Assembly (NCBI GenBank): GCA_001724265.1
Contig: MEDY01000016.1
Location: forward strand, 62,001-126,000
Reading direction: 5' to 3'
Source of the DNA: Rhizaria sp. SCN 62-66
Lineage: Eukaryota
DNA: 64,000 bases
Within the stretch, counting starts at the first letter, position 1. The number at the start of each line of letters is the position of its first letter. Below, in pieces: positions 1 to 64,000 of the stretch. A model generated the notes under the pieces. It was given only the letters and a program-made list of their open reading frames with translations, searched no databases and was not told where the DNA came from. The position numbers were made by a program, and so were the translations under genes.

Positions 1-1459
1 CTGGGCCGTGTCGGCCGTGACGTCGCGTGCCTTCCGCGCGCCGCCGCTGCGCACCGCGCAGTACTCGCACTCCTACAACAGTGAGTCTGCTGCGAATTCT
101 AGCAGCACTGGCCCGACAGTCGAGCGCAAGGACATTGAGGTGGGCGAGTCGTTCAAGGGCGAGCACCTGGCGATGATTCCCCTCATCGACATGCTCAACC
201 ACTCGCTGGAGCCTAACGCCTACTCGAGCTTCCTGCGCGTCGACCCCACCGCTCCTGGCAAGGGCGGCTACCACGTCGCCCTGCGCGCGCTGCGTCCCAT
301 CAAGGCCGGCGAGGAGCTCACGCTCAACTACTTCCGCCCGCGCACGAACTCCGGCGACGCCGGCGCTGTGGCCGCGGCGGCGCGCGCGGAGCTGGAGGAC
401 CGCGCCGCCACTGGTTACACCACCGCCGCGAGCACAGCTTCTGGCTCTGCGGCGGCAAGCAAGAGCGTGCGCCCGCTGTCGTGGGGCGCCAACACGGCCG
501 CTGCGGCGGTGGCGCAGGCGCTGGTGGACCCGGCGGACCTGTGGGGCGTGGCCTACACAGAGTCCTCGGACGAGACGCTGGTCAACTTCGGCTTCGTTCC
601 GGCGTGGAACGCGCGCGACCGCTTCCGCCTCGAGCTCAACGTCGACCTGCTCAAGACGGCCATGACCATGGCGCTCGACTTGGGCGCCGACACGGAGAAG
701 CTCGCCGCCGCCGCCGCGGCCGCCGCGACGGGCAGCGGCGACGGGACCGTGCCCGTGACCACGGCGCTGCAAGCGCAGGGGCTGGTGGCGGCCGCGCCGG
801 GCGAGTTCACGGACCGCCAGCGCGAGCTCATCGACACCGTGCTGTCGCTGCCCGCGAGCATGCCGCTGTACGTCGGCTGGGGCGGCCCCTCGCCCGCGCT
901 CGCCGCGCTGTGCCGCGTGCTGGCCGCCGGGACTTGCCGCGTTAACGCCGCTGGAGACCGCGAACAGTCGCCGCTGATCGACACCACGCTCGAGTTCGAG
1001 CGCGCGCGGGTCGAGTCCGAGGCGCGCGTCGAGGCCGCCCGCGCGGTGGCTGCGACGGCGCGCAGGGCGGACGATCTGGCGCGCATGCTGTGGGCCACGC
1101 GCGGCCGCATCCTTCCCTCGAGCAGCGCGAGCAGCAATGGAGACGCTGCGGGGAGCGAGATCGAGGCGAGGGACGCGCTGGCGGGCTGGGGCGCGGACCC
1201 GCTCACGGCTGAGAACGAGGCCGGCGCGCGCGCTGTGCTGTACAAGCTGCTGGTGCTGCACACGGCCATGTTCCGCGGCAAGCTGTCGCGCGACGCAGAG
1301 GCTATGGCCAAGGCGGCGGATAAAAAGGACGCTGCGGGGTTCATCGCGCTGCAGGTTGCGCGCGGCAAGAAGCAGATTTTGACGCACGCGCTGATGATGT
1401 TGGCCAGGGACTTGGAGCTGGATGAGAGCGTGCACGCGTGGCACAAGTCTCTTGTGTGA
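1..1459 (+). CDS. SET-domain protein lysine methyltransferase (Rubisco LSMT/SETD3-like), 5'-truncated by window edge
   Basis: Motifs AMIPLIDMLNHS, ALRPIKAGEELTLNY and SDETLVNFGFVP are typical of the LSMT-type SET C-terminal half. The frame is open from the window start and ends in TGA. Confidence 0.8.
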   Translation, partial: WAVSAVTSRAFRAPPLRTAQYSHSYNSESAANSSSTGPTVERKDIEVGESFKGEHLAMIPLIDMLNHSLEPNAYSSFLRVDPTAPGKGGYHVALRALRPIKAGEELTLNYFRPRTNSGDAGAVAAAARAELEDRAATGYTTAASTASGSAAASKSVRPLSWGANTAAAAVAQALVDPADLWGVAYTESSDETLVNFGFVPAWNARDRFRLELNVDLLKTAMTMALDLGADTEKLAAAAAAAATGSGDGTVPVTTALQAQGLVAAAPGEFTDRQRELIDTVLSLPASMPLYVGWGGPSPALAALCRVLAAGTCRVNAAGDREQSPLIDTTLEFERARVESEARVEAARAVAATARRADDLARMLWATRGRILPSSSASSNGDAAGSEIEARDALAGWGADPLTAENEAGARAVLYKLLVLHTAMFRGKLSRDAEAMAKAADKKDAAGFIALQVARGKKQILTHALMMLARDLELDESVHAWHKSLV

Positions 1460-2821
1460 AGACTCATTAATATGTTAAGCTTAATGTGAACATGAGTCTT
1501 TATCGTTGCTGGCTTTCCGCCGGTAACGTTGCTGGTTGTTCTAAAATATGGTCAGGAGGTATATTTATTTACTACGTGTAATAACACGTATCAATAATAC
1601 ATTATTTGGACAAAAGTAATCCTTGAGATACGGAAAGCTTTTGATGATGCAGAGTCATTGACAGATATCGTCTACGTGCCTCTAAGATGGGCTGGGAGAA
1701 CAAAAAGAAAGAACCATGGGATGGGAGTCGAACTAAAGGATGTACAATAAATTTGTTTTGTAAAACAAAAATAAATGTCCACCAGAAATGCAAATCTTCT
1801 TTGTTATTTCGTGCTTTTAGTGAAAAAGTAAATCCCAGCAAAAATGTAATACTTTTATAAGAAGTAAAAATGTTGATGAAAAGTTTGTAGCTCGGAACTT
1901 GAACACATGTTTACTGCTTTAACTTAAAATAAAATAATAAAGATTCTTATTATATCAGAATATTGATTGAATAAGGTGAAAAGAGACAGCACTAAGAGAT
2001 TAAAATCAGAGCATTAGTGGAAAATGAATCTTCACATTTTCACATCGAAGAGTGATCATGACCACCTCAAAAGTACAGTACAAGTAACGCAACATCCAAA
2101 GTGGTACTGTACACCGAGCCTAGTGAACACGCTCACGAAGAAAGCACAGAGCAGCGGTTATGGTTTAATTTACTTTTGTATTTCATGCGGTATACATCCT
2201 CCAAGTCAGAATATCAAAATCGATTCGCACTGTGGGGGGTGTGAAGCCGCCTGTATTTATATCAAAGGCTGTCATACGAAGGGAGCAGAAAACTGTTGGC
2301 GCAGAGGCGCACAACAGCTGCTGTGACTTACGTTGACGCTATAAAGACGCTTATTTAGCGTCTGGGGGTCGGGTGTTTTGTGGATTATTGTTGTGTTTTT
2401 CGGGCTTGAGCTATTGTCAAGTGCAGGTGAAAAATAACGTCACTTCGCGTATTTCATGCGCAGTGTGCAACTGACTTAACAAAGAGACTGTAAAATATGA
2501 TCTCATAAGGAACAAAAAATAAAAAGAAACATATAATAGCTGGGGTGTGACAACAGAACAAAGTGAAACGGTACGAGTCATTGCTACGTTAGCAAAGTAG
2601 AAACTGAGCGAACACGAAATTGATATCACGACTGACTTCAGCATACTACTGCTTAATTCACACTGAGAGAGATACCGCGATTACTCTGCTGCTGTACAAG
2701 AGTTAATTCTAACGCAGAGACATGTTTGCCATTTGCGCAGTCTTATTAGACACTGATCCAGTGTGATTGTAGGTACAATGTCAGCGTACTTGCATTTTGC
2801 GTGTATGGGCTGACTGGCAGC

Positions 2822-3758
2822 TTAGTAGCTGTTCGGCCGGCCAGCGCCGATGGTGCGAGTGAACCAGTCCATGCCCTCAAACACGCCCTCGCCGGTGCGC
2901 GCGGAGCAGCCCTGGACGTACCACTCGCGGCCCTGGATCTTCTGCAGCTCGAGGCGCTGCGTGATCTCGCGCACCGACAGCGCCTGCACCATGTCCTGCT
3001 TGTTGGCCAGCACCAGGAACGGAACACCGCGCAGCTCGTCCTCGGCGAGCAGATGCGCGAGTTCCTCCTTGGCGGCCTTGGAGTCGCGGTCGACGATGGG
3101 GCCCACGAGGCGCTCCTCGTCGGCCGAGTCGAGCACGAAGATGAGGCCGTCGATGTTCTGGAAGTAGTAGCGCCACAGGGGGCGGATGATGTCCTGCGAG
3201 AGCAAAGGAGATGAAAGCAGGAAGAAGCAAAAGAAGATAAAACATTCAAATCAAGAGAAGAAGAAGGGTTTGTGAGGTTTTGAGTGCGCGAGCTTTGATG
3301 ATAAATGTGTGTTGCAAGATTCAACGTCACTAAGGTACGTTCGATAGTTACGTAATGTACCTGACCTCCGACATCCCAGAGCGTGAACTGAATGTTCTTG
3401 TACTTGATGTTCTCGACGTTGAAGCCAATCGTCGGCATCGTGGAGACGACTTCGCCCAGCTGCATGCGAAGGCTGAGAGCGGTCTTGCCAGCGTTGTCGA
3501 GGCCAAGAAGAAGAATCTTGTAGTCTGTTGGGAGGGCAAGGCAGAAAAGAAAAGAGGAAATAGAAGCAAACAGAGCAAATAAGAGAAGAGAATAGAGGAA
3601 AGAGAAGGCCAAAGGCAAGAGTGTGAGTTGAGTGGTGAGGCTTGACAGGAAGCACAGCGAGCGAGTAACAGTAAAAGTTAAACACAACAGTTGTTCGTGA
3701 GAGACGTACTCTTTTGAGCAGTAAGAGAAGCCCAGACGCGGGTGAAGAAGTTGCCCAT
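2822..3758 (-). CDS. Arf/Arl small GTPase, 3 exons (3758-3710, 3524-3361, 3193-2822)
   Basis: Spliced product MGNFFTRVW...GLDNAGKT...PTIGFNVE...[17 protein letters not shown]...NKQD...CSA has the myristoylation Gly2 and G1-G5 motifs. GT-AG introns restore the frame. Stop TAA. Confidence 0.93.
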
Positions 3759-4153
3759 GATGTTGGAAAACGAGTGCTAATATAGAATCAAAGGATAAAG
3801 CGCAGGATATGAGTCAACAGCAAGTTGTGCGAGCGTTTCTGTGAGTCAGCAACAACTCGAAGAGTGACACGATGCAACACTCTATCAAAGAGCAAGAAAT
3901 ACGTCGTGAATGTTTTCACTTTTACTATTTTCTAGTTTGGTTTACTTATTCTATCACTTTTTATTTATCAAAGCATTGTTATTAACGCTAATCAATACTT
4001 TTGCATTGCACACTTTCCGGTTTCCTTGTTTGCTTGGTAGTTGAAGATGACTCAGCTCAGCCACGCGTTTTAGATTTGTGGTGACTGGTGACAGCTAAAA
4101 GTTGTTCGTGGCTAGTATTTTTCGCAGCAAAAATATTGATGTATACAAATGTT

Positions 4154-4185
4154 TTTAGACAATATATTTAAATATATTGTCTAAA
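4154..4185. repeat. Perfect 32-bp palindrome TTTAGACAATATATTT|AAATATATTGTCTAAA
   Basis: The left 16 nt are the exact reverse complement of the right 16 nt, with no spacer. Confidence 0.9.
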
Positions 4186-4637
4186 CAAGTTACTTTTGTG
4201 AGTGAGCGAATTTTCACTGCTCTATATTTCAATTAGTTTGATGAAACCTTCAAAATTTACCTCGGAATCATTTCTATGACATTACACATTTCTGAAAAAT
4301 AAATCGTTCATATTCAGCTCAAAACAGTAAGCATTCGAATTCACACAATATTCTTACTTGAAGGTTATATTATTCAAGTTTATATCATTTGAGGGAATAG
4401 TTAAGTACGAGAAAAACTGATTGTTTGATGCGTGACTCAGCATGAAAGATAGAACGCATGTTCCGAAAAGTCAATAAAGCAAAGAGATAACAATTTAAAA
4501 AGTTTAATTTTTGCCGGATCAACAAAATATTGTATTAAAACTACATAGCTTTGCCTCAATATACAAAAATATAAGGATTTCAGGCTATATGAGGCTGATT
4601 TAGAAGACAGCTGTCACTGCCACACATTCTTTGGGGC

Positions 4638-7600
4638 TTAATATGCTTTGGACGCGCCATGAATCGGCAGGTAAGGCCTGACGGGTCTCTCATCACCGTC
4701 CCACGCCGCCACGCCCCAGAGTGTCACGCTGACCGCCATGGCAGCGCGCGCTTCAACACTCACGCTCTCGAGCCACGACACAGCGATAGCGCTCTCACTC
4801 TCATTCTCACTGGGAGAGCGAGAGGAGCTTGCATCCGCGTCGGTGTTGGCCGCGGGGTCCCACAGAGCGCCGCACATGCTCGTAGCAAGCCTCTTCCCCC
4901 ACTCACCGCACTCGCACTTGTTTTGAGCCGAAGCACCAGTCGCTGCAAGGGCGGGCCGCTCGTGTGCGCGCGGCAGCAGAGCGAGCCCCGTGACCGCGAC
5001 GGCGAGTGGGTCCTCGCGGGCGTCGCCATGGCCGCGCAGCAGCTCGGCCGCCACGGCGCTGCGCAGAGAGCGCGCGGGCAGCGCGGCAATGCAGCGGGAC
5101 AGGCACGACGGACACGACACACGCACAGTCTTGCCGCCGCTAGTATTCCCGTCAGTGATGGTAGAGTCGGAGGCAGGGACTGTGAGGGTGAGCTCGCGCA
5201 CACAGCGCAACGCCATCGAACGCAGTCGGACATCGCCCTCACTGCCGTTCAGTGTCTCACTCTCGCCGCTCCAGTCGGCCTCGAGCCCCGCGGCGGCGAC
5301 GGCGCACAACGCGGCGACGGCGCAGCGGTAGTCGTGCATGGCGCCTGGCAGCCCCTCGATCGCGGTCCGCGTGTGGTCATGGCCGTGGTGCGCGATCAGC
5401 GTGGCGATGAGCGCAAAACGCAGCACCTTAAAGGTGTGTGAGAGGACGACGACGAGGCTGGAGCTCGCGGCCTCGAGCTGGCGCGGCAACGACGCGAGCG
5501 CAGTGAGCGCGCCGGCGGCGTCCAGCGGGGCTGCAGAGCACACAGGCAGCATCGCCGCAGACAAGGCGCTCTTGGCGTCGCTTCCGTCAGCGTCACAGTC
5601 AATCATGGGTTGCTTTTGACTCACGTTTGCGGAGGCGCTTGCAGCAACAGTACAGCGAGGCAACGCAGCCGTGATGCGCTCAGTCAACACAGTCGCGGGC
5701 ACGTGAGCCACCACACTATTCTCGTTCTCGGTCGCGGTAAGCGGGAACAGCATCTTGCCCCATACCAACAAGCCGTGAGCAAGGTCAAGCGGCTTAACAT
5801 CTGCGCTCTCGTCACTAGTCAGCGCAGGAGCAAGCAGGGTAGCAAGAATTGAGACCTCGCTATAGTTGCTACCGTCGGTGTTGGCAGCAGTGCGAACAAT
5901 CTCGGCAAACAGAGGGCTGCGCGCGGCGTTGCGCAGCCAACTGCTGTTAACGTTGCTGCTGCGGTCATCCGCACTAACACGCGCAATAGCCGACAGCGCA
6001 GGCGGGAGCACACCACCGTTCGCGTCCGTGTCGTTGTTGCTGACGGCAAGCGTGAGCGCTTCGGCCGCCGCGCGCACGAGCACGGGCATGAAGCGCCCGA
6101 CCGCGAGCAGCGCCAGCGTAATCGCGCGCGACCGCGAGGACTTGGACAGCGTCGAGAGGTCCGCGACGGTGGCGTAAAGCGAAGGTAGCGGCGGGTCACT
6201 GACGCGGTCCATCACGCCCGTCACAGCCGCCCCAGTCGTCGCATCGGTCGCCGAGCCGTCAGCGCCAGAGTCGGTCGCGGCGGCTGGGGCGATCGCGGTG
6301 GGGTGCGAAGAGAGCGTGCGCGCCCAGGCGCCGCCCGTGGTCCACGAGGCCGCGAGCGCGGGCACCGAGGCCCAAAGGCGGACAGTGCGGCGCAGCGGCA
6401 GACGCAGAGGCGCGCCGGCAACCGGAACCGCGCTCGGAGAAGTTGCGGAAGATTCGGACACGGACACGGGGTAGCCGTACTTCGTTGTGATAGAGTTATT
6501 CGCAGCGTCTGCGGGCAGGAGCGAGTGCCCCGACGTGACCGCGGCGAGCACGGTCAGCGGCGAGGGCGTGATCAAGTCTGCGCTGCCGACACTCACCACA
6601 GTCGCCGTCGCGGTCGCAGTCGCGGCGGCGGTGACGGCGGCCTCGTCGCTCTTGAGCGCCTGCTCGCAGTCGGCGTCGGCGCTGTTGACGAACGAGCGCA
6701 TCGGCCGCGCAAGGTACGCGCGCAGCCACTCAGGCTCACAGGCATCGTCGCCATCAGAGCCAGAGCCAGAGTCCGCGGCGTGTGCGTCGGCGGCGTCTGC
6801 GTCAGCGGCGCTGAGCCCGACGACTGCGACGGCGGCGTCGGCGGCGCCGTCGAGCCACTGCAGCAGCGCGTGCGCGGCTGTGGACGGCAGCTCGCTGAGG
6901 CGCCCATTGTGCACCAGCGACCGCAGCGTGAGCGCCACCACGGGCCGCTGCGGCGTGCTCACCGTCACGCCACCACAGCTCGCACCAACAGCACCGCCGC
7001 CGGCCTTCGCAGCAGCAGCGGCAGCGGTCGCGGCGGCGATGGTCCCAGCGTAGGTGCCGTCGGCGATGCTGTGCATCGCGGTGGCGATGACAGCGACACG
7101 CGCGCGGTCGAAGTCGCACAGCGCAGGCGGGATCTGGTCCAGCGAGAGGGAGAGGTCGGGCAGCGCAAACGCGCGGTGGCTGTAGCACGACGGCAGGTCG
7201 TCGCCCCATACCGCGGCCGCGGACGACAGCGGCGGCTGCTTAGCCTGAGACGCCGCACTCGTTGCCGAAGCCACAGCCGCAGGAGAAGTTGTGCTGAACT
7301 TGGTGCAGCCCATGGCGCTGTTGGCAAACGTGGCCGAGGTCACGGACTGGGTCGCAATCGCCACCGTGGCGGCGGCCGCGAGGGGCGTCGAGGCCGAGAG
7401 CATCTGCCGGTACTTGTTGAGCACGCCCTCGGACAGCACCTGCCCCAGCACGAGTCCGTCCCAGTTGTTGGCGCGCGCGTTGGGCAGGAACGCGCTGTTG
7501 ACCGCGGCCTCGGCGCTGGCGACCGTGCGCGCCGCGTCGGCGCCCGCGGCCGAGCTGTTGTTGTGCGTGAACACGCCCAGCGCGGCGGCGCCGTGGTGCA

Positions 7601-10154
7601 GCGTCAGCGCGCCGCCGCGCGCGAAGAGCACCGTGACCCAGTACAGCAGCACGAGCTGGCCGCGGGACACGCGCGCAAAGGGCTCTGCCAGCGCTTGCGT
7701 CACGCGAGACGCAATCTCCTTCTCGCTCATACTCAGAGTCGCAGAGTCGGCGTCAGAGTAAGCGAAGGGAGTGTTATTGCGGTTGACGACGGCGAGCTGC
7801 GCTTGGTCGAGCAGCCAGCGCGCAATGCTCTCGGCGCGCGAGCGCACGACAATGGGCGCGCCAGTGCCCGCGGCGGCGGCGGCGACTGCGGCGGCCTCGG
7901 AGAGCTTGGCGAGGCGCTTTGCGCGCGAGGTGCCGACATCAACAGGGTCGTAGGTGCCGAACTTGTCGCTCAGAACACCCACAATGCCCGCAATAGCTCC
8001 ACTGTCACTCGCAATGCTCGCATCATTATTGGCCTTCGCAACGTAAGACGCGGCGACAGCAACAGCACTGCGCAGCGCAGCCCAGCGCTCGCGCGTGTCC
8101 CTAGCCCAGAAGCGCCACAGCAGCCCCAGCTTCGAGAGTTCGCCCGCGGCGCGCGGCAGCGCCAGGTGCGCGGCCACGGGCAGCGGCAGGGTCAGGCTCG
8201 CGCCCGCCGCGCCGCGCTTCTGCGGCACCGGCGCGCTCCGCTTCTGCGCGGCCTTGGCGGCCGCTGCGGCCTTGGCGGCGGCGGCGGCGGCCTGGGCAGC
8301 AGCGGCGGCGGCCTTGGTGGCGGCCTCGGAGTCGGCGCCCGACGCTGTAAAGGCGGCGGCCTCAGCAGCTGCGGCGTTGGCCTTCGCGGCGGCGGCTGCT
8401 GCGGCGTTGGACGCGGCTACGGCGGCCCGCTTGCGCGCCTCGACAGCCAGGCGGTCGCCGGCGGAGCGCGTGTTGTTGCCCCCGCCGAGCCCGCTGCTCT
8501 TGGCAGCGCCGTTCCCCCTGCCCTTGCCAGTCGCAACAGTAGTCTTCTTGTTCGCGTCGTCATCGTCGTCGCTGTTGTTGTCGTTTCCGACAGCGTTGGC
8601 ATCGTTGCCGTTGTCCGCGTCGTTGTCGTCGTCATCGTCACCATTGTCGTAGAGAGGAGACGTGGCCAGAGTCACCGGGTCCACCAACACCTCGCCACGC
8701 CACAGCTTCTCGTAGTCCAACCGCGGCGCCACACCGCAGTCTCCCGCAGTGGCGGCAGCCGCAGTGGCGGCGGCGACGGTGGCGAGGGGCGCGTTGGGCA
8801 GCAGCATATGTGGCGAAGTCACGACGGTCGCGACCGCAACGCCGGCGACGACGGGCGCCTCCGCAGCGCCTCTGCTGCTACTGCTACTGCTGCTGTCGCT
8901 GCTGGTGGCGCTGTCAGAGGCGGCGAGGAAAGAGAGGGCGGAGACGGAGCCCGCAGCGCCGTCGGCGGATAAAGGCAGCAACGCCGCAGCGGCAGCCTCT
9001 TCGTCGTTGTCGTCGTTGTCGTCATCCGAGTCGTCGCCGCCTTTCTTCGCCTTGTTGCCATTCTTACTCTTAGCGCTGTTGCTGTTTGCAGATGCGGCGG
9101 TGTCTTCGTACGTCTGCGTCGAGCAGAGGCCGCGCAGCAAGTCGATCACAAGCTTCGAGATCGTAAACAGCTTCCGCGTCGTCTTCTCGCCCGCAGCATT
9201 CACACCCGAGACAGCAGCAGTAGCGTTGCCACCGGCGTTGGACGCGGCGGCCGCAGCGTTGGCAAACGCGCGGACGTTGGCCACAAACGCGTTTTCTGCG
9301 GCCACGACCTCGCGTACCCGCGCCGTCCACTGCTGGCGGATCAAAGCGAGTGCGGCGACCTCGCGCGGCAGACTGGCGCGGGCGCCGCGGGCGACGTTGC
9401 CGCGCGCGCGCGGGCACATGGCAAACAGGCGCTGCAGCACGAGCACGGTGGCGACGGAGACGTTGAAGGACTCGGAGAAGCCGACCATGTCGATGTAGAC
9501 CTGGCGCGAGGCGGCGGCGATGAGCGCCTCCGAGACGCCATCCGCCTCGCGGCCCATCACGATGGCGAGGCGCGACGGCACGCGCAGCGTCTCGCGCGAC
9601 GCCGCAAAGGCGGGCAGCAGCGCGGCAGCGTCGGCGGCCGCGTCGTCGGCGGCGTCCGCGGCGGCGTCGGCGTCTGTGGTGCTGTTATTGGCGTTGCTGC
9701 TGCTGCTCATGTTGGAGGGGTCTGTGGTGTCGCCGCGCCAGTCGTCGCGCACCGAGGGCAGCGGGAGCGGGACGGCAATGGGACTCAGCGTGGTGGCCCA
9801 GATGGTGCGTCCGTCGGCCCTGAGCGCGGCGAGCAGGGCATCGTGCGAGTCGAAGACGCGGAAGTCGACCCACAGGTCCGCGCCCATGAAGTTCTCCAGA
9901 GGCACGATGCGGTTTTTCATCTTGTTGATGTTGAGCACGAGCCAAACGTGGTGCACGCCGAAGGAGTCGGCGGTACGGAGAATGGTTTGCAGGTTGAAAA
10001 AGTCAACGATGCGGTCGAGCACGAGGAGAACGCGGTCCGAGCGCTGTGACAAGGCCGCGTCCAGCGCCGCGGCGGAAGGCAGGGACGAGACATACTGAGG
10101 CGCTGCGGCGCACTGCGCGGTCGTGGGCGCGGGTGCCGGTGCGGAGGCGCTCAT
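4638..10154 (-). CDS. SpoU/TrmH-family RNA 2'-O-methyltransferase domain fused to a ~1550-aa unrecognised, partly low-complexity C-terminal region
   Basis: N-terminal SPOUT motifs LVLDRIVDFFNLQTILRTADSFGV, AIVMGREADGVS and IDMVGFSESFNVSVA. Single 1838-aa ORF. Stop TAA. Confidence 0.8.
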   Translation of the reverse strand: MSASAPAPAPTTAQCAAAPQYVSSLPSAAALDAALSQRSDRVLLVLDRIVDFFNLQTILRTADSFGVHHVWLVLNINKMKNRIVPLENFMGADLWVDFRVFDSHDALLAALRADGRTIWATTLSPIAVPLPLPSVRDDWRGDTTDPSNMSSSSNANNSTTDADAAADAADDAAADAAALLPAFAASRETLRVPSRLAIVMGREADGVSEALIAAASRQVYIDMVGFSESFNVSVATVLVLQRLFAMCPRARGNVARGARASLPREVAALALIRQQWTARVREVVAAENAFVANVRAFANAAAAASNAGGNATAAVSGVNAAGEKTTRKLFTISKLVIDLLRGLCSTQTYEDTAASANSNSAKSKNGNKAKKGGDDSDDDNDDNDEEAAAAALLPLSADGAAGSVSALSFLAASDSATSSDSSSSSSSRGAAEAPVVAGVAVATVVTSPHMLLPNAPLATVAAATAAAATAGDCGVAPRLDYEKLWRGEVLVDPVTLATSPLYDNGDDDDDNDADNGNDANAVGNDNNSDDDDDANKKTTVATGKGRGNGAAKSSGLGGGNNTRSAGDRLAVEARKRAAVAASNAAAAAAAKANAAAAEAAAFTASGADSEAATKAAAAAAQAAAAAAKAAAAAKAAQKRSAPVPQKRGAAGASLTLPLPVAAHLALPRAAGELSKLGLLWRFWARDTRERWAALRSAVAVAASYVAKANNDASIASDSGAIAGIVGVLSDKFGTYDPVDVGTSRAKRLAKLSEAAAVAAAAAGTGAPIVVRSRAESIARWLLDQAQLAVVNRNNTPFAYSDADSATLSMSEKEIASRVTQALAEPFARVSRGQLVLLYWVTVLFARGGALTLHHGAAALGVFTHNNSSAAGADAARTVASAEAAVNSAFLPNARANNWDGLVLGQVLSEGVLNKYRQMLSASTPLAAAATVAIATQSVTSATFANSAMGCTKFSTTSPAAVASATSAASQAKQPPLSSAAAVWGDDLPSCYSHRAFALPDLSLSLDQIPPALCDFDRARVAVIATAMHSIADGTYAGTIAAATAAAAAAKAGGGAVGASCGGVTVSTPQRPVVALTLRSLVHNGRLSELPSTAAHALLQWLDGAADAAVAVVGLSAADADAADAHAADSGSGSDGDDACEPEWLRAYLARPMRSFVNSADADCEQALKSDEAAVTAAATATATATVVSVGSADLITPSPLTVLAAVTSGHSLLPADAANNSITTKYGYPVSVSESSATSPSAVPVAGAPLRLPLRRTVRLWASVPALAASWTTGGAWARTLSSHPTAIAPAAATDSGADGSATDATTGAAVTGVMDRVSDPPLPSLYATVADLSTLSKSSRSRAITLALLAVGRFMPVLVRAAAEALTLAVSNNDTDANGGVLPPALSAIARVSADDRSSNVNSSWLRNAARSPLFAEIVRTAANTDGSNYSEVSILATLLAPALTSDESADVKPLDLAHGLLVWGKMLFPLTATENENSVVAHVPATVLTERITAALPRCTVAASASANVSQKQPMIDCDADGSDAKSALSAAMLPVCSAAPLDAAGALTALASLPRQLEAASSSLVVVLSHTFKVLRFALIATLIAHHGHDHTRTAIEGLPGAMHDYRCAVAALCAVAAAGLEADWSGESETLNGSEGDVRLRSMALRCVRELTLTVPASDSTITDGNTSGGKTVRVSCPSCLSRCIAALPARSLRSAVAAELLRGHGDAREDPLAVAVTGLALLPRAHERPALAATGASAQNKCECGEWGKRLATSMCGALWDPAANTDADASSSRSPSENESESAIAVSWLESVSVEARAAMAVSVTLWGVAAWDGDERPVRPYLPIHGASKAY

Positions 10155-10473
10155 GGAAATCGCAAGATGAGAGCTGATAGAGTTGGTTTGCAGGCTGGGG
10201 ACTGGAAAGTGTGGGTGGGTAGCAGAGGATGAGTGAGTGCGAGGTGTCGATTGCTAACGTTTTGAAGTGGTTAACATCCGTTAATAGGAAAAGAATATTT
10301 TATGCCTATTTTATCCACAATATAATATAAGAAAATACAAGTTATATTTGCATAGAAATTGTATATACGGACTTGCAGGCTGTTTAAGGCTCGACTTGGA
10401 GGTTTTCCACAGCCGACTGCGAGCCAGTCCCGCCTCACAAAGAGCCGATATCAACTTTGAATTATTGATTTCA

Positions 10474-11305
10474 ATGGCTGTCCAGCAAGAGAATTGTTGG
10501 TATTTTTGGAATATTCAGATACACTTGTCTATTTTACTTTAATTATACAACGAGATGCTTTGTCATAGCTCCACATCGCCTCACCTTTTCTTTCCCTGTT
10601 TCCTCTTTGCCTGTTGACTTGTTCCTTTGCCCATCGCGATCGCCTCTATCACTCTGTCACGCGCGCTCTCATTACCATAATCCTACGCCCAGCCCTTCCG
10701 GCATGGTGGAGCCTTTCCGCTTTCCGTCCAAGGTTTTGGGCTGCGACTGCATCATCTGCGAGCGCAAGGGCGTCGACATGGCGACGTACAAGGACCCGAT
10801 CATGCTCTTCGACCTCTACAAGGTCGTCAAGATCGACGACAACGGCGAGGCTGTCGACATGTCCCCCGCGGAGATGCAGCAGTTCGAGGAGAAGTACCCC
10901 AAGCACGCCGAGTGGCTGTCTGAAACGGGCACGGGCGAGCCCGTCAACGTCAAGAAGACGGCTTGGCACAAGGTCTGCGTGCAACTGCTCAAGAACATCC
11001 TCCGCGACAAGGAAGTGAAATACTTCCGCTCGCCCGTCGACACGCGCGCGCTTAACATCCCCGACTATCCGGTGTACATTAAGCACCCGATGGACTTCGG
11101 CACGATTGACCAGCGGCTCAACGCCGACGCGCAGGGCGGTTACGAAAACCCCTACGACTTCATCTCGGACGTCCGCATGGTCTTCCGCAACTGCTACGTG
11201 TTCAACGCGAAGGGGACGCAGATCTGGCGCATCGCCGAACGCATCAGCATGAAGTTTGAGGAGCAACTCATCAACTACGCGTCGCTGCCGCCCTCGATGC
11301 TCTAA
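10474..11305 (+). CDS. Single-bromodomain protein, 2 exons (10474-10499, 10693-11305)
   Basis: Bromodomain motifs FRSPVD, IPDYPVYIKHPMDFGTI and FISDVRMVFRNCYVFN. Exon 1 is inferred from an ATG and a GT...CAG intron that keeps the frame. Stop TAA. Confidence 0.85.
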
Positions 11306-11736
11306 GCAGCTCAGCACTCGGCTAGAGAGGCTGCTGTTGCGACGATGCAACGCATTGTTTGTGATTTGTGAGATATTGCTGTGATAGAAGATAAGAAGTA
11401 TGTTTTTAGTAAGTATTATTGATTTCCCAGTATTTTTTGTTTGTTGCAGGGCTGTAGTTTTTCAAATAAACTCTGTATTACCTAGGTCAATCGTCAAAGT
11501 AGTGTTTCTTTTTCAGTGTCTTGTCCAGCGCCGACTGCCTTGCACTCCGGCAGCATGAGTTTGCTTATCTTTAAGTGACTGTACTGATCTCAATACTCCG
11601 TCAATAGCACTTTCACGATACATCTAAGAGACTAAAATGAATTTCACACATGATCACTATTTTATATCGAATTATACTCACACTATACCTTTGTGCATTT
11701 ACTTTGCGTTCGACTTGTTCGCTTCAGTGCGCAGCC

Positions 11737-14700
11737 ATGTTCCGCGCCGCCTCCGCGCGGTGCCTGCGGCGCGCCCCCGCTCTCTCGCGTCCTCCAGCCC
11801 TCACAGCACCCGCCGCCTTGCAGGCGCTTTTCTTCTCTTCTGCCGCTGCGAGCACAAGCCTTGGTGACGCCGACCTGGCGTCTGTGCGCAACATCGGCGT
11901 CATTGCGCACATCGACGCCGGCAAGACCACGACCTCCGAGCGCATGCTTTTCTACTCGCGCAAAATCCGCGCCATCGGCAACGTCGACAACGGCGACACG
12001 ACGCTTGACTTCCTCGAAGAGGAGCGGCAGCGCGGCATCACGATCCAATCAGCGTGTATCGACTTCCAGTGGGGCGGCGACAAGCGCGTGAGCCTCATCG
12101 ACACGCCCGGCCACGTCGACTTCACCATCGAGGTCGAGCGCTCGCTCCGCGTGCTCGACGGCGCCGTCGGCGTGTTTGATGCCGTCAAGGGAGTGCAGGC
12201 GCAGTCCGAGACTGTCTGGCGCCAGGCGAACCGCCACCACGTGCCGCGCATTGCGTTCATCAACAAAATGGACCGCACCGGCGCCTCATTCGCGCGCGCT
12301 GTCGACTCGATCCGCACCCGCCTGGGCTCCAACCCGCTCCCCGTGCAGCTTCCCTTCTCGCTCCCCTCGGCCGCTATTGGCCCCGCCGCGCGCGCCGTGC
12401 TGGCGGCGTCCTGGCCGGCCTCAGCGCTCCCCAGTGAGGACTCGCGCTGTCTCACTCGGTACGTTGTTGTGAACTCTAACATATCTCGCTATAATCAGTG
12501 TTCCGCTATATATCACTTTAATATAACACGATTTAACAAACATTGGATCTGTATTTGCCGTTTTATGGAGATTTAGTTTTTTTCAATACTCACGACAGGC
12601 TCTAATTTGTATTTTTCTTACGCATCGGTCTTTACTATTCACAGGGAGTTTGCGGGCGCTGTGGAGCTGCCCGAGCTGCGCCTCCGCCTCTGGGCTTCCA
12701 CCGCGGACGGCTCTGACCCCCAGGGCGAGGCGCCTGTTTCCGTGGACCTTGACGGCATCACAAGCACCCAGGGCTCCATGCTCCTGCCCCACTCGGCTAC
12801 AAGCTCTAGCTCCGCCGATAGCGCTGCGAATACGGCGATCGTGAGCTCGGCCGAGTGCGCGGAGCTGATGCTCGCCGCCGCGGCCGCGCGCCGCAGCCTC
12901 ATCGAGTCCCTGGGCGACCTTAACGATGATATCGCGATGGCGTATTTGGAGCACGCAGACGCGACAGCCTCGGCTGCGCCGCCGCTGCCCGCGGGCCCGT
13001 TCCCGCTCTCGTCCGCGGACAGCGCGGCCTTCACCGCCGCCATCAAGGAGCACGCCATGCTCGCCGTCGTCCCGGCCGCGGAGATTCACGCCGCCGTCCG
13101 CGCGGCGACGCTCTCGTCGGGCGTCGTGCCCGTCTTCGCCGGCTCTTCGCTGCGCAACCGAGGCGTGCAGTCGGTCATGGACGCCGTGGTGAGGTACTTA
13201 CCCTCCCCCTTAGACGTCCCCGCGCTCACGGTCGTCCCCGTCGAAGGCGCCGACGGGCACGGGCGCAAGGGCCGCGGCGCCCGCGCTTCCAAGCAGCAAC
13301 AACAACAGCAGCAGCAACAGCAGCAGCCGAGCGCGACTGACTGTGCGGCCGTGGCGACGATCGCGCTACCGCCCTCGTCGGCGGGCCCTCTGTGCGCGCT
13401 CGCCTTCAAGGTGACGCACGACCCGCAGCGCGGCCCGATTGTCTTCGTGCGCGTCTTCTCCGGCACGCTGCGCAACAAGGAGAGCGTGGTCAACGTGCGC
13501 GCGTCGGTTGAGGCCGCGCGCGCTAAGGTCGCCGAGGCGGAGCAGATTGCCGCCGCGGCCGCTGCGGCGACGGCCGGGAATAGTAAGCCCTCTGCCGCCG
13601 CCGCCGCTGCGGCTGCGAGTACGAGCGGCGGCAAGCTCGGCGAGCTCGTGCTGGTGAAGGAGCGCCCCACGCGTCTGCTTGAGATCGAGGCTGACGAAAG
13701 CAACGACTTGTCCGAGGTGCGCGCGGGCAACATCTGCGCTATCGTGGGGCTCAAGAACACCAAAACGGGCGACACGCTCGTGGGACTGACGCAGCCGGGC
13801 GCGAACAAACCGTTCCTGGTCGAGCTCCCGGGCATCAAGGTGCCCGAGCCGGTCTTCTTCTGCTCCGTGGAGCCCGCGACAGCGGCTGGACAGAAGGACC
13901 TGGACCGCGCGCTGTCGATCCTGGCGCTCGACGACCCGTCGCTGCGCGTCGAGGCCGACGCGGAGACGGGGCAGACGGTGATGAAGGGCATGGGCGAGCT
14001 GCACCTCGAGGTCGTCAAGCACCGTCTGGAGCAGGAGTTCAAGCTCGACGTCTGGGTGGGCAAGATGCTCATCTCGTACCGCGAGACCGTCGCCGACGCG
14101 TCCGAGTACGAGCATACCCACGCCATCACGAGCTCCGCGGGCGTCCCCACGGGCGCCTCGGTGCGCATCGCGCTTGCGCTGGTGCCGCAGCTGGACCTGG
14201 CCGACGAGGCCCGCTGTGGCACCTCCGGCTCCGAGCCTGTGGCCGTGGACTGTACCGACTACGCCCACCCCGCCGGCGCTGTCGTTCCCGCCGAAGAAAC
14301 CGCCAACGGCGTTGAGGAGACCGTACTCGCGCTTGACGAGGCGCTGCTCACGGTTGCCGACGACGGCGTGCTGCGTGCCGCCGCGCGCGGGCCCGCGCTG
14401 GGCGCGCCGTTGACGGCCATGGGCGTCAAGCTGCTCTCGGTGCGGCTCTGCGGCGCGCCGGGCGCGGCGCCCACCGCGGCGCTTGCGGCGCAGGCCGGCG
14501 GGCTGACCGTGGGACAGCTCACAGCCGCCGTGTCGCGCGCGGTTACCGAGGCCGTGCGCGCGGCCGGGTCCACGGTGCTGGAGCCCGTGATGCGCACCGA
14601 GGTGTCGTGCGGAGAGGACCAGGTACGGCAGCTATTAGATAACATGAACTCTAATTGGCTTGATTTCAATCTATCTCTTGAATCAACGACAAAGCAACAT

Positions 14701-15088
14701 CGAAATAAGCATTTAACGTGTCATTGTAATTGATCTAACATTTTTCCTTCAAACTGTGATGTACCGCCAAATTTCTTTTCTTTCTCGCACCAACAAACAG
14801 GTCGGCCCCGTGCTGAGTGACCTCGCTTCGAAGCGCCGCGGCCAGGTCCGCCAGGTCCTCTCCGGCTCCTCCGCCGAGACTGCCAACACCAGCTCCAGCA
14901 GTGGCAGTAGCAGCAACAGCGCGGTGCCCGAGCAGGCCGTGATCCTGGCTGACACGCCGCTGGCGGAGCTGCGTGACTACGCAACCGCGCTGCGCTCGGT
15001 CACCGCCGGCTCGGGCTCGTTCGCGATGGAGTTTGCAGAGTTCAGGCCCGTGCCGCAACACGTCGTTACTGCGCTGCAGAAGAACTGA
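11737..15088 (+). CDS. GFM2: Mitochondrial elongation factor G2 / ribosome-releasing factor 2, 3 exons (11737-12458, 12645-14622, 14801-15088)
   Basis: [58 protein letters not shown] and [15 protein letters not shown]. Arg/Ala-rich presequence. Stop TGA. Confidence 0.85.
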
Positions 15089-15590
15089 ACAAGACTGCAG
15101 CGGAACAGAGTGGTGCTCTTACAGACACTCGTGATTATCTTCGTTTGTTGTTGGTGACTTTTGTTTAAGTTTGGATTGCATGTGTTTTTCCACCGTATAT
15201 TTATTGCTATCTATGGCCAAATGCAATATATTTACAATACATCTGGCAACATTTACTAAGTTTGATAGTCAGTTAGTTTTGTGATGAATTTCAGTTGGGT
15301 GTATTGACCAACGACTCGTGGCCTTTAACCATATGGTAAAGAGTCTTGGCGTGCGTGTTCCTTAAAGTGTACGCAGATATTAGATGCACAGAGAGGTGCA
15401 TATTCAATAAAAAATGCGGTGATAGTTTCCACTGATAATAAATAGTGTTATATACACACTGGCCATCACAGCCATAGTAATAAAATTGTACACGTCGCAG
15501 CTTGTGATTGTAATTCTTATAGAGTTGCTCCTTGTTGCCTGTCGCCGCAGTCAGTCAGCCAGTTCAGCAATCCGTTCGCTCGCGCCCCTC

Positions 15591-16879
15591 TCACGCACTC
15601 ATCCCAACGGCAGCAGCGGGCGCGGGCAGCGGGTAGTCACGCGGCAGCAGCTCCTTCGTCCCCATCGCGTCCGCGCCGCCCGCCGCCTCAAGCAGCGCCT
15701 CGGCCTCGGCGAATCCCACCTAGGCCAAATCGAACAGCTCCGCGGCCCGCGCCAGCACGGCGCGCTCAAACACGCACTCGGCGGGGGCCGCGGCACGTGT
15801 GACCACGCCCGCGGCGGCCGCGGCCAGCGCGGCGGCCGACTGGGGCGCGTCGGCGCGCGCATCCAGCGCAGTTTTGCTGAGGAAAGTCGTCATGTCGCAG
15901 AGGAAGTCGCTGTGCGAGCGCGCGCCGCGGTACGCGGGGCGCTTGGCGGGCAGCGTGAGGTACTGCGCCATGGGCTCCGTCGCCAGCCGCCACAGGAACG
16001 AAGTGTGCTGTGTCGGAGTGTACAAATGTCAAAACAGGAACGTGTGAAAGATGATACAGTTGTGAGCATATCGATGGTATGAATGATTTTCAAAGCAAAA
16101 CTTCAAAGAAACACGTGAAAATATTCGTGGTATATCATTTGTCAAATTCAGAAGATTTTTAAATATTTTAATTCTGCATCAGAACGTACGTGCACCCAGC
16201 GCTCGCGAATGATGGACTGCGCGTTGCCGCCCACCTTCTTCTCGCCCATGCAGTAGTCGTTTTCTTTGAGGTTGAAAGAGCGCAGCAGCTCGGCGGAGGC
16301 ATCGTCAAGTGCGAAGTCCTTAGCGAGAGACTCGAACGCAGGCCTACAGTGCAGTTTAGGTCCGTGCCGACAAGGGTGTGTAAGAGTGAGAGCGCGAGTC
16401 AAAGTCACGGAATGCATTGTTTAGTCTCGACATACAGGGATATAAAAGCAAAGTAAGAGCAAATAACAATACAAATCGCAACAAAATGCACAAATACATC
16501 GGTTTTGTTTCACTTATACGTACTTGTAGATGAGTTCGGTGAACTTCATGATGTCGTGCGGGTACGGCTTGACGTCCGGCAGCGCCGTCTTGTTCATGAT
16601 CAGCGACGTGAACTTCACGTTGTCGTCCACGAACACCGTGCCGCCGCCGGTAAAGCGCTTGATAAGCGGGATTTCGTCGTTTTCGGCGTTGTCGACGTTG
16701 ACTAGCTCGCGCGGCTTGCCCGAGATGCCGAGGATGACTGCGCGATGGTGCGGCAGAGAGCGGTTGAAGCACAGGAAGTTGCGCTTCGCGGGGTCGTGCC
16801 GCAGGAGGGTCTCTTCGATGTACAGCATGCGCTTGGCGTCCACGCGCGGCATGCGCAGGATGTGAAGCGTGGGGCGCAT
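15591..16879 (-). CDS. Lipoate-protein ligase A-like (BPL/LPL family), 3 exons (16879-16524, 16343-16190, 16007-15591), with in-frame TAG at 15720-15722
   Basis: Motifs IKRFTGGGTVFVD, ENDYCMGEKKVGGNAQSI and WVHHTSFLW. GC-rich coding-like sequence continues 42 codons past the TAG to a TGA at 15591-15593. The family call is firm; the 3' end depends on TAG decoding. Confidence 0.85.
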
Positions 16880-17202
16880 CACGAGAGGTAGCGAAGAATG
16901 AGAGTGCGATTGGCCGAGAAGGGAAAGGGGAAGTGGCTGTGTTTGCGTGGGGCAAGGGAAGAACGGAAAAAGAGTTCTTGAGCGGTTATAGGACTATATT
17001 ACAAGTTTCTTGAAATAAATAATGTGCAATAAAACAACTTGATATCTAGTTTGTTTTCCATTTCCTATTCAACGGATGTTCCAACTCACTGGCATCGTAT
17101 TTATCTCGTCGCACTTTACTGCCCACTGTCCCGATTCGCCTGACGTGGCATCGGAACAAAACACCCAGTTCCCTAGCTTCTGCCACTCGCTTTCCCGCAC
17201 CG

Positions 17203-18522
17203 ATGCTCAATTACGCTCTGCCGGTCCTTGTGGCCGTCGTGATTGGTGCCATTGGTCTCATGGCCCCTCAGCGCTGGTTCGAGCCGACGATTTTCGAGGC
17301 CGCGTACCGCAACGACCTGTACGCGCTGCTGGCGCACGCCTACGACGCGACCAACACGACGACACCCGACGGCGCCGCGCTCGCGACCGACTCCGCGGCC
17401 GTGCCCGCGCCCGTCTCGGCCTTCCTGCTTGCCCACCGCGACCACTTTGGCAACTCGGCGCTGCACTGGGCCTCGAAGGCAGCCGGCAACACCGCCGTGA
17501 TGCCGTTCCTACTCTCGCTCCCGCACGCCACGCCCAACGTCACCAACGCGGCCGGCACGGCCCCACTGCACTGGGCCGCGGCCACGGGCGACGCTGCGGC
17601 CGTGACGGCGCTGCTGGCCGCGGGAGCCGACGTCAACGCGCCCAGCGCGCGCCAGGAGCGGCCCCTGCACTGGGCGGTCGAGTGGCTCAACGTCGCGGCT
17701 GTGCGCGCGCTTCTGGCCACCGTGCCGCTGCCCGCCGCCAAGGCAGACTCGCTCTCGGCTACGGTCTCCGCCACCGCAGCTGCGGCCGCGAGCGCTTCTG
17801 CGGGCAAGAGCAAGAGCAGCGGCAAGGGCACAGCCACTGCGAGTGCTGCTCGTGCTGGCGCTGAAGTTGATCTTGCTGCGACCGACGCTGGCTTTGTCAT
17901 GTCTGCCGCGGGCGGGCCGGTGCTCGCGGCCGCCCGCGCGCGGCTGAACCTGTCTGCGGTGGACGAGCAAGGCGACACGGCGCTGCACCGCGTGCGCACC
18001 GACTGCCACACTCAGTGGCGCTGCGTGCGCATCGTGTCGCTGCTGTTGCGCGCGGGGGCTGAGATGGGCGCGCAGAACGTCTACAAGCGGTCGCCGTTGC
18101 AGCACTTTGTGACGACGCACGTTCCGCCGCAGTCGGACAGGGACTTGGACGACGTGGAGCTCGACGATGGCCCTCGTGAGAGTGACGGTGACGGTGAGAT
18201 TCCTATTCTGGACAGCGATGATGTCGACAGTGAAAGCAACGGCGAGAGCGTTGTTCGTCACACTGCGAGTGATAGTGGTGTTGTTGCGACTGGCGACGAC
18301 ATCACAGCCACGGACGTGAATAATGCCGTGGAGACTGCTGATGCCGATGCTAACAGTGCTCCTGCTGGTGCTCATGCCGGTGTTCCTGCTGCTGTTGGTG
18401 CTCGTGCTGCAGATGAAAGTGTTGATGAGGGTGAGGACGACAGCGCCTTGCTTGAGAGGGCTGCACGCAGGAGGGAGAAGATTGCGCAGAAACACACGAG
18501 CAAAGTCAACACAGCGCAGTGA
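17203..18522 (+). CDS. Ankyrin-repeat protein with N-terminal hydrophobic signal/anchor and acidic tail
   Basis: GNSALHWA, GTAPLHWAA, ERPLHWAV and GDTALH repeats. Residues ~4-21 are hydrophobic. Stop TGA. Confidence 0.85.
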   Translation: MLNYALPVLVAVVIGAIGLMAPQRWFEPTIFEAAYRNDLYALLAHAYDATNTTTPDGAALATDSAAVPAPVSAFLLAHRDHFGNSALHWASKAAGNTAVMPFLLSLPHATPNVTNAAGTAPLHWAAATGDAAAVTALLAAGADVNAPSARQERPLHWAVEWLNVAAVRALLATVPLPAAKADSLSATVSATAAAAASASAGKSKSSGKGTATASAARAGAEVDLAATDAGFVMSAAGGPVLAAARARLNLSAVDEQGDTALHRVRTDCHTQWRCVRIVSLLLRAGAEMGAQNVYKRSPLQHFVTTHVPPQSDRDLDDVELDDGPRESDGDGEIPILDSDDVDSESNGESVVRHTASDSGVVATGDDITATDVNNAVETADADANSAPAGAHAGVPAAVGARAADESVDEGEDDSALLERAARRREKIAQKHTSKVNTAQ

Positions 18523-18775
18523 GCAAGTGCAGACTTGAGACAGTCTCAACGCTTTGTGAGACAAGCAAGCTGACAGGCCAACTCGCTGCGCTGCTGGTCA
18601 GTCCAGCAACGCGTTACTTAGAAAAAAAACACACAGATTCGAGAATGAATAGAATACAAAAAGATTTGTTTATTATCGTACTTCAAAATACTTGTTTAAA
18701 CATAAAATAAAAGCAAATGTTGTGTTCGCGACGTGAAAGCGAGTCAGTTTGCGTGCATCCATCCAGCCGGTGTGT

Positions 18776-21700
18776 TTAGGGGATGATGGCATCGAGCCGC
18801 ATGAGCTCAAGCCGGACGCTGCGGCCGACGTGGTCGAGCTCGTTGTTGAGCACGAACGTGGTGAGCGCCTTGCAGCGCACGCGCACGCTCTCGACCTCGC
18901 TCTGCGCCTGCGCCGTGGCCATGGCGCCCGTGGCCGTGGCCGTGGCCGCCGCAAACCGGGCCCCCAGCACGCGCGCGGCCGCCAGCACCAGCGCGCCGGA
19001 GGTGCGGCGCAGGATCGGGTGCAGCGCGGCAAACCGCTGCGCCGCGGCCGCGGTGGCGGCGGGGACGGGCGCGGTCGGAAACAGCCCGAGCGCGTCGAGC
19101 GCGCGCAGGGCGTGCTCGGTGCGCGCGGGTCCCGCGTCGACCTCGGTCACTAGCGCGGCCGCCGCCGTCGCGAGCATGAGGTTGCTGACGAGGTGCGACA
19201 GCCGCGCCGCGCCCTCGCCCTCGCTCTCGCCCTCGCTGTTCCCGCCGTCAAAGCCGTTACTGTCGTAAGCCGCGCTGCCGTCGGCCGCGCCGTGGGCCTT
19301 GATGAAGGCCTTGGCGTTGGCGACGGCGAGCGCGAGCGCCGCGTTGCCGCGCCCCGCCACGGTCCCCGAGGGCGCGAGCAGCGCCGTGACGGTGGACTCG
19401 AGCAGCAGCGTGGCGGCGGCGACGGGCCGGTGCGCGAGCGCGAGCAGCGAGGCGGCGTCGGCGGGCCGGTCCGCCTGCAGCAGCTGCTCGGCCGCGTTGC
19501 ACAGCAGCGCGCACGCCGCGGGCAAGTCGTAGCACGCGGGCAGCAGCCCCACGGTAGCGAGCGCGCGCAGCCCCAGCCAGGGCGTGCGCAGCGTGCCCAC
19601 CAGCACGTCGAGCGCGGCGGGCGTGCCCGCGACCAGCAGCGCTGCCACGTGCGGCGCGTCGACGCCCAACGCTGTGGCGTCGGCGCGCGCGGCGCCCGGC
19701 GCGCAGGCCGCGGCGACGGCGGCCGCGCTCGCGTGCGCGTTGGCGGCGCTGTTGAGCATGGCGGCCGCGCCGACGACGGCGGCGTTGCCCGCGACTGGCA
19801 GCAGCCGCAGCGCGTAGAGGTAGTAGAAGGCGGCGGCGGGCTGCGCGGCGACGAGCGTCTGCACGTAGCGCAGGATGACGAGCGCGGCGTTGAGCGCGAA
19901 GGTCACGCCCGCGACCGCGCCCGGCGCGGCGGGCAGCGGCACGAGCACGGGCTCGGCAGGCTCGGCGACGCGGATAAGGCTGTAGTGCGCCAGCGCGATG
20001 GTCAGGTGCGCGGCCATGCGCGCGTCGACGCGCGCGAGGTACGCCGCAGCCTGCTCAAAGAGCTGCGCCATGAGCAGCACGCGCACATAGAGCAGCGGCG
20101 CCGTGCCCTCGGGGTTGAAGTGGGCCTCGCCGAGCTTGAGCACCTGCGCCTGCAGCGAGGCGAGCGAAAGCCGCGCCTGGGCCTGCGCGTGCGTGGCGCC
20201 ATCGAGCGCGACGAACCACTCAGGCAGGTCCGCAGACTCGGTCCACGCCAGACAGAGCTTGCCCCAGAGGTAGTCGTCGATGTTGACGAGCACGAAGGGC
20301 GTGAGCAGCGACCGCTGGACGGCCGCGTCGACCTTGAACCGGCCCAGCAGGTGGTACAGCGCCACGCGGAACGGCTCCTGCACTTCGCTAGTACTGCTGC
20401 TGCTGCTGCTGCTGCCGGAGGAATACAGCCCCATCTCGTCGTGGAGCGCGCGCCACACGGGCGCGAGCGGCTGCCCGCGCGCGCGCAGGGCCAGCGCGTC
20501 TGCGAGGGCGCGCGCATGCGGGAGGTGCTCCGAGACGTACCACGCCGCCGCACGGACGGCGCCGGCGCGCAGCAGGCAGAACACGCGCGCCCACGGCGAC
20601 GCTGGGCTGGTCGGCGCGGCCACCTGCTGCTGCTGCTGCTGTGCGTTGCATGCGCTGTGGAAGGCCTGGTAGGCGCGGTGGCCGTCGGCGAGGCGCGTCT
20701 TGAACTCACTGCTGGCGACAAAGCCCTCGACGTCGGCAACGATGGCGCGGATGGCGCGCGGGTCCGCAGACTCGCGGTCCCAGGCGGCCGTGGGCGCGGC
20801 ACCGAGACGCGCGGCGACCGTCTGCAGGGCCGGGGACTGTGCGAGGACGCCGCGGATGTGCTGCTCAAAGAGGGACTCGGCGAAGGCGCGCGCGCCCGCC
20901 GCCAGGTGCGCGCGCAGGTGCTGCGGGTGCGCCGCGCGGGCCGCGGCCGCCGCGGGCGTGGGCAGCAGCAGTGGGGCCGTATTGTGCGGCTCCAGCCCGG
21001 CGGTGTTGAAGGGCAGTCCGATCGCGGAGCCGGCGAGCGCAGAGGCGGCCGCGGTGGCCGAGGTGCCGACGCTGGTCATGCTCGCCAGCAGAGCCCAGCA
21101 GTCGTGGACGTCGCTGGGCGGGAGCGTGAGGTCGGCGTCGAGCGCGGGGGCCGCCGCGGAGGCGGGGTCGGCGCCGAGGCGGGCCGACTCGGCGGCGTCG
21201 GCCGCGTCGCAGTAGTAGGCGGCCAGGGGAAAGTGTGAGGCCGAGTCCGTCTGCGGGTGGTCCAGGCGCGCCACGGAGAACGCGGAGATTACGCGAGAGT
21301 AGATGTCGCGCTCGGCGTCTGACAGCGGCGAGGATGACGACGAGGACGACGAGGACGAGGTGGCCAGAGCGGTCGAGGACGAAGATGTGGACGGGGTCAT
21401 TGAGTAGGCAGACGAAGTCGCCTCGGAAAGAACATCGTTCATCTGTTTTGGATAAAAAACAAATTGAATGTGTAAAAATCGTATAGGTTAACTTGATATT
21501 TTGAAAAGATCGATTTGAGTGTTGATTTCATAGTGATATAGTTGTTTGAAGGAAAGAGAGCTGTTGGGCGCCGTACCTGGAAGTTCATGGACTCGAGGAT
21601 GTCGCGCTTCGCGGCAGCCCAGTCGTCGTCAAGACGCGCGACGTAGTGCTGATGGAAAGCATTGGCGTTGATGCGGGCGCACTCTTCAACGGCGGAGGAG

Positions 21701-22008
21701 ATAAGCATCTCGTGCTGGTGCTCGAGGAACGAGTCCACGTCGAGGTCCTCGGCGGGCTCGATAATCTCCTGGCTGGCGGCGACGCGCAGCTGCTGCATAG
21801 CAGACGAGTGCTTACTGAGATCAATGCCCTTGGAGGCAAAGAACATGTGCGCGTTGAGCTCAGCATTCGGGTCGGGCTTCTGTGCAAGCTTGCGCGTGGC
21901 GTTGATGAGCTGCGTCAGGTTGCGCGACTGGAGGGTGAGCCGTTGACTGGCCAAGAGGTTCTGCGACTTGGCCAAAACAGGGCCGAAGCCTGGGTCGACA
22001 GACGACAT
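18776..22008 (-). CDS. NUP93: Nucleoporin Nup93/Nic96, 2 exons (22008-21577, 21442-18776)
   Basis: N-terminal coiled coil DVDSFLEHQHEMLISSAVEE...WAAAKRDIL, then WARVFCLLRAG, IDDYLWGKL, GEAHF, LLYVRVLLMAQLFEQA and HLTIALAHYSL. Stop TAA. Confidence 0.85.
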
Positions 22009-22561
22009 TATTAACAGATAATGTACTCTGTGTGCTGTTAGTCAGATAACAGGCTGTAAAAACCTATCAGCTAACGAAAAGCAGGCAGGCAATTCAATCG
22101 TAATTCGGCTCCAACTGACCGTCCTCACGCACCGGCGGAGGCGCCAGTCCGCCGGCTCGTCCCACAGTCACTTTGCACCAAATTTGACAATTTTTATAAG
22201 CATGTTTAAAACGTTTTCATGTCATCTCGTAGTAATACTAGAAAATACTATTTATCTATAGAGTTCACACCAAAAAATAGTAAATTATCTGAATCACAAG
22301 TGCTTTATTGAGAAAAATCCAGGTCAGGAGTAAACGTAACTCCTGTTACCCCAGCTGGTTAAGTGGCCCGAAGAGAGCACAAGCGTTCAAGTGCTCCAGA
22401 TGGCCAGAAGATTTAGGTGAAAAATAAAGTGATCTACATTGTGAATCGTGTTTGATGTTCCAGAAAAATCGATAAGTTCGTTTCAGTCGCCATTTAAGCA
22501 GCGATGCTATCGCGCAAAGACACAGCATTGCAGCTGACGCGGCGGCAAATCAGCGCATACT

Positions 22562-23070
22562 TCACTTCTTCTTTGCGGCCTGCTTGTGCGCGTTCATCTG
22601 GATGGAACTCGCGCGCGCCTTGAGCTTGTTGACGCGCGCTGTGATGCTCTGCATCTGTTTGGCCATGCGCGCAGCCTTCTCGGTGTAGGCCTCCATCTTG
22701 CCGAACACCGGCGCCACGGCTTCGAGCGCAGAGCTCAGGTCCTCGTCGTAGTGCTTGCGCTCCTTGGACAGTGCCGCCAGGGTCTCCTCCTGCAGTTGTC
22801 TGTGTACGCAAGCGCGATGAGAAAAGGCGAGTTCGATAAGAGAGAAAGAGATCGAGAGTTGTTTTGAGAGTGAGTCGAGACATGGACGAGAGAAAATGGC
22901 TGGGAAAGACAAGGAGAAGTGACGTACTGGAGCTCTTGAATGGCCTGAGCAAGAGCGGTTGTGGGAACCGAGAGGTCAAAGAAGGCCTCGGTGACCTTCA
23001 TGAGCTCTTGCTCGCGCGCCGACGCGGGCTCGATTTCGAGCTGGGAGATATCGAGCACTGCCTCGGACAT
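22562..23070 (-). CDS. Small coiled-coil protein, Snapin/Pallidin (BLOC-1 subunit)-like, 2 exons (23070-22928, 22799-22562)
   Basis: Splicing a GTACGT...CAG intron gives a ~126-aa helical protein with YTEKAARMAKQMQSITARVNKLKARASSIQ, resembling the Snapin/Pallidin family. Stop TGA. Confidence 0.55.
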
Positions 23071-23530
23071 CTCAGAGGCCTGTAGCAGGAGGTAACCAGG
23101 ACTTGGTGAGTTTTTGTAAAAATATAATAGATAATAGAAAATATTATTACAGGATTAGGTCTCTATAGATGCATTAACGGACACATGGCCGAGTTCTACA
23201 TGAAAACAAATATGCAGGGTCGGGGCCACGAGGTGCACGGTCACTTGGATGGTACCAAGTGGAGCTAATTTTCGGCTTGCTTTATCTCTACAGTTCCTTC
23301 GTCAATAAGGACATGTGCCTTTGCAGCGAGAGTTTAATTTGTATAGATTTTAATTCAATTATTCAAGTTAACTAATATTGCTATCTTCTCTCCACGGCAC
23401 CCCCTCTCCCGCCACAGGTCGTTCAGCTCTTTCTCTAACCGTCGCAACAACTGAGTGGTTTGATAGTTTCTGTCTCACTCTAGTCCTATTGCGCAGAGGC
23501 CTCCGCTACCCTCTCCTTACATATTCTCTG

Positions 23531-26352
23531 ATGCTGGGCTTTGCGCGCCGCCGCGCTACCGCTCTCGCCTCCGGCCTGAGCCTCCGCGCTCCCGCCCTCG
23601 CACTCTCTCACAACGGCAGCAGCAGCAACAACAGCAGCAAGCTTCCTTCCGCGCTCCGCTCCGTCCTATCTTCATCCTCCCGCCTGTTCTCCTCCGATGC
23701 CACAGTTAATCCTACCGCCGACGCTGCTGCTAGCCCCACCATGACGTCGTTCTCGACGACGGGCACGGGCCGCCACGTGCGCGACACCGCGTCCACGGTG
23801 CTGCAACTCTGCGATGAGGAAAAGGCCGAGATCATGGCCGGCGTCGCGCAGGCCAACATCCGCAACTTTTCCATCATTGCGCACATCGACCACGGCAAGT
23901 CGACGCTGGCAGACCGCCTGCTGGGCTTTGCAGGGAACATTTCCCGCAACCAGCGCGAAACGGGGCAGGTGCTCGACAAGCTCGAGGTGGAGCGCGCGCG
24001 CGGCATCACCGTCAAGGCGCAGACGGCGTCCATCTACTATCGTAACCCCACGGCGCAGCGCGGGGATATGGACCACTCGTACTTGCTCAACCTCGTTGAC
24101 TGCCCCGGTCACGTCGACTTTGCGTACGAGGTCTCGCGATCGCTCGCAGCCTGTCAGGTATGTCCGCAACTCTCGTGTATAACTTTAATTGGAATATATT
24201 CATTGTAATTTAATATTCAGTCGTTGTGGTTTACCTTGTTTCCAAATTCCGCATTACATGGCTTACATATCACCCATGTTTCTATCATTTTCTGTGTCTA
24301 TATTTTTTTCGATTACGCACACGCAAACACACACAGGGCGCTTTGCTGCTTGTCGACTCTTCGCAGGGCATCCAGGCGCAGACGCTGGCGAACTTCTACA
24401 TCGCGATGGAGGCGAACTTGACGATTGTGCCTATTCTGACCAAGGTCGACCTGCCGCACAGCGACGTGGACCGCGTCATCACGGAAATGGTCGCCGCCTT
24501 CGACGTCAAGCCCGAGGAGATCCTCCGCTGCTCCGCCAAGTCGGGCCTGGGCATCGCGGAGCTGTTCCCCGAGATTATTGCGCGCATTCCTGCGCCGTCG
24601 GGCGTGGTCTCATACCCGCCGGGCCACGCGCTGGCGATGCCGGGCGCCGTGGAGCCGTGCCCGGCGCCGCTGCGCGCGCTACTCTTCGACTCATGGTACG
24701 ACGTGCACCGCGGCGTCATCTGCCTCGTCAAGGTCGAAGACGGCGAGATCCACCAGGGCGACATCATCAACACGTACCACGAGCAGGGCGGGCCCTACGA
24801 GGTGCAGGAGATCGGCGTGCTGCTGCCCAACTCCAACACCATGATTCCCCAGGGCAAGCTGCGCACAGGCCAGGTCGGGTACATTATCGCTAACATCAAG
24901 GACTCGCGCGAAGTGCGGCTCGGCGACACGTTCATCGGGCTCCCGCGCGTCAGCGTTAGCAACCTGGGCGGCGCGTCGCAGGGCAAGCTGCTCCCGGTCA
25001 CCTACGACCTCAAGAAGCTCGGCCACATCGAGGCCCGCAAGCGCACGTCGGAGATCGCCAAGACGCTGGAGCCGCTGCCCGGTTTCCAGCCCGCCAAGAG
25101 CATGGTCTTTGCGGGGCTTTTTCCGTCCTCGGCGTCAGACTACACTGAGCTGCAGAGCGCAGTTGAGCGCCTCACGCTCAACGACGCGTCCGTGACCATC
25201 ACCAAGGAGCACTCGGCCGCGCTGGGCCAGGGCTTCCGCTGCGGCTTCCTGGGAATGCTGCACATGGACGTCTTCACCACGCGGCTGGAGCAGGAGTTCG
25301 GCGCTTCAGTCATCACCACCGCGCCTACGGTGCCCTACGCCGCGGACCTGCTCGACGGCTCGCGCATGTCGATCGAGTCGCCCTCGGAGTTCCCCACGCC
25401 CGATAAGGTTCGTCGTTAGTCGCAACAAAGAACAATCGCTTTTCAAACCTATGAATTCTGAAATTGTGTACAATTTTATTTGTGATCGATCTTGATTCTC
25501 ATGCGCCTTCTTTCTGTCTTTGATTCGCTATGATTGCCACTTTTTCTTTTGCCCATAGATTTCCGTCTTGTACGAGCCGATGGTCAAGGTCTCCATCATC
25601 ACGCCCCACGATTACGTCGGCCCGCTCACCCAGCTCTGCGGCGAGTCCCGCGGCGTTGTCGAGGACGTCAAGTTTATCTCCGCCGACCGCGCGCTGATGC
25701 GTTACACAATCCCGCTCGCTGAGGTCGTCGTCGACTTCTACCAGGTACGCTTCGGTTGACGACACACAATTGCTTTGATGATTGTCCAGTCAATGGAGTA
25801 ATAGCGCACTACATTTCTTTTTCATTTCAAGTTCCATGCACGTTCACTCACCTCAGATTTATTGTCTGTTTTGTCCTCACGTTGTTCTCTCTCTCATACA
25901 CACAGGAGATCAAGTCTATTTCCAGCGGCTACGCGTCTCTGGACTACGAGCCCTGCGGTGAGCAGGCGTCGGACATCGTGAAGCTGGACATCAAGGTCAA
26001 CGGCGAGTCGGTCGACGCGCTCTCGGTCATCTGCCACCGCCTCAAGGCCGAGACGCTGGGCCGCCGTATGATCGCCAAGCTCAAGGAGAGCATGGACCGG
26101 CAGAACTTCGAGATCATCCTCCAGGCGTCGCTGGGCGCCAAGGTGCTGGCCCGCGAGCGGCTGGCGCCGTTCCGCAAGGACGTGCTGATCAAGTCCGGCA
26201 AGCTCGTCGGCGGCGGCGACAGCACGCGCAAGAAGAAGCTGCTGGAGAAGCAGAAGGAAGGCAAGAAGCGCATGAAGGCCGTGGGCAATGTGGAGATCAG
26301 CGACGAGGCGTTCTTGTCCGTGATCAAGGCACAGTCGAGGCACGAGAACTGA
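23531..26352 (+). CDS. GUF1: Mitochondrial translation factor GUF1/LepA (EF-4), 4 exons (23531-24157, 24337-25407, 25559-25744, 25906-26352)
   Basis: [58 protein letters not shown] and [17 protein letters not shown]. Mitochondrial-type presequence. Stop TGA. Confidence 0.95.
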
Positions 26353-26708
26353 GTGGACTACGCAGCGCAGATAGTCTTTCATTCATATGGAGTCCAGAGT
26401 AGCCCTCGTTGGGGAGCAGATAGATGTCGTAGAACATGACTGGAACTTAGTGTGGATGTATTATTCATTGTGTGCCTGCCACATGGCTGGTTGCTACTAT
26501 CTAACGGTGGTGGGTCGATCGTGCGCAATCCAAAGCGCACTTTTTGTGCCGACTGTGAGGCCTGAGAGATGGCTGCGTACATTAACATGATCACGCCAAA
26601 TAACTATTTAACACTTCAACCCAACAAATATATCATTATCAATAAACAAAGTAATTTTGATTAAATACGTTGTGTTTCAGATTGATTGATGATTGATTTG
26701 CATCTCCA

Positions 26709-29117
26709 TCACCGAGTTTTGCGCGTCGCTGCAGCAGCGCGCGAGCGTGATTGGGACCGTGAGCGCGACCGCGACCGCGACTGCGAACGGGACTGAGCAC
26801 GGCCTTTCCGCTTTGCCTCACCCGCATCGCTCTCCTTTTGTTGCTGACGCGTACTCGCGCTCTTACTTGTTGCCGTCGACGGCGTGCTTACACGTGACCG
26901 CGACCGTGACTGTGACCGAGGCTGCGCGCGTTGCTGTGATGTCGTCGGCATTGGCTGCGGCTGGCGCTGCGACGGGCGCTTACGCTCGCGCACAACCTCA
27001 GCTTCAGCACCAGTCGAAGCGTTGTCTTTCGCCTGAACTTCTTCGTCCGTCACGCTGTTGCTGACCGCCTGAGTTGTTCGCGCCCGCGACCTTAACCGAC
27101 GCTCTTGACGCAAAGCGATGTCAGAGGTGCTCACATTGACATTACAAATACCACCAGAGACATCCAGACTTTGCTGACAGTCGGCTTTGTCACTTGCCTC
27201 CCACGGCCACATTCCAAGACCGAACTCGATCCCCGATTCCTTCGTTTTCGCGATCATCACGACGATAAGCGCGACATTCACGGCGAAGAAGAGCATCGCG
27301 GCGAGCCACATCTGCGTGTAGACGGGCAGCGACAGCACCTCGAGCTGGTAGCCCCAGTACAGCCAGTGCGCCTCGGTGCCCTGCCAGAGCGCGGCGGCGG
27401 CGGCGACGGCGGCCGCGGCGCGCAGCGGGCGCGCGCGGTGGCACGCAGCGGGCAGCGCGAGCGGGAGCAGCGCGGACCACCAGAGAAAGTACTGCGCCGT
27501 GCAAACCTTGTTGAAGGACACAAAAATCAGCGTCTGCACGAGGAAACAGGCCGGCAGCGCGCACGAGAGGCGCGCCGCGGTCAGCAGCAACAGCGCGGCC
27601 TGCGGCAGGAAGACGACGAACACGGGCGCCAGCTGCACCACGAGTGCGTACGCGTGCACAGGCAGGCGCGAGAGGGCCGTGCACACGCTCTCGCTCGCCG
27701 CAGCCGAGGCCGCGTGAAAGCCAGAAGCAGAGACGGCGGCGGCAGCGGCGGGGGAGAGCGCGCCGAAGGTCAGCGCGGAGATAAGGGACGCGCTTTGCGC
27801 CAGCGCAGCGGCAGCTGCGGGGGTCGGTACAGCAGCGGCAACAGTGGTTGCAGCAGCAGCAGCAGCAGCAGGAGCGGTACTGTTGGCGAGAGCAAGGAGA
27901 GCCGGCGCTGGCGCAGAGGACAGATACATCAGAAGAAAGTAGGGGGAGAAGTTGTGTCGGATGTCTTTGCGGACCAAGTGGTACAGATAGGTCTCGTGCA
28001 CAAACGTCCAGCCGTAGAGCGCGTGGAACAGACCGAGCAGCGACAGGAACACCGCGGCGGAGACTGCGGCGAACGCGAGGCACAGCGGCGACGTGGCGAT
28101 GCGGACGCCAGTGCGCCAACACCACTGCACAGGGGCGGTAAGGTGATGTAGACAGGAGCGAAAGCAAGCTTTGATAATGAAAGCAAAGCTTGAAGAAGAC
28201 AACGGACGATGTTCTTGATGTTGCAGCGCAAATTGATTGCTATTGTGGCCGTCATTTTGCGAGTTAGAAAGGAAAAAAAGCACAGCTGGTGCGTAGATAA
28301 TAGGATACACACGAAAGTGCACAACCAATCCATATACCGCAGCAGCGGGCGCAACCGCGCGCGTCGCACTGCACAGGGATGCGGCAAACGTGGATTCCTG
28401 CGTCTTGCTACCACGTTCACTGCGCGGTGATTGCGGCGCGGAGAATGGCAACAGCAGGAGAAGCAAAACAAACAGCAGGAGCAGCACAATCGCATCGGCG
28501 GAGCCGCGCGTTGAGATGTTGATGGCGAGCGGAGATGCGAGATACAGCAGCGACCAGAGCACGGAGGAGCGCAGCAGGGACGCGGATTCTGTCAGACGAT
28601 TGTTTTGCGTGACAGAAGTCTCGTTGTCACGCGGAAAACGCCAAAGCACAAGAATAGCTGCGGAAAGCAGCGCAGCGATGACGTCACAGAGAGCAAATAA
28701 CATTTTGCCCCATTCCGGATAAAACGCGTTTGGTAGCATGAGGTAGGCCATGAGGGGCGAGTAGCGGTAGGTGCCGCGGTCGTAGGGCGAGCCGCCAGAT
28801 TGCACATGAACGGCAGCATCATTAAACACAGAGTAGTCAATGTCGGTGTACTTAACAGGAACTTTATGAAAGACCGAGAAAACGCCAGGGAAGTGCAGGA
28901 TGAGGGGCGGAAGAGAAGTGCAAAGCGACGAAGGGATAGGAGGGAGCAAAGATAACGTACGTTTCGAGTCGAACCAAGAGGTGTAAACAATAATGAAAGC
29001 GCGAATTAGAAAGGCCACTGCGTAGACCCACCAATAATTGACAAAAATACTTTTGATAACATCTTTGTTCGACGCAGCAGGAGAGCGCGCTCGAGAGGGA
29101 TTGTTCAATAGAGTCAT
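26709..29117 (-). CDS. PIGM: GPI mannosyltransferase I (PIG-M/Gpi14), with a probable 99-nt in-frame intron at 28862-28960
   Basis: KYTDIDY (DxD motif), SPYDRGTYRYSPL, ISTRGS, YLYHLVRKDIRHNFSPYF and FNKVCTAQYFLWW. Multiple TM segments. Stop TGA. Confidence 0.93.
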   Translation of the reverse strand: MTLLNNPSRARSPAASNKDVIKSIFVNYWWVYAVAFLIRAFIIVYTSWFDSKRTLSLLPPIPSSLCTSLPPLILHFPGVFSVFHKVPVKYTDIDYSVFNDAAVHVQSGGSPYDRGTYRYSPLMAYLMLPNAFYPEWGKMLFALCDVIAALLSAAILVLWRFPRDNETSVTQNNRLTESASLLRSSVLWSLLYLASPLAINISTRGSADAIVLLLLFVLLLLLLPFSAPQSPRSERGSKTQESTFAASLCSATRAVAPAAAVYGLVVHFRVYPIIYAPAVLFFLSNSQNDGHNSNQFALQHQEHRPLSSSSFAFIIKACFRSCLHHLTAPVQWCWRTGVRIATSPLCLAFAAVSAAVFLSLLGLFHALYGWTFVHETYLYHLVRKDIRHNFSPYFLLMYLSSAPAPALLALANSTAPAAAAAAATTVAAAVPTPAAAAALAQSASLISALTFGALSPAAAAAVSASGFHAASAAASESVCTALSRLPVHAYALVVQLAPVFVVFLPQAALLLLTAARLSCALPACFLVQTLIFVSFNKVCTAQYFLWWSALLPLALPAACHRARPLRAAAAVAAAAALWQGTEAHWLYWGYQLEVLSLPVYTQMWLAAMLFFAVNVALIVVMIAKTKESGIEFGLGMWPWEASDKADCQQSLDVSGGICNVNVSTSDIALRQERRLRSRARTTQAVSNSVTDEEVQAKDNASTGAEAEVVRERKRPSQRQPQPMPTTSQQRAQPRSQSRSRSRVSTPSTATSKSASTRQQQKESDAGEAKRKGRAQSRSQSRSRSRSRSQSRSRAAAATRKTR

Positions 29118-29954
29118 CGCTGACTCGTCAATCTTGGGATAGAGATTCTAATAGCCTGTTTGTTTTCTAAAAAGAGCAATTGAAAAGGGGAGTAGATAAT
29201 AAAGTAAACAAATAGGTTCAGATCAATGTAGACGTATTGACGATCAGTTCCAAGATATTTTGATGATGCTCTTTGAACATACAATCTGCCCTCTCGTGAC
29301 GACTTGCCATATGGTTATCAACTTGATGCTGCTCGTGACTTTGGGTTTCCCTCATAGATCTATCGCGTATGACCATACTCCTAAGCTGCGTTGAGGACGA
29401 CATGTACACGATACTTGACCACTAGTACATTACTGGTTAGGTACGTGTACCCATCAAATCGAGAAGAGGTCCAATGTGTGTCGTAGTGTTTGTCATTACA
29501 TTTACATTGTAACCAGCGTCAAAGTCACAGTTAATACACTGTGCTGTGCAGCACGCGAGTGACAAACGCTACGACCACCAGTTGCCACAATGGTATTTGG
29601 TCAGTCAATCACGACGATAGCAAAGGTACGAACCAGTTGCTTCGTGTTCCTTGTTACGGCTTGCTGCAAAGCATATCGTTACAGCCTCAAATCATCAAAA
29701 GGACGCGTGCTCATGCTTCAAATGATCACAATTCACAGCAAAAAGACCACGTCATTTTATTTTTGAGCATGCATAATCTTCTTTATATATTACGTATAAT
29801 CCGTCAAAGCGGGCTCCTCGCTTTAACAATAAAAAAATCCCTTACAGCTAAGCTCGACGAATTTCGATCAGAGACTGATGGTCTCGTGTGCTCATCGCTC
29901 GTCTTCGTACTTAACATCACAGCTGTCACATCATCATCCCGTGCTGAGCCTTTC

Positions 29955-31360
29955 TTACTGCTTGGCCGCGGCGACCTTGGGGACGCGGTAGTAGTTGGCC
30001 GTGACGAAGGGCATCTTGACGACCTCGGCCGCCGTCGCCTTGCCGCGCGTCGAGACCTGGACCTCCTTGCCGGCGTCGGCGAACGCGGACTTGACGTACG
30101 CAATGGCGATCTTCTTCATGTTAAGCGACGGCGCGGGGCCGCCCGAGGTGACGACGCCGATCTGGTTGCCCGCGGGGTCGAGCACCAGGGAGCCCTGGCG
30201 CGCGGGGGCACCGGCCTTGACCTCGATGCCCACGAGCTTCTTCGCGGGGCCCTCAGCGAGCTGCTTCAGGATCGTCTCAGCGCCCAAGAAGCCACCCTCA
30301 CGGCGGCGGCGGGGGGAGATGACCCTAAGAACAAAAAGAGCAAATGTAGTAAGAAACACATAGTCAGAGAAATATGAGTAAAGTAAGTCAACAGTAAAGC
30401 AAGATAAGACAGAAAAAAATATGAAATCTACGACACGAAGATATGAATTTGCGAAGAGGGAGTGCGTCGAAAGCGGGCGTACCAGGTCAGCCCGGCCTCG
30501 ACGGGGGTGGTTTGCTCGTCGAGCTCGTGGCCGTAGAGGCACAGCCCGGCCTCGAGGCGCAGCGAGTCGCGCACGCCGAGCCCGGCCGGCAGAACCTCGG
30601 GGAACGACGTGAGCACGCTCCAGAGCTTGACGGCGTCCTCGTTGGCGCAGCCGACTTCGAAACCGTCCTCGCCGGTGTAGCCGCAGCGCGTGACGTCGAC
30701 CTTGATGCCCTCGATCACGTCGGACGTCGAGGTCATGAACGCCATCTGTGCCAGGTCGACGCCCGGGAGCAGCTTCTGCATGATGCCCGCGGCCTTGGGG
30801 CCCTGGAGCGCGACGAGCGAGCGCTTGTCGAGGTACTCAAGCGCGACGGGCGTCGCGGACGGGTTGGCGGCGTTGTACTTGGCCATCTGGGCGCGGATGT
30901 GCGCCATGTCCTTGTCCTTGCAGCCGGCGTTGAGGACCATGAAGACGTGGTCATCGCGCGGGCAGAGCATGAAGTCGTCGATGACGCCACCCTGCTCGTT
31001 GGTGAGCACGGAGAGCTTCGCGACGCCAGGCTTAGTGGCAGCAACGTCTGTGACGCAGATCGTCTCGAGGAACGCAACGCGCTTCTCGCCAGTGACCTTG
31101 ACCTGGCCCATGTGGGAGACGTCAAAGAGGCCGGCGCTGTTGCGGACGTGCGCGTGCGACTGGTTGAGACCGTCGGCGTACTGGACGGGGAGAGCGTAGC
31201 CACAGAAGGGAACGATCTTGCCGCCGGCCGCGGTGTGGACGTCGAAGAGGGCGGTCTTCTTGCACTCGGAGAGCGGGACCTCGGCACCGAAGCGGCGCAC
31301 GGGGGCGGACAGAAGGGAGCGGAGCATGGAAGCGCCGCGGACAGAAGTGCGAGCGAGCAT
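29955..31360 (-). CDS. AMT: Glycine cleavage system T protein (aminomethyltransferase), mitochondrial, 2 exons (31360-30483, 30324-29955)
   Basis: GLFDVSHMGQ, ALQGPKA, TRCGYTGEDGFE, RDSLRLEAGLCLYG and KMPFV. Presequence present. Stop TAA. Confidence 0.96.
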
Positions 31361-31918
31361 GGAGGGACCTGAACAGAGCGTTCATTAACGAAACAAAGAA
31401 GAGAACGAGTGCGGCGGTGCGATGAGAGGAAGCGAGTTGAAAAAGTGTCAAAAGAGAGAGTTTTCGAACGTAAAATGATCTTACGAAAACAGAAAAGAAA
31501 GTAACAACAACCATATACAAGCCACATTAAAGGATATACACAATGACGCGCTTTTATGAAGTAGACTGGCTCTTTCCAAAAGATCCACTGGTCCGAATCT
31601 GACCGTCGACCCTCTTTGTCGCGCCACAAGCCGGTGACAGGGCACAGTCATAATCTTACTCCAAATGCGGCTTGCGTCGGAATGATGGACTCTTAAAGCT
31701 GGAATTTAGCGTAGATTTATACTATTAACATTGTGTATTCGGTTCTTGCCGATATTAAATACCATACATATAAATGCGCCCTGCATACGGCGCCATTTCC
31801 CACCCTTCATCTTCATAAAAATTACGCTTGCGCAAACAACACAGTCTTTGCGACATCAAAAAAGGACATCACAGCCCTGCCATGTTTGCGTATATCGCTG
31901 ACGCTGAAGCTGACGCGC

Positions 31919-33236
31919 TTACTGAGCCTTGGCAGCGGCCGCGGGGGCCGCGGTCTCAGCAGCAGCAGCAGCAGGGACCTCGGCGACGATGCCCTTAGCG
32001 GCGTCGCGGCGCGCGAGGGCCTCCTTGACCGAGAGCAGCTTGATGGGCTCGGCGACGAAGTCAATCGTGCGCGCGGTGGCCGTGAGGCGCTTCTCGAGGT
32101 CGAGCTTGCCCTGCATGGTGACGTAGACGGTGCGCGCCTTGAGCACGTCGAAGACGTTGGCGCCGCGCGCGGGGTGCACCACGAGCTGCTTGATGTTGCG
32201 CGCGGCGACGAGGAAGTTGGGGTCGTGCTCAAGGTCGCCGTGAATGAGCAGCGCCTTGTCGGCCTCGGGGGAGAAGGCCGCGAGTTTGGAGGCGAGGAAG
32301 CCCGTCTTGTGCGTGTCGGACAGCGCGGCGTCGAGCAGGAAGAGGCGGTTCGCCTTGCGCTTGGCCGAGAGGGTGACGCAGAGACCCTTGCGGCGGATCG
32401 CCATAGGCAGCACGTACGAATGGTCGCGCGGGCGGTGCGGAAAGGCGTGGCCACCGTGGTATTGACCGGGGCCCTTCATGTCGGACACACGGGCACGGCC
32501 TGTAGCGCGGCGCAGTTACACACATTCACAGTTGTTTTTGGAGGGGAAGAGTAGGTAGCAGGAGCAAGGGAGTGTGTGAGGCAAAGGTTAGATTACAAAG
32601 CAAAAGGAAAATACCATTATCACACAAAACGATAGTCTCCGACTTCGTGGAGATAAAAGGGAGTCGCAAATAGCGTAAAAAGAACGAAAGAGAGTCGTTG
32701 TGAATTGATGACGTACCACCGCCCTTCTGGGGGGCGAGCTTCTTGCCGGTACCGGCGACCTCAGAGCGGCCAAGCGATTTGTGGGTGCCCTGGCGGGCGG
32801 AGGCGCGCTGCCACTCGACAACGCGCTGAACGAGGTCAACGCGCGACGTGTCGGCGTTGAAGACGGTGCGGGCCAGGGGCGCGATGCCGACGCGCTGCTT
32901 CTCCAGGTTGTAGATCCACGACTCGGCCTGCGCGGGCGCAGGGATGATCTGCTTGCCGGAGATGGCGGGGGCGAGGTCGAAGTCGTAGAAGCGGTCGCGG
33001 CGACGACGCTCGCCGCCGTCGGGCTTGGGGATCAGCGTCTCGCCGGACAGCAGGCGGACGCGGAGTGCGGCGTACTTGTCGGCCTGCTTCTTCGCGTCGC
33101 GCATGTACTTGGGGTTATGCGCCATAGTGCGGTGAGCGACCGTGACGACGGGGATCGCCATCGCAGAGGCAGCCACGGCAGCAGAGCTGGAAGAGACGGC
33201 CGAAAGGCGGATGGCAAGACGAGACATGGAGGCCAT
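31919..33236 (-). CDS. MRPL4: Mitochondrial ribosomal protein uL4m, 2 exons (33236-32717, 32499-31919)
   Basis: RQGTHKSLGRSEVAGTGKKLAPQKGG/GRARV...GGHAFPHRPRD, plus AARNI and NVFDVLK. Long presequence. Stop TAA. Confidence 0.92.
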
Positions 33237-33812
33237 TGTCGTCGTTGCTGAGCGGACGCTGTGAGAGGAGCTACGGAGCGCGGGTTGACAAGCGAAAAAA
33301 AGACTCAAAAACTGCAGATACACAGTAGCTTTTGAATCAAAGTTACGCTTAAAGACACGCTATTCCTGCCTGGTGTGCACCACAATTGAACCCGTTTGCA
33401 GCTGCTCTCGCTCGGTCCAATCCCGCTGCCCGCATTAAATTTCCCCTCGCCCACTTTTTCGGTCCCCACTTTTCGATGTCCACCGCCGACCGACCGACCG
33501 ACCGAGCAAACGACTCTTCGTCTGACTTGTTTGTGTTTCGATGTCGTTCTCGTTCTTTTCAGCGTTGATTAGCGTGATTTCAAAATGGCAGCATTAAATT
33601 ATTTTGTTTACACATAATATAGATACCGTTTATCACAAAATAGTTGAGGTCCCCATGTATCTACCTGTTTCTGTTCTGTCTTGGTTGCCAGTGACCGTTT
33701 CGTTCAGACCTGCCTGTCTCACTTCTCCGCGCTCTCGCCCGACTCTTGTTCCGCTTCTAGCCTACCCTTTTTGTTTATCTAGTTTTATTAAATTGATCTA
33801 ACACAGCGCCAC

Positions 33813-36800
33813 ATGTCCCAGGGCTACGCGTTTGCGGCTGCGCCGCAGGCCGTCGCGGGCAGTGCTCACACACAGGTCGGACGTTACCGCGCCTCCAAGG
33901 GTGCCAACGGTGCCGCCAACAACAACACTGGCGCCTTCGCCAAGGACAAGACGATGGCTTCTAACCTTATGCACGACAAGCGCATTGTCCGCGGCAGCAC
34001 ATTTGCGCTCGCGAACCGCATCGCCGCCCGCGCCACCCCCGGCATGCCCGGCGCGACTGGCCCTTACCACGCACAGCAACAGCAGCAGCAGCTCGCCGCG
34101 ACCCGCCGCGCACCCTCTGCCTCGGCGGCCCCCGCTGCCGGTGGCGCGTACTACTACGACGCGCTTGCGCGCGCGTCGACGCCCCCCGCGGTGGAGGGCC
34201 GCGTGCACACCGAGGTGCAGACGGACAACTACCTTGAGGACCTCCGCGAGGCGCACAACAAGGTTGAGTTCGGCACGCAGACTCTGCCGGAGCTCGACCG
34301 GCCGTCGGCGCCGCTGTTCAAGCCGTTGGAGCCGATCTTCTACCCTCTGTCCGAGGCTAAGTCGATCGCGCTGATGACTGACGCGGCGGAGCTGTTCGAC
34401 TTCGACCTCACCGTGGAGCCGCTGCTGGCGGCGCTGTGCGATCGCGGCATCGAGGACGCGATGATGGACGTGCTCGAGGAGGAAGAGCAGAAGGAGATGC
34501 GCAAGGGTGCGCTGGCGTTCCAGCAGCAGCACGCCGCCGCCGTCGAGGTGATGCACGCCAAGGAGCACCGCGAAACGCGCCTGGCAGCGGAGACCGAGGC
34601 GCGCATCGTGCAGGAGAAGGCCTACCTGGCCGACAAGCAGGCCGCGGCCTCGCAGCAGGCCGCGCGCACGGCGGCGCGCGACGCGCTGCGCATTGTGGCC
34701 GAGTCCGCGCTCGCGCGGCTCGATAACGCTGGCTACTTCTATGACCCCGTGGCCCGGCAGGCCGTGGTCGAGTTTCTGCCTGCGCTCGTGGACCAGGTTC
34801 AACGCCGCGCCGACCGCGTCGCCGCCGTGGCCGCCGAGACGGAGAAGATGGTGCTGGCCGCCGTGCAACAGGCCGTTGTTGCGCAGAGCCGCGCGCGCGC
34901 CGCCCTTGTCAAGGAGGCTGTCGACGAGGCTGAGAGGTTCACCAAGTACGTCATCACAACGACTCAGATAAGCTCTATCTTTAATGCTCATGAATGAGGA
35001 GCGGCTTTGTAGCATAGCATGCACCTTTAATTTTTTCTCTCTTTCATTTTCTTGCCTTCATATTCGCTCATAATATCTTTGTTATTATATCCATATCTTG
35101 TTTTTCTATTGCATAGGGAGAGCGCCGAGCGCCTCCAGGCCCCCGGCACTGTGGCCGGCGCCCGCTCCACGGCAGTCGGCGCCGACAACAGCGGCGACAG
35201 CTTAAGCCCCGCCGACGCCCCCGCCGCCGACGCTTCCAGCGCTCCTGCCGCGACTGGCGCTGCCGCTGACGGCACGGCGACGATCATGGACGCCGCGTCG
35301 GCGGCCGCCGCCGTGCCGGTGCCCAAGGTCGACGGCGTGCGCGCGCGCCAGCAGCCCAGCTTCGTGGCGCTCGCCGCCGCCGCCGCGCTCGCCTCGACCG
35401 CGGCCTCGTCCTCGTCCTCGTCCTCTTCGTCCTCGCTCTACGGCGGCGGCCCGGGCGCCGGCACCGTGGACGGCAGCGACGGCTCGTTCAACCCGCAGGT
35501 GGGCGTCCTCGGTGGCGGCGGCACGGGCCCCTACTCGTCGCGCCCGTCAACCAGCAACACGATCTCGGTGAGTGCGGCCGCCGCGCGCAGCGGCGTGGCC
35601 CACATCCCCCCTGTACCCAGCAACGCGGCCGCGTACGACCGCCGGCCTCGCGCTGCGGCCACAGCCACGCCCGCGGCGCTCATGCGCGATGCGCAGCGCA
35701 CCGCCATGCGCACTACGGGCCCTGTCACGACCCCCGCGTCCGTTCAGCAGCAGGAGCAGCAGGTGCAGCAGGATCAGCAGCGCATGCGGGCGGGCGGCGG
35801 CGGCGGCGGTCCCGGCGACGACGACGGCAGCGACGACGACGACAACGACGACAAGAGGGGCAAGGAGGCTGCTGCTGGTGGCAACGATGACGACGACGAC
35901 GCTGCTGGCAAGAAGAAGAGCGGCAAGCAGAGCAAGGACGGCGACGACGCCGAGGACGACGCTGAGAACGCTGACATCAAGGCCCTCGAGGCTGCCGCTG
36001 GCCTCACCGAGCCCTCCGTTCCCGCTGACGGCGACGCTCAAGACGACGGATTGTCCGTCGTGAGCGCCGAGCACGTCGACCCCGGACTGAACCTGCTGCG
36101 TTCCACGGTCCGCACACTGGGCTTCACGCCGATGTGGGCCGTCACCGAGTCTGACGACGCGGCCCCGCAGCAGCAGGACGGCGCCATCTACACACCCGGC
36201 TACCCGGGCCACGCCGGCGTCCTCGTCGGCGGCGGCAGCGACGAAGACATTGCGATCCTTGCTGACAGCTTCCTTCCGCAGCACCCGCGCCTGTCGCCCT
36301 CGGACGCGGGCTTTATCCCCGCACTCGCGCAGTCCATCTCCACCACTGCGTGGGCCGCCATCGACACCACGGCGGGCAAGCTCTCGCTCCCGCTCTTCGC
36401 GCCCTCGCTCCACGCCGGGCTCGCGCTGGGTGACACCGTCACCCACGTCGACGGCGCCGCCGTGCGCGACCCCGTGGCATTCCGCGCCGCGCTTCACGCG
36501 CGCCTGCCGGGCGACGCCGTGCGCCTTACCGTGCTGCGCGGCGCCGACGGCAGCGAGGAGACGGTCACGGTGGAGGTTGCCGCGGCCTCGCGCAAGCTGC
36601 CGCAGGCCGAGGTCCGTCGTCAACGCGCGCGCCTCGAGCTGCCCCCGTTCCCCACCGCGCTGCTCGCGCGGCCTGAGGAGGCGCTGGCGCAGCTCGCGCG
36701 CGTCCCGCGCACGCTCGGCTTCACCGTCTGCGAGAGCGAGGACCACAGCGTGGCCGCCGCGCCGGGCGCTGTTGCGGCGCTCGCTGCCGCCGCGGCCGCT

Positions 36801-39800
36801 GCGCCGGCGGTCTCGGCTGCGACCAACGTCTGCGACGCCACGCCGCTGACCGCTGCGGCCGTGGCGAGCCAGTCCGCGGGCGCCGTGGGCGGGCTCGGGC
36901 TGTTCGACGCGCACTCGGCCGCGCCGGGCGCCTCCGGGCGCGCGCCGCTAGTAGCGGCCGCGCAGGCCGCCGTGGCGGCCAACGGCAGCGGCGGCATCGT
37001 CGTGCAGACGGCCTCCGAGGCTTCGGGGCTGCAGCCGGGCGACGTCATCCTTGCCGTCAACGGCGACCCGCTGCTCGCGGCGAGCCCCGCGGCGCTGCTC
37101 GAGGCCCTCGCATACGCGCACGCGCCAGCGGCGGGCGACGCGGCCGCGGGTCAGGCCACCGCCGTGTCGGCTCAGGCTCCGTACATGCTGCTGCCCGGCG
37201 AGAGCATCGCCGTCGAGGTGATGCGTTTCCCCGCCTCCGCGAACGCGCTGCCGCAGGCGATGATGGTGCAGGCCGTCGCGGCCACTATGGGCGGTGGCGC
37301 GGGCGCTGCGCCGGCCGCGCGCTCGGTGTCGAGCGACATCACCGTGCTCACGGTCAACGTGCTCGCCGTGCCCGCGGCCGGCGTTGTCGCTAAGGACGAC
37401 AACACTGTTGGTCTTGAGTGGGTCGACGCGCGCCGCTATATGGCCGGCCGTTCACTGCCTGTCGCGCGCGTCGGCGTCCAACTGGACGCCAGCGCTGCTA
37501 CTGGCAGGAAGTCCTCTGCCGCCGCCGGTGCTTCCAAGTCCGGCAACAAGAGCGACGGCAGCGCGGGCGCTGATGTCGCCGCCGCCGCCGCCGCCGCCGC
37601 CACCGCTGACAGTGCCAGCAGCAGTGGCTCGCCCGGGGAGGCCGCGGCGCTCCTCAAGCTCAAGGCGGCTGGCGCGTCGCTCGGCTTTGCTGCGGCGGCG
37701 CTCAGCGGCCCCGATGGCGGCCGCGAGGTTGCCCGCATGATCGAGGCCGCGCAGCTCCACCGCGCCGTGGCTGAGTACGGCGCGTCCGACGCCGCTGCAC
37801 CGGCCAACGATGCCGTTGCGCTGTTCAGCGACGGCGGCGCGGCGACGTCAGGCGTGCTTGTCTCGTTCGTCGAGCCTTTCGGTTCCGCGGCCCAGGCCTC
37901 GCTGCAGACCGGCGACCTCGTCACGCACCTTAACGAGGCCCCCGTGGAGTCCCCCGACGCGCTGGCTCGCTTCCTGCGCTCCGGCTGTGTTGCCGGCGAC
38001 ACGGTGCACGTCACCGCGGTGCGTGCGCTGGACGGCCGCGTGCAGGAGCTCTACCTCGAGGCCGCACCGATCGCACCCCTCGCGCAGAAGGACGTCCGCG
38101 CGCTCCGCAAGACCGCCGGGCTGCCCGTGGCCGAGACTGCGTGGTACAACGGCGCCGCGGCCGCGCAGACGCTCGCCGCGCTTGCGCCCACACTTGGTGC
38201 CGAGCTCGCTACCGTCGGCAACCCTGAGGAGGAGCAGGAGCAAGGCGACTCTGTCGTGGTCGTCGACAGTGTCTTCGCGCCCACCGCGACCGCGTCTGGC
38301 CTCCGCTCTGGCGACGTTGTCGTCAAGCTCGGCTCGTACCGCCTGCGATCGGCTGACGAGCTGCAGACCATCGTCGCCAGTAAGCGCCCCGGTGACGGCC
38401 TGCTACTCACAGTTTCGCGTTCCGCTGGGGATGGCCAGGAGGAGGTGACTGTGTCGCTCACTCTGGCCGGTCTCCTCGACGTCGCTGCGTTCCCGTCCGC
38501 CGCACTCGCCGCCGCCGCTGCTGCCGCGCCCGTGCTGCCCGTGACGCGCGCGATGCAGACGTCTGCCGTCGTCGCGCGCGCGTTCAGCCTCGGCTCTGGC
38601 CTTCGCGCCGCGCCCGAGGGCGGGGCCATCGTCGACGCAGAAGCCGTGCTGTCGCTGCGCCGCATGACCGTGGCGGCCGCCGCCGAGGCGCGCCGCAACA
38701 ACGCGGCCGCGAACGGCAACGACGACTGGTGCGCGCTCGCCGACGACGGCGACGACGCCGCCGCGGTGCCCACCGTTGCCGCGCTGGAGCAGCTGCTGTC
38801 GTCGCCCGAGACCGCCGCGCTGTCGGCCGCCGACCGCGCCGCGGCCGTGCTGGCGCGTCTGCCGCGCTCGCTGGGCGTCACCACGCGCCGCTGCAGCGAG
38901 GGCCTGGCTGTCGTCGCGCTGTCGGCCACGTCTCCTGCCTGCGCCGCGGGTATCGTCGCGGGCGACGTCATCACGCACTTGCACGACGCGCGTGTGTCGT
39001 CGTCCGCCGCGCTCGCTGACGCGCTGCAGGCACAGCATGAGCTCGGCGACGTCGTCACTCTGCGCGTGCTGCGCAACGCCGACGCGCGCCCCGAGGTCAT
39101 CACCGTGCAGCTGGGCACGCTCCCCGGTGCGCTGGCGGAAGCCTTCCCACTCGCGCGCATCCAGGAGCTGCGCGAGACTGCAGGCATGCCCCCCGCGCTG
39201 CACGCGCCGCCCGCTCTGCGCTCCGCCACCGACGCGGAGGTTGAGCTGCACGCGCTCGTGCCCTCGGTTGGCGTCAAGCTCGCCACGCGCGCTAGCGGCG
39301 GCGTCACGATCGAGCGCCTCAAGCCTCAGGGCCCCGCTGACCTCGCGGGTCTGCGCGATGGCGACGTCATCATTGGCGTCGGCAAGACGCTTCTTCTGGT
39401 TGGTGGCGAGGCCGCGAGCGAGACGTTCCGCGCTGAGATCAAGCAGACGCTGCCGGGTGATTTCGTCGCGTTGCTGGTGCTCACTGCGGCCGCGGCGGAG
39501 GAGATCCTCTCGAGCGCGGGCGACCAGGTCGACACAGCCACCGCTGCCGCCGTCGCCGCCACCGCGCGCGCCGTGTACCTCGAGGTCAGCTGTGGCCTGC
39601 CCGGCGCCGCGCTGTCGCTGGACGCCGTGCGCGCGCTGCGCCTCACCGCGGGGCTCCCCGTCGGCGTCCACGCCAAGCGCGAGGCCGTGCGTCGCACTCT
39701 CGCCGACGCGTGCGAGATGCCCGCGAACAAGGCCGAGGTGTTCGCCTCGGTGGCGGGCTTCGGCGCCGTGCTCACGAGCGACTCGTGGCTACCGCGCGAC

Positions 39801-41939
39801 GCGGACGGTGCGGCGACTGCCATCAACTTCGTTATCGCTGCGCTGCCCGTCAGCATCGGCGCCTCGCTGGTTCCTGTCACGCTGACTCCCGACGCGGCCG
39901 ACGCCGGCGCCACTGCTCCCGTGACGGGTCTGCAGGTCATCCTCATCTCGCCCTTTGGCGGCGCGGCGCAGGCCGAGCTCACTGAGGGCGACGTCATCGT
40001 CGCGGTCAACGGCATCACCACGCACACGCTCAGCCAGCTCAACAGCGCCATCCGTGACGCGCGTGCGGGCGACAACGTCGCGGTCACGGTGCGCAAGGCT
40101 GCTGGCGGCGATCTGGTTGCCGACGTGCCGGTGGAGGTCTGCGTGGACACCAACGCCCTCTTCGACACTGTCGCGGGCGGGTTCCCGTTGCCTTACTCGA
40201 CGGGCGACGACTCGCTCCGTGGCCTCGCCGAGTCCAACGGTTCGCGCCGTCCTTCCGGCCCTGGCTCCGCCGCGGCCGCTTCGAACAGCGCTGCAGGCCT
40301 GAGCGAGGGCGAGTTCTCTGCCGTTCTTTCGACGCCGCCGCAGAGCATTGTGCGTGGCCTGCTGTCGCTGCTGCCCGGGTACGACGAGGACGCGACGCGC
40401 GCGCTGTTGACGCCGGAGCACGCACGCGCTACGCTCAGCGCGCTCAGCGCCACTGTCGACATGAGTGTCACCGTCGCCACCACCAAGCTCCCCGCTGACG
40501 ACCCTGCTGCGTACGACGACGAGGCCGCTGCCGAGGCGGCGGAGCGCGAGGTCGACGTGCTCGTTGTCGACGGCGTCGAGCCTGACTCCGTCGCCGCTGC
40601 GGCTGGCGTACAGGTCGGCGACCTCCTCCTTGCGGTCAACGGCGTCGAGTTCATCTCCAACCCTGACGGCGAGAACAGCAGCGGTGAGAAGCCCTCCATG
40701 TCGGACGAGCTCTCCGCGCTGCTGCACAACATGACTCCCGGCGACCCGCTCGTGATCGAGGTGCAGCGCAACGACTCCGGTGAGCGCGTCGTGCTCTCCG
40801 TCCCCACGGCCGGCGCCGACAACAACGGCACGCCTGTCGCTGCCTCCACGGTCCTCGCGCTGCGCCGCATCGCCGGCTTCGCGGAGCACCAGCTCGCGCT
40901 CTCCGCTTCCCAGGCCGACACCTCCGACGCCGCCACTGCGGAGGGCGAGCTCGACGCCGAGGCCCGCTCCCGCGCCATCGCGCTGTTGTCGCGCCTCTCG
41001 CTCGACGCGCCCCTGATCTCCGACGCCGGCGTGCCCCTCGTCGACCTCGACGCGCTCGCCGCGCAGCCCTACGCCGCGGCCCGCGCCGCGCCGCCGACGG
41101 ACGCCGCCCGCGCGCTGGCCCTGATTGACCGTCTGCGGCCCGATCTCGGCATGACCGTGTCCCAGGTCGACGGCCTTGCACACTCGGCGATGTCGGCGTT
41201 CCCCGCGACCTCCGGCGCGCTTGTCAAGGTCACGTCGACGCACCGCGCCGGGTCCGCCGCCGCGGCCACCGTCGTCCCCGGCGACCTCATCAGCATGATC
41301 TCCGGCCGCGTGATCGAGAGCGTGGCCGACTACCGCGCCGCCGTCGCCTCGCTCACCCCCGGCGTCGTAGTCGAGGTCGAGGTCCGCCGCGGCGCCGACG
41401 GCCGTGTCGAGCACCTGCACCTCGAGCCCGGCTGCACGCAGCCCGCCGCGTTCCCGCTCGCTCGCATCCGCGAGCTCCGCGCGGCGGCGCGCCTCCCCGT
41501 GGTCACCACTCCGCTGCTCGACGCTGCGGCCGCGCGCGAGGCCGTCAAGGCGCTTAAGGTGCGCCTCGGCATGAACGTCGCCCTGCGCGCCACGGCCGAC
41601 GGCGGCGCTAGTGTCGTGGTGAACAAAGTGTTCCCCATGTCAAACGCGGCCGCCATCGGCATGCAGCCCGGCTTCGCGCTGCTGTCCGTCATCTCAGCCG
41701 CTGCTGACGGCAGCATCGTCGAGACTCACCTGCGGTCTGAGCACCACCTGTTCGCGATGCTTAACGCCTACGCGCCCGGAGACATGCTCTCGATGCGTGT
41801 GCAGACCAACACGACGGCCGCTGCCAGTGAGGCGGGTCAGCGGGTTGTTAAGCTGGAGCTTGAGGCTCTCAACGTCTCACGCGAGTACGTGCGCTCGATC
41901 CGCTTTATCGCTGGTCTCTCCGCCGACGACCGCGCGTAA
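33813..41939 (+). CDS. Radial spoke protein 3 domain fused to ~10 PDZ-like repeats, 2 exons (33813-34945, 35117-41939), 2651 aa
   Basis: RSP3 motifs NLMHDKRIVRGSTFA, TPPAVEGRVHTEVQTDNYLE and ELFDFDLTVEPLL. A GTACGT...ATAG phase-2 intron joins in frame to the 35052-41939 ORF, which has repeated GLxxGDxIxxVNG motifs. Stop TAA. Confidence 0.8.
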
Positions 41940-42381
41940 ACTCAAAGCGAGCGACACACTACGACGTCTAACGCAGCAACAAAAACATTTACGCGAATAA
42001 GCTTTTCACACACTTTCACTTGTCCGTACTTTAAGTTGTACGTATTGGTTTCTGATCTTGATAGAAGCGACGAGTTTGAGTATTTGTTGTTGCTTTTATT
42101 GGCCATAATTTTTTTACGAACACGTATCGACACAGAGTCGACACGGGCACAGCATATAACTTTGTTACACTAAAAGAAAATTCCACTAATATATGAAAAC
42201 GACAGTTGTTTGACCATCAGGTTCTGTTTCACAATACAAAACATGTTTTTGATTACACATTCGCGATCATTCGACGCAGACATGGATTAATAAAGATGTC
42301 AGAACACGTCTGTTTCAGTTGGCTATCAGGCAAGACGACTTAGACGTTTACACTTAAACTTGACTTCGTAAGTTCACTAGT

Positions 42382-44550
42382 TCACATCTGCCAGAACAGC
42401 ACCTGTCCGTCCGCAGTGCCACCAACGACGAGGTCGCCGGCGAGCGACATGGTGACGTCCTGGACGGCGACGCCGGCGTCGGGCGTCTGGAGCTCGCCCA
42501 CAGTCATCCAGCGCTGCTCCTCGGGGTCGACGCCGAGGATCTCGACGCGACCGTTGTCGAGCGCAACCACGGCGCTCTCCCCAGAAGGGTCGAAGCGGAT
42601 CGCGTTGACGGCCGCGGAGAGCTTCGTCTGGAAGATCTCCGTGCCCGTGGCTAGGTCCCAGACCTTAAACGCGCCGTCGGCGTCACCGGAGGCGAGGTAG
42701 CGGCCTGACAGCGAGGCGTCGAGCGCCTGGACGGCGTTGTAGTGACCGACGAGCGTCTGCGTGCACAGCCCGGAGCGCGCATCCCAGAGCGAGAGCGTCT
42801 TGTCGCCAGACGCCGTGGCGAAGACGGGCGAGAACGGCAGCCAGCGGCACTTGTTGACGCTGTCGACGTGGCCGCGGAAGACGGAGAGCTGCGCACCGGT
42901 GGCGGCGTCCCAGAGGCGCGCTGTGTGGTCCATCGATGCCGTGAGGATCGAGAGCCCGGCCGAGTGGAAACGCACGTCCCAAAGCGGCTGCGTGTGGCCC
43001 GAGAGCTTAACGGCGCACTGCTGCTCGCCGAGGTTCCAGATCTTGGCCACCTTGTCCACGCCAGCGGTCGCCAGCAGCGTCGCCGATGACGGGTGGAAGT
43101 CGCACGACGACAGCCAATCCGAGTGCCCTTCGCCGACCATGACGAGGTCGCCGCGCGGCAGCGCCCAGACCTTCCAGGCCTCATCGTCGCCCGCGGTCGC
43201 GAGCACCGGCGCCACGGGTGACAGCGCGACGGCCGACACGGGCAGGTTGTGCGCTTTGTACGAGTGCGTCAACGTCGCCGCCTGCAGCGGGGCGCGCGCG
43301 GCTGGGGAGGCAACGTACGGATTCGCCGCCACGGGGACGAAGCGCGCGTTGGACGAGCCCGCCGCCTCCTTCAGCGTGCCGGCCTTGCCGCCGTGCGTCG
43401 CGCCCGACAGAGTGCTGCCATGCGCGCCGCCGCTGGTGCCGTCGAACGCGCCCTTGGTCTTAGCCAGCGAGGACTTGGTGGCCTCGAGCGCGGTCGACGC
43501 ACCCGCCGCACCGCCGGAGCCGGAGCCGGAGCCCGCCTCGGGGTTGCCACCCAGAGCGGCGATCTGCTGCTGCAGCTTCGTCTTCTCCATCTTGAGCAGC
43601 ATGCGGTCCTTAACGGCGCCCTCGTACTTCTTCTGCAGCGTCGCTAGCACGGGGGCGTACTCGTCGACGTGCTTCTTGAGCCGCGCGAGGTCCGCGACCA
43701 GGGCCTCTTTCTCGGCCACGAGCCGGCGGTGGTGCATCTTGTGCGCGTCGCGCTCCTTCTTGAACTGCAGCCACGTGCCCTTAGCGGCGTCGGCGGCGGC
43801 GGTCGCGGCCGCGGTCGTCTCGCGCAGCGTGGCGACCTCGCCGAGCAGCGCCTGGTACTGCGCATACACAGTTGGCGCGGCGACGGAGCCGGCGGAGCTA
43901 GCGGCGTCTTTGTGGCCGTAGAGCTGGAACCACTCGGTCTGGAAGGCGTCGAGCGAGCGCTGCATGCCATGGGAGACGAGAAAGTTACGCACAAAGTCTT
44001 CGACGGCGAGCTGCTCGGGGTTGGGGTCGAAACCGCTGGTGGTGTTGTTGGCAGTTGCGAGAGCGGGAGCTGCAGAGGCGGTTGCCGACGCGGGAGCGCC
44101 CGGGGCACCGGCAGACGCGACAGGGCGACTGGGACCACTCACAGGCTATATATGGAGAAAAAAAGATCACATAAAAGCACATTAGTTGATGATGAGTGAT
44201 AATGAGTTTTGATGGAGGCTTGCTTTGGGGGCAATCAGGAGATAGAGAGGAGAGTGCGAGAACGAACCTTGCCGGACTGGATGGCATTGAAGACAGAGGC
44301 GAAGTCGTCAATGTCGTCGTCATCGAGCGTGGGGGCCTACAGAAATTGACAGGGACATGGCGCAATATATTAAAGTAGCGGTGAGTACGAGAGCGGGTTG
44401 AGAGCAGAGTTGCATTTTGTGACACATGGTGAGGGGCGAGAAGTAGAGAGAGCAGAGAGCGAGGAGGAAACGTACGTTGTCCAGGGTGACAAGGTCATCA
44501 TCACCACCTTCAATGTGGACCTGATCGAGCACGTACGTGGCTTCAGCCAT
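42382..44550 (-). CDS. SPAG16: Flagellar central-apparatus WD40 protein PF20/SPAG16, 3 exons (44550-44476, 44336-44268, 44145-42382)
   Basis: VEDFVRNFLVSHGMQRSLDAFQTEW and KKERDAHKMHHRRLVAEK coiled coil, followed by seven WD40 repeats. Stop TGA. Confidence 0.9.
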
Positions 44551-45397
44551 GACGCAAGACTCGACTGTCTGGGGGCAGCGAGAGACGAGAAGACAGACAG
44601 AGGAAACAGCCGTTACATAGGAAAAACAGAAACACGCAGGTGAGAGCTATAAGTGCATTTTCTAAGACTGCCATTGAAAACCTGGAATAAAAACAACGCG
44701 GAAAATGTCAAAAAGATAGAAGCAAACAAAGATTACGATCATGTCGACCACAAGCTCGACCTCGAATATACCCCCAGTCGACCTGAGCTGACTGAGAGCG
44801 AGCTGAGACTGTGAGCGCGCTGGCCAACGCACCGGCAAGTGCAGGGCCAAAATGTGATTTGTGGTGGGTGGCTCCCCATCTTTAGACGGATGGACCCCCC
44901 TCAAAGTCGGTCTCGTGCCTGTCGACGGATTTGCTGGAGGCCGTGAACGTGTATCGGCACTGTGGATGATTTATTTCGCGAGAAGACACAGTTCACTGCT
45001 CGGTTCAAACGTTCTCTTCCCGCGTGAAGTTTTGTGCGAGGAGTTAATCCTTGCCGAATGTTGGCAGTGTGTCAAACGACTACGCACAGGATAAGTTTCT
45101 TCCGCCTATTTCTTCATGTGTGTATATCAGATATTGGCATTTTAGGGCCTTTATTGAGTAGGGGAATTGACAACATATTTGACTTTGCTTATGTTATTTG
45201 TGTCTCACGTATATTTGTCCTGCACTATCCTACTTCTATGTTCCTTCCCCTCTGCGTTCGCTCGTTTTGATTGATTTAAATAGCCTGAGGGCTCTCGCGC
45301 TCCCTCGCAGGCTCTCGAAATCATGTCCACCGCGTGCACGTGTCAGCTTTACGCATCCCACCACGTTCACGCCGCGGATTGCTTCATTTCTCAGGCT

Positions 45398-46283
45398 ATG
45401 GCCTACGCCCAACACCAACACCAACATCAGCAACACGCGCCTCAGCCTATGTATGCTTCATCTATCACTTCAGTCAACCACCACCAGGCTGCATACATCG
45501 CCCCACAGCCTGCCGCTCCGCCCCCGCAGCACATGCAGTACTACCAACATCCCCACGCCCACCAACACCAGCATCCACACGCGCACGTGCCTATGCACGG
45601 ACAATATCAGGTCCCCGTCGGCGTTCACCCGCCCCAGGGCGTCGCCGTGCCTGTCGGCGCGCTCGGCAGCGTTGTGCCCGGCGTTCTCGGCGTGCCGGGC
45701 GCGGCCAACGCCAGCTCGCCTTCTGCGCTGTACGCCGCGCTCCAGGCGCAGCAGGACCACCTGAACCACCTGCTGCAGTACCACCAGGCCCGCAAGCGCG
45801 CGCTCCAGCTCGCGCAGCTCGCGCACACCAATAACGCCCCCGCCCCCGCGACCAACGGCACCGTCAGCACGCCCTCGAGCTCCCAGGGCGGCACCCCGCC
45901 GCAGCAGTACCAGCAGCACCAGCAGCAGCACCAGCAGCAGCAGATGGGCGACGCGCCCTTCGCGCCCACGGCCATGATGCAGTCGCTGTCCCTCGGAGAC
46001 CCGCATTCGGGCGCGTACACCGGCGGCGCCGCCTACAACGGCGCCGGCGCCGCGGCCGCCGCGGGCGGGGCGATGACCGCCGCGGAGCAAGAGGCGCTGC
46101 AGCTGCAGCACCTGCAGCAGCAGCTTCTGCATTCGCAGCAGCAGCTCGCAGCGTTCCAGGCCCAGCAGCAGCAGCAGCAGCAGCAGCGACAGGGCACGCC
46201 GCCGTCGCAGCCGTCGTCGACGCAGTCGTCGCCGCTTCAGCAGCACCAGCAACAAGCTGCGGGCGACCCGGCCAAGCACGCGC

Positions 46284-46370
<87 letters not shown>

Positions 46371-47608
46371 CGCAGCAGCAGCAACAAGCGCAGGCGCAGG
46401 CGCAGCAGCAGGCGCAACAGCAGCAGCAGAAGCGTGGCCAGATGCAGCACATCACGATCACCCCTCCGGCCAACGCTGCCGTGACCGCGATTGCGGCCGG
46501 TGTGCCTGCGACGCCCCCCGGCATGCCCCACCCTCAGCCCTATCCCCAGCAGCAGCAGCAGCAGTGCCAGCAGCAGCAGCAGCAGCAGCAGCAGCCGCCG
46601 CAGCCGCAAGTGACTGTGGCTGGCGGCGGCGGCGTGGCCGGCCTGCGTCCGCGCGCGTCTGCGTCTGCGGACGCGATGCCGTCGCAGCTCATGTCGACCA
46701 TCATCGACGCGGCGGCGCGGTGGGAGATCCTGGTCGACGAGCCGTCGCTGGGAACTGGCCACTTCGCGCAGGTCCGCCGTTGCCGCCACCTCGTCACGGG
46801 GGAGCTGTACGCCATCAAGATCATCGACAAGAAGGACCTGGCGCAGTCGTGGCCCGTGGTGCAGGCCGAGATCGACATCCTGCTCCACGTCGGCCAGCAC
46901 CACAACATCGTCGGGCTCGTCGACACCTTTATGGACGGCAAGTACTTCTACCTCGTCATGGAGCTCTGCCGCGGCGGCGACCTCTTCTCCCGCATCATGA
47001 AGATCGGCAAGTACACTGAGCGCGACGCCGCGCGCGCGTGCCGGCAGCTGGCTCAGGCGCTATAGCACATCCACAAGTGCGGCGTCACACACCGCGACCT
47101 CAAGCCCGAGAATATCCTCCTCGTCGACGAGTCGCCCGACTCGCAGATCAAGGTCGCCGACTTCGGGCTCTCGAAGCTGATGCCGCAGGCGTCTGACCAC
47201 GTGATGCGGACTGTGTGCGGCACGTGGGCCTACTGCGCGCCCGAAGTGATCAACCACCAGCCCTACACGTCGGCCGTCGACAACTGGACGCTGGGCGTGC
47301 TCATGTACATCCTCGTCTCCGGCTACCACCCGTTCGACCCGTACGGCAACGCGCCCGAGCCCGTGCTGCTGCGCGCCATCCTCGACTGCAAGTATGACTT
47401 CTGCGACCCAGTGTGGAACGAGATCTCGCCGGAGGCGCGCGAGCTCATCTCGTCGCTGCTGCGCGTGCGGCCCGAGGAGCGGCTCTCGCTCGAGACCGTC
47501 CTGCAGTCGCCTTGGATCCAGGGCAACGCCAGCGAGCGCGAGATGCACCACCTGCTGCCACGTCTTTCGTCGCTCCAGTACATCAAGCAGCGGCAGCAGC
47601 AGGCGTAA
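45398..47608 (+). CDS. CAMK-group Ser/Thr protein kinase with Q/H-rich N-terminus (736 aa if TAG is read), in-frame TAG at 47063-47065
   Basis: LGTGHFAQV, YAIK and LVMELCRGGDLF precede the TAG. HRDLKPEN, DFGLSK, CGTWAYCAPE, DNWTLG and PEERL follow it in the same frame. Stop TAA. Confidence 0.9.
46289..46369 (+). repeat. Pure (CAG)27 coding trinucleotide repeat (polyglutamine)
   Basis: Counted directly. Further interrupted CAG runs flank it in the kinase N-terminus. Confidence 0.95.
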
Positions 47609-48725
47609 CGGAGCGCGCGGATGTTCCCGCCGCGACGCTCGCCACTACCCCCGCCATACTCGTGCGCTCGCGTCACACGTACCTCGACGCACACACGTCC
47701 GTACGCACCCCTCTGTACACTCACTTCTGATTCACCGATGTGCACGCCCAGGCGCGCTGCCCCGCCGCACGCACCCTCTCGTGGACGCCCATTCGTTCCC
47801 TACACACATAACTTAACACACAACTCTCCCGTACCACACGACAACACCGCACAACCACACGCATTCGTTCCCCTTAACTTACTTATCGGCCTCTTCTTTG
47901 CTTGTGTAGCCGGATCCATTTCACCCTGGGTTACATCGGTGTGATCTCTGTTCACTGTGATGAAACTCAGCAGGTGTTGTCTTTATATCCGCGAATAACA
48001 AGCATCAAAGGCGTTGCCACATCAAAGCTACAATTTTACTTTTATTTTTGCATTGTTTACACGGGTTCGCTCACACCCGCGCTGGACAGTGTATCACGTA
48101 CAAAATTCACTTTCACGAACGCTATCACAAACGCGCTCTTGCTGCTGTTACGCAGTCACTCACTCCCATGCGTGCCCTTTGACGCCCACCCCCGCGCACG
48201 CACCGATTCTTGGACTTTGTTTTCGCTCGCTCGCGCCGGTCTCCCGATATGTGCACCACACATGTTCTGTCGACACCAGGCTCGCGGTCGCCCAACAACA
48301 CCGATCCAACATGAGCGGTCTTTACGTTTGCGGGTGTTTCACGTGAGTTTGACAAGTGCTGCGTTTCGTACTCGTTGAGTTTTGTTTCTCAGCTCTTTCT
48401 GTGTTTTTTTTTTCATTAAAAATATTCTCCTTTTGTCTCTTGTTTCAGGCTATGACATATGATCCTTGTAATTCAGTCTCAGTTCAGAAATGCCTGTTAA
48501 TCCGTGCGCGCCGTTGGGCGCGCGTGCTCGATTCGCACATTTCGTGGTCACGATTCCGAAAAATCCAAACCATATCCCCACCCCTCCCCACTGCGTGTTT
48601 ATTTGATTACAATCGTCATTTTTGTCTTGTCCAAAACACATCGTATTGTCTCACTTTTCTTGTACTAGTCTAGATCTATCACAAGCAGTATAGAACAACC
48701 TCCGTAAAAATAATTCCATCATAGT

Positions 48726-48755
48726 CAACAACAACAACAACAACAACAACAACAA
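48726..48755 (+). repeat. (CAA)10 microsatellite in non-coding DNA
   Basis: Directly visible. Confidence 0.95.
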
Positions 48756-49687
48756 ATCATCTTCCAGAAAAACAATCAACACGTCCAGTCAAATACTGTA
48801 ACACACAATACTCAGCTCACTCAACAACGCCAACAAGTTCTTTGCTTTCGCGGATCTCTGTTGTTTGTTGTCCATATCCGTTCGTCTTTAGCTTTTTTTC
48901 CTTTTTCATTCCAACTTGTGAACCGTGTTTTTGCCTGTTTCTGTCTGGTTGTTCTATCTTTGTTCACCCCTCTTTTTTGTTGTTGTTGGTTTGTCTCTGC
49001 GTCGCATTTATTCAAACCATATTCCCTGTAACCCCCCCCTCCCCCCCACCCCCCTCTCCACACACACACACAAGCTGATCACCCGATGGCACGCCGCGAC
49101 TGCGCTTTTTCTGCACTGTTGCTCTCCGTGTTTTCTGTTTGTTGTTTTGATTCGTTGTTGGTGTGCTTCCTTGCGAGCCTGTCTTCTGAGCGTCCGTGGT
49201 TGCGCGTTCACACTCGCGCGCGCGTTGTGTTGTTCCGTGTTCATTCGTGTGCTTTTTCCTGCTTCTTTTCTTCTTATGTTTCTCATAATTCTTCCTCACA
49301 CATTGTGTGCCACGTTTAACATTCATACACACATCGCCTTTTCAATCACAACATTTCCACACTGGAGCAACCGGTTCCTTATTCTTTTTTGCTAATGCGC
49401 GAAAAATTCAGAAGATACTTTGATTTCACCAAGAAGGGTATAATTTACCAAGTAAAAAACAGGATAGTCAAAAGCGAAAAAAAGCATTGATACAAAAGAC
49501 AGATTCTATGTCCGTGAATTCACCGAGCTTTATTGATAATCTTTTTTAAGTTCCGGCCCCACAAATCACAGTATCGTTGCGTCGTTTGTACCGACCAACA
49601 AGACACCACGATTAAACGATTCAAAGCGCTCACGAAGCAGACCACACATCTCGCTGCTAACTCGCTCCATCACCGTGCTCACCGTGC

Positions 49688-50704
49688 TCACTGAGCGCCG
49701 GCACCGGGCGGCTGCTCGCCACCCGGCGCGCCCGCCTGCCCGAAGGAGATGCTGTAGGAGCCAGTGGCTGGATCCTGCACGGCCTTGAACTGGTCCAGAC
49801 TCATCCCGAACTTGCCCAGGATCGTGTTGCCGAAGCCCTTAAGCTTGTCAATCATCTCGTCCTTCTGCTTCTCGAACCGGGCCGCGACCTCCTTCTCCAG
49901 CGCGGGGAGGCGCTTGGCCAGCGCTGTCTCCTTAGGGTCCAGCTCCACCGCGCGCTTGTAGTCCTCCACGGCCTCCGACAGCCGGTCCAGCTTCTCGTAC
50001 GCGCGGCCGCGGCGCACGATGGCCTTGACATAGTCGGCGTCGAGGTGCAGACATTGTGAGCACTCATACACGACGTCCTCCCACTGCTCCAGCATGAAGT
50101 GCGCGGCCGCCTTGTTGCTGTGGTACACCAGTCGCGCCGGGACGTCATCGTCCGGCACCGTCAGCAGCGCCTCGGCGTAGCAGTCCAGCGCCGACTCGTA
50201 GTCGCCCTTGCCAAAGTGCTTGTTGCCGCGCTCCTTGGCTTCCAACGCGCGCGCCGCGTCCTTGGGCAGGTTGTCAAAATAGTCGTCGTCGTAGAACGTC
50301 GCGGCAGGGTCCTCGCCCTCCGCCGCAGCCGTAGTGGCAGCGGCAGCGGGCGCGGAAGAGGCAGCGGCTTCGTCGTCGTCGGAGGCGCCGGCGTGGGGCA
50401 CGGTGCTGTCGTTGGTGCTGCCTTGCTCGCCGCCTTGTTCTCCGCCTTGTTCGCCGTCGGTTTCGGTGGCGCCGCCGAAGGGGCCGTCGCCGTGTTCGTC
50501 TTCGTCCTCGTCCTCGTCCTCGTTCTCGTCCGCGTTATCGTCACCGTTATGGCCGTCCGCGCTCTTGGTAGTAGAGCAGGAGTTGGCGTTGAGCGCGGTA
50601 GAGTCGGAGTCGCCGCCGAGAGAAAGAGAGCTCACACCCGCGGTGACAGTGTCGGCAGTGGCCTGAGCAATCTCGTCGTCTTCGATAATCTCGATCGTCG
50701 CCAT
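49688..50704 (-). CDS. TTC1: Tetratricopeptide repeat protein 1-like co-chaperone
   Basis: Acidic N-terminus, three TPRs (KERGNKHFGKGDYESA...) and the characteristic C-terminus EMIDKLKGFGNTILGKFGMSLDQF...GSYSISF. Stop TGA. Confidence 0.88.
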   Translation of the reverse strand: MATIEIIEDDEIAQATADTVTAGVSSLSLGGDSDSTALNANSCSTTKSADGHNGDDNADENEDEDEDEDEHGDGPFGGATETDGEQGGEQGGEQGSTNDSTVPHAGASDDDEAAASSAPAAAATTAAAEGEDPAATFYDDDYFDNLPKDAARALEAKERGNKHFGKGDYESALDCYAEALLTVPDDDVPARLVYHSNKAAAHFMLEQWEDVVYECSQCLHLDADYVKAIVRRGRAYEKLDRLSEAVEDYKRAVELDPKETALAKRLPALEKEVAARFEKQKDEMIDKLKGFGNTILGKFGMSLDQFKAVQDPATGSYSISFGQAGAPGGEQPPGAGAQ

Positions 50705-51148
50705 CTGGGAAAGTACAAGAGAGGTTTACGTATAAAAAAAGAAGTTTGATATAAAATATAAGAAATATGATATGATTCATTCCGAGCATGTCAGGAGACG
50801 GTCGTGTTGATGTGGTTCGTCTTCAAAACAAATTGTCTTCAGATCTGCCGCCGAGTGGCCACAGACCGAGAGCTCGCGAAGGCGCACCTCGGACACATCG
50901 TTATATTTCGTCTATGATCGTCAAGCAGATATGAAACAGCGATGTTAGGATACAACACACGATTTCCGTAATGCCCCCTTTATTATATTTCTTAAGACCC
51001 TTGTTTGCCTTTCCTGCACTTCTTTTCCTGCCCCCACCACTCCCACGGCACTGCCCCCTGTACTCGCACACCACACTGCACCGCACTCTGACTGGCTATC
51101 TTTCCTCTCTGGCCACTTCCAGCGCCGTCGGCTTCGCTTTGTGTTCCC

Positions 51149-53711
51149 ATGTCCAGCGGCCGCGGACTCGTTGTCCACAACCACCTCGCGATTCTCAACG
51201 CGAACAAGACCATGAGCAAGCGCACGCACAACCTCTACTGCGCACCCAAGGCCCACTCGAGCGAAGGCGGGCTCATCCTCACCGTCGGCGACGGAGATTT
51301 CAGCTTTTCGCTCTCGCTCACCATGGAGCTTGAGCTGCGCAACCGCACGACGGGCATGTCCCGCCTGGTCGCGACGTCGTACGATCCGCTGGCGCAGGTC
51401 CTGGCCAAGTACCCCGCATCGGCAGTCACACTCGACAGCCTTAAGAGCCAGGGCGTGTGTCGCCTGCACAACGTTGACGCCACGCAGCTCATCCCTTCGC
51501 TCGACAAGTCCCTCGCCATCTCAATTGCGCAGAAGCGCCCCGGCTTCACCCCGCCGCCCTCGTCCACCTTCACCCGCGCATTCTCCCGCATCATCTTTAA
51601 CTACCCCGCCGTCGCCAGCGCGACGGCCATGCACGGCGCCGAGGCCAAAATCCTCCTCACAGACTTCTTCCGCGCCGCGCAGCCTGCGCTGGCGCCACCT
51701 ACCGTGCCCTCAGTCTCGGCGGCCGCGCGCGCGGCGGGGCTCCCTGCTGACGCCGCGGGGCTGCCCGAGCTGCCGCTGTGCGAGACCGCGGCGATCAACG
51801 CCAGCAAGCAGTCGTACAACGCTATCCCCAGCGTGCCCGCCACGAACAGCAGCAGCAGCAGCGCCAACGCCAAGGGCGGCAACGGCAAGCAGCAATCTCA
51901 GCAGCAGCCGGCCGCGCTTGCGGCGGGCAGCGCGGTGGACACGGACGCTGTCTTCGGCGGGCAGGTGCACGTCACCCTGCGCACCACCAGCGCCTACGCG
52001 GCGTGGGAGGTGGTCGAGGTCGCGCAGTCCACGGGGCTGCGGCTGCTCAAGACGGCCGCTTTCAACGCCATGCACTACCCCGGCTACAGCGAGCAGCGCA
52101 CCGCGGGCTCGGACTTCATGCGCCACACAGCCGGCACCGTCGAGCACAACAGCGGCAGCCGCAAGCACGGCGGCGGCGGCGGCGGCGCGGCGGGGGCCGG
52201 CGGCGACGGCGGGCTCATCTACGTGTTCGTGCGCGCGCCCGCGCTGTGGGTGGCCGAGGGCGTGGGCGCGGCAAGGGCCGGCGCGCGCGGCGCCGCGGCG
52301 GGCGCCGTCGTGACCCGCAAGAAGGTCAAGACGGTGCTCGTGCGCAAGGCTAGCAGCGACGATGACGACGCCGATGATAGCGACGCGGACGACGCGGACA
52401 ATGAGGTTGCTGACGATGAGAAGAAGGTCAGTAGCAATGCAGATAACGACGACGATGAAATTGTTCAGAGCAGTAAGGTTGCGAAACTTGCGAGTGCTGC
52501 TGCTGCGCAAGATGATGACGATGATGACTACGATTTTGACTCGGCGTTCGCCAACGCGCCCGCGCCCGCTGCCATCGCCGCTGCATCGATCCGCAAACCC
52601 ACGGTCGACGCGGACTCCGAGTCAGACTCTGACCCCGACACTGCTGCTGAGGCCGCCGCTGCTGCCGCTGCCGCTGCTGCCGAGGCCGCGGCTGAGGCCG
52701 AGCGTCGCCGCGCCGCCGCCGCCGCTGCTGCTGCGGACGCTGTCGATCAGCACGGCATTCCGGCGTCCATCTCTGCGCTGCTGCGCAAGATGACGTCGCT
52801 GCCGTCGCACTCGCGCATGTCCCGCAACGCCGGCGCGGAGGCCAAGGCCGCCGCGGCCGCAAAGTGCCCCGCGCAAGTCGCTGCGCTCGTGGCCGCGCGC
52901 GTCAAGGCGTACGGCAGCAACAAGCCCGTGCCGGAGACGCTCGCCACCGTCCCCGTTGCAGGCGGCAGCAGCCCTGCGGGCGCCAAGGGCAAGAAGGGCG
53001 ACGCCGCTGCCGCTGCGACCGGCGCCCCCGGCTCCGGTGCCGCTGCTGCGGCCGCTGCCGCCGCCACCGCCGCTGCTGCGGTCGCCGCGAGCGCCTCGCC
53101 CCTCGACGCCCGCGCGGCCAACGCGGCGGCCCTGGCCGCGGCGGCCGCCGCCAAGGCCGCCGCGGGGCCGATCGTGCGCAAGACCGAGGTGGCGCGGCGC
53201 GCGATGCCGCTGGCGTTCGACGTCGACGAAGACGCGCTGGCCACGCGCGCGGGCCGCATCGCCGGCGTCGCCGAGACCGTCAACGTAGGCGACATCATGC
53301 GCGAGAGCTTCGAGGCCGAGTTTAAGGCGCAGCAGGCGCGCTCAGAGGCCGCAGCGGCCAAGGAGAAGCTCCGGCTCGAGACGAAGGCGGCCAAGCTGGC
53401 CAGGTACGTTAGACAACGAAACGACGTAAAAATAACAAAAAAAGATATATCTCACTGAAAATGCTTAATGACATCGATATTTTTGTTAGTGCAAACATAT
53501 GTTGTATTTTATGGTATATGTCTTTGTTGTACTCGATGAATATCTCATATTGCGTTTATACTGTTCCTTTCTTCTTTCGCTTCACCTCGCGTTGCACAGG
53601 TGGGCTGCGGGCGTCGGCGCGAGGCCTGTGGGGCCCGTCGGTCCCGGTGGCGCTGTCGAGGCGCGCATCGACCAGGTGAGCGACCTCTTCGACGTCCGCC
53701 GGTCCAAGTAA
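51149..53711 (+). CDS. BMT5/DUF2431-like rRNA uridine-N3 methyltransferase domain protein with low-complexity tail, 2 exons (51149-53403, 53600-53711)
   Basis: ILTVGDGDFSFSLSL, LVATSYD, VDAT, FSRIIFNYP, VHVTL and YPGY. GTACGT...CAG intron. Stop TAA. Confidence 0.8.
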
Positions 53712-54354
53712 GCTTTGTTGGCGAATACACGCGAAGAATAGCACGGATACCTATGCGAGCTTCGTGACAATGCACTTGCTTAACACTGAGCAAGGATATC
53801 ATTTATTACCTAGTCAACGTTATGTTACAGTCATACGTGCATGCACGCGCATTCATGTCTTATGTTACATGATAAACACAAAGTCAGGTCAACAAACGAT
53901 GCACAGATGCGAATACATCATCATGTTCATGTGGACGTTACGCAATCACCGGTCAACACGAGATGTGTTTAGTGGAGTGGAATATACGACGTAAGGATTT
54001 GATAATATTGTTTATGTTGTGTTCTATTGTATTTGAATTATTTCTGTAGTGATGTGGTTTTGTCATTGTGAGCATAAATAAGGGTAAAGTGACTCTCCAA
54101 TGAATAGGGATACGCGCACGATATTGATGTGCGTATGTGTTGCGTTGTGACGTATTTTCGACATAATATTATCTTCGCTTGGTGCCGTTACTGTTGAACT
54201 AGAATGGAATTGCTAAAGTATGATAAAATTAAAGTTATGACCAGCGAAAGACGAGAATCCTGGTCAAGCTAAGTCAACTCTGTACACTTTGTACCGTTTC
54301 GCTTGGGGGCTCGCTTGCATTTTTGCATGCTTGCGCGCAAACGTAGCTGCTCGC

Positions 54355-57061
54355 TTACCAGCGGGCGCCCTGGCTGCCGCCACGGTAGCCACCGCTGCCG
54401 CCACCATTGCGGTCGTTGCCGCCACGGAAGCCACCGTTGCTGTTGTTGCCGTAGCCGCCGCTGTTGCCGCCATAGCCGCCCTGGTTGCCACCACGGTTGC
54501 CACCGTAGCCGCCGGCGTTGCCGCCGCGGTTGCCACCGTAGCCGCCCTGGTTGCCGCCACGGTAGCCGCCGCTGCCGCCACTGTTGCCGCCGCGGTAGCC
54601 GCCGCTGCCGCCGCGGCTGCCGCCCTGGCCGCCGAAGCCGGCGTTGGCGCGGCGCAGGAAGAGCTCGGCGGGGAGACGCTCGAGGATGCGGACCTCGCCC
54701 AGCCCGGCGACCGTGGCGGCGCCCGCCTGGCCGTTGGCCTCGATGAAGTCGTGGAGCATGGGCACGACCGAGTCGGGGATGTCGAGCAGCAGGAGCGCCG
54801 AGGTGGACGTGGACGCACTCGCCGTCACGGGTGCGCCGATAGCCGCAGTGAGCTGGCGCGCCGCCTCGAAGGCCGACACGCGCGGGTCCGCGACGGAGAT
54901 CGTCGTCATGTTAGGCGCGGAGGCGAGCAGCGAGAAGGACGTGCCGGCGCTGGGCTGCGCGCGCTCGATGAGCATCTCCACCACCGAGGTGAGGACGTCC
55001 TTGTAGTTGTTGTCGTGCTTGTCCAGCAGACGCGTCGCGATGTCCATGGCCGCGGCCGTGGTGCTTGAGAGCGGGTCGGCCGCGCCCTCCTGCTCCGTCA
55101 CGCGGCGCACGCGCGCCAAGGTGCCGGGCACGGCCGCGTTCACGTTCTGGAGAAAGGGTTGCGAAAAAGAAACAATGAAAAGACAGCATGCAAAAAATGA
55201 GATATTAAGATGATAAAAAGATATAAAGACGTAGCCAAAGAAAACACCACACAAGTGATCAAGTATACACAGTAATTATTTGTTCCAATGTACCTGGAAG
55301 ACAGTGCGGAGGGTGGCGGCGTCGATCTCGCTGGCCGTGAGGTCGCTTGGCACGACCTGCGAGAAGCGCACGCCGGTGGCGGCCGAGATGGAGGCCATCT
55401 CGGCGCGCGCGCGCTGGTCGTAGAGCATGACGCACGTGCCCTTCTTGCCGGCGCGGCCAGTGCGGCCGGAGCGGTGGACGTAGCTTTCGATCTCCTTGGG
55501 GACGCCGCACTGGACGACGAGGTCGACGTCGGGGATGTCGATGCCGCGCGCCGCCACGTCGGTCGCAACCAACACCTTGAGCTGACCCTGGCGGAAGCGC
55601 TGGAGAATCGTCTCGCGCGTCGACTGCGAGATGTCGCCGTGCAGCGCGGCGCAAAGCTGCTGGCCGCGGCGGCCGTTCATGGACGAGCTGGTGCTGCCGC
55701 TGGTGGCGTTGAGGCGCGTCTCGAGGTCCGACGCGAAGGCCTTGGTGTCGGAGAAGACGATGGTGCGGCCGGTGTGCGAGTAGGCCTTGATGAGGGAGCG
55801 GATGATGACGGGCACGTCGTCGACGCTGGCGGGCATCGCGGCCGCCTTGTGCGTGATGAGCGTGGGCGTCTCGCCCGCGGCCGCCGACGCCGCGCAGTCG
55901 ATGAAGACCGAGTCGCGCGTGTACTTCTGCGAGATGCGGTTGATCCACGACGGCACGGTGGCCGAGAAGAGGATCGTCTGGCGGTCGCTGGGCGTGTTGG
56001 AGAGGATGCGCTCGATGTCCTCCGCGAAGCCAACGCGGAGCATCTCGTCAGCCTCGTCGAGCACGACGTGGCGCGTCGCGGCCAGGTTGAGCACGCCGCG
56101 CTCGATGTGGTCCTTGAGGCGGCCGGGGGTCGCAATCACGACATCGACGCCGCGCGACAGCGCGCGCACCTGACCGTCGTAGGGCGTGCCGCCGTACACG
56201 GTGCACACAGAGAGGTTGGGGTCCAGGCGCTCGATCTCGCGGGCGACCTGGTTAGCGAGCTCGCGGGTGGGCTCCAGGATGAGGATGGGCGCCGTGTTCG
56301 GGGCCGGGCGCGGGTAGTTGGCCTGCACCAGGGCGTCGATCAGCGGGAGACAGAAGGCGAGCGTCTTGCCCGTACCGGTCTTGGACTTGCCGATGACGTC
56401 CTTGCCCTCCTTGATGGGGCGCAGCACCTCGGCCTGTGTTACGATTCGTTTAGAAAAACAAATAAAGGTGCGAATTATGTGAGATCAGCTATCATTTGGA
56501 TATAAATGCACACGTATGTAGGGAAGTAGTCGCTAGATACTAATTCTTCTGGTTTGATATTACAGAGCGCCGCTCTTACGGATACACCACCCAGAATGCG
56601 CATATATGAGTTGGGAGAGTGCATGAGCATACCTGAATGGGGAAGAGCTGCTCAATGCCAAACGACTTCTGAAGCGTGTTCACGATGGACTTGGACAGAC
56701 CGAAGTTGGTCACGGCCAGCGCCTCGTTCTTCTCGATCGTGTCGGCCACGGCGGCGTTGGCGCTGGTGCCGGCGGACGCGCCCGCAGCGGCGGCCTCGGC
56801 GGAGAACGCGGCGGCGGGGGCGGCGACGACAGGGCTCACAGCGGGGGCCACGGTTACGGCGATGGGCTTGAAGGCAAGCGAGGGATGCGCGGCGGTGAAG
56901 AGCGAGGCCACGGGAAGCGCGGCGACGACGGAGGGGCAGGCGGCCGCGGCAGTGCTGGAGCCGGACGTTGCGGCGGCCGCGAGGGGGCCGAGACGGGCGG
57001 CCGTCTGAGCGACGGAGCGCGTCACCTGACGGGAAACCGCAAGCTTCGCAAGCGACTTCAT
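54355..57061 (-). CDS. DEAD-box RNA helicase (DDX21/RH9-like) with RGG tail and probable mitochondrial presequence, 3 exons (57061-56633, 56433-55294, 55146-54355)
   Basis: Q-motif LFPIQ, KTGTGKT, PTRELA, TPGR, DEAD, SAT, ARGID and HRSGRTGRAG. C-terminal GGYRGGN repeats. Stop TAA. Confidence 0.93.
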
Positions 57062-57499
57062 GGCTGTGTGCAAAGAGAAGAGTGAGTTACACACGGATAG
57101 AGTGGAAGGAAAAGGAGGGCGAACGGTGAGAGACGTTGGGGCGAGGCTGCACGTCGAGAAGTGGGCTGGAGGTCGGAGAAACAAGGGGCTGGAAAGAGAG
57201 TGATACAAGCTGTTTTCACAACACAAAAAAAGATTTACATAATATCCGCCAAAATAACTCCAGCGTTTTCTTATCTCGACTCCTGACGGGGCATTGTTCG
57301 CTTATCCTGCAGCGAAATGCGTGGTCTTCGGTCTTCAAGGTTGCTCGCCCACGGTCCTTGCGGCTTGACTTTGATCTGGGACATTTTTGGCATTCGAGAA
57401 GGTATATCACGCTCTAGTCGGTGTATTATTTCATTTGACTAAGTAAGCCGGCTGTGCAAAGCCTTGAAGCACTTGAATATATCACTCCGATATATGCCG

Positions 57500-59114
57500 T
57501 CAGACGATTTCAAGCTCATGCATCAACTGAGTGAAGTCTGTCATCAAGTCCTCCGAAGCAGCACCCTTGCTTTCCCACCCCTTGCGAGTCTAAACAAAAT
57601 GAATTCAAATTATTTTCCACAAATTATGTTATTTTGTTAGAATATACATGTTATATAGCGGTACTGCACATATTATAGATTGTTGTTACGGTAAGATTCG
57701 ATGCAGAGAGAAACACGTACCTTGTCGCAACCCCGGTGCAGTAGCACTCCGTGGCCCCCAAAGCGCTTGATGCCAAGATAGTCGGCGTCAACGCTGTCGC
57801 CGACGTGCAACACCTCGTGCTAAAATACACGAGCAATATCACATTGATATGAGGCAAGATGATGATTGAAGAGAGCAGTTACATCCGAGGTGAGTGACGT
57901 ACACCATGAATAGCACGAATACCAGCTAAAAGAACATCATCACACCAAGAAGATAAAACAAGAAGATCATTAGGTAAGCAGTATATCACCTAAAATTCGC
58001 TTAACGTACCGGCTTGATGTCGTCCGCGTCAGGAACGCGCTGTTTGAGCGCGTTTGTGCCCTCCTGCAGCGCGACGCGGAAGATCTCCGGCGCAGGCTTA
58101 GCGGCGCAGGCGAGCTTCGACAGCGTCGTGAAGTCGATGTAGGGCGCAAAGCCCAGGGCGGGGATAACTGCGTCGCGGTAGCGCTCGTCTGGAAAGCGGG
58201 AGTCGAGGGGGAGTGTACAGGGAGGCAATGATGTTCAACTACATTGTGAGACCAGGTAAGTTAGATATGTTTAAGTTGCCACTATTGACTTCTCCGGTTT
58301 CTATTCATTCATAACGAAGAGTAATGACAATTTAAAAGTTATAGCAATGATATGGCATACCTGCGTTGCTTACAACACCTAAGGGCACGACAGCGGATGG
58401 GCTTGGCTTCAGAAAGCCGCTGGCAAGCTGTGTGACCGAGCTGAGCTGTTGCTGCTGGTGCTGCTGATGCTCTTGTTGATGTTGTGCTTTGAGCCACATG
58501 GCAAAGTGCAGCGCGTCGTCGTGCCTCTGATAGGCCTCGTCTGTGTCGAAGAGTTTGTATAGCTTGCTACTGAGCTCCGCTGCCTGCTCTTCAGTCACGC
58601 CTCTAACCTCCACAAGAGAGGTCTCACTGCCACTGATCCCGTTGTTCTGACTGAGGCTAGGGCTGCGAGCATCTGTCTGCTGCAGCGCCGCTGAGGAGTC
58701 ATCAAGGTGCGCGAGAGTGCGGCGCACGCAGAGATCCCACCAGTCGGGTGAAGAGAGCGTTTCGCCGCCGAAGCACGGGTACTCCTTGATGGTGCGGCGG
58801 TACGCCTGCATAAATGCTGTAGAGTACGGACACAGTTGAATGATAAGTACGCAGTAAAAACGTTACAAAAAGTAGAGTGTGTGGTTAGCCATGCACAAAA
58901 TCTCAGCAAATCAAGTTGAAGCAATGATTTGTATGCTCAAATAATCGATTTGTGGGTTCGTACCAGTGTTCATGGCGTCAGGCCCTTTGTGAGTGATGCC
59001 GAGTTCCTCCGCTGCATTGCAGTAGATCTGACCGATAGAGTCCTTAAACTGCATTACCGTGCCGGTAAAATCAACTGTCACAAGGCGAATGGGAGCACCA
59101 CGGAAGCGCAACAT
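57500..59114 (-). CDS. HAD-superfamily hydrolase, HDHD3-like, 5 exons (59114-58964, 58816-58361, 58188-58010, 57819-57721, 57589-57500)
   Basis: Motif I VTVDFTGT, motif II LGVVSNAD, motif III KPAPEIF, motif IV LHVGDSVDAD. Four GT-AG introns keep the frame. Stop TGA. Confidence 0.85.
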
Positions 59115-59991
59115 GGTATTCGATCTTGATCACTCACAAGAGGAGGGAGCGGTTCAACAGGTCGAAGACAACCAAGTCAGTATTAGAGTCCTGTAGAGCT
59201 TTTTTCTTGGGTTCTTCATGTGAAATCAAGATAAGGAATATAAACCAACTACGAGTGCCTTATGAGGTCGCCAGACAGTGAAATATTAGCGTTTGACTAT
59301 GATTTATCTCACCTTGTGGGTGTTCGAGATAGATTCAAATCCTCTCGAACTTCTCGAACACCCCAACATGACCCCAGCCACACAGAGACATCCACACAGG
59401 TTATTATAAACATAAGATGTACAAATCAACATATATCCCCACATATAAGATTTATACGCTGTTTGACGATCAAAACATGGGTTTCGACATGTTTTTACTA
59501 ACCCCATCGCACGCGCGCTTCTGAATCAGCCACAAAAAACTACCAAGAAAAGTAAGATATACAAACCATATACGTCCAAGTCTACAGCGTCAAATTCTGT
59601 ATGCATAGCCGCAATGCGACATTTTTCTGTAATCGTATGGTCATCGGCAAGCCGTACTACCAGGACAAAGCTCTTTAAATACCAAGAGAGTAAAGTAGCG
59701 AAAGCCCGTGCTGCACGTTAGCATTCGATGAGTAACAGAGCCTTCAAATAAGCAAACATATCAGTACATATACAATATACACTAAACCCAGCACTAATAC
59801 ACACAATAAAGCTATTCCTATTCCTGCTCTTATTCCTAGTTGCGTGCGGACATCGTAATTACATGCCCACATCGAGCATGCGACGTCTGAAACAACACGA
59901 CTTAGTAATGATACATTATACAGACATACAGCTCCTAGCGGTTGGGTTTTCTTTCAGCCGAACACCGCTTCGGCGTCAAACAGCTGCTTGT

Positions 59992-62737
59992 TTACGCGTC
60001 CAGCTCGGCCATCTTGGCAAGGTAGCGGCCCAGCGCCCAGATGGGGAAGATGGAGCGGTACGCAGTGTATGTAATCATGCAGTTGCCGTTGAACACGCCC
60101 GAGATGCCCTCCTGCGGCCAGTCGCCCGTGGGGAGCTGGCGCGACAGAATCTGGCGCGCGGCCTCGTCCAGTGGCGTGCGGTCGACCTTGTGGTAGTCGG
60201 CAGCCAGCAGCGCGAGCAGCGCCCACGCCGTGTTGATCACCATCGACACAGGCTTGTTCGCAGCCGCCGCGCCGTCGCCGTCGGCGGCGATGAGGTTCTT
60301 GTCGTAGCTGTGCGAGTATTCCTTGGTGACGCAAGATTGGAAGCTCTCGCCCCAGCCGCCGTCCTCGTTGCGCTTCGAGAGCAAGAACGCGACGCCCTTG
60401 CGGATGGCCTCGCTCGACTGGTAGGTGTACCCCGCCGACATGAGCCCCTCGACGCCAAACCAGGCGCCGTAGGTGAAACACACGCCCCAGGACCCGACCC
60501 AGGCGCCGTCGGCGCGCTGAATGCGCTGGATAAACTTGACGCCGTCCTCGATAGACTTGTTGACCTCCTTGGTGCGGTGGTCGGGGAAGTCGTGGCGGAA
60601 CTTGCACAGCACCTGCACGCACGCGGAGGAGCACTCGACGTAGCTGTAGTCCACCATGATGCCACCGAAGACCTCGGAAGGATTCAATGCCTCGATCCAA
60701 GCAGGGCCGCGCATGTTCTCGTAAGTGGCCCAGCCACCATCCTGGTAAAGCGTTAAGAAAACAAAAAAAGCGATGTGAGCGAAGAGAAAATTGTTAAAGA
60801 GATTTGCCTACATAACGCTAAAAACAAACAAATAAACCAACCCATAAAATGTAAATATTTGGTGATACCGGGCGATTTTGTTGCCATACAGCGGTGTCAC
60901 GTACCTGGTAGTTCTGGAGAGTGAGCATGACGTTGACGGCCTGGAACTGGCGCTCCGCGGTGACGTACTTGACAGGGGGCGCAATCTTGCTGTCCTTGCC
61001 CGCCGTGGCCGGGTTAGCGATGAGCCCGGTGCGGTGCATCAGCAGGACGGCCTTGAGGCCCTCGGCCGTGCAGTCACTGATGGGCCACCCGTGGTCACGC
61101 GTACTGAACGGCCAGCCGCCCAGCGACTCGTGGCGGAACCACTTCTCGCGGTCCTCGACCTCCTGGACGACCTGCGCGCACTCGACGAAGTCGTACGCCT
61201 TGGTGAGGAACTGCTTAAGCGGGGACGCGAGCAGACGCGCGGTGAGGTCGAGCTCAACGGGGCGCCCCGTGGCCTTCTTGCGGCGCGCGACGCCGTCGTC
61301 GAGCTCAAGAAAAGCCTGCACCGTGAAGGCCGTGTCCCAGAGCTGGGAGCCGTTGTAGCCCTGGACCTTGATGCCGTCCTCGGCGACCCAGAGGTAGTCT
61401 GCGATGCGCGACTGGTGGAGACGGAACTGGAGCGAGTCCTTGCCGTAGCCGTGGAAGCACGAGAGCATGTTGATGAACTTGGACACGGGCCCGATGTCGA
61501 CGTAGTTGGTCTGCGTGTCCTCGGCCGTGATGTAGTCGAGGATGAACTTGAGCGCGCGCGGCCGCAAGAGCCACTTGGGGAAGTAATCCTCGTACAAGTT
61601 CATGAAGCCGTTGGCGAGCTTGAGCATCAGCGCCTGGTCCGTGTAGCGGTCCGTCGGCGACACGTGGTTGCGCGTGGCGCGGAAGTCGATGGTGTCGTAA
61701 GGCTTAGGGTAGATCTCGCCACGGATGGCCTCGATCAGCGGGTCGACGGGCACGGTGAACTTGACGCCCGAGATGTAGGCCATGGGCAGATAGACCATGC
61801 GACAGTGGCACCAGAAACGGCCGGGGTGGAACGGAAGGAACTTAGGCATGAGCCACATCTCGGGGAAGATGGCATTAGAGCCATCCCAGGGCATGAGGTT
61901 GAGCACGTTGAGCCAGAACTTGCCCCACGAAGGGGTGCCCTGGGCGCCGCCGTGGGCGATGATCCACTCCCGGCAGCGGACCAGAGGCGGGAGGTCGGCC
62001 GCGCAGCCCAGCAGACGCAGCGAGACGTAGTTGAGCACGGTGCCGAACATCGTCGCCGCGGACTCGATGTGGAGGCCGTAGCCGCCGTCGGGACGCTGGT
62101 GCGAGAGCAGGTACTTGATCATCTCGAGGCGGGTCTGCGCTGGCAGGTGGGTGCCCGTGGCGTAGCACGTGAAGATCGCGCCGGGCATCAGGAACATGGG
62201 GCCGCCGTAGTCGCTGGGGATGTGTCCGTCCTCGGCCTGGACATGCTTGAAGTACTCGGCGCCCTGCTCGCCGGCCTCCTCGACAAGACGGAGGAACTCC
62301 TCGCGCGACAGCGTCTCCATGTCGATGTCCTTCTCGCCGCCGTCCTCGGTGCGGACCGTCTTGACCGTCGCCGCGTTGGCCTTGGCGGCCGTCGAAGAGC
62401 CGGGGCGGTAGAGCTCGGCCGGGATGGCCTGCTTGCGGTAGATGTCGTCGCCCGTGTTGGGGTTGGTGAGCATCGTGGCTTGGCGCGCCACTTCGTCGAT
62501 CTGCGCGGCAGTGATCTCCTCCTTGTGGTCGTAGACGGAGTTGATTTTGGAGCCGTCAAAGACGCCGCCGGGGAGCATGTCGGTGTAGACGACGCCCTCG
62601 GACATGAAGGGGAGACCGTTGTGGCGCACGCCAGCGGGCGTGGTGGTTTGCTTGACGACGGACTCGGCCACCGTCGACTTGTCGGGGCTGAAGTACTGCC
62701 AGATCTGGCGACCGGCCTCAGACGTGAGACTCCACAT
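59992..62737 (-). CDS. CAS1: Oxidosqualene cyclase, cycloartenol synthase type, 2 exons (62737-60905, 60741-59992)
   Basis: DYGGPMF, FWCHCRMVYLPM, QGYNGSQLWD, DHGWPISDCTAE and QW repeats (QRPDGGYG, QRADGAW, QLPTGDW). Stop TAA. Confidence 0.93.
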
Positions 62738-63212
62738 CTGTTTCTTTAAGAGGCGAAAAACACGGGGAGTAAAACAGAATCAGCACATGTAAGCGTTGAG
62801 AGGGCGAATCCTGCAGGCAAGTAGAGGTGGAGTGGCGGTGACTGCAGATGACAACAAACGCAGCCAAACGCAATGAAGTAATAAAGATGCAAGATGAAGA
62901 GCGATGACTGACAAATTATAAAGAAATAACCAAGAAGTCTTGTTTTATCTAGGAAAACTAGAATTGGATCATTCATCGATGCAGAACACCCTTAATATAT
63001 GTTGCAAAGTTGACGATTGAATCTCACGACGATCACCGACCGCCCTGGGACTGGCGTGGGACGACGGGCGCTACAGCGCAGACTGGCGCCACAGCCACCG
63101 AGTCGACTGAGAGGTGGCCATCGCAGTCAGCCGGACCCCAAAGTTGATCGATCGACACACTCCTTGTGCACGGTGGTTTGATCGTCAAAGACGATAAAAA
63201 TTGCTGCACGCG

Positions 63213-63866
63213 ATGGATTCTGACAAGTATTTAACGGCACTTTTGTCGTGGTGCGCCAAAAACGGATTTGACCCCTGTACCACGTGGGGTCTTCGCCCTC
63301 ACATCTTCCACTCGGGACTCCGCGGTGTTCAAGTCTGCCACGCACCCGCTCTCCCTCGGAAGTTGCTCAAAGTGAACAAAAACAAGAATGCAGATACTTG
63401 CCTTGATGGGCTAGCTTGCGATGAGGCTGACACTACCTCAGCTACATCTTGTTCCGAGTCAAGCGATGGTGTTAAGGAGACCATGACAACTCTGTGCAAT
63501 GCCCCGCGACCGCAGTCACTGCTGCGCGTGCCCCACAACCTCGTCATCACGGCCCCGCTTGCACTGGCGTCGAGTCCCTGCGTCGGCGCGCTAGCCCGCC
63601 TTGCCGCCTGCACCGGCAACCCTCTCTCAGAGACGGAGGTGCTTGCGTTGTTTCTGATTGAGCAACGCCGCCTTCTCACCACGATGCGAGCTCTGGCACT
63701 ACAGCAGCAACATCAGCTCTCAGAGGCTGCGGAACGTGACTGTGAGTCGGCGGCTCTTGCTATTGCATCGCCCGCTAACTGGCTGCCATACGTGGCGACT
63801 GTGCCAGAGACCTACGACACCACGATGTTTTGGGGGGACGCAGACTTGGCCAAGCTCGGCCTCAGC
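63213..63866 (+). CDS. SET-domain (LSMT/SETD3-like) protein, first exon; the rest lies beyond the window
   Basis: LLSWCAKNG, GLRGV, LLRVPHNLVIT, LALFLIEQR and WLPYVATVPETYDTTMFW. GTACGT donor at 63867. Confidence 0.7.
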
Positions 63867-64000
63867 GTACGTGTTACAAACGCATCAAAGTTTTGCTTAA
63901 TCAAATTACCAAGTTCAGGGCGCTTATTCTTGCATTTTACAAGTCTTCACAGTTAATATATGCGTATAGCTCTATGTTTCAAGTGAGTCTATTGCATCTG

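Follow-up and report, generated by a model that had tools for sequence, protein, structure and literature searches.

In the organism from which this DNA derives, TAG probably stands for an amino acid. In the 64-kb window (the whole stretch of DNA that was analysed), two TAG triplets lie in frame within otherwise intact genes, one for a protein kinase and one for a lipoate/octanoyl protein ligase-like protein, and none of the 20 gene ends is a TAG. Taken together, these observations of the sequence suggest, with fair probability, that UAG is decoded as sense, most likely as glutamine, and that UAA and UGA terminate translation. A change of TAG to an amino acid would be a rare kind of genetic-code change. 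The UAG-sense code proposed in an earlier note on this DNA was borne out in part: its supports, i.e. the two TAGs inside conserved coding sequence, the lack of TAG ends and the lack of in-frame TAA or TGA, stood, and the code itself is kept as a probable reading.

All 3,172 stop triplets on both strands (648 TAG, 820 TAA and 1,704 TGA) were scanned for in-frame coding-like sequence on either side. On the sense strand only the kinase and the ligase TAG had such flanks; they lie where the earlier note had placed them, each interrupting conserved coding sequence. None of the 820 TAAs on the two strands was embedded in coding sequence, and the unbiased scan upheld the earlier statement that no gene model needs an in-frame TAA or TGA. 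One TGA (13088, minus strand) passed the scan and was rejected as the antisense shadow of an EF-G exon. Same-frame TAGs at 12574, 25417, 30428 and 60818, and a TAA at 55276, were all located in AT-rich introns. The gene models contained neither a frameshift nor any further in-frame stop.

The genes in the window ended 11 times in TAA, nine times in TGA and never in TAG (Table 1). The earlier tally had been 21 ends, 10 of them TGA. Two TGAs were discarded as gene ends, that at 34995 after the RSP3 exon being intronic and that at 53456 preceding the true end of the BMT5-like gene, TAA 53709. The in-frame codon score 3' of the terminators was -4.5 or lower and the GC content 0.28-0.52, the exception being the kinase TAA (GC 0.65). 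With a TAG share of 20%, which is the TAG fraction among the stop triplets of the window (648/3,172), the probability of 0 TAG among 20 ends is 0.0115. This argument is weakened by the fact that some protists with the standard code hardly employ TAG as a stop; according to PMC5304391, all transcripts of Guttulinopsis vulgaris but one end in UAA. The existence of standard-code protists with TAG-poor terminators (PMC5304391) speaks for an alternative which we regard as unlikely, namely a standard code under which each TAG arose as a nonsense mutation and became fixed recently, the TAG-less ends reflecting chance or ordinary stop-codon bias.

Table 1. In-frame TAGs, exons and terminators in the window
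Feature	Position	Strand	Remarks
In-frame TAG, lipoate/octanoyl protein ligase-like gene	15720-15722	-	codon 266 of 308
Ligase exon 1	16879-16524	-	ATG 16879; Pfam LplA-B_cat; 5' splice site GTACGT at 16523
Ligase exon 2	16343-16190	-	KKVGGNAQ motif; 5' splice site GTACGT at 16189
Ligase exon 3	16007-15591	-	includes terminator TGA 15591-15593; acceptor CAG ends at 16008
Ligase stretch after the TAG, 42 codons up to the TGA	15594-15719	-	coding; homologous to the family C-terminus
In-frame TAG, protein kinase	47063-47065	+	9 residues before His of HRDLKPEN
Kinase coding region	45608-47608	+	segment score 289; 45608 is not an assigned start codon
TAA, protein kinase	47606-47608	+	
TGA, SET-domain gene	1457-1459	+	
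TAA, Arf-family GTPase	2822-2824	-	
TAA, large SpoU-methylase-domain gene	4638-4640	-	
TAA, bromodomain gene	11303-11305	+	
TGA, mitochondrial-type EF-G	15086-15088	+	EFG_C in last exon
TGA, ankyrin-repeat gene	18520-18522	+	last 55 codons: weak score
TAA, Nup93/Nic96	18776-18778	-	
TGA, small Snapin/Pallidin-like gene	22562-22564	-	
TGA, LepA/GUF1	26350-26352	+	LepA_C 1-107 of 107
TGA, PIG-M mannosyltransferase	26709-26711	-	tail: weak score
TAA, glycine-cleavage T protein	29955-29957	-	GCV_T_C in last exon
TAA, ribosomal protein L4 family (mitochondrial type)	31919-31921	-	
TAA, RSP3-PDZ gene	41937-41939	+	
TGA, WD40 gene	42382-42384	-	
TGA, TPR gene	49688-49690	-	
TAA, BMT5-like methyltransferase	53709-53711	+	after intron 53404-53599
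TAA, DEAD-box helicase	54355-54357	-	
TAA, oxidosqualene cyclase	59992-59994	-	

The N-terminal part of the kinase is poly-Gln-rich and the catalytic domain extends from about 46691. When read through the TAG, the translation keeps the VAIK-type Lys, HRDLKPEN, DFG and APE, and a single Pfam Pkinase match (4-263 of 263) spans the TAG. Fourteen relatives were aligned across the TAG column with no gap there. For the 180 codons 3' of the TAG, GC3 is 0.95 and the in-frame score -3.61; over 167 of the codons on this side, the comparison with the relative L001 gave a dN/dS of 0.195 at a dS of 0.67. A very recent loss of function would be compatible with these values, and inactivation of one kinase paralogue, as the nonsense explanation supposes for this gene, would be made easier by the large, redundant kinase family (1,471 matches at E <= 1e-10). 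In L001, the single relative available for this comparison, the kinase ends in TAA and no TAG occurs in the covered part, which starts past the TAG column of the window.

The DNA-level check of the kinase TAG called for in the earlier note returned the same letters in contigs from two other studies (X2 record 4, 46636-47863, and X4 record 11, 46767-47590). At a depth of 5-6, no other letter occurred at the TAG and no variant was reported at 47063. These contigs rule out an assembly error at this site. For the ligase, an independent 101-residue ORF (P0003) on a separate 2,542-base contig terminates at the same TAG, so that assembly or sequencing error, with CAG, GAG or similar as the true codons, is extremely improbable as an account of the two sites. 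The three data sets with the kinase TAG are nearly identical (0 differences over 1.2 kb), which shows that the base is real and does not imply selection for keeping the TAG. Populations this close to clonal could all have become fixed for one mutation if it were neutral or only slightly deleterious, and in this respect the uniformity across the three studies favours nonsense mutations. PolyA-RNA contigs (X8) flank the kinase TAG at 46716-46991 and 47350-47672, the TAG lying between them.

The ligase TAG is not the natural stop of its gene. In the model of three exons and 308 codons, the 42 codons that follow the TAG scored -3.52 in frame versus -4.73 and -4.51 off frame, corresponding to the 52nd percentile among 423 true coding windows (GC3 0.83, delta +0.99). 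An ORF of a relative (P0135) aligned across the TAG (query residues 17-135, E 1.3e-22), the 42 residues after the TAG gave E 3e-5 when queried alone, and ten homologs aligned through this region. The in-frame coding score and the aligned C-terminus of the relative confirmed what had earlier been assumed, that the ligase runs on to the TGA. If the TAG were a nonsense mutation, the ligase would be shortened by 42 residues and would lose a C-terminal segment that the ten homologs retain. The TAG-cut protein would still keep 95 residues after HTSFLW, as compared with approximately 86 in bacterial-type homologs of 232-234 residues.

Considered over both genes, nonsense mutation would demand a premature stop in two of 20 genes, yet no other decay, frameshift or second stop was seen in them, and the codon bias past the TAGs is undiminished. 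Neither lesion is a TAA, a TGA or an indel. Judging from the codon counts, codon usage makes TAG the likeliest nonsense outcome here, and since most nonsense mutations would yield TAG, the fact that both are TAG discriminates little. Combined with the 0 of 20 TAG ends, the joint probability under the nonsense explanation is, by estimate rather than computation, roughly 1e-4 or less.

Both TAG columns are variable among relatives, and the residues differ between the two sites. In the kinase, P0015 and P0016, which are the closest relatives (79% and 63% identity), both have Q in this column, and over all 14 relatives the column reads Q5 V4 K3 L1 H1. In the ligase, the closest relative has V, and the ten homologs give E5 V1 H1 P1 R1 D1. 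Glutamine, which the earlier note had found fitting at both sites, is thus backed by the kinase but not by the ligase, where no homolog has Q. CAG, from which TAG is one transition away, is used in 504 codons, whereas TAG occurs in frame in 2 of 13,956, i.e. approximately 250 times more rarely. A sense UAG of this rarity would be consistent with a reassignment that is still young or with a codon that has almost no assignment. The extreme rarity also counts in favour of fixed nonsense mutations and keeps these, as well as site-specific editing or readthrough, among the explanations to be weighed. No confirmed tRNA was found in the window (ARAGORN made a single call without Rfam support), and Pfam searches of the window revealed no eRF1 gene.

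If UAG is a sense codon, it would not act as an effective stop, and the ribosome would insert an amino acid, most likely glutamine. Decoding might rely on a descendant of tRNA-Gln(CUG) whose anticodon has become CUA, and a changed eRF1 would be expected, all termination being left to UAA and UGA.

A standard code combined with site-specific recoding, either mRNA editing at the TAG or programmed readthrough, appears quite improbable. The kinase TAG has a C at +4, a leaky stop context, which agrees with readthrough; the two sites share no downstream motif (TAG-CAC in the kinase, TAG-GTG in the ligase). The precedent for editing is restorative A-to-I editing in Fusarium and Neurospora, which, according to PMC4817773, PMC11156358 and PMC10776026, acts on precisely UAG in genes that are otherwise intact, the first case being the kinase-like gene PUK1. 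During the sexual stage of these fungi, the premature UAG is changed to UGG (Trp). Like those targets, the TAGs found here are in frame in otherwise intact genes, one of them kinase-like. However, the fungal process is a stage-specific one of filamentous ascomycetes, with Trp as its product and a preference for hairpin loops (PMC11156358), and none of these features was seen here: neither TAG lies in a predicted hairpin (z -0.15 and -0.83), Trp was absent from the TAG columns of the 14 kinase relatives and the 10 ligase homologs, and the flagellar RSP3 gene indicates that the host is not a filamentous ascomycete. Moreover, single-site recoding by itself leaves the 0 of 20 TAG terminators unexplained.

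The description of the host in the earlier note held for the window. The DNA is GC-rich, and mitochondrial-type genes together with the flagellar RSP3 gene agree with an aerobic flagellate. The label of cycloartenol type is likewise kept as probable, the oxidosqualene cyclase having Tyr/His/Ile at the positions of T381/C449/V453 of human lanosterol synthase, a pattern which we take to be the mark of cycloartenol synthases. The source is an uncultured wastewater protist, and the window consists of GC-rich exons and short AT-rich introns.

We tentatively raise the possibility, to which we give slightly less than an even chance, that this is a previously unrecognised lineage of aerobic, GC-rich, flagellated wastewater protists at an early point of a UAG-only reassignment, probably to glutamine. 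The early stage would be one in which UAG has gone from the terminators and has barely returned with a coding meaning (at roughly one per 7,000 codons). Such a lineage, if real, would provide a natural test case of "codon capture" versus "ambiguous intermediate" outside ciliates.

Among known systems, the uncultured sainouroid rhizarian exLh also has UAG reassigned alone. As reported in PMC5304391, its UAG means Leu, stands at conserved Leu positions (384 UAG in 71 genes) and its terminators are exclusively UAA (56) and UGA (15). UAG is thus abundant in exLh and rare here, and Leu was aligned with the TAG in 1 of 14 kinase relatives and in 0 of 10 ligase homologs. The fornicate Iotanema spirale, in which nuclear UAG is Gln and UAA and UGA are stops (PMC5304391), resembles the present case in that UAG alone is sense, UAA is kept with UGA and Gln is favoured. 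Iotanema is, however, an anaerobic metamonad, whereas the window is GC-rich and its genes include some that serve translation in mitochondria, glycine cleavage or lipoylation. The Iotanema code is supported by sites across the whole transcriptome, by a likelihood test and by a T32G change of eRF1, as described in PMC5304391, whereas the code proposed here has two TAG sites behind it.

UAG-only codes are also described in PMC11687900, with UAG as Gln in the ciliates Protocruzia tuzeti, Hartmannula sinica and Trochilia petrani, as Leu with a tRNA-Sup(CUA) in phyllopharyngean MAGs from TARA, and as Ser in the green alga Scotinosphaera; two of these MAGs yielded the genes of the suppressor tRNAs. 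Those organisms are ciliates or a green alga. The window shows RSP3, GC-rich exons and short AT-rich introns. In common with the UAG-only ciliates, some of which are likewise known from metagenome-assembled genomes, UAG would be sense here and UAA retained as a stop. Should this reading be true, the wastewater flagellate would be a new lineage with an already known kind of code, the one met in Iotanema and some ciliates.

The window belongs to a eukaryotic contig whose exons are GC-rich (approximately 0.85-0.9 GC at third positions) and whose introns are short and AT-rich. The Pfam searches revealed about 20 genes, encoding a SET-domain protein, an Arf GTPase, a SpoU-type methylase, a bromodomain protein, a mitochondrial-type EF-G, a lipoate/octanoyl ligase-like protein, an ankyrin protein, Nup93, LepA/GUF1, PIG-M, the glycine-cleavage T protein, an L4-family ribosomal protein, radial spoke protein 3 (RSP3) joined to a large PDZ protein, a WD40 protein, a CaMK-like kinase, a TPR protein, a BMT5-like methyltransferase, a DEAD-box helicase, and an oxidosqualene cyclase. 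The window sequence occurs in public runs, including X1-X4, from bioreactor, wastewater, and activated-sludge metagenomes of several studies; hence, its source is an uncultured protist. Searches of the ESM Atlas yielded no more than broad taxa. The sole named match of the ligase, from Ochromonas danica (57% identity over 47 residues), gives no footing for taxonomic placement. The 5' splice sites read exactly GTACGT at nine positions, and this uniformity, together with the character of the introns, could be used as a signature for binning the contigs of this organism.

All stop triplets of the two strands (648 TAG, 820 TAA, and 1,704 TGA) were scored, each in its own frame, for coding-like flanks on both sides. 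The scan was passed by the TAGs of the kinase and ligase genes and by a TGA on the antisense shadow of an EF-G exon, which leaves the two TAGs alone on the sense strand and bears out the statement of the earlier note that no gene model needed an in-frame TAA or TGA. Other stops joining same-frame ORFs lie in AT-rich introns, and the exons beside them hold the missing Pfam domains. The 39 sense-strand exon segments (13,956 codons) contained two TAG, 504 CAG, and 44 CAA codons; TAA and TGA are zero by construction in such counts, so the stop-triplet scan is the real control. No frameshifts were needed in the gene models of the window.

Features of the window and of matching contigs, in window coordinates
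Feature	Position	Strand	Detail
Ligase exons	16879-16524, 16343-16190, 16007-15591	-	308 codons
Ligase TAG	15720-15722	-	codon 266
Kinase TAG	47063-47065	+	
TGA passing the scan	13088	-	antisense to EF-G exon
Intronic TAGs	12574, 25417, 30428, 60818		join same-frame ORFs
Intronic TAA	55276		joins same-frame ORFs
RSP3-PDZ intron	34946-35116	+	171 bases, GTACGT...CATAG; TGA at 34995
BMT5-like last intron	53404-53599	+	TGA at 53456; gene end TAA at 53709
GTACGT 5' splice sites	12459, 34946, 53404	+	
GTACGT 5' splice sites	60904, 58009, 32716, 22927, 16523, 16189	-	58009 follows apparent helicase exon 58013-58213
Predicted RSP3-PDZ fusion	33813-41939	+	PDZ coding signal from 35118; first ATG ~35286
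ARAGORN tRNA-Asp, probable false positive	38692-38783	-	92 bases
Kinase N-terminal region	45608-46690	+	
X2 contig	46636-47863		1,286 bases
X4 contig	46767-47590		824 bases
X8 polyA-RNA contigs	46716-46991, 47350-47672		flank kinase TAG
TPR gene match	49740-49899	-	X8 contig
DEAD-box helicase gene	54355-58213	-	
Probable extra helicase exons	56639-57064, 58013-58213	-	upstream
Oxidosqualene cyclase	59992-62779	-	

In the kinase, the Pkinase model of Pfam gave a single match (4-263 of 263) spanning the TAG, which falls in the helix ahead of the catalytic loop, nine residues N-terminal to the His of HRDLKPEN, and the alignment with 14 relatives had no gap. The translation retains the Lys of the AIK motif, HRDLKPEN, DFG, and APE. 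The 180 codons past the TAG showed GC3 of 0.95 and a codon score of -3.61 in frame versus -4.75 and -5.04 off frame. A comparison of 167 codons beyond the TAG with L001, a 1,576-base piece of the relative P0015 and the sole relative with readable DNA (80% nucleotide identity), gave dS of 0.67, dN of 0.13, and dN/dS of 0.195. The search of metagenome contigs with P0015 that returned L001 also returned the distant kinases L002-L028; L002-L013 had no in-frame stops but represent other organisms with different GC, introns were present in L015 and L026, and these hits are uninformative. An intron excising the TAG was rejected, as the nearest upstream GT would create a 28-base intron that is out of frame and deletes residues kept in all relatives.

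An assembly error as the origin of the triplet is excluded for the kinase: contigs from two other studies (runs X2 and X4) bear the identical TAG, with no alternative letter listed, and the base is real. The contigs of the polyA-RNA run X8 flank the TAG without covering it, and X5 likewise does not cover it. The N-terminal region of the kinase is very long and Gln/His/Pro-rich, with over 30 consecutive Gln at one point; in this region, contigs from other runs break and spurious joints appear.

The three-exon ligase gene demanded a test of reading on to the TGA, because bacterial-type homologs (232-234 residues) stop approximately at the TAG. An HMM built from 10 homologs, mostly of the bacterial type, did not reach past the TAG, which made a true stop there look plausible; this reading was dropped because the full-library search gave eukaryote-type homologs that did reach past it. 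The 42 codons past the TAG had GC of 0.75, GC3 of 0.83, and a score of -3.52 in frame versus -4.73 and -4.51 off frame, the former ranking at the 52nd percentile among 423 windows of true coding sequence; beyond the TGA, the composition falls to 0.49. P0135, a 136-residue ORF (50% identical) found by searching 1.84 billion representatives, aligned across the TAG (query residues 17-135, E 1.3e-22), the 42 post-TAG residues by themselves matched it with E of 3e-5, and nine more eukaryote-type homologs also aligned through the C-terminal segment. The TAG thus lies inside conserved coding sequence, which it interrupts, and the previous assumption that the ligase runs on to the TGA was upheld. A search for longer proteins with ligase exon 3 gave no matches.

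Each gene end in the window was checked, giving 11 TAA, nine TGA, and no TAG among 20. The absence of TAG claimed in the earlier note thus stood, and its count of 21 ends with 10 TGA became 20 with nine TGA. Two ends of a naive ORF reading were corrected. One TGA lies in the intron joining the RSP3 exon to the PDZ ORF in phase; another, taken as the end of the BMT5-like gene, lies in its last intron, ahead of a 36-codon final exon. Among all stop triplets of the window, 20.4% are TAG, and the probability of 0 of 20 TAG ends is 0.0115 at a 20% share and 0.0032 at 25%. Past the 20 terminators, the in-frame codon score was at or below -4.5 and GC dropped to 0.28-0.52, except for the kinase TAA (0.65). 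In 18 of the 20 cases, a purine follows the terminator.

Altogether, the homology and the coding frame past both TAGs strengthened the initial observation of two in-frame TAGs. Decoding of UAG as sense would most simply explain the two embedded TAGs together with the lack of other lesions and of TAG terminators, and we consider it probable for this organism; the variation of the residue between the sites speaks against it. Under a standard code, both TAGs would be fixed nonsense mutations, which we find unlikely in genes with no further lesions. The great rarity of in-frame TAG and the near clonality of the sampled populations would agree with such mutations, and some standard-code protists hardly terminate with TAG, as PMC5304391 describes for Guttulinopsis. 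Site-specific editing or readthrough at the TAGs appears quite improbable. The fungal UAG-to-UGG editing (PMC4817773, PMC11156358, PMC10776026) does not fit: the organism has a flagellar gene, local structure prediction did not support a hairpin at either TAG, and Trp occurs in neither aligned column.

If UAG is sense, Gln would be the favoured residue, since the abundant CAG is one transition away, with Glu or others possible. The proposal of Gln agreed with the kinase column, where the two closest relatives, P0015 (79% identity over the domain) and P0016 (63%), have Gln and the 14 relatives show Q5 V4 K3 L1 H1. The ligase column has Val in the closest relative and E5 V1 H1 P1 R1 D1 among ten homologs. 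Both columns are variable.

The single tRNA-Asp predicted by ARAGORN within the PDZ ORF is probably a false positive, as Rfam found no tRNA anywhere in the window. Scans for more DNA of the organism gave no matches in metagenome contigs with RSP3 or in genome contigs with Nup93 and P0016; viral contigs scanned with P0016 also gave none.

Several other genes deserve mention. The RSP3 exon and the 2,270-codon ORF with seven PDZ domains are predicted to form one fusion protein; in the PDZ ORF, coding signal begins ahead of the first ATG. In the oxidosqualene cyclase, T381, C449, and V453 of human lanosterol synthase are matched by Tyr, His, and Ile, which we take to be the cycloartenol-synthase pattern. 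An X8 contig matches the TPR gene at ~90% identity, and the 10 placed differences are spaced by multiples of three bases and therefore all fall at one codon position; judged by this match, the contig points to expression of a close relative or paralogue in activated sludge. Additional upstream exons and a C-terminal tail rich in Gly/Arg appear to belong to the DEAD-box helicase gene.

Codes with UAG alone reassigned bear on why UAA and UAG are usually reassigned as a pair. The window would add one more independent case, from a protist that is aerobic, GC-rich, and unlike a ciliate in appearance and in which UAG is as yet very rare, and a view of the first steps in a stop-to-sense change; its interest would lie mainly in that rarity and in a host unlike a ciliate. 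Standard-code gene callers truncate or split the genes of this organism, and wastewater eukaryotic MAGs containing it would therefore be mis-annotated. The protein collection searched already contains the ligase cut at the TAG, as P0003, an ORF predicted on a separate 2,542-base contig.

No variant code for a wastewater protist of such description appeared in the literature searched, the organism being without taxonomic placement. Nuclear codes with UAG alone reassigned are few; passages of PMC11687900 list Iotanema, a rhizarian, Scotinosphaera, and certain ciliates and describe UAG as Ser in Scotinosphaera and UAG-only reassignment in several ciliates, with UAA and UGA as stops in each. In portions of PMC5304391, the rhizarian exLh reads UAG as Leu, with 384 UAGs in 71 genes terminated by 56 UAA and 15 UGA, and Iotanema spirale reads its scarce UAG as Gln, with UAA and UGA as stops. 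The window likewise presents in-frame UAGs, no UAG terminators, and UAA and UGA as stops. If UAG is indeed sense there, its organism would be a further case of a known kind of code change and would work like the Iotanema code.

Follow-up and report, generated by a model that had tools for sequence, protein, structure and literature searches.

The closest described systems are two nuclear genetic codes in which only UAG has been reassigned. In the rhizarian exLh, where UAG encodes leucine, 384 UAG codons were reported in 71 genes (5.4 per gene), and gene ends are UAA (56) or UGA (15) (Panek et al. 2017, PMC5304391). In Iotanema spirale UAG encodes glutamine; the same source gives 204 UAG codons in 126 genes (1.6 per gene), with 104 UAA and 15 UGA at gene ends (PMC5304391). 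The criterion given there for a UAG-only reassignment combines in-frame UAG in conserved genes with gene ends that use only UAA and UGA (Panek et al. 2017, PMC5304391). Codes in which both UAR codons specify glutamine are named in that source for ciliates and hexamitin diplomonads (PMC5304391), and for the N-domain of eRF1 it names the motifs GTS, NIKS and YxCxxxF. A different system is described for the filamentous ascomycetes Fusarium and Neurospora, in which A-to-I editing of UAG to UGG restores genes with a premature stop, one of them a kinase gene (PMC10776026, PMC11156358).

When the literature was searched by title and abstract, no nuclear stop-codon reassignment was found in a stramenopile or in a wastewater eukaryote. 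To our knowledge, every UAG reassignment described so far is a mature one in which genes contain UAG frequently, and how a stop codon at first drops out of termination and comes back into coding has been argued from theory.

The window (the whole stretch of 64 kb that was analysed) is a eukaryotic contig whose exons have a GC3 of about 0.85-0.95 and whose introns and spacers are AT-rich. The introns are about 130-300 nt long and start at the 5' end with GTACGT, GTACAT or GTTCGT. Two flagellar genes (RSP3 and SPAG16) and a cycloartenol-synthase-like cyclase are encoded in it. The best named matches of SPAG16 and of the kinase described below are from stramenopiles, at about 37-43 % identity (37-40 % for SPAG16 alone). 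When a SPAG16 tree was drawn, the window protein and its 75 %-identical relative stood by themselves on a branch of length 2.57, leaving the lineage unplaced. The SPAG16 of the host organism was found on 1 + 6 contigs in a search of protein sets, and the kinase stretch is present in bioreactor, wastewater and sludge metagenome runs from 12 studies dated 2015-2025.

Directly after RSP3 and on the same strand, one open frame of 2,302 codons (35031-41939, +) encodes a giant protein with at least seven PDZ domains. ARAGORN called a 92-nt tRNA-Asp (GTC) antisense within this PDZ gene, at 38692-38783 (-). Rfam returned zero matches in the window, including at this position, and the call is probably a false one in GC-rich coding DNA. 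Within the 64 kb no tRNA with the anticodon CUA was reported by ARAGORN, and no eRF1 gene was found.

The gene that drew attention to the window encodes a CaMK-like Ser/Thr kinase and extends from the first in-frame ATG at 45323 to a TAA ending at 47608 (+); no intron was found in it. It lies in an open frame at 45275-47608 (+) that gives 777 residues when the in-frame TAG is read as X. This TAG, at 47063-47065 (+), stands in the context GCG CTA TAG CAC and occupies one column of helix E. The frame around it reads CRQLAQAL, then the TAG, then HIHKCGVTHRDLKPEN, and continues for 180 open codons to the real terminator, TAA at 47606-47608 (+), which places the C-terminus within one residue of that of the closest known protein (P0003). 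The catalytic domain covers 46739-47518 (+), residues 489-748 of the frame, and its HRD, DFG and APE motifs are all located 3' of the TAG.

The initial annotation had placed the TAG inside the kinase domain, and the sequence together with a full-profile match to Pfam Pkinase confirmed this. When the X-read frame was aligned to PF00069, a check that the annotation had proposed, profile positions 4-263 of 263 were matched in a single stretch (E-value 2.5e-71) and the TAG took up one column. With the VAIK-type lysine (AIKII), HRDLKPEN, DFG and APE all present, the catalytic domain is complete. The annotation's statement that the 180 codons after the TAG keep HRD, DFG and APE in GC-rich usage and without a frameshift was likewise correct, since the Pfam match is one stretch and GC3 is 0.92 in each of the two blocks of 50 codons that flank the TAG on its 5' and 3' sides.

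Among solved structures the best relatives are CaMK1D, CaMK1 and CaMK4 (E-values of about 1e-65; 1.6e-65 for CaMK1D), and the CaMK1D structures align to the kinase gap-free, with a tyrosine opposite the X. These enzymes share with the window kinase the full catalytic domain with HRDLKPEN, DFG and APE. The window kinase differs from them in its long Q/H-rich N-terminal region, and no calmodulin-binding tail was identified in it. The N-terminal half is rich in Q, H and A and of low complexity. At 45900-46640 (+) it contains long CAG/CAA (poly-Gln) and His/Ala-rich tracts, and the contigs of all runs break there. CTA, the leucine codon just before the TAG, is seldom used and accounts for 28 of 1,063 Leu codons (2.6 %). 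Both in-frame TAGs of the window (See below for the second) lie within 6-bp palindromes, CTATAG at 47060-47065 (+) and CCTAGG at 15719-15724, which could be due to chance or could be a mutational trace (a tandem change from CTGCAG; C-to-T at CAG).

The kinase subfamily is known only from unnamed metagenome proteins with 52-80 % identity. The closest of them, P0003 (80 % identical), is encoded on a 32-kb metagenome contig that also carries the 75 %-identical SPAG16. As SPAG16 and the kinase are found together on one contig of a relative with 75-80 % identity, the neighbourhood 42382-47608 is conserved (syntenic). The alignment to the 13 closest kinase relatives is gap-free at the TAG site, and the residues in the TAG column are Q, Q, K, L, Q, V, V, Q, V, V, K, V and V. 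This bears out the view, taken in the initial annotation, that the helix E position is variable (V 6, Q 4, K 2, L 1); glutamine is present in both of the closest two.

Identity to P0003 was 102/127 (80.3 %) before the TAG and 143/180 (79.4 %) after it. At 79 post-TAG columns 12 or all 13 of the relatives agree; the window deviates at none of these columns, and the relatives themselves deviate at 0-5 each. Compared with these 13 proteins, the kinase has no frameshift, no second stop and no sign of decay 3' of the TAG. A pseudogene, named in the annotation as a possible refutation, would have to be a very young one. An uninterrupted version of the kinase with more than 80 % identity was not found among 5.8 billion proteins, a set in which the neighbouring SPAG16 of the organism is represented. 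A scan of metagenome contigs for orthologue DNA suitable for dN/dS was dominated by generic HRDLKPE matches, with a best locus of 45 % identity that was unusable, and a scan of genome contigs with P0003 gave no matches.

Contigs from other sequencing runs were compared at the same site. The contig of run X3 (2017, another study; 1,286 nt) covers 46636-47863 and that of run X4 (2025, another study; 824 nt) covers 46767-47590; both carry the TAG and show 0 differences from the window in these intervals. Over the 3.4 kb compared, X4 differs from the window at two positions, both non-coding (45174 and 48005). These comparisons use assembled contigs at a depth of about 5-6, and since contigs drop rare variants a minor allele may be hidden. 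Nevertheless, the presence of the same letters in contigs of two other studies excludes an assembly error for the TAG at 47063, which answers the concern about sequencing error raised in the annotation. It should be noted that the sampled strains are near-identical. For this reason the retention of the TAG across samples speaks for fixation and not for selection.

In the case of RNA, polyA-RNA contigs of run X7 flank the TAG (46716-46991 and 47350-47672) and none spans 47063. A 93-nt contig of run X5, which is probably a DNA run, matches 47057-47122 exactly, including the TAG, although on one side of the TAG the match is just 6 letters long. The other 27 letters of this contig disagree with the window 5' of 47057 and may come from a chimera, an adapter or the junction of a variant.

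Splicing was considered as a way to remove the kinase TAG and was rejected. The upstream GTs at 47011 and 47038 are present as the annotation had said, and the candidate introns that they define (55 and 28 nt) are not multiples of three and would break the frame. In addition, the relatives align across the site without a gap.

The second in-frame TAG lies in an unrelated gene on the opposite strand, which encodes an LplA-like lipoate/octanoyl ligase (15591-16879, -). Three exons were recognised at about 16879-16524, 16343-16190 and 16007-15591 (-), and both introns have the form GTACGT...AG. Pfam LplA-B_cat matches exon 1 (E-value 2.1e-13) and exon 2, and the relatives read WVHHTSFLW across the joint of exons 2 and 3. 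The TAG, at 15720-15722 (-), stands in the last exon in the context TTG GCC TAG GTG, 42 codons before the TGA at 15591-15593. When HMMER was run with the last exon, the 50 %-identical protein P0124 aligned to query residues 17-135, across the X at residue 100, and eight more distant relatives aligned to query residues 108-119. The 42-residue tail after the TAG, used alone, matched the collinear C-terminus of P0124 (E-value 3e-5), and the ends of the two proteins are no more than about 3 residues apart. In 11 relatives the residues in the TAG column are V, E, H, E, D, E, E, P, E, R and P, with no glutamine among them.

The ligase open reading frame that ends at the TAG under the standard code was found on one JGI contig and five Logan/ENA contigs (three sources), and no uninterrupted near-identical ligase was found in the assemblies searched. 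Splicing out of this TAG was also rejected, as the sole upstream GT would remove 16 nt, break the frame and destroy the homology. In public protein sets the ligase is represented only by a fragment of 101 residues, which begins within the last intron and stops at the TAG. It owes its form to prokaryote-style gene calling, applied here to a eukaryotic contig.

All six frames of the 64 kb were then scanned for stops flanked on each side by 40 stop-free codons with GC3 >0.8 and GC1 > GC2. Two sites qualified, and both are TAG (47063, + and 15720, -); no TAA or TGA qualified. A scan based on codon-usage log-odds gave the same two TAGs as its only strong matches, and a scan with shorter flanks produced nothing credible beyond them. 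Nine long open reading frames with 7,997 codons in total contain zero in-frame stops. The density is thus 2 in-frame TAGs per about 12,000-13,000 codons, or about 1 per 6,000. Recoding was also considered at four other TAGs that join or end frames (at about 12574, 25417, 30428 and 60818, in the genes for EF-G, LepA/GUF1, GCV_T and oxidosqualene cyclase (OSC)) and was rejected, all four being located in AT-rich introns. They probably account for the weaker sites implied by the phrase "strongest single site" that the annotation had used for 47063.

Terminators were called for 16 genes: TAA in 9, TGA in 7 and TAG in none. Six of these calls are backed by the ends of domains or homologues (kinase, EF-G, LepA, GCV_T, SPAG16 and OSC) and ten were inferred from a steep drop of GC3 immediately 3' of the stop. 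RSP3 and the BMT5-like gene, whose ends are unclear, were excluded. If a TAG share of 20 % is assumed, simple arithmetic gives a probability of about 0.03 for seeing no TAG among 16. This share is a general figure, and the use of TAG at gene ends varies widely among eukaryotes, so that 0 of 16 is only moderate evidence. With the codon usage of the window, 1,880 codons are one step from TAG and 434 are one step from TAA, which makes TAG by far the likeliest nonsense product in these GC3-rich genes, and the fact that both in-frame stops are TAG does not discriminate between the readings. As regards sequence context, the base after the terminator is a purine at 14 of the 16 gene ends, the exceptions being PIG-M (T) and the kinase (C), and the base after the in-frame TAG is C in the kinase and G in the ligase.

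Both TAGs are thus present in independent assemblies, each occupies one alignment column, and the conservation of the flanking sequence is equal before and after it. We propose that UAG does not act as a terminator in this organism and is instead a rare sense codon, probably for glutamine, as in Iotanema and, for the kind of reassignment, exLh, at a far lower density; our confidence in this reading is about even. It was ranked first because in-frame UAG occurs in unrelated conserved genes while only UAA and UGA were seen at gene ends. What held our confidence at that level is the small number of sites (two) and of called gene ends (16), a codon usage in which nonsense changes are expected to yield TAG, the simplicity of a CAG-to-TAG transition, the near-identity of the strains and the fact that no RNA contig spans either TAG. 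The initial annotation had concluded that the kinase TAG is translated. This stands as the best-supported reading in view of the second TAG, the 16 gene ends and the missing decay, while translation itself, the amino acid and the mechanism are what we infer.

Under this reading, UAA and UGA alone would end translation, UAG would be a sparsely used sense codon, read most likely as glutamine, and both the kinase and the lipoate ligase would be ordinary full-length proteins. If Iotanema and the rhizarian exLh are taken as a guide, UAG may be read by a tRNA whose anticodon is CUA, derived from tRNA-Gln(CUG), together with an eRF1 whose recognition of UAG is weakened. The low TAG density would reflect an early stage, at which UAG has gone from gene ends and is only beginning to return within genes, one route being a C-to-T change at a CAG codon.

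As far as the published descriptions go, the locus resembles Iotanema and exLh in having in-frame UAG at conserved positions and gene ends without TAG. Glutamine, as in Iotanema, fits the better-resolved site, that of the kinase. Taken over the two sites only, the column residues of the relatives include glutamine in 4 of 13 kinases and 0 of 11 ligases. Unlike those two systems, the window has about 0.1 in-frame UAG per gene, a value more than 10 times lower, and the lineage is different. The UAR codes, which occur in further lineages beyond ciliates and hexamitin diplomonads, share with the present proposal the reading of UAG as glutamine through tRNA-Gln(CUA), one base away from tRNA-Gln(CUG). 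In them, however, UAA is reassigned as well; in the window TAA never occurs in frame and ends more genes than any other codon (9 of 16). With the edited fungal genes, as these are described, both genes have in common a single in-frame UAG and the look of a pseudogene in an otherwise conserved sequence; editing there restores an ancestral tryptophan, whereas here no relative has tryptophan at either column and neither TAG is in a hairpin loop.

The alternative that survives best keeps the standard code and takes the two TAGs as young null or truncating alleles, fixed in a near-clonal and widespread lineage and too young to have gathered other damage. We regard it as a serious possibility, though less likely than not. 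A recent CAG-to-TAG change, which is a plain transition, would have killed the kinase, and a second change would have cut 42 residues off a ligase that may still be working. One-step routes to TAG dominate this codon usage, and since the samples differ at only 2 places in 3.4 kb a recent sweep is plausible. The ligase TAG falls within the C-terminal 13 % of the protein, a part in which truncation may often be tolerated, and gene callers using the standard code end the ORF there. The low count of 2 TAGs in the codons surveyed also favours this alternative, and taken alone the kinase data fit a very young nonsense allele equally well.

It is less comfortable with the two genes taken together. 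Two such alleles among about 20 genes in 64 kb would seem many for a free-living genome, and neither gene has a second lesion. The part of the kinase after the TAG is as conserved as in intact relatives, from which the age of the TAG is estimated at less than about 2 % neutral divergence, and no intact allele or paralogue of either gene was found in any assembly searched. The lack of TAG at 16 gene ends would moreover have to be left to chance. Two unrelated conserved genes with an in-frame TAG at alignable columns, against zero in-frame TAA or TGA, point instead to sense UAG, in what is a small sample.

Site-specific recoding within an otherwise standard code, either by programmed readthrough or by mRNA editing that removes the stop (A-to-I, UAG to UGG), appears improbable to us. 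It agrees with the observation that both genes are intact apart from the TAG, and the 100 nt 3' of the kinase TAG fold somewhat better than shuffled sequences (z -2.74; 4 of 200 shuffles as good). However, no structure was found at the ligase site (z +0.94), and TAG CAC ATC and TAG GTG GGA have no signal in common. Neither is of the CARYYA type, CARYYA after UAG being the readthrough motif known from tobacco mosaic virus. Editing to UGG would insert tryptophan, which none of the 13 kinase relatives and none of the 11 ligase relatives has in the TAG column, and would thus not be restorative; the hairpin loop is missing at both sites, and the host has the flagellar genes RSP3 and SPAG16 and is no ascomycete. 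Recoding at single sites would also leave the lack of TAG terminators unexplained. Finally, an error of sequencing or assembly, or the choice by the assembler of a minor or heterozygous variant, is very improbable indeed as the source of the TAG, for while contigs do drop rare variants and the depth was low, the X3 and X4 contigs cross the kinase site unbroken, the ligase frame ends at its TAG on six contigs from three sources, and no CAG version of the kinase exists among the 5.8 billion proteins.

If the two TAGs were merely null alleles, the finding would be an ordinary one. If UAG is a sense codon here, it would add a new lineage to those with this known type of code change, and one observed unusually early in the process. 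Standard-code annotation of the host organism already truncates its proteins, as the public ligase fragment illustrates. Tentatively, and with a little less confidence than we give to sense UAG as such, we suggest that this unplaced, widespread and uncultured wastewater flagellate is at an early "capture" stage, with UAG out of termination and just entering sense use, in a lineage in which no variant nuclear code was known. Such an organism, lacking UAG at gene ends and carrying only about one in-frame UAG per 6,000 codons, would represent a natural intermediate in which codon capture could be tested against models with an ambiguous intermediate.
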